From assembly GCA_018896395.1 (NCBI GenBank), contig JAHIMN010000105.1, positions 1-26,521 of the forward strand: a stretch of DNA of 26,521 nt, given 5' to 3'. A program made the position numbers and the translations under genes. Source of the DNA: Verrucomicrobiota bacterium. Its GTDB lineage: Bacteria; Verrucomicrobiota; Kiritimatiellia; JAAZAB01. Below, one piece after another: positions 1-26,521 of this stretch (within the stretch, counting starts at the first letter, position 1; each line of letters opens with the position of its first letter). The notes under the pieces were generated by a model that was not told the DNA's origin, ran no database searches, and saw nothing but the letters and a program-made list of their open reading frames with translations.

Positions 1-827
1 AAGACGGCCGCCCCCTGGTCTTCGCCGATTTCCAGAAAGAACACACCGCCGGGCTTAAGCGCCTGCAATGCCTGGGCCATGAGCCGCCGGATGATCGCCA
101 GGCCGTCGGGACCGCCCACCAGAGCGGCGCGGGGCTCAAAATCACGCACACTCCGCTCCAGCTGTGTCCAGTCCGTCGCGCGTATATAGGGCGGATTGGA
201 CACCATGGCATCTAGGCTTGCAAAGGTCGCTGGACCCGCTGTTACAACATTCCAACATTCTGCAGAATGTTGGAATGTTGTTTTAGGCGTTGCGGCCGAC
301 AACAGATCGCAGGCAATGAAACGAATGCGTGGCAAAACCCCGTGCCGCGCCGCATTTTCCCGCGCCAGCGCCAGGGCCGCCGCGCTGGTATCGGTGGCCA
401 GGTAACGGCCCTCCGGTCGTTCCAACGCCAGCGAAATAACAATACATCCACTGCCGGCACCAACATCCGCGATGGCTGGCGCTTTGTTTTGCCATAGTGG
501 CGCTTCCTCCAGCATCCAAGCCGTTAGTTGCTCCGTTTCCGGCCGTGGTATCAAAGCCCGGCGGTCGCAGATAAACACGCGGCCCATGAACTCCGCCTCG
601 CCCATGATGTATTGCAGGGGTTCGCCCGTGGCCAGGCGCGCCGCGCCCTCTTCAATCTGCCGAACCTGGGATTCGGAGAGGCTTTGGTCTTTCCGCGCCG
701 ATAGCTCCAGCCGGGGACAACCTAAGATGCGACTCGTCAGCCACTCGCATTTAAGTCGCGCCTCGTCCGGGTCTGAGGTTTGCACGCGGGCGGTAACGGT
801 GTCGAGGATGGCGCCGAGGGCAGGCAT
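1..827 (-). CDS. prmC: Release factor glutamine methyltransferase (HemK/PrmC), 3' end runs off the window
   Basis: Not in the ORF track (no stop in window). Manual translation from ATG at 827 gives GEPLQYIMG, LIPRPETE, DVGAGSG (SAM motif), VSNPPY and FEPRAALVGGPDGL. Lies directly downstream of prfA. Confidence 0.95.
   Translation of the reverse strand, partial: MPALGAILDTVTARVQTSDPDEARLKCEWLTSRILGCPRLELSARKDQSLSESQVRQIEEGAARLATGEPLQYIMGEAEFMGRVFICDRRALIPRPETEQLTAWMLEEAPLWQNKAPAIADVGAGSGCIVISLALERPEGRYLATDTSAAALALARENAARHGVLPRIRFIACDLLSAATPKTTFQHSAECWNVVTAGPATFASLDAMVSNPPYIRATDWTQLERSVRDFEPRAALVGGPDGLAIIRRLMAQALQALKPGGVFFLEIGEDQGAAV
244..281. repeat. 38-bp perfect palindrome built from two CAACATTC octamers and their inverse, in frame within prmC
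   Basis: ACAACATTCCAACATTCTGCAGAATGTTGGAATGTTGT checked base by base as self-complementary. Confidence 0.95.
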
Positions 828-835
828 GTTGCAAC

Positions 836-1933
836 CTACATTTCCAGCAACTGGTCTAATGAAAGGGTGGTTTGGGCGGCGTGGTTGTGTTCGCAAAGCG
901 CCAGCAACAGGGCGGCCAGCTCGCCTTCCATGACCTTTTCCAGGTTGTGCGAGGTGAAATGAATGCGGTGATCGGTAAGGCGGTTTTGCGGAAAATTGTA
1001 GGTGCGAATGCGCTCGCTGCGGTCCCCACTGCCGATCTGTGAGCGACGCGACTCTCCCGCCTGGTCTTCCGCTTCCCGCCGCTTCAGCTCCAGCAGGTGC
1101 GAGCGCAGGACGCGCATGACCTTCGCCCGGTTCTTGTGCTGGGAGCGCTCCTCCTGGCTGGCCACCACCAGGCCGGTGGGCAGGTGGGTGATGCGCACGG
1201 CGGAATCGGTTTTGTTGACGTGCTGGCCGCCGGCGCCGGAGGCGCGATACACGTCAACGCGCAGGTCTTCCGGCTTGATCTCAATCGCATCCACGTCCTC
1301 GGCCTCGGGCAGAACGGCCACCGTGGCGGTGGACGTGTGAATGCGCCCGGACCCTTCCGTGACGGGGACACGCTGGACGCGGTGGGTGCCGCCCTCGAAC
1401 TGCATGGCGCGGAATACGTTCTCGCCCTGGATTGAAAATACAATTTCCTTGTACCCGCCGATCCCGGAGGTGCTGGCGTCGATGAGTTCGGTCTTCCAGC
1501 CATTATTTTCCGCATAGCGCATATACATGCGCGCCAGGTCCCCGGCAAAGAGCGCCGCTTCGTCGCCGCCCGTGCCGGCGCGGATTTCCATGATTGCGTT
1601 GCGCTCGTCATTGGGATTGGGCCTCTGGAGTTCGATCAGCAGAATCCGTTCGGCTTCCGGCCGGGCTTTTTCAGCCTTCGCGAGTTCCTCTTTCGCCAGG
1701 GCTTTGAGCTCGGGGTCGGTGCTGTCCAGGGCGATCAATTCATGGTGTTCGCGGATATCCTTCTGCAGGCGCGCCAGAATGTTGGCCTGTGCCAGGATTT
1801 TTTTCAGACGCGCGTGGGATTTCAGCAGATCGCGTAATTTCCGCGGGTTCGCGACGGCGGCCGAGGCCAATTGCGCCTCGCGCTCGGCGACCCGGGCGCT
1901 CAGAGCTTCGAGGAATGCGGGGGCGATGTCCAT
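836..1933 (-). CDS. prfA: Peptide chain release factor 1
   Basis: GAGGQHVN (GGQ), [14 protein letters not shown] (PxT motif of RF1), [20 protein letters not shown]; rpmE-prfA-prmC synteny. Confidence 0.97.
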
Positions 1934-1946
1934 GGCTGATTCAAGA

Positions 1947-1974
1947 AATGGTCAATGGTTCATGGTTGATGGCT
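1947..1974. repeat. Solo heptamer array (AATGGTC AATGGTT CATGGTT GATGGCT)
   Basis: Four 7-nt units; 25/28 identical to 22437-22464. Confidence 0.85.
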
Positions 1975-2001
1975 TAAAACAAATCCTGAGTTTTGTTCAC
2001 A

Positions 2002-2060
2002 AACCATCCCGCCGTAGTTTCTTGGGCTAAGCGAAAGTCTCCAGGCAAAGCGGGATGGTT
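2002..2060. repeat. Long hairpin (11-bp perfect outer stem AACCATCCCGC/GCGGGATGGTT plus imperfect inner stem)
   Basis: Arms at 2002-2012 and 2050-2060; inner TTTCTTGGG can pair with TCCAGGCAAA using G-U pairs and a bulge. Confidence 0.7.
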
Positions 2061-2074
2061 GGCGGGCGATACGC

Positions 2075-2114
2075 AAAAAGGGCCAGGCGGTAAAAACACT
2101 CCCGCCCTGGCCCT
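2075..2114 (-). terminator. Intrinsic terminator after rpmE
   Basis: GC-rich stem AGGGCCAGG(G)CGG / CCGCCTGGCCCT followed by a T-run on the minus strand, 15 nt after the rpmE stop. Confidence 0.75.
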
Positions 2115-2129
2115 GTTAACGCTCCGCCG

Positions 2130-2330
2130 CTATTTCTTGCCATAGCGCTTTTTGAACTGCTCCACGCGCCCGGCCGCATCCACATATTTTGCTGTGCCTG
2201 TATAGAAGGGATGGCAGGCGGAACAGCTGTTGATCTGCATGTCCTTCACGGTCGAACGGGTATGAACCACGTTCCCGCAAATGCATGTAATCGTCGTGTC
2301 TTGATATTTCGGATGGATTTTTTCTTTCAT
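2130..2330 (-). CDS. rpmE: 50S ribosomal protein L31, zinc-binding (C+) type
   Basis: MKEKIHPKY, CxCG, CSACHPFYTG, GRVEQFKKRY; upstream SD-like GGAG/GAGG. Confidence 0.97.
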   Translation of the reverse strand: MKEKIHPKYQDTTITCICGNVVHTRSTVKDMQINSCSACHPFYTGTAKYVDAAGRVEQFKKRYGKK

Positions 2331-2491
2331 GCCTCATCCTCTCCGGTGCTTGCTTCAAGCGCAAGGGCGACCAGTGCCAAAAACGACATAACTAATCACA
2401 GCGTTGCCCTGAATGCAAGTACTTTTTTTATAAAAACGTAAGCCCTAACCTGAAAATTACCGCCGTGCCTAAAATGGGCCCAGAATGGGCA

Positions 2492-2520
2492 TTGCCAAAA
2501 CGAATCGTTTCGGGTAGTTT
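2492..2520 (+). promoter_or_regulatory. Putative sigma70 promoter for the TPR gene
   Basis: TTGCCA-N17-TAGTTT; the -35 lies in a 15-mer shared with 8126-8140. Confidence 0.45.
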
Positions 2521-2593
2521 CATGCCATAGGCAGACCCGCCTAAGGCGGGAAATCTTGTTTACCACCAGCAATGAGCGAAGGGAGGAAAGATT

Positions 2594-4135
2594 ATGGCAG
2601 GCGGCAGACTCGGACAAGGATTAACCATTGCGCTATGTGCCGCACTGCTGTTCGCCGGCTGTCGGGAGAACCCGACCCAGAAAGCCTACCGGCAAGGCGT
2701 GCAGGCGCTCCAGCGGGGACAATACACCCAGAGCATCCGCCTGTTGCAGAAGAGCGCCAAGCTCGGCGGCACGAATGCGCCCGTGGCCGCCATTCATAAT
2801 GGCCTGGGTCTTGCTTATTACCGTATCGGCCAGCCGGAAAATGCCTTGGGTGCTTTTGAGTTGAGCACCCGGCTGGATCCTGAATTCGCGGAACCGGTCT
2901 ATAACACCGGCGTCATTATGGCTGAATCCGGGCGTGAAACTCAAGCGGTGGCCTGCTTTGAGAAGGCGGCGCAGTTGGATCCCTCCGGTACGCGCTCGCT
3001 CGAATATCTTGGCCGGATTTTCTACCGGAATCAGCGCTGGGATAATGCCCGTAAGGCCCTGAACGAGGCGCGTCAGCGCGCGCCCCGCGAACCCCGTATC
3101 CTGACCGCCATGGCGCTCCTGGAACTTCAGGTCACCAACATGGTGCTGGCCATTTCCTGCCTGCAGGAAGCGCTGGAGCATGATGCCGGTTACGCCCCGG
3201 CGCTTTATAATCTGGCCATTGTGAATCACCTCTGGCTGAAAAACGACAGTCAGGCGGTGCCGTTGTTCAAGGATTACCTGCGTCTGGCCCCGAAAGGGGA
3301 GGGTGCTGAAAAAGCCTCCCAGGTACTCCAGGACATTAATAAACTGTCGTCAGCCGCGGCCGCCGAGGAAACTCCCGGCGTTGTGCCGCCGGTCACAAAG
3401 GCGCCCGTCTCTTCCGTTTTGCCTGTGAGCGTGACTGCCAAGAAAACCGGGCAACAACAGCCGGCGTCGCCCCTTGTCGTGGCCAAGGTCCCGCTTGTTT
3501 CTGCCTCCCCGTCCTGCGAGGAATTATTAAGGGTTGCCCGGAAGCTGGAACAGCAGGGACGCCTTGAAGCCGCCATCAACAATTATCTGCTTGCAGCGCG
3601 CGAAGCCGAACGTGTGGGCAAACCTTCGGTTCGGGATCAGGCCGAGAAGGAAGCCAACGGACTCTGCGCGCAGAATGCCCGCGCCCATTACGAAGTGGGC
3701 CTGTATTGGGATTGGCGCGGCCAGCCGGATGAAGCCCTGGCCCATTTGAAGCAGGCCGCGGAGTTAAGCAATACCTGGTATGAGGCGCACTTTGCGGTGG
3801 CCCGGGTGGCTGTAGATAAAAACGAGTTTGATACGGCGTTGATTTCGTTGAAAAAGGCGGACCAGAGCCGTCCCGACCGGCCCGAAGCATTATGGATGCT
3901 GGCCCAGCTGTATGACCGTAATCTCGGCTTGACCAACCAGGCGATCCAAGCTTATGAACTGTTTGAACAACGGTTCGGCGGCGATGGACGGGCCCAGGAA
4001 GGGCGCGGGCGGCTGAAAGCACTGAAGGGCGGTATAGCGGAGAACGTGCACCCATCCGCTCCCGCTAAAACCGACACGCAGACCCGCTGGCGGTGGCTGT
4101 TCAAGTCGCGGTCGCAAAAAAATCCGGAAAACTGA
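2594..4135 (+). CDS. Tetratricopeptide-repeat lipoprotein (two TPR blocks joined by a Pro/Val/Ser-rich linker)
   Basis: Signal peptide ending in lipobox-like FAGC; TPR-type helices (e.g. IHNGLGLAYYRIGQPENALGAFELSTRLDPE); SD GGAGG. Confidence 0.85.
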   Translation: MAGGRLGQGLTIALCAALLFAGCRENPTQKAYRQGVQALQRGQYTQSIRLLQKSAKLGGTNAPVAAIHNGLGLAYYRIGQPENALGAFELSTRLDPEFAEPVYNTGVIMAESGRETQAVACFEKAAQLDPSGTRSLEYLGRIFYRNQRWDNARKALNEARQRAPREPRILTAMALLELQVTNMVLAISCLQEALEHDAGYAPALYNLAIVNHLWLKNDSQAVPLFKDYLRLAPKGEGAEKASQVLQDINKLSSAAAAEETPGVVPPVTKAPVSSVLPVSVTAKKTGQQQPASPLVVAKVPLVSASPSCEELLRVARKLEQQGRLEAAINNYLLAAREAERVGKPSVRDQAEKEANGLCAQNARAHYEVGLYWDWRGQPDEALAHLKQAAELSNTWYEAHFAVARVAVDKNEFDTALISLKKADQSRPDRPEALWMLAQLYDRNLGLTNQAIQAYELFEQRFGGDGRAQEGRGRLKALKGGIAENVHPSAPAKTDTQTRWRWLFKSRSQKNPEN

Positions 4136-4157
4136 GACCGGAACGTGTAGCCCAAAA

Positions 4158-4181
4158 ATCCGCGCGTAACAAAGCGCGGAT
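4158..4181. terminator. Hairpin after the TPR gene (possible terminator)
   Basis: ATCCGCGC-N8-GCGCGGAT; no U-tract on the plus strand, so function is uncertain. Confidence 0.35.
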
Positions 4182-4206
4182 CAGGAATGGCTTTGCCCTA
4201 ACCCGG

Positions 4207-4233
4207 ATATTTCACGCTTGGCGTGAAATATGC
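4207..4233 (+). promoter_or_regulatory. Perfect 11-bp inverted repeat overlapping a sigma54-like -24/-12 promoter
   Basis: ATATTTCACGC-TTG-GCGTGAAATAT (4207-4231); TTGGCGTGAAATATGC has GG-N10-GC spacing (GG 4220-21, GC 4232-33). Confidence 0.45.
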
Positions 4234-4262
4234 GGGCTAATAAGAAAATAGTAGTTACCGCC

Positions 4263-5567
4263 ATGGCGAAGATTCTCCTCGTTGACGATGAAGTCCATTT
4301 GCTGAAAGCAATGGATATGTTTCTGCGTAGCCGGAAGCACGACGTGATGCCGATTTCGGATGGCCGCGAGGCGGAACGCCTGATCCGGTCAAGCCCCTAT
4401 GACCTGATTATTTCCGATATCCGTATGACGCCCGTGGACGGACTCCAACTGTTGCGCATTGCCCGGGAATCCTGTCCGGAAACCCCCGTGATTCTGATCA
4501 CGGCTTATGCGACGCTGGATGTCGCGCTGGATGCCATCAGAGCCGGCGCGTTCGACTTTGTCACCAAGCCCTTCAAGACCGATAATTTCATGGCCACTGT
4601 CCGGCGCGCCCTGGATTACCCTCGCATCGTGGATGGCGCCATTCAGCTGGACCCGCCCGAACCTACTCCCCAGCGGTTCAATCCGCTGATTATCAAGAGC
4701 GTGGAAATGCAGGCGCTCTGCCAGCGCCTGGAACAATTCGCACCAACAGATGAAGCGGTCCTGATTCTGGGTGAGCGGGGTGCAGGCAAGCGCCAGGTGG
4801 CCCAAATTCTGCATGGGCTCAGCCGGCGCAAGGATTACCCGTTTGTTTCCGTGGATTGCTCGGCCGGGACGGCCGCCAACCTGATTACGCAGTTATGCGG
4901 GGCGGGTTCGCCGACGGCGGATTCGCCGTCGGAAAAAGACGGCGCCCTGGAGACCGCCAAAGGCGGCACGGTGGTTCTGGAATACATCGAAGAATTGCCG
5001 GCGGCTCTTCAGCCGTCAATTGTCTGCCTGATCAAGATGCGCGAATTCATGCGACCGGGCGACACGCAGGTTTACCAAGTGGATGTCCGCATCCTGGCCA
5101 CCAGCCGAGCGCTCCCGGTGATTCAACCCTCTGACGACCCGCAACACGTCGAATGGATTAAAATGCTCTCGGCCATTTCGCTTCCTGTCCCACCGCTGAG
5201 GGAACGGCGGGCCGACTTGTTGCCGTTGATCAGTCGCTGGGTCAATCAGCGGACGGCACCCGCTGGATCCAAGCCCTGGAAAATGACGGCCCAAGCCTTT
5301 GATGTGCTGGACCAGTATCCCTGGCCGGGCAACGTCGAAGAACTGGAACGGACCCTGTCCCAGGCCATGACGAAGGCCCGGGAACGACGGATTGACATTT
5401 CCGATCTGCCCCCCTCGTTGGTCGAGGCGGTTGCGCAGATCAAAACCATTTCCCAACAGCATCTCCAACGGAATGAACTGCGGGGCAAATCGTTCCGGGA
5501 CTATATCCGCCTCAAGCAGGAAGACTATCGCCCGTTATCCGGACCAAAGGCGGCAAGGATCTCATGA
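4263..5567 (+). CDS. NtrC-like response regulator (REC + degenerate AAA+ sigma54-activator domain, no evident HTH)
   Basis: Intact receiver (LLVDDE, ISDIRM, TAY, KPF); GERGAGK Walker A; PPLRERR; WPGNV. GAFTGA is absent. Start moved from 4230 to ATG 4263 (MAKILLVDD). Confidence 0.85.
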   Translation: MAKILLVDDEVHLLKAMDMFLRSRKHDVMPISDGREAERLIRSSPYDLIISDIRMTPVDGLQLLRIARESCPETPVILITAYATLDVALDAIRAGAFDFVTKPFKTDNFMATVRRALDYPRIVDGAIQLDPPEPTPQRFNPLIIKSVEMQALCQRLEQFAPTDEAVLILGERGAGKRQVAQILHGLSRRKDYPFVSVDCSAGTAANLITQLCGAGSPTADSPSEKDGALETAKGGTVVLEYIEELPAALQPSIVCLIKMREFMRPGDTQVYQVDVRILATSRALPVIQPSDDPQHVEWIKMLSAISLPVPPLRERRADLLPLISRWVNQRTAPAGSKPWKMTAQAFDVLDQYPWPGNVEELERTLSQAMTKARERRIDISDLPPSLVEAVAQIKTISQQHLQRNELRGKSFRDYIRLKQEDYRPLSGPKAARIS

Positions 5568-5914
5568 ACCAGCTTGATCAGGTGGGTCCATTGGAAGGGC
5601 TTGACGACATAACCTGCGGCGCCCAGATGCCGGGCCTTCTGGCGATCTTCCACGGTTGAGCGTGCCGTGAGAAAGACAATGGGAATGCGCTCCGTCACCG
5701 GATCCTGTCGCAATTGCTGGAACACCTCAAACCCATTGCGACCCGGCAGGCAGATATCGAGGAGAATCATGTCCGGTTTTTCTTCCCGGGCCCGTTCCAA
5801 GGCGCTGATGCCGTCTGTCACCCATGCGGTCTGATAACCTTCCGCCTTGAGCCTCATGACAAGGGCCTGGACCAGGTCCGATTCATCTTCGATAATGAAT
5901 ATTTTTGCGCTCAT
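5525..5914 (-). CDS. Single-domain response regulator
   Basis: IFIIEDE, ILLDICLPG, FLTA, VKPF; ATGA overlap with the kinase stop; overlaps the convergent NtrC-like gene by 43 bp. Confidence 0.92.
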   Translation of the reverse strand: MSAKIFIIEDESDLVQALVMRLKAEGYQTAWVTDGISALERAREEKPDMILLDICLPGRNGFEVFQQLRQDPVTERIPIVFLTARSTVEDRQKARHLGAAGYVVKPFQWTHLIKLVHEILAAFGPDNGR

Positions 5915-7962
5915 GGGTGCTTGGCAACCTTCGCCGACACGCTCGCCGGCTGAGAATCCAGGTTCAGTAGGCGCTTAACTTTCATGACGAATTCATCGAA
6001 ATCAAACGGCTTGCAAAGAGAATCGTCGCATCCCAATTGCATGATTTCATCAATATCGCCGCGATAGCCGGAAACAACCAGGAATTTGGTGGTGCGGTGC
6101 GGAAGACGCTTAGTCATCGAATCAAAGACGCGTTTTCCGTCAATATCGGGCAAATGGAGATCCAATACCACCAGGTCGGGGTTCCATTCGCCGAAATGGA
6201 TGCAGGCGTCGTAACCGCTTGTAGTGGACTTGAGGTCCAGTCCCGCGCCGGATTCGTGGAGCACCCGCACCATGAGATTCAGGATCGAGGCGTCGTCGTC
6301 CACGATCAGAACGCGCCGAGGAGTTGTTTCCACGGGACCGATCGGAAGCGGTTTCAGGAGCGCCAGGGCTTGCGCCAGCCACTCACGGGGCGCGCGCGCG
6401 CGCGTGGGCTCCAGGTAGGCCATGCGAATACCGTCCATGATCGCCTGCCGCTGTTTTCCAAAGGTTAGCTGGAGACGGGCGGCAACACCGTCCCGCGTCT
6501 GCTCGGTGCCGTCGAGCAGAACAATCAGTGCCTGGTTGGCTTCGAACAGAAACGTTTGTTCGGCGGTGCAATTCAGCGCTTCCATCGCCAAAGTCCGGAG
6601 ACGCTCGGCGGTCTCTTTGCTCGCCGGGTCGCCGCCGGGCACGGATGGCGCGGCAACTTGGAGGACCAGCATGGATAACTGCCGGTCGCGGACTTCCATG
6701 AATCGCATGCGATCGGTGATAAACGCGTCCAAATTCTTTTCCTCGGTATGGATGGGCAGAGTGAATAAAAAACGACTGCCCTTTTCCGGAATGCTCTCGA
6801 CCTGAATGATGCCTTCGTGAATGTCGATAATGTGCTTGCTGATCGCCAGGCCCAGCCCGGTGCCTTTGCTCCCGGTGTTGTCTTCCGTACGGGCGAGCTG
6901 GATGAAGGCCTCGAAAATCCGGCTTTGATCTTCCGGGCTGATACCCGTCCCGGTGTCCTCGATGTCTATCCGAATGGCATCGTTCTCCCGGTCGGCGCGC
7001 AGGGTAATAACGCCTTCTTCCGGCGTGAATTTGTTGGCGTTGCCCACCAGGTTGGTCAGCACCTGGGCAATCTTATCCCGATCGCAGAGCACATCCGGAA
7101 GCGTCTCGGGCATCTCCAGGTTAAACTGTTGATGGCGCAGAAGACATTGCGGGATGAAATCATGATGACACTGTTTCAGCAGATCGGTGAGGTTCACGCG
7201 CCCGCGATGGAACTCTTCCCGCCCGGACTCAATCCGTCCCAGGTCGAGGACATCATCAATCAGCCCGGCCAGTCGTTCGCAATTCCGGAGGACGGTCTCC
7301 AGGCATTCCTTCTGCTGATCGGATACCGCTCCGGCGACGCCGTCATTAACCAGCGCGACAAACGTATTGATGATGGTCAGCGGTGTGCGTAATTCGTGTG
7401 ACACGTTAGCCACGAAGCGGGATTTGGATAAATCCATTTCCTTCAACCGGGTGACCGTCTGTTGCAGCGCCTCTTCCGCCTTTTTCCGCTTCGTGATATT
7501 GCGAACAAAAAAGCAGAGATGCCCTTCCGGGGTCAGGACCAGCCGGTTGGTGGCGATTTCGGCCGGGAACGTCGTGCGGTCTTTCCGGATACACGAGGCT
7601 TCGATCAGCGTGTAGCGGCGCTGTTCAATGTTCCGGCGGAGCGTCGCCAGCAGGACCTCATTGGCGCCGGCAATGATGTTGATGATGTTGAGCCGGCTGA
7701 GCTCGTCCTTGGTATAAAGCAGGAAATCCATGGCACGTTCATTGACGTCCATGATCCGGCCGGCGGCATCGGTGATCAGCACGCCGTCGTAAAGGCTCTG
7801 AAGCAGTTCATGGTAGGGCACCGCGTCCGCGGATTCATCCAAGGGCGCCGGCCCCTTTTTCTTCACAATAACCCGTGGGACTTTTGGCACTACGGCAGTT
7901 CCGGATTCCTCGAACGGAATCGCGATCCGGACGGTTCTGGCAAAAGATTCATCTCCAGACAT
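5911..7962 (-). CDS. Hybrid sensor histidine kinase (PAS-HisKA-HATPase-degenerate GGDEF-like-REC), cytoplasmic
   Basis: PAS (YDGVLITDAAGRIMDVN), H-box SHELRTPL, N-box NLVGNANKF, DTGTGI, GTGLGL, C-terminal REC. Start placed at ATG 7962, which has SD GGGAGG. Confidence 0.92.
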   Translation of the reverse strand: MSGDESFARTVRIAIPFEESGTAVVPKVPRVIVKKKGPAPLDESADAVPYHELLQSLYDGVLITDAAGRIMDVNERAMDFLLYTKDELSRLNIINIIAGANEVLLATLRRNIEQRRYTLIEASCIRKDRTTFPAEIATNRLVLTPEGHLCFFVRNITKRKKAEEALQQTVTRLKEMDLSKSRFVANVSHELRTPLTIINTFVALVNDGVAGAVSDQQKECLETVLRNCERLAGLIDDVLDLGRIESGREEFHRGRVNLTDLLKQCHHDFIPQCLLRHQQFNLEMPETLPDVLCDRDKIAQVLTNLVGNANKFTPEEGVITLRADRENDAIRIDIEDTGTGISPEDQSRIFEAFIQLARTEDNTGSKGTGLGLAISKHIIDIHEGIIQVESIPEKGSRFLFTLPIHTEEKNLDAFITDRMRFMEVRDRQLSMLVLQVAAPSVPGGDPASKETAERLRTLAMEALNCTAEQTFLFEANQALIVLLDGTEQTRDGVAARLQLTFGKQRQAIMDGIRMAYLEPTRARAPREWLAQALALLKPLPIGPVETTPRRVLIVDDDASILNLMVRVLHESGAGLDLKSTTSGYDACIHFGEWNPDLVVLDLHLPDIDGKRVFDSMTKRLPHRTTKFLVVSGYRGDIDEIMQLGCDDSLCKPFDFDEFVMKVKRLLNLDSQPASVSAKVAKHP

Positions 7963-8133
7963 AACTGCCTCCCTGCCCGCAATGCTGCGCACCCGCCTGC
8001 AACGCTGTAGCACTGCGGGCAGGTAGCTCTGCAGGCGGGCCGCGTTAAATTGGCTTTCTGTCAAAGGACAGCAAATATGATTGTTGCCATAACAGGTGGA
8101 TTGTCAATCTGTTTCTGAGGCGCGAAATGGGCA

Positions 8134-8162
8134 TTGCCAAGCCTCTGCAAATCTGGTAAATA
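8134..8162 (+). promoter_or_regulatory. Putative sigma70 promoter for cvpA-dnaG
   Basis: TTGCCA-N17-TAAATA with an extended TG; shares AATGGGCATTGCCAA with 2484-2498. Confidence 0.4.
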
Positions 8163-8216
8163 ATTTCCGTTTCGTATGGGAATTGAATTTCATAGCCTGA
8201 CTTGGAACTTTTAGCC

Positions 8217-8795
8217 ATGACGTTTGGAAACATGTTTACGGTCATAGAAGCGGGCGTGCTCGTGCTCGTGCTGTGGGAATTCTTGTGGGGCCTGAAACGG
8301 GGGCTTTCGGGCGAGCTCTCGCGGCTGATCAGCACGGTGATCGTGCTAACCGCCGGCCTGCGATTTTATCAGACGGTGGGCCGCCTGTTGACCGATAATA
8401 CCCGGCTTTCGGAGGACCCGGAACTGGCGCTGGCCGTGGCGTTCCTTCTGATCGTGGTCTGGTTTGCGCTCCTGTTCCTCATTTTGCACTTGATCCTGCG
8501 CCTGCTGATGTCGGTCAAGTTCAATGACAGGATTGACCGGCCCGGGGGCGGGTTTGCCGGCCTCCTGCGCGGGGTGCTGATGGCGCTCCTGTGCGTGTAT
8601 GCGATCGGCTTGTGGCCCCACGAATACCTGCGGGACGTGGTGCGCAAGCAATCTATCGTCGGGCGGACGGTCTTCCAGTATGCTCCGCCGGTCATCGCAA
8701 AACTGAATGCCATTCGCTGGCTTGACGTCGGCGTGAAGCCGCCGCTTCCCTCGTCGCTCCCGCCGATTCCGGAACTGCCGGTGGAAATAGAGTAA
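8217..8795 (+). CDS. CvpA family membrane protein (colicin V production protein-like)
   Basis: Four hydrophobic segments; WGLKRGLSGEL and DRPGGGFAGLLRG match the CvpA pattern (G..RG...E; DR..G...G..RG). Start taken at ATG 8217. Confidence 0.8.
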   Translation: MTFGNMFTVIEAGVLVLVLWEFLWGLKRGLSGELSRLISTVIVLTAGLRFYQTVGRLLTDNTRLSEDPELALAVAFLLIVVWFALLFLILHLILRLLMSVKFNDRIDRPGGGFAGLLRGVLMALLCVYAIGLWPHEYLRDVVRKQSIVGRTVFQYAPPVIAKLNAIRWLDVGVKPPLPSSLPPIPELPVEIE

Positions 8796-8797
8796 CC

Positions 8798-10705
8798 ATG
8801 CCGCTCAAGGTTCCTCATGCCGTGTTGGAGGAGATCCGTCTCAATAACGATGTTGCGACGGTAATTGGCGCCTATTTCACACTCCAGCGCAGTGGCGCCA
8901 CCTTCAAGGCCCTCTGCCCGTTCCACAAGGAAAAGACGCCGTCCTTCATGGTCAATCCCCAGCGCCAGACCTACCACTGTTTCGGATGCGGCGCGGGGGG
9001 GGACGTATTCCGGTTCGTCATGGATTACGAGAAGGTGGATTTCATGACGGCCGTAAAAATGCTGGCCCAGCGCGCGGGTATCCGGCTGAAGCTGGAATCG
9101 GATGGCGCTAACGGTCAGCCCGGCAAGGAGGCGCTTTACGAAATCAATGCGCTCGTCGCCAAGTTCTACCAGCAGTTCCTGCTCAAACGCCCGGAAGGCG
9201 AACCCGCTCGGAAATACCTGGCGTCGCGCGACCTGCCGGCCTCGACCATCGAAGAGTTTATGATCGGCTTCGCCCCGGAGCGCTGGGACACCGTCCTGCG
9301 TTGGGCCGAAAAAAAGTATACGCGCGAGCAATTGGAAGCCGCCGGTCTGATCATCCCGGCCCGGCCGCGCCCCGAGGTTTACCCGCCTACGGCGGCGCCG
9401 AAGGCGACCAGGGATCCAACACCGACCGAAAGTCCCGTGCGCTGGTATGATCGCTTCCGCAACCGGCTCATGTTTCCCATCCAGGACGAACAGGGGCGCG
9501 TCGTGGGGTTCAGTGGGCGTGTTTTGGCCGCCGAGGCCGAAGCGGCCAAATATGTCAACACGCCGGAAACCGTGCTGTTCCGCAAAGGCCACATCCTCTA
9601 CGCGCTTCATAAGGCGCGCCGCGCCATCGTGGAATCGCGCGAGGCCATCGTCTGCGAAGGGCAGATTGACGTCATCCGCTGTCACCTGGCCGGGTTTCCG
9701 ACAGCGGTGGCGGCCCAGGGCACGGCGTTCACCGCCGACCATGCCCGCATTCTGAAGCGCTATGCCGACAGCATCGTGCTCGTCTTTGATGCCGACCATG
9801 CCGGGCAGAACGCCGCCCTGCGCGCGGCGGACACGTTCCTCCAGGTGGGGCTGGTAGTGCGCATCGCGGCGCTCCCGGCGGGTGCGGACCCCGATTCGCT
9901 GATCCGCCGCAAGGACGGTGTGGTCGCATTTAAAAAACTCCTCCAGGATGCCAAGTCTGCATTGGATTTTCAAATTGACGTGCTCACCGGTCGCGAAAAT
10001 CCGGATACGGAAGCCGGCCTGATGCGGCTGGCCACGGCCGTGGTGGCCACGATTGCCCGCACGCCCAATGCCGTCCAGCAGGCTCGGCTCATCCAGCAGG
10101 CTGCCGCGCGCCTGGCCGTGCCGGAGACGGCGCTACAGCATGAATTGGACAAGGTTCTGAGGCACAGTCGGCCGGTAGTCGTAGCCCCCGCGCCCCAGCA
10201 ATCTGATCCGGCGATACCGCGGCCGATCAAGGAACTGGCGCTGGCCGAACATCTGGCGGCGAATCTGGAACTGGCGGGCCTGGTCAGAACGTATTTGCCG
10301 CTGGACCTGGTGACGGATTTGCCGTGCCGGCAGGTGATCCAGGCCTGTCTGCAGGCGGAGCAGGGCAAGCGGGATGTCATGAGTATTATCGCGGAACAGG
10401 ACAATGATGAACGGGATCTATCCCGGTTTGTGGCCCAGACGCTGGCCGCGCCGGCCAAGATCAAGAGCGATTTTGCGACCCGGGAGGAGTCGGTCAAATC
10501 GCTCATCCTGGGCATCCGCACGGCGGCGCTCCAGCGGCGCCGAAAGGAGATCGCAAAACAATGCCAGGGCGTGCGCGTGGAGGCGGGATCCAAGCCGACC
10601 CCCGCGGAGGAGAAAAAGCTGGATTTGGAATATACTCAACTGGGGTATGATATTGCTAAACTTAAGCAGTGGAACACCGCCGTGCCGGTTATGAAAGGGA
10701 TGTGA
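8798..10705 (+). CDS. dnaG: DNA primase
   Basis: Zn-binding CPFHKEKTPSF and CFGC; YDRFRNRLMFPI; KYVNTPET; TOPRIM VCEGQIDV and FDADHAG; DPD. Confidence 0.97.
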   Translation: MPLKVPHAVLEEIRLNNDVATVIGAYFTLQRSGATFKALCPFHKEKTPSFMVNPQRQTYHCFGCGAGGDVFRFVMDYEKVDFMTAVKMLAQRAGIRLKLESDGANGQPGKEALYEINALVAKFYQQFLLKRPEGEPARKYLASRDLPASTIEEFMIGFAPERWDTVLRWAEKKYTREQLEAAGLIIPARPRPEVYPPTAAPKATRDPTPTESPVRWYDRFRNRLMFPIQDEQGRVVGFSGRVLAAEAEAAKYVNTPETVLFRKGHILYALHKARRAIVESREAIVCEGQIDVIRCHLAGFPTAVAAQGTAFTADHARILKRYADSIVLVFDADHAGQNAALRAADTFLQVGLVVRIAALPAGADPDSLIRRKDGVVAFKKLLQDAKSALDFQIDVLTGRENPDTEAGLMRLATAVVATIARTPNAVQQARLIQQAAARLAVPETALQHELDKVLRHSRPVVVAPAPQQSDPAIPRPIKELALAEHLAANLELAGLVRTYLPLDLVTDLPCRQVIQACLQAEQGKRDVMSIIAEQDNDERDLSRFVAQTLAAPAKIKSDFATREESVKSLILGIRTAALQRRRKEIAKQCQGVRVEAGSKPTPAEEKKLDLEYTQLGYDIAKLKQWNTAVPVMKGM

Positions 10706-10770
10706 CGTTTTAGCATACCGGCACGGAATTAAACTTGAAAAAAATAGCCGGATGGAATAACATCAAGGCG

Positions 10771-10881
10771 AATGGAGCACTCCGCGGCAAGCCGCGGGGT
10801 ATCTTTGCGGAACCCTGCGAAGCCGGGAATGCCATTCCTTCCTGTGGCAAGCCACAGGACTTTCTGGCGAAGAAGGGTGAA
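10771..10881. mobile_element. Non-autonomous double-hairpin element, IS200/IS605-end-like (PATE/MITE)
   Basis: Two related hairpins with a GGCAAGCC core: CTCCGCGGCAAGCCGCGGGG (10780-10799) and TCCTGTGGCAAGCCACAGGA (10840-10859); no ORF. The IS200/605 link is an inference from subterminal-hairpin architecture; boundaries approximate. Confidence 0.5.
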
Positions 10882-10950
10882 TAGGGGAAGCAAGCCGAAT
10901 CCGGAGTTAAGACACACCGTGACTTTTAAGATGTTACAAAGGATGTGACC

Positions 10951-11661
10951 ATGAGTTTTCTCAGCCAGTTGTTTGGAAAGCGCGCCGGGGGGCGCAAAAC
11001 CTTGACCCGGCCGGCGGAGGAACGGGTTTATGTGGTGGATGCCACCGGTATGGTTGATCCGCGCCAGCGTAACGGCGGCGGCCAGGCCAGTCCCCGCGAC
11101 CATTTTGCGATCCTGCGGATGCTGGCCCAGTTTGCCGGCCGGGAAGGGATTGAAATCCAGGCGGTTTTTACCGGGCGCCCTTTGCGCGAAGCCGGCGAGG
11201 GTCAGGAATTCAAGGGTGTGCGTGTGTTCTACACCGAGAACGGCGCGAGCGCCCAGGCTAAGATGAAAGACCTGATCCGCAAACTGGCTGTCCGCAAAGA
11301 CGTGGTGCTGCTGACGGCGAATGCCACGCTGGAGCGGGAGGCTGGGGAGCTGGGCGCGGTCTGTATGCGGCTTTCGACTTTGCGGAAAAGTTTTGATGAG
11401 CGTGATGACCGTGATCGGGACCGGGGCGACCAGGGGAATCGCGGAGAACATGGCGACCGTGACCGCGGGAATCGTGAACGCGGGAATCGTAACCACGGCA
11501 ACCGTGACCGCGGGAATCGGGACCGTGGCGATCGGGATCGCCAACACGGGCCCAATAACAATCGCAACCCTGCGTCCGAAACACCGGAAGAGCCTGCCGA
11601 GGAAGCCGACAAGAGAGAAAAAGAGAATCAAACCGTACTTGATCTGATTGATCCCGTCTAA
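10951..11661 (+). CDS. YacP/Rae1-like NYN (PIN-fold) domain protein with degenerate active site and Arg/Asp/Gly-rich tail
   Basis: YVVDATG..AVFTG..VRVFYT..SAQAKM..VVLLTAN..GAVCM aligns by eye with YacP (LLVDGYN..VVFDA..V.FT..TAD..VATSD..GA). SD AAAGGA 7 nt before ATG 10951. Confidence 0.65.
   Translation: MSFLSQLFGKRAGGRKTLTRPAEERVYVVDATGMVDPRQRNGGGQASPRDHFAILRMLAQFAGREGIEIQAVFTGRPLREAGEGQEFKGVRVFYTENGASAQAKMKDLIRKLAVRKDVVLLTANATLEREAGELGAVCMRLSTLRKSFDERDDRDRDRGDQGNRGEHGDRDRGNRERGNRNHGNRDRGNRDRGDRDRQHGPNNNRNPASETPEEPAEEADKREKENQTVLDLIDPV
11410..11541 (+). repeat. 15-nt coding tandem repeat encoding RDRGN-type pentapeptides
   Basis: Units CGTGACCGCGGGAAT at 11458 and 11503, variants at 11473, 11488 and 11518, more degenerate copies upstream. 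Confidence 0.85.
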
Positions 11662-11693
11662 CGCGGGCCAACGCCCGCAGCCCAAAGAATTTG

Positions 11694-11773
11694 CCCGCTA
11701 AACACGCGAAAGGACCGCTAAATTTAAAAGGAAAATCTTTTCTTTTTTCGCGTCTTTTTGCGTGTTTCGCGGG
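11694..11773. repeat. Imperfect inverted repeat of 9/10-nt periodic units (CGCGAAACA-type), empty, between convergent genes
   Basis: Left CCCGCTAAACACGCGAAAGGACCGCTAAA vs reverse complement of right CCCGCGAAACACGCAAAAAGACGCGAAA (24/29 aligned); 23-nt AT-rich core. Confidence 0.8.
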
Positions 11774-11828
11774 TAATGTTCCGGTTTCTTTTCTTGTTTG
11801 TTATAGCGGTTTCCGGTGGATTAATTTC

Positions 11829-12563
11829 TTAATCCGGTTTTTGTGGCTGCGGCTGTAACATGAAGAGCGCGATGCCCGCCGCCACTGAGGCGTTGAGCGA
11901 TGTGACACGTCCCTGCTGGGGAATACTCACGAGGTGATGGGCCTGGTTGAGAATGTGCTGGCCGACCGCCCGGTGCTCACCGCCGATCACAAGCAGAATT
12001 TTCTTCGCCTTCCGTTCGCTCAGATGCCGGAGATCTTCCTTTCCGCGCGCGTCCAGGGCCACAAGCGTAAACCCCATCGGCAACAGTGCCTTGACATATT
12101 CGTTGGCGGTATGGTCACGGGCAATCCTAAGATATTCGGTGGCGCCGGAGGCAGCCTTGACCACCGAGGGATAGATTTCCGGAACGCCCCGGTTGGCCAA
12201 CAGCACATTATGCCAGCCGAAAATTTCGGCACTGCGTAAAATGGCGCCGACGTTCTGGGGGTCTTCCACGTTGTCAATCAACAGCAAACGGTCGGCCGCC
12301 TGCAGGTCTTCCAGTGAAGCGTAGGGGTACGGTTCCACTTCCAACACGATACCCTGGTGCTCCGTTGTCCGGCATAGATCAAAGAGCCGGCGCTTGTCGG
12401 TGGCGGTTACCGGCACCTTGGTCGCGTTCAATAGTTCGGTCAGTTTGCGGCGCCGGGAACCGGTGGCGCCGCTTGGGCCCCAATAGGCCGCGCTAATCGC
12501 GCGGCGCCGGGCGCGCACGACCTCGAAGGCCGGATTGATGCCGTAAATATATTCGGTGGTCAT
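11829..12563 (-). CDS. rlmB: 23S rRNA (guanosine-2'-O)-methyltransferase, TrmH/SpoU family (RlmB-like)
   Basis: YIYGINPA, HQGIV, DNVEDPQNVGAILRSA, LVIGGE, SIPQQGRVTSLNASVAAGI. Confidence 0.85.
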   Translation of the reverse strand: MTTEYIYGINPAFEVVRARRRAISAAYWGPSGATGSRRRKLTELLNATKVPVTATDKRRLFDLCRTTEHQGIVLEVEPYPYASLEDLQAADRLLLIDNVEDPQNVGAILRSAEIFGWHNVLLANRGVPEIYPSVVKAASGATEYLRIARDHTANEYVKALLPMGFTLVALDARGKEDLRHLSERKAKKILLVIGGEHRAVGQHILNQAHHLVSIPQQGRVTSLNASVAAGIALFMLQPQPQKPD

Positions 12564-12627
12564 GAACGCACGCTGCCAAATCAGCTCATTCCTGAATCTT
12601 GCATCGCGTCAGTTTGGCGTCCTTTTC

Positions 12628-12669
12628 TTTCGCACGCTTCACGCGATACGCTTTACGCTTCACGTGCTT
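12628..12669. repeat. Solo heptamer array (CGCTTCA family) containing the nucleotidyltransferase stop codon
   Basis: TTTCGCA CGCTTCA CGCGATA CGCTTTA CGCTTCA CGTGCTT. Confidence 0.85.
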
Positions 12670-13198
12670 TTGGAGGTTGGACTTGTTGCTTGAGATCGTC
12701 GGTGAGCAAGTCCCAGAGCCGGGGATGTGCCTCCACCAGCCGGGCAATATCCGCAAGATCTTTGATCCGCTTGCTTTGCCTTCGTTCAGGCTCGGACCAT
12801 GCCTTCATCTTGCCTCGGAGGGTGTCTTCCAGAGAAGCTACTCGCAGGAGAATGCCATGAACATCAGCGGGAACGGCGCGGGAGGGGAAGTCGGAATAAA
12901 AATCCCCCGTGCTGAGTTGGATGCTGACGGTCGAACGCCCCGTAAAGTTGATGGACCACTCGAATCTCTCGGAACGAAATCCCGCCTCCTCAAGCAATGC
13001 GACTGTGCGCTCGATTGAATCTGAAGCAACGACGATATCCACGTCCTGGGTTACCATGGGTTGCTCTGCCCAGTGATTCACCGCCACGCCGCCTATGGCG
13101 CACCACACGGCGTCCGCTCTTTCGAGGCAGTCAACGAGTCGCATGACATCATCCGTTCCGCCGGAAGTCTGCCAATCGTAAAATTGTTTTGCAGTCAT
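12653..13198 (-). CDS. Orphan nucleotidyltransferase-fold protein (Pol-beta superfamily, AbiEii-like)
   Basis: IGGVAV followed by TQDVDIVV (GG/GS + DxD) and C-terminal K..R..KDLAD pattern. Confidence 0.75.
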   Translation of the reverse strand: MTAKQFYDWQTSGGTDDVMRLVDCLERADAVWCAIGGVAVNHWAEQPMVTQDVDIVVASDSIERTVALLEEAGFRSERFEWSINFTGRSTVSIQLSTGDFYSDFPSRAVPADVHGILLRVASLEDTLRGKMKAWSEPERRQSKRIKDLADIARLVEAHPRLWDLLTDDLKQQVQPPKAREA

Positions 13199-13335
13199 AA
13201 GTGAACGTTACCAAAACGGCCCAGCGGTTGCCACTTTTTTTTTACCGAACAACTACGGAGGGGCGTCACCGGAACCAACTGCAACGCCGTATCCCGCAGT
13301 GCGGGAATAATGAGGGGCACTCATCAAAGGCGCGG

Positions 13336-13370
13336 TGTCAATAGATTCCACGAAGTTGAATCTATTGACA
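13336..13370. promoter_or_regulatory. Perfect 13-bp inverted repeat carrying TTGACA; likely operator/promoter of the SDR operon
   Basis: TGTCAATAGATTC-N9-GAATCTATTGACA. Confidence 0.6.
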
Positions 13371-13471
13371 TCTGTTTCTTAAAGCGATAAAGGTAACAGG
13401 AAAACACCCGGCCATATTTCTTTGTATATTCATGCAGAACGTCTCTAAATAATACAGAAAGGAAAGCGGTT

Positions 13472-14224
13472 ATGATTCCAATCAATCTCTCCGGTAAAAC
13501 AGCCATTATTACCGGTTCCGGCCAGGGACTCGGAGCGAGTACCGCTGCATTGCTTGCCCGGGCAGGCGCCAATGTGGTCATTAACTACTTTAATGATCCT
13601 CAGGGCATGAACCTTCAGCGGGCCAAAGTCGCGTCGGATGCAATTGGCGTTTCCGCGCTATTGATTGACGCCGATGTGCGTGATCTCACAGCGGTGGCTG
13701 CCATGTTTAGCCGGACCATTGATCATTTCGGACAAATTGATTTAGTGGTCAACAATGCGGGTATTCTCCGGGATCGGAGCATTAAAAAAATGACCAGCGA
13801 GGAATGGAACGATGTTGTTGATACTAATTTGACGGGTGTATTTAATGTCTGCAAGCTGGCGGCGGAGAAATTAGCCGATGGCGGACGGATTGTGAACGTG
13901 TCCTCAATATCAGCCTTCCAGGGTTTTTTTGGGCAGTGCAATTATGCGGCCGCCAAAGGGGGCGTTGTGAGCCTGACCAAGGTGCTCAGCAAGGAATTGG
14001 CCAAAAGAAATATTACGGTCAACGCGGTGGCGCCGGGCGTGGTACTGACGGAAATGGGAAAATCCATTTCGGAAGAAGTTCGCAAGGAAATGCTTAAATC
14101 CATTCCCTTGGGCCGTTTTGGAGAACCGGACGAGATCGGCAAGGTGATCCTGTTTCTCTGCAGTGATCTCGCCTCTTATGTTACCGGCCAGACGATTCAC
14201 GTCAGCGGAGGTTGGTGGGTATGA
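13472..14224 (+). CDS. SDR oxidoreductase, 3-oxoacyl-ACP/CoA reductase (FabG/PhaB-like)
   Basis: TGSGQGLG, NNAG, SS, YAAAK, NAVAPG; SD AAGGAAAG. Confidence 0.9.
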   Translation: MIPINLSGKTAIITGSGQGLGASTAALLARAGANVVINYFNDPQGMNLQRAKVASDAIGVSALLIDADVRDLTAVAAMFSRTIDHFGQIDLVVNNAGILRDRSIKKMTSEEWNDVVDTNLTGVFNVCKLAAEKLADGGRIVNVSSISAFQGFFGQCNYAAAKGGVVSLTKVLSKELAKRNITVNAVAPGVVLTEMGKSISEEVRKEMLKSIPLGRFGEPDEIGKVILFLCSDLASYVTGQTIHVSGGWWV

Positions 14225-15786
14225 CGCGCCCTTTGTGCAAAAAGCTTTGCTCATCCGATGAGGCGGTTCATTTGATTCAGGATGGACAAACCGTAGCCTG
14301 CAGCGGATTTGTCGGTTGCGCCCATCCGGAAGCGCTCACTGCCGCTATTGAAAGAATATTCATAGCAACCCTCTCCCCCCGGAACTTGACGCTGGTCTAT
14401 GCCGCAGGACAGGGAGATGGAAAGACGCGGGGACTAAATCATTTGGCCCATGAAGGACTGCTCAAAAGAGTCATTGGCGGACATTGGGCGCTGGCGCCAA
14501 ACCTTGGAAAATTAGCTATTGCGGGAAAAATTGAAGCCTATAATTTCCCGCAAGGCGTTATTTGTCAATTATATCGCGACATTGCCGCCGGCCGGCCGGG
14601 TTGTATCACGCATATTGGTCTAAATACATTTATTGATCCTATCAATCAAGGGGGACGGCAAAATGACGTCACCCCATCCGGTATGGTTGAACGCGTAAAA
14701 TTGGGAGAAAAAACATGGTTGTGGTACAAAGCCTTTCCCATCCATATTGGCCTGATCCGCGCCACGGCCGCGGATCAGTCAGGCAATTTAGTCATGGAGC
14801 GCGAATGCATCATTGGAGAAGTCTTGGCTATGGCTCAGGCCGTTCATAATTCCGGTGGGCTCGTTCTTGCCCAAGTCAGCCAACTGCGCTCTGAACCGGC
14901 GGCGCCTCAGAACGTCCGGGTTCCGGGCGTCCTGGTGGACCGCATCGTAGTCGCCGATCCGCATGAGCATGCCCAAACCTTCGCGGAAGCATATAATCCA
15001 CAATACTGTTCACCAGCCCCGAACAACGACTTGGCATGGAGCAGACCGGAGTCGGCCATGCCGATGGACGAACGCCGTGTTATTACGGCCAGAGCTTGCG
15101 ATGAACTCCCGGAGCATGCCATTGCCAACCTTGGGATTGGCATGCCGGAGGGGATCGCCAAAATTGCCATGGAACGCGGAATTCTCAACACCTTTACGCT
15201 GACAGTGGAAAGCGGTCCTATCGGCGGTATGCCGGCATCCGGATTAAGTTTTGGCGCTTCAGTTTATCCGCAGGCCATTATTGACCAGCCGGCGCAGTTT
15301 GACTTTTATGACGGAGGCGGGTTGGATTTTGCCGCCTTGGGAGCGGCTCAAATCGATGCGGAAGGGAATGTCAATGTCTCGAAATTTGGCGCCCGACTTG
15401 CCGGAGTGGGCGGATTCGTTAATATCACTCAGACCGCCAAAACACTGGTCTTCTGCGGCACATTTACGGCGGGTGAACTGAAAGTAAACGTGAGCGACGG
15501 AAGAATTCAAATCATCCAGGAAGGATCTATCCGCAAATTCGTTAAACAAGTTGAACAAATATCGTTCAGCAGCAACCGTTCCCGCCAGATCGGCCAGAAA
15601 GTGTTCTATGTTACGGAACGCGCTGTTTTCAGACTGACGAGTGAAGGATTGGAACTCATCGAGGTGGCCCCGGGAATAGATCTGCAAAAACAAATCCTGG
15701 ACTTGATGGAATTCAAGCCGGTCATCCATGCCGTTCGTCCCATGCCGGAACATGTTTTTTGTAAAAACGGAAGGATATTACCATGA
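14221..15786 (+). CDS. Acyl-CoA:acetate CoA-transferase, fused family I (YdiF/Pct-like)
   Basis: GFVG, AAGQGD, GHW, NLGIGMPEG, catalytic TVESG, GNVNVS, GGFVNI, TER; ATGA overlaps with both neighbours. Confidence 0.88.
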   Translation: MTRPLCKKLCSSDEAVHLIQDGQTVACSGFVGCAHPEALTAAIERIFIATLSPRNLTLVYAAGQGDGKTRGLNHLAHEGLLKRVIGGHWALAPNLGKLAIAGKIEAYNFPQGVICQLYRDIAAGRPGCITHIGLNTFIDPINQGGRQNDVTPSGMVERVKLGEKTWLWYKAFPIHIGLIRATAADQSGNLVMERECIIGEVLAMAQAVHNSGGLVLAQVSQLRSEPAAPQNVRVPGVLVDRIVVADPHEHAQTFAEAYNPQYCSPAPNNDLAWSRPESAMPMDERRVITARACDELPEHAIANLGIGMPEGIAKIAMERGILNTFTLTVESGPIGGMPASGLSFGASVYPQAIIDQPAQFDFYDGGGLDFAALGAAQIDAEGNVNVSKFGARLAGVGGFVNITQTAKTLVFCGTFTAGELKVNVSDGRIQIIQEGSIRKFVKQVEQISFSSNRSRQIGQKVFYVTERAVFRLTSEGLELIEVAPGIDLQKQILDLMEFKPVIHAVRPMPEHVFCKNGRILP

Positions 15787-16931
15787 AGAAATTATTCATT
15801 GTTGAAGCAAAACGCACGCCGCAGGGACGATTGTTGGGCGCATTGGCTAAATGGTCTGCGGCTGACTTAGCCAAAGAGGCCGGGCGTGAAACGCTCAAAA
15901 CGGTTGCCCCGCAAGATATTGATCAGGTAATCATTGGCAACGTAATCTCGGCCGGTCAAGGCATGAACATTGCCAGGCAAGTTGGCGTGGGGTTGGGTAT
16001 TCCCGTGGAACGACCTGCTTATACGGTCAACATGATATGTGCATCAGGAATGCAGGCTGTAATCCTGGCGGGACAAGCCATCCTGGCGGGTGAAGCAAAT
16101 GCTATTCTATGCGGCGGCACAGAATCAATGTCCAGGGCGCCCTATTTGCTGGACCGGGCCAGGGGCGGATATAAACTGGGCGATGGCGTGCTGACGGATT
16201 CAATTCTACGCGATGGGCTGACGGACGTTTTCAGCGGAAAGCATATGGGCATAACCGTGGAAGCGCTGGCGGAAAAATACGCAATCAGTCGTGCTGCCCA
16301 GGACACTTTCGCCCTGCAGAGTCAACAGAAATACGCTGACGCTCAAGCCCGGAAAGTATTTCACGATGAAATTGTGCCCGTCGACAATCTCGCACAAGAT
16401 GAACATCCGCGACCGGACGTGACCATGGCAAAGCTGTCAACGCTGAAGCCGGTTTTCAAGCCCAATGGCACCATTACCCCCGGTAACGCTTCCGGTATCA
16501 ATGATGGCGCCGCCATGCTGGTGGTCTGCAGTGAAACCATGATGGTTCAGAAAGGCTGGATGCCTTTGGCCCGAATTGCCGGATGGAGCGTAGTGGGATG
16601 CGACCCCGATCAAATGGGCCTGGGGCCCGTCTATGCCACCCGCGCATTGTGCCAACGACTCGGTTTGACCGTTGCTGATTTTGATGGCATTGAACTTAAC
16701 GAGGCGTTTGCCGCTCAAACGCTTGCCTGCATAAAAGAACTCAACATTAAGGCCGATCGTGTGAATCCAAACGGCGGTGCCATTGCGTTGGGCCATCCGA
16801 TTGGAGCTTCCGGGGCCAGACTCCTCGTCCATCTGGCACACCGAATCGCCCGCCGGGAAATCGGAAAAGCCTTAGCAACACTTTGTGTTGGCGGGGGAAT
16901 GGGTTCCGCTGTTATGCTCGAAAAGGTATAA
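15783..16931 (+). CDS. Acetyl-CoA C-acyltransferase (thiolase)
   Basis: NMICASG (Cys), NEAFA, GHPIGASG (His), LCVGGG (Cys). Confidence 0.95.
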   Translation: MKKLFIVEAKRTPQGRLLGALAKWSAADLAKEAGRETLKTVAPQDIDQVIIGNVISAGQGMNIARQVGVGLGIPVERPAYTVNMICASGMQAVILAGQAILAGEANAILCGGTESMSRAPYLLDRARGGYKLGDGVLTDSILRDGLTDVFSGKHMGITVEALAEKYAISRAAQDTFALQSQQKYADAQARKVFHDEIVPVDNLAQDEHPRPDVTMAKLSTLKPVFKPNGTITPGNASGINDGAAMLVVCSETMMVQKGWMPLARIAGWSVVGCDPDQMGLGPVYATRALCQRLGLTVADFDGIELNEAFAAQTLACIKELNIKADRVNPNGGAIALGHPIGASGARLLVHLAHRIARREIGKALATLCVGGGMGSAVMLEKV

Positions 16932-17062
16932 TCCGAACAACAACGCATCGGCAACTTAGATATCGGCCGGTATCCTTCGTTTTGCCACAGATCAGCCCAC
17001 ATATTTCGTGGCGCAACCCAAATTGCGGCTCAATACACGCGGTGAGTAGTTGTCATCTTTGT

Positions 17063-17839
17063 TTATGCCCCATGCACGGCGGTGGCCAGTTCGCGCACCA
17101 GCGCAGCCAGCCGGCCTTTGCGGGCCGCCTCCACCAGCGCACTGCCGACCACGGCGGCATCGGCATGCCGGACCGCTTCGCGCGCCTGGGCGCCGTCACT
17201 GATGCCGAACCCGGCGGCGATGGGCAAATCCGTGCACGTCCGGAGTTGGCTAATCTGCTTCTTGGCGTCCGCCACCAAGCGATCCCGCTTGCCAGTTACA
17301 CCTTTCACCAGAATATAATACACGAACCCGTCCGCTTCCGCCAGCAGTCTCCGGGCCCGTTCAGGCGAGGTGGTCGGCGCAATGAGCTGAATAAACAACA
17401 GCCCGTGGCGTTTCATCGGCGCGCGCAGTTCGGCCGATTCTTCGAACGGCAAATCCACCACAAGCAGGCCGTCAATCCCCGCCCGCGCCGCGTCCCGACA
17501 CAAGGCATCATACCCGTACCGGAACAGCGGATTGGCATAACTGAACAGGATCATTGGGGTCTTAAACGAGCGGCGCAGGCGCGCGGCCAAGGCCAGAATC
17601 TGTTTCAGGTTCACGCCGGACACCAGGGCGCGCTGGCCCGCGGCCTGGATGGCGGGCCCGTCGGCCGTCGGATCGGAAAACGGCACGCCGAGCTCCAGAA
17701 TGTCCAGCCCGTTGACCAGCGCCGCGCGGATGTTCCGCTCCGATGTTTTTAAATCCGGGTCCCCCACCGTCAGGTATCCGATCAGCGCCTTGCGGCCCTG
17801 CGTTCGTAGTGTTTGAAATGTTTTTATGATTCGGTTCAC
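17063..17839 (-). CDS. trpA: Tryptophan synthase alpha chain
   Basis: LELGVPFSDPTADGPAIQ, VVDLP, LIAPTT, GVTG, GFGI, VVGSA. Start GTG 17839 with SD GAGG; the longer ORF-track start is rejected. Confidence 0.95.
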   Translation of the reverse strand: MNRIIKTFQTLRTQGRKALIGYLTVGDPDLKTSERNIRAALVNGLDILELGVPFSDPTADGPAIQAAGQRALVSGVNLKQILALAARLRRSFKTPMILFSYANPLFRYGYDALCRDAARAGIDGLLVVDLPFEESAELRAPMKRHGLLFIQLIAPTTSPERARRLLAEADGFVYYILVKGVTGKRDRLVADAKKQISQLRTCTDLPIAAGFGISDGAQAREAVRHADAAVVGSALVEAARKGRLAALVRELATAVHGA

Positions 17840-17849
17840 GGTAATGGCC

Positions 17850-19049
17850 TCAATGTTTCCTGTGTTTTTGTTTATACGAAACAATGTTGTCCAGGTCCTT
17901 GTCGCCGCGGCCGGACAGGTTGATGACAATGGCGGCTTTCCGTCCCAACACGCGTGCGCGTTTTTTGGCTTCTGCCAGGGCGTGGCTCGATTCCAGCGCC
18001 GGTAGAATTCCTTCCAGGCGGGTGAGCTCATCAAATGCCCGCAGAGCTTCGACATCGGTGATGGAACAATATTCAACCCGAGCGGTGTCGGCCCAGTGCG
18101 CATGTTGTGGTCCGACGCCGGGGTAATCCAGACCGGCGCTGACCGAGTGCGCGTTCTGCACCTGGCCGTCGCTATCCTGGAGCAAATAACTTTTGGAGCC
18201 GTGCAGGATACCGATACGGCCTGCCCCGATGCTGGCCGCGTGTTTGCCGGTGCGGATGCCGAAGCCCGCGGCCTCGACGCCGACCAGCCGAACCCTTGTC
18301 TCGTTCAGGAAGGCCGAAAAAATTCCGGCCGCATTACTGCCGCCGCCCACGCAGGCAATAACCATATCCGGCAGGCGTCCGGTTTTTTCAAGTATTTGCG
18401 CGCGGGTTTCCGTGCCGATCACGCTTTGAAAAGTCCGAACCATGCTGGGGTAGGGATGCGGGCCGGCCACGGAGCCGATAACGTAAAATGTATCGTCCAC
18501 GCGCGCAACCCAGGCGCGCATGGCCTCGCTCATGGCGTCTTTGAGGGTGGCCGTGCCGCTATGCACGGGATGAATCTTGGCGCCGAGAAACTGCATGCGC
18601 TGAACGTTGGGTGCCTGGCGCCGGATGTCTTCATCGCCCATGAACACTTCGCATTCCATCCCGAACAGGGCCGCCGCCGTGGCGGTGGCCACGCCGTGCT
18701 GGCCGGCACCCGTTTCGGCCATGAGGCGCGTTTTGCCCATGCGGCGGGCCAGCAGGGCCTGGCCGATCGTGTTGTTGATCTTGTGGGCGCCGGTATGGTT
18801 CAGGTCCTCGCGCTTGAGGTAAAGGCGCGCGCCGCCATAGGCTTTCGTCAGGCGCTCGGCCAAATAAAGCGGCGAAGGCCGCCCCACGTAATCCCGGAGG
18901 ATAGCATAAAACAACTTGTTAAATACCGGATCTTTCACCGCCTCCCGATAAGCCTGCTCCAGCTCGATGAGGGCCGGCATCAGTGTCTCGGCCACATAGC
19001 GTCCGCCATAGGGACCAAAATGGCCCCGGGCATCAGGTTCGTGTTTCAT
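17850..19049 (-). CDS. trpB: Tryptophan synthase beta chain
   Basis: [23 protein letters not shown] (PLP Lys), [30 protein letters not shown]. Start at ATG 19049 (or 19052) after AAGGAG. Confidence 0.97.
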
Positions 19050-19069
19050 CATGAACTCCTTGTTCAATA

Positions 19070-19209
19070 AATTCCAAGTTCCAAAATCCAAATTCCAAGG
19101 AATAGTTAAATTCTAATAAACAAAACAAATCCAACGCTTCAATTCGTTTTATTCCTTTTGCTTTAATTGATTGCGTTTCCCTGGAATTTGGAGCTTGGAA
19201 TTTGGAATT
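19070..19209. repeat. Inverted heptamer arrays (AATTCCA x4 / TGGAATT x4) flanking an AT-rich 84-nt core; empty element
   Basis: AATTCCA AGTTCCA AAATCCA AATTCCA (19070-97) and TGGAATT TGGAGCT TGGAATT TGGAATT (19182-209). Confidence 0.9.
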
Positions 19210-19264
19210 TTATGGGTGCGGTCATTTTTGATGTTTTCTTGTTTTTATCCACGGTTCTGAATGG

Positions 19265-19897
19265 TTAAGATGCTGCCCGGGCTTCTTTCGCGGCTTGGAT
19301 GAAGGCCGCCACTTTGCGATGATCTTTTTTACCCGGTGCCTTTTCCACGCCGCTGGCCGTGTCCACACCCAGCGGGGCGACGATGCGAATCGCTTGGGCG
19401 ACATTGTTCGGGGTCAGGCCTCCGGCCAGCATCAGCGGCGCCTGGCGGGCCAGTTTGGCCGCTTTTGCCCAGTCTGCTGTCCGGCCGGTCCCTCCATATC
19501 GGCCCGGGACGGTGGCGTCCAGCACATAACGTGTCGTCGGCCATTGGTCCGGCACGGGGTCAAGTTTACCGTGACGCAGCCGCACGGCGCGCCAGACCGG
19601 AACCGGCATGTCGATCCAATCGGCCAAGCGCTCATTACCATGGAGTTGAACGGCATGCAAGCGGCAATCGCGCACCAGCATTTCCACAAGTTCGCGGGGA
19701 GCATTCACGAAGACGGCAATGGCCCGCGCGCCGGCCGGGAGCCGATCCAGCAGGCGGCGCAAGGCGCCGGGCGTGATGCGGCGGGGGGATCGTTCGTACA
19801 GCACAAATCCCAGGTAATCCGCCCCCGCGTCCAGCGCCATGCGGGCGTCCGGCAGATTGGTCAATCCGCAAATTTTGATTTCGGTTGTTCGGCGCAT
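19265..19897 (-). CDS. trpF: Phosphoribosylanthranilate isomerase
   Basis: IKICGLT, GFVLYERSPR, VQLHGNE, GGTG, LAGGLTPNNV, GVDTASGVE. Confidence 0.95.
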   Translation of the reverse strand: MRRTTEIKICGLTNLPDARMALDAGADYLGFVLYERSPRRITPGALRRLLDRLPAGARAIAVFVNAPRELVEMLVRDCRLHAVQLHGNERLADWIDMPVPVWRAVRLRHGKLDPVPDQWPTTRYVLDATVPGRYGGTGRTADWAKAAKLARQAPLMLAGGLTPNNVAQAIRIVAPLGVDTASGVEKAPGKKDHRKVAAFIQAAKEARAAS

Positions 19898-19901
19898 AGC
19901 G

Positions 19902-20696
19902 TTAGCTGCCTAATAACTCGCGCAAGGTTGCGGCCATGTTGTCCGACTTCATGAGCGTTTCGCCGATTAAAAATCCACTGTATCCACGTGCCTGCAGGTC
20001 CTCAATGTCGTGCCGGCTTTTTATGCCGCTTTCGGCGATCGCCAGGCGTCCTGGTGGAATCAGGGGCGCCAGATCCCGGGCTTGCTCCAGGTCGGTTTTC
20101 AGCGTATTCAGATCCCGGTTGTTGATGCCTATGATGGCCTGGTCGAGCGGGAGGACGCGGTCCATCTCATCCCGCGTATGCACCTCCACGATCACATCCA
20201 GCCCAATGGCCAGTGCAATGATATAAAGTTCGTTCAATAAATGGTCTTCCAGGCCCGCCGCAATCAGCAGGATGACGTCCGCGCCCAGTGCCCGCGTCTC
20301 AAAGACCTGGTAAGGATCGGACACAAAGTCCTTGCGCAATATCGGCAGATTCACTGCCTGGCGGACCTGTTTCAGGTCCTCATCCCGGCCGAGAAAATGC
20401 CGGGGCTCCGTCAGCACCGAAACACCGACCGCTCCCGCCTGTTGATAAGTCCTGGCCACTGCCGCCGGATCATATGATTTGCACAGCAGGCCTGCCGATG
20501 GACTCGCCTTTTTGACCTCGGCGATAATGCCCGCCTGGCGGCTGTGCGTTTCCGCACAAGTCAGCCGCTGCTTCAAGCTCCTATTCTTGGGAAGCCCCGC
20601 GACGACCCGTTCCAGGCGCTCCAGCGGCAGATACGCACTTGCCTGCCAGGCATCGTTGCGCCGCGCGGCCATGATAGATTGGAGCAAGGAGCTCAT
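19902..20696 (-). CDS. trpC: Indole-3-glycerol phosphate synthase
   Basis: IIAEVKKASPS, SVLTE, ILRKDF, GADVILLI, EVH, GINNRDL, AESGI, LIGE. Confidence 0.96.
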   Translation of the reverse strand: MSSLLQSIMAARRNDAWQASAYLPLERLERVVAGLPKNRSLKQRLTCAETHSRQAGIIAEVKKASPSAGLLCKSYDPAAVARTYQQAGAVGVSVLTEPRHFLGRDEDLKQVRQAVNLPILRKDFVSDPYQVFETRALGADVILLIAAGLEDHLLNELYIIALAIGLDVIVEVHTRDEMDRVLPLDQAIIGINNRDLNTLKTDLEQARDLAPLIPPGRLAIAESGIKSRHDIEDLQARGYSGFLIGETLMKSDNMAATLRELLGS

Positions 20697-21700
20697 GTTC
20701 GCGTGTGTTCGATCAGTGCCTGTAGCTTGGCGGCGGCCTGGCCGCTGTCTATCGAGACTTTCGCCAGTTCAAAGCCCTGCTGCAGGTCATCGGCTTTACC
20801 GCCGGCGACAATGCCGGCAGCCGCATTGAGCAGCACAATATCACGCGCGGCGCCGCTTTCGCCCGCAAGCACGCGGCGGGTGATTGCCGCGTTTTCTTTC
20901 GGGGAGCCGCCCCGCAGGGCATCCAGAGAATGATGGGCGCCGATGAGCGGGAGCGGATCCAGCTCGTAAGTGCGCAGGTGGCCGTCGCGCAGTTCCGTGA
21001 CGCGCGTCGTCGTGGTGACCGTGATTTCATCCAAACCGTCCCGGCCATGCACAATAAAGACCCGCTTACTGCCCAGGACGCGCAAGACGGCGGCGAAACT
21101 TTCGGTCAGTTCCGGCGCAAACACGCCCAGGATTTGACCGCGGGCGTTGGCCGGGTTAGTCAATGGGCCCAGCATATTAAAAATGGTGCGGACGCCCAGC
21201 TCCCGGCGCACCCCGGCAACGTGTTTCATGGCCGGATGCAGGTTGGGGGCGAACAGGAAACCGATCCCGATATCGCGGATGCATTCCTCCACGGTTTCCG
21301 ACGGTGCCTCAATATTAATACCCAGCGCAACCAGGACGTCGGCCGAGCCGCATTGACTGGTGACCGCCCGGTTGCCGTGCTTGGCCACCGGTACGCCTGC
21401 GCCGGCTACAACGAACGCGGCTGTGGTGGAAATGTTGAATGTGCCCGCGCGGTCGCCGCCCGTGCCGCAGGTGTCCACGACCGGCATACCGCCAGTGTCA
21501 ATCAGCACGGCGTGCCGCCGCATGGCGGCCGCGGCGCCGCTCAGCTCGTCCACGGATTCGCCCTTCATGCGCAGGGCGGTCAGAAACGCGCCGATCTGCG
21601 CGGGGGTAAGCTTACCCTCCATGATCTGGTCGAACACTGCGCCGGCTTCGGACGAGGCCAGGTCATGGCGGTCTATGAGTTTTTGCAGAACGTGTTGCAT
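20693..21700 (-). CDS. trpD: Anthranilate phosphoribosyltransferase
   Basis: DTCGTGGD, TFNIST, KHGNR, GSAD, RTIFNMLGPL, DGLDE. Start ATG 21700 after TAAGGA. Confidence 0.96.
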   Translation of the reverse strand: MQHVLQKLIDRHDLASSEAGAVFDQIMEGKLTPAQIGAFLTALRMKGESVDELSGAAAAMRRHAVLIDTGGMPVVDTCGTGGDRAGTFNISTTAAFVVAGAGVPVAKHGNRAVTSQCGSADVLVALGINIEAPSETVEECIRDIGIGFLFAPNLHPAMKHVAGVRRELGVRTIFNMLGPLTNPANARGQILGVFAPELTESFAAVLRVLGSKRVFIVHGRDGLDEITVTTTTRVTELRDGHLRTYELDPLPLIGAHHSLDALRGGSPKENAAITRRVLAGESGAARDIVLLNAAAGIVAGGKADDLQQGFELAKVSIDSGQAAAKLQALIEHTRT

Positions 21701-21715
21701 AGTGTCCTTATTCAA

Positions 21716-21799
21716 GTGTGGGAGTATGGGCGTACGGGCGTGTGGGGGTACGGAGAAGACTCTTAACTCCCATACATCCAAACTCCCATACACCCATAC
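21716..21799. repeat. Inverted octamer arrays (GTRYGGGN x5 / NCCCATAC x4) with a 12-nt spacer; empty element
   Basis: GTGTGGGA GTATGGGC GTACGGGC GTGTGGGG GTACGGAG, then TCCCATAC ATCCAAAC TCCCATAC ACCCATAC. Confidence 0.9.
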
Positions 21800-21853
21800 T
21801 CTTAGTCATGCTACTTCGAACACCTTCCCTGTAGTCACCAAGAAACTTGATTG

Positions 21854-22432
21854 TTAATGTTGCCCCGCGGCCAGGTCCAGAAAGTTGCGGAGCAAGTGCT
21901 TGCCGCCCGGCGTCAGGATGGATTCCGGATGAAACTGGACGCCATAGGTGGCGTGCTGGCTGTGGCGCAGGCCCATGATTTCATTGTCCTCAGTGGTGGC
22001 CTCGATCACCAGTTCCGGGGGCAGGCCTGCGCGCATAATGGCCAGGGAATGATACCGCCCGGCCACAAAGGGGTTCTTGAGCCCTTGATACAGCCCTTTG
22101 CCGGTGTGATGGATGAGCGACGTTTTGCCGTGCATAATGGCCTGAGCGCCGGCCACCCGCGCGCCAAAGGCCGCGCCAATAGCCTGGTGGCCCAGACATA
22201 CGCCCAGGATGGGAACAGTGCCGGACAGCCGGCGGATCAACGCCACGGAAATGCCGGCTTTATCGGGCGTGCAGGGGCCGGGCGAAATTACCACGGCCTG
22301 CGGGCGCAAAGTGACCACGGCATCCACCGTGACGGCATCGTTGCGGAATACCTGGATTGAGGCGCCCAAGGTGCCGAGCGCATGCACCAGGTTGTAGGTG
22401 AACGAATCGTAATTATCAATTAGAATAATCAT
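21854..22432 (-). CDS. trpG: Anthranilate synthase component II (glutamine amidotransferase)
   Basis: IDNYDSFTYNL, SPGP, GVCLGHQ, RYHSL, VQFHPES; operon context. Confidence 0.93.
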   Translation of the reverse strand: MIILIDNYDSFTYNLVHALGTLGASIQVFRNDAVTVDAVVTLRPQAVVISPGPCTPDKAGISVALIRRLSGTVPILGVCLGHQAIGAAFGARVAGAQAIMHGKTSLIHHTGKGLYQGLKNPFVAGRYHSLAIMRAGLPPELVIEATTEDNEIMGLRHSQHATYGVQFHPESILTPGGKHLLRNFLDLAAGQH

Positions 22433-22893
22433 GAGGAATGGTCAATGGTTAATGGTTGATGGTCAATGGAAGAAGCTGGCGAAGCGTTCGCGGGTTTGGA
22501 TTTTCCATGTAATTGGATTTTTCGTTCAATGCTTGTAATTAAATTACCCAGCTGATGAAGAGCATCTTCATATCCAGAGAAAAGTGTTTCGTCGCCGGCT
22601 GTCAATAGATGCGTGTCTTTGGCATAGTTAAGATGCATAAATGTTTCACGCGCTTCGCGGCGGCAGCGATGCAAAGATTGTAAATATTCCGTGCTGTATT
22701 GAGAATAAAAGCCCTCGGTCATGTTGGCGCACACCGATTCCGATGCCCTTAATAATTGGCTTCGTAGCCATTTAAAATCGGACCGGAATGGGCGGCTCAT
22801 CGTTTCGATCTTCAACGCCAGTTCATAAAACAAGCGATAAACCGGCATATCTTCAACATTTTCGATGTGTTTCTTTTCCATGCTGCGCCTCAT
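22429..22893 (-). CDS. Four-helix bundle protein (TIGR02436 / 23S rRNA IVS protein family)
   Basis: EDMPVY...SQLLRASESVCANMTEG...EY..L matches the family pattern Q..RA..S...N..EG. Alternative start ATG 22881. Confidence 0.85.
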   Translation of the reverse strand: MRRSMEKKHIENVEDMPVYRLFYELALKIETMSRPFRSDFKWLRSQLLRASESVCANMTEGFYSQYSTEYLQSLHRCRREARETFMHLNYAKDTHLLTAGDETLFSGYEDALHQLGNLITSIERKIQLHGKSKPANASPASSIDHQPLTIDHSS

Positions 22894-22963
22894 CGCTCAT
22901 CACGCATTCTTGTCTCCTCTTTCATCACCCATTGACCATCACCCATTGACCATCAACCATTCT
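22436..22963. mobile_element. Putative cassette: four-helix bundle gene bounded by inverted heptamer arrays (AATGGTY / RACCATT)
   Basis: Left AATGGTC AATGGTT AATGGTT GATGGTC AATGGAA (22437-71); right TCATCAC CCATTGA CCATCAC CCATTGA CCATCAA CCATTCT (22922-63); outer ends GAATGG/CCATTC. Mobility is inferred. Confidence 0.6.
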
Positions 22964-24473
22964 TTAGTTGGAGTCCGTTGGCAGCCAGGGCCACCGCGTT
23001 TTGCATGCCGCGCGCCTTGTGACCGGTCTCCTCAAATTCCTTTTGCGGGTCGGAATTGTAGACGATGCCGGCGCCGGCCTGGATGGCGATGGTGCCGCCG
23101 GCGATTTCCAGGGTGCGGATCGTGATGGCAAAATCCATGCTGCCGTCATAGCTGATTTAGCCCAGCGCGCCGCCGTAGGCTCCGCGTGGTTCGCTCTCCA
23201 GTTCGTGGATGATTTCCATGGCGCGAATTTTGGGCGCGCCCGAGAGTGTGCCGGCGGGAAAAGTGGCGCGGATAACATCGGCGGCATCACAACCCTTGCG
23301 CAGGATGGCTTCCACATGCGAGACAATATGCATGACGTGGCTGTAGCGTTCGATCGTCATGTAGTCGCGCACCTGCACGCTGCCGGTTTCCGCCACGCGC
23401 CCAAGATCGTTACGGCCCAGGTCCACCAGCATGATGTGCTCGGCTTTTTCCTTGTCGTCGGAGAGCAGGTCATCGGCCAGTTGGCGGTCCTGCTGTTCGG
23501 TGGCGCCGCGCGGGCGCGTGCCGGCGATGGGCCGCAGTTCCACGCGGTTGCCCGTGAGCCGCACCATGATTTCCGGCGAAGAGCCCACCAGGGCCTGGTC
23601 GCCGATCTTGAGAAAATACAGGTAGGGCGAGGGGTTCAGCAGGCGCAGGGCGCGGTACAGCTGGAAGGGCGGCACCTCCGAGCGGGCACTGAACCGCTGA
23701 CTCAGGACCGCCTGAATGATATCCCCGGCCACAATGTAATCCTTGGCCTTGCGGACGATTGCCTGGTACTGGGCGCTCGTCATGTTGGAGGTGAACGTCA
23801 CCGGCGGATAGACGCGATTTTCGACGCGCGGCGCCGGTTGTTGGAGGATCGTCTCGATGGCGGCAATTTTCCGGCAGGCGGCCTCATAGACCTCCGTTGG
23901 TGTGGCGGCACTCGCGGGACGCGAGCAGACAATGACCTTGATCGTGTGGCGCAGGTTGTCGAACACGATCAGGTTATCCACTTTCAGGAAGCGGCTGATC
24001 GGCCGGCCCCCGCCACGAACCGGCTTGGGTGCCGGCAGGCGTTCGAACTCGCGGATGGCCTCGTAGCCAATGTAACCCACGGCTCCGCCGAAAAAGCGGG
24101 GCAGACCCGGCATGGTGGCCGCGCGCACGCCCTGGTACACGGGCCGCAGGCGCCGGAGCAATTGCGGGTCCGTGACGCCAGGCTCCGCCGGAGCACTCCC
24201 TGCTCCGCCAGAGCGCTGCGCGGGGGCGAGTCGCCCAGGCGAGTCGGTGTGTTCGATTTCGAACAAAAGCTCGGGCTCGACGCCGATGAAGGAATAGCGG
24301 CCCCAGGTTTCACCGCCCTCGATACTTTCGAGCAGGAACACGTTCGGGTTATCCGCAAAGCGCCGGAGCACGGAAACCGGCGTTTCGAGATCGGCCAGCA
24401 CTTCCTTGCAGACCGGGATCAGGTCATATTCCCTGGCCAGCGCGAGGTAGTCCTGTAGGGTTGTGTGTTGCAT
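22953..24473 (-). pseudogene. trpE: Anthranilate synthase component I with one in-frame TAA at 23157-23159 (nonsense mutation or sequencing error)
   Basis: GRYSFIG, GDIIQAVLS, NPSPY, GSSPE, PIAGT, EHIMLVDLGRND, PAGTLSGAPK. Reading continues in the same frame: YGGALG*ISYDGSMDFAITIRT...QAGAGIV (506 aa if read through). Confidence 0.9.
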
Positions 24474-24481
24474 GGTGTTTC

Positions 24482-24510
24482 TATATATAGAAACATCGGG
24501 GCGCTGTCAA
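24482..24510 (-). promoter_or_regulatory. Putative sigma70 promoter of the trp operon
   Basis: TTGACA-N17-TATATA on the minus strand, -10 ending 8 nt before the trpE ATG; no SD. Confidence 0.5.
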
Positions 24511-24548
24511 TAGAAAAAATAAACTTTTTTTGCTCGCGCGTTTTTCAA

Positions 24549-24576
24549 TTGCACCGCCGGCGGACGATTCTATACT
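24549..24576 (+). promoter_or_regulatory. Putative sigma70 promoter of yggU
   Basis: TTGCAC-N16-TATACT, 10 nt before ATG 24587. Confidence 0.5.
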
Positions 24577-24586
24577 GGCCTGCGCC

Positions 24587-24874
24587 ATGAACTGGATTAC
24601 AGCAACCAAAACCGGCGTGATGCTGTCCGTACACGCCTGCCCGCGCGCCGCGCAGGACCAAGTGCAGGGCTTGCACGGGGATGCCGTCAAGATCCGCTTG
24701 CGGGCGCCGCCGGCGGATGGCCGGGCCAACAATGCGTTGATCGCTTTCCTCAGTCGGATACTGGATGTGCCCGCGCGCCACTTGATCATTGTGGCCGGGC
24801 ACAGCTCGCGCCGCAAACGGGTGGCCATTGCCGGGGTAACCGAAGCGGCGGTGCGGGCCAAGCTGGGACTTTGA
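24587..24874 (+). CDS. DUF167 (YggU/UPF0235) family protein
   Basis: VHACPRA, KIRLRAPPADGRANNALIAFL, IVAGHSSRRK match the family pattern. Confidence 0.88.
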   Translation: MNWITATKTGVMLSVHACPRAAQDQVQGLHGDAVKIRLRAPPADGRANNALIAFLSRILDVPARHLIIVAGHSSRRKRVAIAGVTEAAVRAKLGL

Positions 24875-24879
24875 CCGCA

Positions 24880-25839
24880 TTAGGTCAGTTCCAGTTCGCT
24901 TTTGCAAAGCTCGTAGAAACGGCAGTGCCGGCAGATACCGAGATCGGCGGATAGTTCCCAGTCCTCCTGCGGCAGGGGCTGGTTCCTGCGGATGTCGCCC
25001 GCCACGAGGTATTCGGCCATGCCCCCGACCGATTCGCGGATTAGCCCGCGGGCGTGCTCCAGGTCGTGACCGGTCAGGGCCATGCTCTGGGTGGCGCCCT
25101 TCGAAAGGTATTCCAGGTGCACCTGGATACGCTCGGGCGGGAGGGCGTGCTTGGTGTGGGCCCAGAGACCGTAAATGGTCATCTGGTCCCGGTGCGCCGG
25201 CTTCTCGCTACCTGCCTTCCAGTCGTGGATGTGCAGGTGGTCCTCCTGGCGATAAGCATAATCCGGGATGGCATACACCTTGATGGACTCAAACAGAAAC
25301 GATTCAGGGTCGCCGCCATCCGCGTGCGCGATCTCCACCTCCTGCTCCGGGCGCACAGACCCCAAGCGCGGCATGACCTGCTCCAGAAAATTAGCCAGAC
25401 AGCGCTTGATCTGCTCGATCATGCGCGCGGTCATGTCCGCCTCGGGCGTATGATGATGCGCGGGGTAGTAATGTTCGTGCAGACAGCAGTGCTTTTTGGG
25501 ATTGGCCTGCCACAGTTTCTTTTTAGACTCGTTCCAGCATTGATTCAGGTAAGGCTTGACGACCGTTTCATAGGCTTGGGTTGCGGTAACCGGCTTGCCG
25601 GCCTGCTCCGCCTGCGTCTGCCGGAGCGCCCACATGACGGCGCGTTCCACGGCATTGCCCTGGAGCGTGAACCGGTTTTCCATTTTACCCAGCCGGTAGG
25701 CCGCGCGCGTCAGGCTGGGGGCATCCGCCTTCCATCCGCCCCACATGGCATACTTTGCCAGGAACCGGCGGCGCGGGCATTCTTCAAAGTCTGCCCGTGC
25801 GGAAATGGACCAGGAAAAGGTGTTGATCAGATCGGCCAT
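24880..25839 (-). CDS. PD-(D/E)XK nuclease of the RecB/AddB/Cas4-like type with four putative Fe-S cysteines
   Basis: N-terminal CPRR, AIPD, IHDWKAG, QMTIY (QxxxY), C-terminal CRHCRFYELC. Confidence 0.82.
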   Translation of the reverse strand: MADLINTFSWSISARADFEECPRRRFLAKYAMWGGWKADAPSLTRAAYRLGKMENRFTLQGNAVERAVMWALRQTQAEQAGKPVTATQAYETVVKPYLNQCWNESKKKLWQANPKKHCCLHEHYYPAHHHTPEADMTARMIEQIKRCLANFLEQVMPRLGSVRPEQEVEIAHADGGDPESFLFESIKVYAIPDYAYRQEDHLHIHDWKAGSEKPAHRDQMTIYGLWAHTKHALPPERIQVHLEYLSKGATQSMALTGHDLEHARGLIRESVGGMAEYLVAGDIRRNQPLPQEDWELSADLGICRHCRFYELCKSELELT

Positions 25840-25896
25840 ATTGTATATCCGGAATATCTCACAAGGTTGCTTTCCGCCTGAGGAGGATCAACCTCC

Positions 25897-25924
25897 GGCT
25901 GAAGACTGTAGGCTATAGACTATC
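25897..25924. repeat. Solo heptamer array (GRCTRWA) containing the Fic stop codon
   Basis: GGCTGAA GACTGTA GGCTATA GACTATC; the TAG stop is the complement of 25913-25915. Confidence 0.7.
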
Positions 25925-26521
25925 CCCTGTTTTTTGTCGAGATGCTTTTGGCGGCAAGAAGGCCAAAATCTGTTCGCTCCTGGCACGATATCCCTGCGGC
26001 CCTCTTTCCACAAGATTCATCCGCTCCAGTTCGTTCAAGTCCCGCATCAGGGTCTTTCGGGTCTTCCGGGCGTAGGCCTCGGCAATACGAGTGCTGATCT
26101 GCGTGATCTCCGAAACGGAAACAGGTTTTTTCACACGTGATAGATCAAGCACTAGATGCCGACGCCGCACATGGGTATGCCCCGCTCGGTCTCGAAACAT
26201 TTCATGCACATAATTCCGCCATATCACGTCCCATTGTTGCGCCCAAATGAATTCAAGCTGAGACTTCAATCCGTCAAGGAATCCCTGCACCGCATAAGTG
26301 ACAAAGGGCAGAATGTCTCCGCCCGACCGGCTCGCATGATCGAGTCTCCGGTAGTATTCCGCGCGAGTCTGATTGTAGTGATTGCTTAGCAGGTGTGCAG
26401 CAGGCGCAGGCACGCCCGAAGCGATGAGAATCTGAAATTCAACGAGGCGCGCGGTTCTGCCGTTTCCGTCACCAAACGGATGAATCCATGCCAGGTAAAG
26501 GTGCGCGACAACAGCCTTGAG
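25913..26521 (-). CDS. Fic family protein (5' part outside the window) with C-terminal winged-HTH-like region
   Basis: Extending the ORF-track frame to the window edge gives HLYLAWIHPFGDGNGRTAR (canonical Fic motif); C-terminal RKTLMRDLNELERMNLVER resembles a wHTH. Confidence 0.92.
   Translation of the reverse strand, partial: LKAVVAHLYLAWIHPFGDGNGRTARLVEFQILIASGVPAPAAHLLSNHYNQTRAEYYRRLDHASRSGGDILPFVTYAVQGFLDGLKSQLEFIWAQQWDVIWRNYVHEMFRDRAGHTHVRRRHLVLDLSRVKKPVSVSEITQISTRIAEAYARKTRKTLMRDLNELERMNLVERGPQGYRARSEQILAFLPPKASRQKTGDSL

Follow-up and report, generated by a model that had tools for sequence, protein, structure and literature searches.

Tandem-repeat arrays in a Verrucomicrobiota genome as probable terminal arms of small mobile gene cassettes

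Introduction

In Coxiella, the intervening sequence (IVS) holds a PF05635 gene; its ends form a stem of 28 bp and contain tandem heptamers that vary in number among strains, and RNase III cuts the element (PMC4990558). ORF-bearing 23S IVSs are suspected of present or past mobility (PMC4990558), and 23S_rRNA_IVP genes have been found wedged between cas genes (PMC3936711). For another small gene associated with short repeats, Ssn, single-stranded DNA cutting and modulation of transformation have been shown (PMC11893778). Three facts have stood apart in this literature: the ORF-bearing rRNA IVS, known since 1993 and of unknown origin and function; the intergenic excess of heptamers (STRR, Xanthomonas, Geobacter); and PF05635 and PF13366, two very large protein families without an assigned role.

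Here we describe a genome in which the design of the rRNA IVS, the heptamer excess and PF05635/PF13366 come together in a single architecture that is gained and lost within the genus. Our analysis started from one window, by which we mean the whole stretch of 26,521 nt that was analysed, and was extended to the genome, the genus and other phyla.

Results

Tandem arrays and inverted pairs exceed a Markov null

The genome (G000) is a 2.0-Mb groundwater MAG of a Verrucomicrobiota bacterium, 70.7% complete, and no LSU rRNA is present on its contigs. It was compared with nine congeners (G001-G009), other genera being added for some junctions. Arrays were called by TRF and direct reading of the sequence, and folds were tested against dinucleotide shuffles; the null for array counts was third-order Markov sequence, and inverted same-unit pairs were counted when no more than 500 nt apart.

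There are 600 period-7 TRF rows in G000 versus 78 in the null, and 97 same-unit inverted pairs within 500 nt versus 0, with only 11 direct pairs; 59% of the period-7 arrays are mostly non-coding in a genome that is ~11% non-coding. These counts bear out the first-pass annotation of the window, which had expected arrays in excess of a shuffled null. It had also read eight arrays, of which seven stand (five paired, two solo), and had placed them at gene boundaries, three inside the trp operon and one in frame in prmC, with which we agree, as we do with its statement that the window encodes no known transposase. All five paired elements have z-scores of -4.85 to -9.3 against dinucleotide shuffles, with no shuffle equally good. 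The eighth array is dropped, TRF finding no array there, the fold being no better than shuffles and no repeat family being seen:

25897-25924, no strand: claimed array, unsupported (no TRF row; z +0.9; no repeat family)

A gene-bearing cassette between trpE and trpG

22437-22469, no strand: cassette arm on the trpG side, AATGGTC-type (TRF, sequence, alignment)
22429-22893, minus strand: four-helix-bundle (4HB) gene, PF05635 / TIGR02436 (profile matches)
22923-22961, no strand: cassette arm on the trpE side (TRF, junction comparison)

The 4HB gene (PF05635, E 8e-14; TIGR02436, E 9e-15) has the same orientation as the trp operon. The trpG-side arm is read as the tail of the 4HB protein, its stop overlapping the trpG start (ATGA), the trpE-side arm provides the final codons and the stop of trpE, and the two arms pair into a 33-bp stem that encloses the entire cassette (z -4.85). 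Because cassettes often supply the upstream stop or overlap the downstream start in this manner, the operon remains intact.

Comparison of related genomes shows that such cassettes are long-lived and their cargo gene under purifying selection. The trpE-trpG cassette is identical at 560/560 positions in three more public assemblies, and across four species the 4HB gene has a dN/dS of 0.09-0.20, comparable to that of trpG. It also shows cassette loss by deletions that leave solo arms. At this junction G005 retains the right arm alone and G002 has two units with an identical derived junction, which documents one full-to-solo transition, as the first-pass annotation had proposed. In the DNA tree, G006, which has the full cassette, lies outside the group that holds the ancestral-type G003 and G004; the history of the site thus needs recombination, a second insertion or an error in the tree.

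Gene-less elements and solo arrays

19069-19210 (arms 19069-19098 and 19182-19210), no strand: gene-less AAATTCC-family element between trpF and trpB (TRF, fold)
21720-21801 (arms 21720-21753 and 21765-21801), no strand: gene-less octamer inverted pair, ACTCCCAT-type, between trpG and trpD (TRF, fold)
11693-11774, no strand: 82-nt gene-less palindromic element between convergent yacP and rlmB (fold, arm copies)
244-281 (arms 245-260 and 265-280), no strand: perfect 38-bp octamer palindrome, in frame in prmC (TRF, sequence)
1946-1974, no strand: solo array of four AATGGTY units directly 5´ of the prfA start (likeness to arm 22437-22463)
12633-12664, no strand: solo array of 4.6 CACGCTT heptamers that overlaps an AbiEii-like NTase gene at its 3´ end (TRF score 36)

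The trpF-trpB element consists of two ~4-unit arms and an 83-nt core, forms a 33-bp stem (z -8.6 versus shuffles) and has a conserved flank that runs on to ~19245. Its family has 18 gene-less copies in G000 with homologous cores (80-94% identity over ~85 nt) and one 4HB-bearing copy, on contig C6, with whose interior the gene-less cores have only 14-22 nt of subterminal sequence in common. The AAATTCC pattern matches 86 times in G000 versus 0-52 times in congeneric species, and a control pattern 0 times. No target-site duplication is visible in the flanks of these copies. Many of them are adjoined by REP-like GC hairpins. The trpF-trpB gap is clean in G003 and G004 (34-35 nt), and contains the right arm alone in G005 and a GxxExxY-type element in G009.

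The octamer pair between trpG and trpD (z -7.0 versus shuffles) belongs to a family that is also found at this site in G009 and G006, while G003, G001, G002 and G005 have other families here, and the gap in other genera is 17-42 nt and repeat-free.

The yacP-rlmB element (z -7.8 versus shuffles) has arms in common with a GxxExxY cassette on contig C287, and the repeated unit around it extends to ~11656-11821. Its family is multicopy in 10 genomes of the genus and in G000 comprises 61 arm matches and 25 pairs, 12 of which are uniform with one ~44-nt core, as well as one full copy (C287:2808-3320). At the junction itself, the element is absent in G002, G005 and G007 and different elements are found in G006, G009, G004 and G003; the insertion flanks show no visible target-site duplication.

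The prmC palindrome, two CAACATTC units and their mirror image, forms a 17-bp hairpin (z -9.3 versus shuffles) and adds residues ~206-218 to the protein. The insert is present in 7/10 genus members and missing in G005, G007, G001 and in other genera.

Neither solo array forms a significant hairpin in the fold test against shuffles. The prfA array falls below the TRF cut-off, yet is almost identical to the cassette arm at 22437-22463; in the corresponding gap, G008 carries AATGGTY units as an inverted pair, G009 an empty element of AACCGTG type, and G003, G002, G006 and G005 another solo heptamer array that is not AATGGTY. The array at the NTase gene has ~45-nt copies at other sites in G000, G003 and G007.

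Arms accompany two cargo families, within and between phyla

Nine of the 11 4HB (PF05635) copies in G000 lie within heptamer or octamer inverted arms, and flanking inverted repeats were found for 47/69 4HB homologues from ~ten phyla versus 0/62 displaced controls. Both GxxExxY genes of G000, which by profile match belong to the PF13366 PDDEXK_3 nuclease family, are bracketed by inverted arrays as well; across the class, 25/28 GxxExxY/PDDEXK_3 loci have arms of 8-9-nt units versus 0/23 controls. The suggestion that arrays bound cassettes of small genes therefore holds for 4HB and GxxExxY, the cargo tabulated, with arrays seen both with and without a gene. The claim that NTase and Fic genes are cargo is unsupported, since of the two arrays behind it one is solo and weak and the other does not stand as an array.

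The cassettes on C217 and C223 have 75-81% DNA identity to loci in other phyla, and the identity begins and ends at the arms. Repeat-unit type follows the 4HB clade (12 tree changes versus 41 with shuffled labels), three 4HB paralogues of G000 each having the unit type of their own clade. These data show that arms and gene move as one unit, between phyla too. The upstream neighbour is on the strand of the cassette in 66/71 loci, and the survey shows that cassettes settle in intergenic gaps, mostly oriented like the upstream gene. The orientation of the cargo relative to the arms is fixed, and arms vary between families while the cargo family is constant.

Gain and loss between ordinary genes

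Across eight species of the genus, orthologous junctions are found in an ancestral, full, solo-arm or two-unit state, and one gap can be occupied by different families. These states, together with the swaps of family within one gap, support insertion and loss: cassettes have come and gone in the gaps between ordinary genes; the presence/absence polymorphism that had been predicted is found in the aligned junctions at trpE-trpG, trpF-trpB, trpG-trpD, prmC, prfA and yacP-rlmB. Among three to four near-identical assemblies (99.7-100% identity) we saw no movement, and the trp-operon elements do not have a single gap. A simple cycle from full to empty, as also proposed initially, is not borne out by these data: the gene-less elements make up separate multicopy families, each with a conserved core. 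Since these cores share only 14-22 nt with the interior of the gene-bearing copy, they are not simple deletion derivatives of a full copy.

Could the arrays instead be simple repeats born by slippage, like STRR or the GGGAATC repeats of Xanthomonas, and kept by the host, without transposition, for a structural or regulatory role (as mRNA stabilisers, processing sites, terminators or G4-like structures)? Cassette-free sites do hold unit-like seeds ('accattNNccatt' at trpE-trpG, 'gaattt' at trpF-trpB), solo arrays stand directly before start codons, the elements are stable among near-identical strains, and 83% of the Xanthomonas repeats are conserved between species, with no link to mobile elements found for them (PMC4692102). 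Against this stand non-repetitive 85-nt cores common to gene-less copies at many unlinked loci, cross-phylum homology that stops at the arms, unrelated families in one gap of sister species, and a copy number that ranges from 0 to 86 within the genus, and the trpG-trpD site has no visible seed. We consider this explanation very unlikely.

Candidate movers

Y1/RAYT (PF01797) and TnpB gave no match in the 70.7%-complete G000, in which absence is not proven. The genome has one IS66 transposase and one reverse transcriptase, neither of them linked to arrays, and gene-bearing relatives of the gene-less families encode 4HB or PDDEXK_3 only. IS66 makes 8-bp target duplications. A known transposase encoded elsewhere (IS66-type, RAYT/Y1, IS110 or similar) could move the elements in trans, which would then be ordinary MITEs or REP-like sequences with 4HB and GxxExxY genes as mere passengers, and the terminal inverted repeats, the multicopy gene-less families, their lineage-specific bursts, the IS66 transposase of G000 and the REP-like hairpins next to AAATTCC copies would all fit. 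Nevertheless, we regard this as quite unlikely: no target duplication is seen at the elements, unlike with IS66, Y1 and TnpB matches are missing and no arrays were seen at the IS66 locus of G000, and varying arms with a constant cargo family, fixed orientation and clade-specific units are unexpected for random passengers.

A route through RNA, in which RNase III would cut out the stem-closed transcript, and a reverse transcriptase with an Avd-like 4HB cofactor would copy it for re-insertion, seems highly improbable. In its favour, Avd, the accessory protein of DGRs, belongs to PF05635 (PMC10053308); RNase III excises the IVS at the RNA level (PMC4990558), G000 does have one reverse transcriptase gene, and cassettes are oriented with host transcription. 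Against this, no reverse transcriptase is linked to any cassette, and the GxxExxY class has identical grammar but encodes a nuclease, not an Avd-like protein. Mismatches in 53 cassette stems comprise 55 sense versus 69 antisense G-U wobbles (p = 0.24), and given the lack of a sense-RNA G-U bias nothing points to an RNA-specific constraint. The RNase III gene (rnc), present in 9/9 congeners, did not turn up in G000, which is 70.7% complete.

Discussion

We think the elements are probably mobile IVS-type cassettes and their gene-less derivatives, and that the arrays most likely form the inverted arms at the ends of small, selfish cassettes. There are two classes, one with heptamer or octamer arms around a promoter-less 4HB gene (PF05635), whose family is the one that 23S rRNA intervening sequences encode, and one with arms of 8-9-nt units around a small gene of PD-(D/E)XK nuclease fold (GxxExxY, PF13366); each has many MITE-like gene-less copies with its arms. 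In the transcript, the arms are predicted to close a 17-35-bp stem of the kind that RNase III cuts in the Coxiella IVS, and with such a stem insertion between cistrons would be as harmless as in rRNA. By this analogy, RNase III processing of cassette stems is a possibility, albeit a doubtful one.

Movement would be catalysed in trans by a factor that recognises the arm, probably in the form of a hairpin that the repeated units make on single-stranded DNA. Prime candidates for this factor would be the cargo proteins, the nuclease cutting and the Avd-like bundle acting as a nucleic-acid-binding accessory, and we put forward cargo-dependent mobility only tentatively. Broader still, and in our estimate unlikely, is a transposase-less system whose recognition ends are heptamer- or nonamer-array hairpins, in which the cargo protein together with host replication or repair would move cassettes and gene-less copies, and whose products would include the 23S IVS and much of the heptamer-repeat excess of bacterial genomes. 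For annotation, the arms matter because they rewrite the stop and start codons of neighbours and add in-frame peptides (prmC, the TrpE tail in G005); they also break metagenome assemblies.

The first-pass annotation had offered STRR as an analogue and knew of no described mechanism. The closest known system is the ORF-bearing 23S rRNA IVS of Coxiella burnetii (PMC4990558) and Leptospira, with its S23p ORF. Alike are the PF05635 gene, the ~430-530-nt insert, the ORF running along the host transcript, terminal inverted repeats, a ~28-33-bp stem around the ORF and tandem heptamers in variable number. The 23S IVS sits in helix 25 or 45 of 23S rRNA, whereas the cassette here lies between trpE and trpG; the arms here overlap the stop and start codons of neighbours, and large gene-less families share them. 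Cutting by RNase III is a feature of the Coxiella IVS, whereas the present cassettes are known from DNA sequence alone.

The repeats of Xanthomonas (GGGAATC; PMC4692102), Geobacter metallireducens (PMC2700814) and STRR resemble our arrays as tandem heptamers of typically about four units that are concentrated between aligned ORFs, often in convergent pairs, and are mostly transcribed. Those reports describe neither cargo gene nor mobility and read the repeats as G-quadruplex or regulator sites, while the arrays here go with two cargo families and show insertion/loss polymorphism. We speak of likeness to STRR rather than membership, because lineage and units differ from those of cyanobacteria.

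With MITEs and the REPIN-RAYT system the elements have in common short, palindromic, multicopy intergenic copies, a rarer gene-bearing relative with the same ends, and lineage-specific amplification. As in MITEs, copies are numerous and have terminal inverted repeats and a conserved core (18 copies of AAATTCC, 12 of the 82-nt family). They differ in that the gene-bearing relative encodes none of the known transposases, a Y1/RAYT gene was not found in G000 and no target duplication was seen, and in that each end consists of degenerate units in tandem, not of a single fixed inverted repeat.

Finally, Ssn with its NTS/SRM repeats (PMC11893778) is likewise a small nuclease gene framed by a dispersed cognate short repeat. 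Although Ssn is a GIY-YIG protein and the cargo here is PD-(D/E)XK (PF13366), as recognised by sequence, the GxxExxY class has its closest functional model in Ssn.

Arrays in the window and across the genome

The window is an entire contig (C36) of a 2.0-Mb metagenome-assembled genome (MAG) designated G000 (317 contigs, 70.7% complete, 57% G+C). The sequencing runs that contain its sequence are groundwater metagenomes; no usable RNA run turned up. Rfam and tRNA scans of the window returned zero known RNA genes. Its genes and arrays are the following:

prmC and prfA
TPR protein, NtrC-like regulator and histidine kinase
dnaG
YacP-like NYN gene, plus strand; rlmB, minus strand
AbiEii-like NTase
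SDR / CoA-transferase / thiolase operon
trpE, a four-helix-bundle (4HB) gene, then trpG-D-C-F-B, minus strand
PDDEXK_1 protein and Fic protein
245-280, array
1946-1974, solo array, near-identical to the cassette arm at 22437
11693-11774, 82-nt palindrome
12633-12664, solo array
19069-19098/19182-19210, paired arms
21720-21801, paired arrays
22437-22469/22923-22961, paired cassette arms

These arrays were identified by TRF and direct reading, apart from 1946-1974, which lies under the TRF cut-off. The first-pass annotation had read eight arrays here; seven hold up, and the eighth, at 25897-25924, is supported by neither TRF nor folding. Five paired elements have fold z scores of -4.9 to -9.3, and the three solo sites, including the claimed 25897-25924, fold no better than shuffles. 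Overall, the observation of arrays is largely confirmed. It extends to the whole genome, where the arrays lie far above a random-sequence null: 600 period-7 TRF rows were found versus 78 in a third-order Markov null, and 97 inverted pairs of the same unit no more than 500 nt apart versus 0, with direct pairs numbering only 11. By a greedy ORF map, which is approximate and misassigns trpE and prmC, 59% of heptamer arrays are mostly non-coding, in a genome that is only ~11% non-coding. The period and architecture of the arrays argue against a CRISPR or an integron reading.

Two further features of the window deserve mention. The trpE gene has an in-frame TAA at 23157-23159 (minus strand); the codon is TAC (Tyr) in 19 relatives and in three public assemblies nearly identical to the window. 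Beyond the TAA, the frame runs ~65 further codons to the normal end within the cassette arm. The TAA is either a nonsense change specific to this strain or an error in the MAG consensus, and has no relation to the cassette. At 13336-13372, a perfect inverted repeat of 12 bp (TCAATAGATTC ... GAATCTATTGA) looks like a candidate operator site; it lies about 100 nt 5´ of the SDR / CoA-transferase / thiolase operon. Overlapping the left half of this repeat, at 13301-13345, are 32-45-nt stretches that recur elsewhere in several congeners with 91-97% identity.

Two classes of cargo between inverted arms

Inverted heptamer or octamer arrays bracket nine of the 11 4HB (TIGR02436/PF05635) genes of G000, with a unit that differs from gene to gene. 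A scan of a single genome from each species yielded 581 relatives; among the best 80 of these 581, both flanks were present at 69 loci, and 47 of the 69 carry an inverted repeat between the two flanks (score at least 12), versus none of 62 control positions shifted by 700 nt. The unit has a fixed orientation with respect to the gene: it reads GTTCNNN on the upstream side and the complement on the downstream side. The orientation is likewise fixed in Chloroflexota, where TAGTNNNN octamers take the place of GTTCNNN. On the 4HB protein tree, unit type changes 12 times, versus 41 with shuffled labels, and three paralogues within G000 each have the unit of their own clade. Cassettes on two other contigs of G000 (C217 and C223) show 75-81% DNA homology to loci in Thermodesulfobacteriota, Cloacimonadota, Spirochaetota and others, and both limits of this cross-phylum homology are the arms. 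These findings show that the arms and the 4HB gene are shared or transferred together as one cassette.

Another apparent cross-phylum pair, contig C79 and locus L058, is not a case of transfer: L058 is syntenic with C79 and 87% identical to it (2.7 kb, flanking genes included), so that its organism is related to that of the window. This relationship gives a hint of the lineage, and the public label of L058, 'Kiritimatiellaeota', is by itself no evidence of cross-phylum transfer.

Genes of the 4HB family number 1-14 per genome in 29 of 31 relatives, and 66 of 71 loci have a same-strand upstream neighbour. The trpE-trpG copy has a dN/dS of 0.09-0.20 among four species, like trpG, with dS reaching 0.64 versus 0.22-0.33 for trpG. 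Between G000 and the related genome G008, the orthologous 4HB genes have a dS of 0.64 and the adjacent trpG a dS of 0.22; this cassette may either have evolved faster than its neighbour or have been exchanged. Elsewhere in G000, an array sits within a 4HB-family gene and does not flank it: in the 253-residue ORF at C203, 153-914, whose 4HB domain is partial, a 9-mer array (TGTCCGACC x 5) is part of the coding sequence and is translated SDRSDRSDKSDKSD.

The second cargo class is GxxExxY (PF13366, PD-(D/E)XK fold). Both such genes of G000 are located between inverted arrays, and in other genera of the same taxonomic class, flanking inverted arrays were found at 25 of 28 loci versus 0 of 23 controls. 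The arm units are 8-9 nt long and of the CACGRAG/CGCAGAG type. The arms of the window element at 11693-11774 are exactly those of the GxxExxY cassette on contig C287.

Gene-less relatives

Both classes also have gene-less families, in which paired arms enclose a short core. The AAATTCC family comprises 18 gene-less copies and one copy bearing a 4HB gene; the gene-less cores span 81-113 nt, mostly ~83 nt, and most are 80-94% identical over ~85 nt. The GxxExxY-arm family of G000 has 61 arm matches and 25 pairs, 12 of them with a common ~44-nt core and one a full copy. The first-pass annotation had placed full and empty elements in one life cycle. Cassettes with and without cargo do occur, but the empty form as a deletion product of the full one is not demonstrable: the similarity between the interior of the full AAATTCC copy and the gene-less cores is confined to 14-22 subterminal nt (E 0.008-0.5). 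Since only these nucleotides are shared, the gene-less copies are better described as relatives with shared ends.

A GC-rich REP-like hairpin (TTGCGGGC-N-GCCCGCA type) directly adjoins many AAATTCC elements of G000 (contigs C8, C66, C71, C89, C94, C105 and C200), and a conserved 'ATGRCCACGCCAAC' flank lies opposite this hairpin. The dispersed AAATTCC unit is thus composite, and longer than arms plus core.

Gain and loss at orthologous junctions

We compared orthologous junctions among eight species of the genus and several other genera. Between trpE and trpG, a full cassette is present in G000, G008, G009 and G006; G005 has the trpG-side arm only; G002 has two units and the same derived junction as G005; and in G003, G004 and G001 the junction is ancestral and includes a Shine-Dalgarno sequence. 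Other genera are without heptamers at this site, except for a gene-less 9-mer pair in G013. In G005 (locus L008), the solo array provides an in-frame new C-terminal tail of TrpE (NDIGHQPLTINHSS), with a stop overlapping the trpG start, and this tail mirrors that of the window's 4HB protein.

Turnover is also seen at other sites. The trpG-trpD junction holds an octamer pair in G000, G009 and G006 and three different families in G003/G001, G002 and G005, while the gap in other genera measures 17-42 nt. Between trpF and trpB lie an AAATTCC element in G000, its right arm alone in G005, a GxxExxY-type element in G009 and others in G002 and G006; in G003 and G004 the gap is clean and 34-35 nt long. 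The yacP-rlmB gap and the one 5´ of prfA follow a similar pattern between species. An in-frame palindrome in prmC is found in seven of 10 congeners and is absent elsewhere. Matches to the AAATTCC pattern range from 0 to 86 per genome within the genus, with 0 for a control pattern, and in the DNA tree the cassette-bearing species do not form a clade. The presence/absence polymorphism implied by the first-pass annotation is therefore borne out by the ancestral, full, solo and two-unit alleles across the genus, and these alignments point clearly to gain and loss, including losses after which a solo arm remains.

In G003, the yacP-rlmB gap (C21, ~130071-132487) has a 2.4-kb insertion versus the ~165-nt element in the window. 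No target duplication is visible at the yacP-rlmB element of the window or at AAATTCC copies. Templating of the arms by the target is not supported as a rule, with unit-like seeds at two junctions and none at trpG-trpD.

In near-identical strains (three to four assemblies, with 99.7-100% identity to the window), the trp-operon elements show zero gaps or indels. Same-sample Logan contigs include a cassette-less trpE-trpG allele, from a related population. One Logan contig joins the arms (22470 to 22931); its shorter side spans just 28 nt, which makes it too weak to be taken as an excision product.

Possible mechanisms

The cassettes have a defined anatomy, strong hairpins and an intergenic, co-oriented placement that preserves operon coupling. 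In mRNA, the arms could form the type of stem cut by RNase III in the Coxiella IVS. The RNase III gene rnc is present in nine of nine congeners, and was not found in G000, a 70.7% complete MAG. In 53 cassette stems there is no sense G-U excess (55 G-U versus 69 A-C mismatches, p = 0.24), and so no signal of RNA-only constraint; arm pairing is thus equally good as DNA, on either strand, and a role as a DNA hairpin or cruciform would fit at least as well as an RNA stem.

Searches of G000 gave no match for Y1/RAYT or TnpB, and its one IS66 transposase and one RT are not linked to arrays. The likeliest mobilising mechanism, which we put forward tentatively, is a putative cargo-dependent recognition of the arms, favoured by the constancy of the unit within each cargo clade and by the nuclease fold of one cargo. 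The cassette reading of the arrays is itself supported.

Comparison with known systems

A description of the cassette class as such was not found in the literature searched. The nearest described system is the ORF-bearing 23S rRNA IVS (PMC4990558). Gene family, stem and heptamers are common to both, but the IVS is defined by its location in rRNA, whereas the window cassette is not in rRNA. In Xanthomonas, 70-75 inverted heptamer pairs between aligned genes were interpreted as G-quadruplex motifs (PMC4692102), and related multicopy heptanucleotide elements occur in Geobacter (PMC2700814); these reports name no cargo gene, whereas the cassettes here do carry cargo. Genes for 23S_rRNA_IVP have been found wedged between cas genes (PMC3936711). 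For the GxxExxY class, the best functional model is provided by the Ssn nucleases (PMC11893778), which are flanked by repeats of their own. What the window contributes to this picture is the co-occurrence of the two cargo classes, each with gene-less families, in one genome, an orthologous site whose alleles form a series (ancestral, full, solo and two-unit), several junctions with different families in sister species, and an in-frame insertion inside a housekeeping enzyme (prmC).

Follow-up and report, generated by a model that had tools for sequence, protein, structure and literature searches.

What is a small gene for a four-helix-bundle protein, enclosed on both sides by runs of a seven-base repeat, doing between trpE and trpG? 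The question is raised by a 26,521-nt stretch of DNA (the window) from contig JAHIMN010000105.1 of a Verrucomicrobiota bacterium (GCA_018896395.1), here contig C36 of a 2.0-Mb MAG (label G000) that is 70.7% complete. The nearest records to it are MAGs of Kiritimatiellia, and DNA near-identical to the window is present in groundwater metagenomes. The encoded protein belongs to TIGR02436/PF05635, to our knowledge a large and widespread family with solved structures, for which a function is known only in the DGR cousin Avd. As far as we know, two other puzzles, the intervening sequences (IVSs) of 23S rRNA and the surplus of tandem heptamers among bacteria, have lacked an explanation since the 1990s. 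The answer that we consider probable is that the locus holds an IVS-type selfish cassette, made of two inverted heptamer arrays and one PF05635 gene, which was inserted in the sense orientation at trpE-trpG in an ancestor of part of the genus.

The gene order on the minus strand is trpE, a 150-codon ORF and trpG. Domain matches identify the upstream host gene, trpE (22953..24473), as anthranilate synthase component I and the downstream host gene, trpG (21854..22432), as a class-I glutamine amidotransferase. The cassette between them is 527 bases long, with one small four-helix-bundle gene inside two mirror-image runs of a 7-base repeat. Read on the gene strand, the 5' arm (22929..22962, minus strand), recognized by repeat search and in the sequence, consists of five tandem heptamers AATGGTY, and the 3' arm (22436..22469, minus strand), recognized by repeat search, of five inverted heptamers CCATYRA. 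The two arms are 34 nt each, 88% complementary and 459 nt apart, and they form the closing stem in the MFE fold of the whole-element RNA (-169.5 kcal/mol, z = -4.56). The cassette ORF is listed as 22429-22893 (minus strand). The ATG at 22881 (MEKKHIENVEDMP) is probably where it truly begins, because homologues begin with MEKK or MGK at this point and an SD-like GAGG, read from the sequence, lies 6 nt upstream (22888..22891, minus strand). The resulting gene (22429..22881, minus strand; 150 aa) is assigned from profile matches, a fold model and dN/dS.

Both ends of the cassette share codons with the host genes. The trpE stop codon, a TGA at 22953..22955 (minus strand) in the sequence and the ORF list, lies within the arm unit AATGGTTGA, and the 5' arm supplies the final two trpE codons (N, G) together with this stop. 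At the other end, the 3' arm is translated as the tail of the four-helix-bundle protein (..SSIDHQPLTIDHSS), and the stop of the cassette ORF overlaps the trpG start in an ATGA (22429..22432, minus strand) that, from the sequence and its relatives, has no upstream SD. The original prediction had described a four-helix-bundle cassette with inverted heptamer ends between trpE and trpG, an upstream array that gives trpE its last codons and TGA, and a downstream array that forms the protein's tail and shares ATGA with the trpG start. Sequence, ORFs and arms confirm this layout at each of these points. Elsewhere in trpE, an in-frame TAA at 23157-23159 (minus strand) stands where seven relatives in the genus have TAC (Tyr), in the conserved segment ..GALGYISYDG... 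Either a nonsense mutation cuts TrpE short at residue 438 or the TAA is an error of assembly or sequencing, and Logan contigs of the likely source sample break close to it.

The cassette ORF matches TIGR02436 at 54.8 bits (cut-off 24) and PF05635 at 52.2 bits (cut-off 33.8). An AlphaFold model (pLDDT 87) places helices at residues 13-28, 34-58, 63-89 and 98-125, and models residues 126-150, the part encoded by the 3' arm, as a disordered tail. In a fold search the closest structure was XCC0516 (2GSC; TM 0.90-0.92 by target, rmsd 1.0 A), with a further match to BT_0352 (2RLD). Next came DGR Avd, as 4DWL and the 8UB* RNPs, at TM 0.7-0.8 (0.77-0.83 for 4DWL); the structural relationship to Avd that had been claimed for the family is thus borne out. 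The family profile found 2RLD at 1e-21 and 2GSC at 1e-16 in the PDB, where a single-protein phmmer search with the cassette protein gave no match. The RxxxSxxxNxxE motif described in PMC3936711, which also notes PF05635 genes in cas loci, is present, and its residues R45, S49, N53 and E56 show little or no variation in two alignments (A1, of seven paralogues, and A2). PADLOC returned no match to the cassette protein. Among the four orthologues at the trp site, dN/dS is 0.07-0.17 at a dS of 0.3-0.8, which indicates that the protein is under purifying selection and is maintained. The five chains in 2RLD and 2GSC and the text of PMC4990558 suggest, by analogy, that the cassette protein would form a homopentameric ring.

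The trpE-trpG junction was compared in nine species of the genus in order to place the cassette among its relatives. The whole cassette is present in G000, G008, G009 and G006. In G005 only the 3' array remains, fused to TrpE (..GHQPLTINHSS*) and abutted by a vestige of the 5' arm, and in G002 there are two 3' units only. In G003, G004 and G001 the junction consists of about 20 nt with 1-2 heptamer-like units and a GGAG before trpG. The comparison of junctions in relatives that the original prediction had proposed therefore yields four filled species and five that are empty or reduced. The SD-less junction CCATTCCTCATG of the filled species is also found in G002 and G005, which suggests that the gene was lost in these two. 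Contigs with an SD-type empty junction are also found in the same groundwater samples, in relatives that are about 90% identical. Insertion polymorphism within one population was not seen among these DNA contigs, as those that skip the cassette all come from the ~90% identical relatives. For the genus, the locus tree has poor resolution, and grouping all four filled species in one clade is borderline rejected (p-AU 0.045).

The same series shows how translation is arranged around the insert. TrpE ends in ..LQLKNG* here as compared to ..LQLEN* and ..QIENH* in empty relatives, the normal ending being ..LQLE(N/D). In both G000 and G009, the ATGA shared with trpG closes the cassette ORF, and in G008 and G006 the ORF stops 17-27 nt earlier, within the array. 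It had been proposed that trpG has no SD of its own and hence depends on the inserted gene. The absence of an SD stands, as neither GGAG nor GAGG occurs within 20 nt before the trpG ATG in the window. However, the dependence on the inserted gene does not, since the cassette-free G002 and G005 share the SD-less junction; coupling of trpG is a trait of the lineage and not of the insert. In one RNA run (X19), reads fell on trpG and trpE of a ~90% identical relative only, with no depth on the cassette.

A second junction, thrS-infC, gives a comparable picture. No array is present there in G002, G003, G004, G007 and G009. In G000 (C211:1634-1817, L103), both ATGG arms surround the first 30 codons of a gene of the same subfamily. 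In G008 and G005 the arms, or one unit of the 5' arm, remain with the last ~20 codons (..ERKIKLHGKSKP..), and in G006 there are two units only. It thus appears that one element family entered both junctions in this genus and was eroded in different ways. At the G000 locus, ThrS too ends in ..NG* within AATGGTTGA, and infC retains an AGGAGG and an ATT start right behind the arm. No target-site duplication or flanking direct repeat was found at trpE-trpG or thrS-infC. The empty forms of both junctions carry one or two arm-unit-like sequences at the right junction, which may reflect homology-guided insertion or arrays growing in place. The two junctions show that arms and gene are passed on, and lost, as one.

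The MAG itself contains further copies of this design. Nine of its 11 TIGR02436 matches sit inside inverted tandem heptamer arrays, which are built from seven different heptamers, and each protein subfamily has its own arm heptamer in inverted orientation. The arm unit is AATGGTY for the window cassette on C36, GTTCTTN for the paralogue on C79, GGTTCAN for those on C217 and C223, GCAGAAT for those on C61 and C156, CAGAGGT for C73, CGAACAT for C182 and TTCCAAR for C6. The copies on C61 and C156 are 90% identical over 375 nt although they occupy different loci, and their homology stops at the arm end. Tandem arrays of period 7 number 163 in the MAG as compared to 4-11 for periods 5, 6, 8 and 9, making them some 15-40 times commoner. 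The total is 377 heptamer arrays in 2 Mb. A majority of these (257, or 68%) belong to unit families matched by a resident gene's arms, and among the unit families that form inverted pairs, all but two small ones have such a gene. The inner length of the inverted pairs is bimodal, being 9-175 nt in pairs without a gene and 364-444 nt in pairs with one. About three quarters of the arrays in the MAG lie outside strict pairs, and solo arrays are common. Some 15 near-uniform AAATTCC hairpins without a gene have subterminal sequence in common with the full C6 copy, which is the pattern of deletion derivatives from a master element.

Several repeats of this general kind were seen near the cassette or in its array family. 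Within the trp operon, the trpF/trpB junction (window 19072-19210) holds an AAATTCC inverted-heptamer hairpin with an 89-nt AT-rich core and no gene, and the trpG/trpD junction (window 21716-21799) holds a pair of inverted period-8 arrays (GTATGGGN), also without a gene. The operon thus has three repeat-armed elements in all. An octamer array similar to the GTATGGGN pair occurs on C195. A solo array of four AATGGTY units, of the family of the cassette arms, lies at window 1948-1972, and there are 38 such arrays in the MAG. A GC-rich palindrome of about 28 nt (the CCGATCCGCGCGTAAGCGCGCAGATCGG type) often abuts AATGGTY arrays on many contigs (C15, C91, C103, C221 and C265), and another hairpin (TTCCGCCGAAGGCGGATCCGCC..) recurs near AATGGTY arrays and CCGATCCGCGCGTAAGCGCGCAGATCGG-type palindromes.

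Loci with the same design were then sought in other genomes, with the single cassette protein as query. The scan yielded 30 same-subfamily loci (55-91% identity), and the subfamily has ATGG-core arms in at least six phyla (Kiritimatiellia, Verrucomicrobia, Lentisphaerae, Nitrospirota, Marinimicrobia and Armatimonadota). Of the 27 loci analysed, 25 have two or more in-register NNNATGG units upstream, and all 27 have CCATNNN units downstream. Beside the subfamily genes there are 4-15 in-register ATGG units as compared to 0.02 per 154-nt background window. The consensus of the arm unit is T(T/G)(A/G)ATGG in every phylum, so the arm core has stayed with the protein over distances at which neutral DNA would be randomized. 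Most phyla have, in the protein tree, a single clade for each insertion site, as with Nitrospira, where the site is before uvrC. The verrucomicrobial copies are polyphyletic, with two or more positions in the tree, one of which is next to Marinimicrobia. This topology fits rare transfers followed by vertical descent. One cassette (L052), from a record labelled uncultured Nitrosospira (CMX), nests within the Nitrospira clade together with its position before uvrC, and the record name is probably wrong. Another, with GTACAAA arms, lies between two tRNA genes in an armatimonadotal genome (L074, G043), in a transcript that is heavily processed like rRNA.

The association of gene and arms was also assessed against sham positions. 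Across all subfamilies in five other genomes and this MAG, 34 of 38 genes exceeded the 95th percentile of sham positions for flanking inverted repeats (p = 1e-18), a sample biased in that the genomes were reached via an armed copy. The arms in these 38 genes have an identity of 0.65 at period 7 as compared to 0.25 at other periods. In a sample unselected for arms, which took the best match from each of 27 genomes drawn evenly across the phylum, 23 of the 27 genes were armed relative to sham positions (p = 1e-12; related genomes in this sample are not independent). The two proportions apply to this phylum and to the five genomes. Inverted arrays in the flanks of homologues, another check proposed by the original prediction, are accordingly present at 9 of 11 matches in this genome, in about 25 of 27 loci across phyla and in 23 of 27 genes of the unselected sample. 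Cassettes are also fitted closely to their host units. In 48 of 53 cassettes the upstream neighbour has the same orientation, and the gaps from host-gene ends or starts to the arms are mostly -10 to +35 nt. The count of '++' neighbours in this set, 39 of 53, is a lower bound because the longest-ORF caller mislabels some GC-rich flanks, including the trpE of the window.

These sham comparisons bear directly on the simplest alternative, that slippage-prone, generic intergenic heptamers are everywhere and the gene merely came to lie between two of them. The sheer abundance of arrays in the 2-Mb MAG speaks for such a juxtaposition. However, the flanks of each gene are of one unit type and inverted, real and sham positions differ sharply in both samples, and gene and arm core are conserved jointly across phyla; chance is hardly credible as the explanation. 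A host regulatory system deserves more weight but is still unlikely. According to this reading, the paralogues would be sequence-specific regulators with the matching operon-junction arrays as their regulon, polarity, stability or translation would be controlled at those arrays, and the gene between its own sites would be autoregulated. The match of array families to resident genes, the purifying selection on the gene and the behaviour of the arrays as conserved units, of which about three quarters are unpaired by strict standards, would all suit a regulator, and curators of Geobacter genomes took paired tandem hepta- and octamers as sites of global regulators (PMC2700814). Yet at two junctions within the genus, gene and arms come and go together, leaving remnants of either end, and the same unit of gene plus arms is found at unrelated junctions in six phyla. 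Copies are also found broken, with an in-frame TAG in C73, an ATA replacing the start codon in C223 and truncation in L067-L069, and 20 of 61 genomes of the phylum have no match to the family at all.

A purely RNA-level IVS is the remaining alternative, and we regard it as quite improbable. Here the arms would form a stem cut by RNase III, either freeing a monocistronic mRNA or fragmenting the operon transcript, and the protein would have no part in the arms. The 34-bp stem in the MFE fold, the precedent of Coxiella and Leptospira and the orientation of the cassette along host transcription are in its favour, as is the presence of RNase III in the genus: the gene occurs in 9 of 9 other genomes, and the failure to find it in this MAG carries no weight at 70.7% completeness. 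Two properties of the arms were used to look for selection on pairing. Across 56 cassettes, 75 arm mismatches would be G.U pairs in sense RNA as compared to 77 in antisense, so there is no bias toward wobble pairs on the sense strand. Complementarity between arms was not increased over shuffled unit order (mean z 0.37, 0 of 25 significant), a comparison of low power because there are few units per array; no unit-by-unit compensation is seen. Together these results argue against a selected RNA stem and lend no direct support to processing of the cassette by RNase III. Solo arrays are common, cleavage would leave trpG with neither leader nor SD, and the arm core is conserved across phyla with the subfamily, which a stem alone does not need. 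The negative stem tests, the unpaired arrays and the cross-phylum core favour arrays of a recognized unit, and the hairpin would be a consequence of the inverted layout of those arrays. The earlier description is corrected on this point: in both stem tests the arms behave as arrays of conserved units rather than as a selected stem. Cutting by RNase III is possible by analogy with the Coxiella IVS.

The selfish cassette is thus the preferred reading, and its earlier form, in which the gene is the cargo of a repeat-bounded element, is supported by the filled and empty junctions and by the armed homologues. Several traits of MITEs and transposons are found: terminal inverted repeats, multi-copy homology that ends at the repeat, and both filled and empty sites. 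The cassette encodes no transposase, recombinase or nuclease; its sole ORF is the four-helix-bundle protein. Movement is rare, with single sites vertically inherited within clades. Mobility via a reverse transcriptase (RT) was considered and found no support, the one RT recovered from the MAG being a group II intron reverse transcriptase/maturase on another contig (C51:4231-5568, L102; TIGR04416, 346 bits). An AATGGTY-type array lies about 1.2 kb upstream of that maturase.

Short elements bounded by inverted repeats are known from other bacteria: the Correia/NEMIS elements of Neisseria and the ERIC elements of enterobacteria are MITEs that form hairpins inside operon transcripts. The cassette resembles them as a short, presumably co-transcribed gene-junction element of which many copies lack a gene and few are full. 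It differs in that its arms are tandem heptamers, its 'master' encodes a four-helix-bundle protein and not a transposase, and no target duplication is present. The DGR accessory protein Avd (4DWL; DGR RNP 8UBE) has the same four-helix-bundle fold, and its pentamer binds both RT and RNA; PF05635 is treated as a homologue of Avd, and PF05635 genes have been noted in DGRs (PMC10053308). Unlike a DGR, the cassette gene has no adjacent RT, template repeat or variable repeat, and no RT is present in the window. Paired tandem hepta- and octanucleotides listed as putative regulator sites in Geobacter (PMC2700814) and the heptamer repeats of bacterial genomes (PMC4692102) are similar to the arms as intergenic runs of 3-5 tandem 7-8-mers, often in opposite-strand pairs at variable distance. 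They were taken as regulator sites or G-quadruplex repeats, with no link to PF05635.

The closest published thing is the 23S rRNA IVS of Coxiella burnetii and Leptospira. In Coxiella, an S23p ORF is enclosed by a 28-bp terminal stem, RNase III cuts out the IVS, and there are 3-4 tandem GACAGAT units whose number varies by strain (PMC4990558). The trp cassette shares with these IVSs the placement of a PF05635 ORF in the loop, inverted repeats at the termini with a stem of about 30 bp, tandem arm heptamers of variable copy number and the sense orientation in a highly transcribed host unit. In contrast to the rRNA IVSs, which lie in helix 45, it is located at a junction of protein genes, trpE|trpG, and its arms interlock with host stop and start codons. 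Purifying selection acts on its ORF; that of Coxiella is in decay and seems not to be translated. Excision by RNase III, demonstrated for the Coxiella IVS, would be a candidate process for the cassette. The element is best classed among ORF-bearing IVSs, as a non-rRNA variant that is mobile over evolutionary time. A literature search found no paper linking the PF05635 family to heptamer-armed operon-junction cassettes. The window contributes the series of filled, empty and remnant sites in one genus, the arm-sharing copies in one genome and the negative stem tests.

The layout suggests how such an insert could live inside an operon. The cassette probably has no promoter of its own and would be expressed by read-through of the host operon, with its left arm terminating trpE. 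Ribosomes translating the cassette ORF would pass through the right arm, opening the 34-bp stem, and be handed on to trpG at the ATGA, so that the operon would keep working. The arms are most likely rows of putative binding sites for the cassette's own Avd-like protein, a pentamer by analogy. This protein is the candidate reader, given its pentameric solved relatives and the binding of RT and RNA by its cousin Avd. From the arrangement would follow a long hairpin, either in RNA or in single-stranded DNA, and with it a possible RNase III substrate as in the 23S IVSs. We put forward more tentatively, as a possibility and no firmer than that, a wider proposal: that PF05635 pentamers read their own heptamers, with one code per subfamily, and that a transposase-less class of elements seeded the 23S IVSs and much of the heptamer excess.

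The trp locus ties together the PF05635 family, the 23S rRNA IVSs and the heptamer excess of bacterial genomes. Two junctions with filled, empty, solo-array and remnant states, together with conserved ATGG arms, make a protein-repeat code and a new route of gene mobility testable. For the bacterium, the cassette would be an insert tolerated in an essential biosynthetic operon with little harm, as it supplies the stop of one gene and would pass ribosomes to the next.
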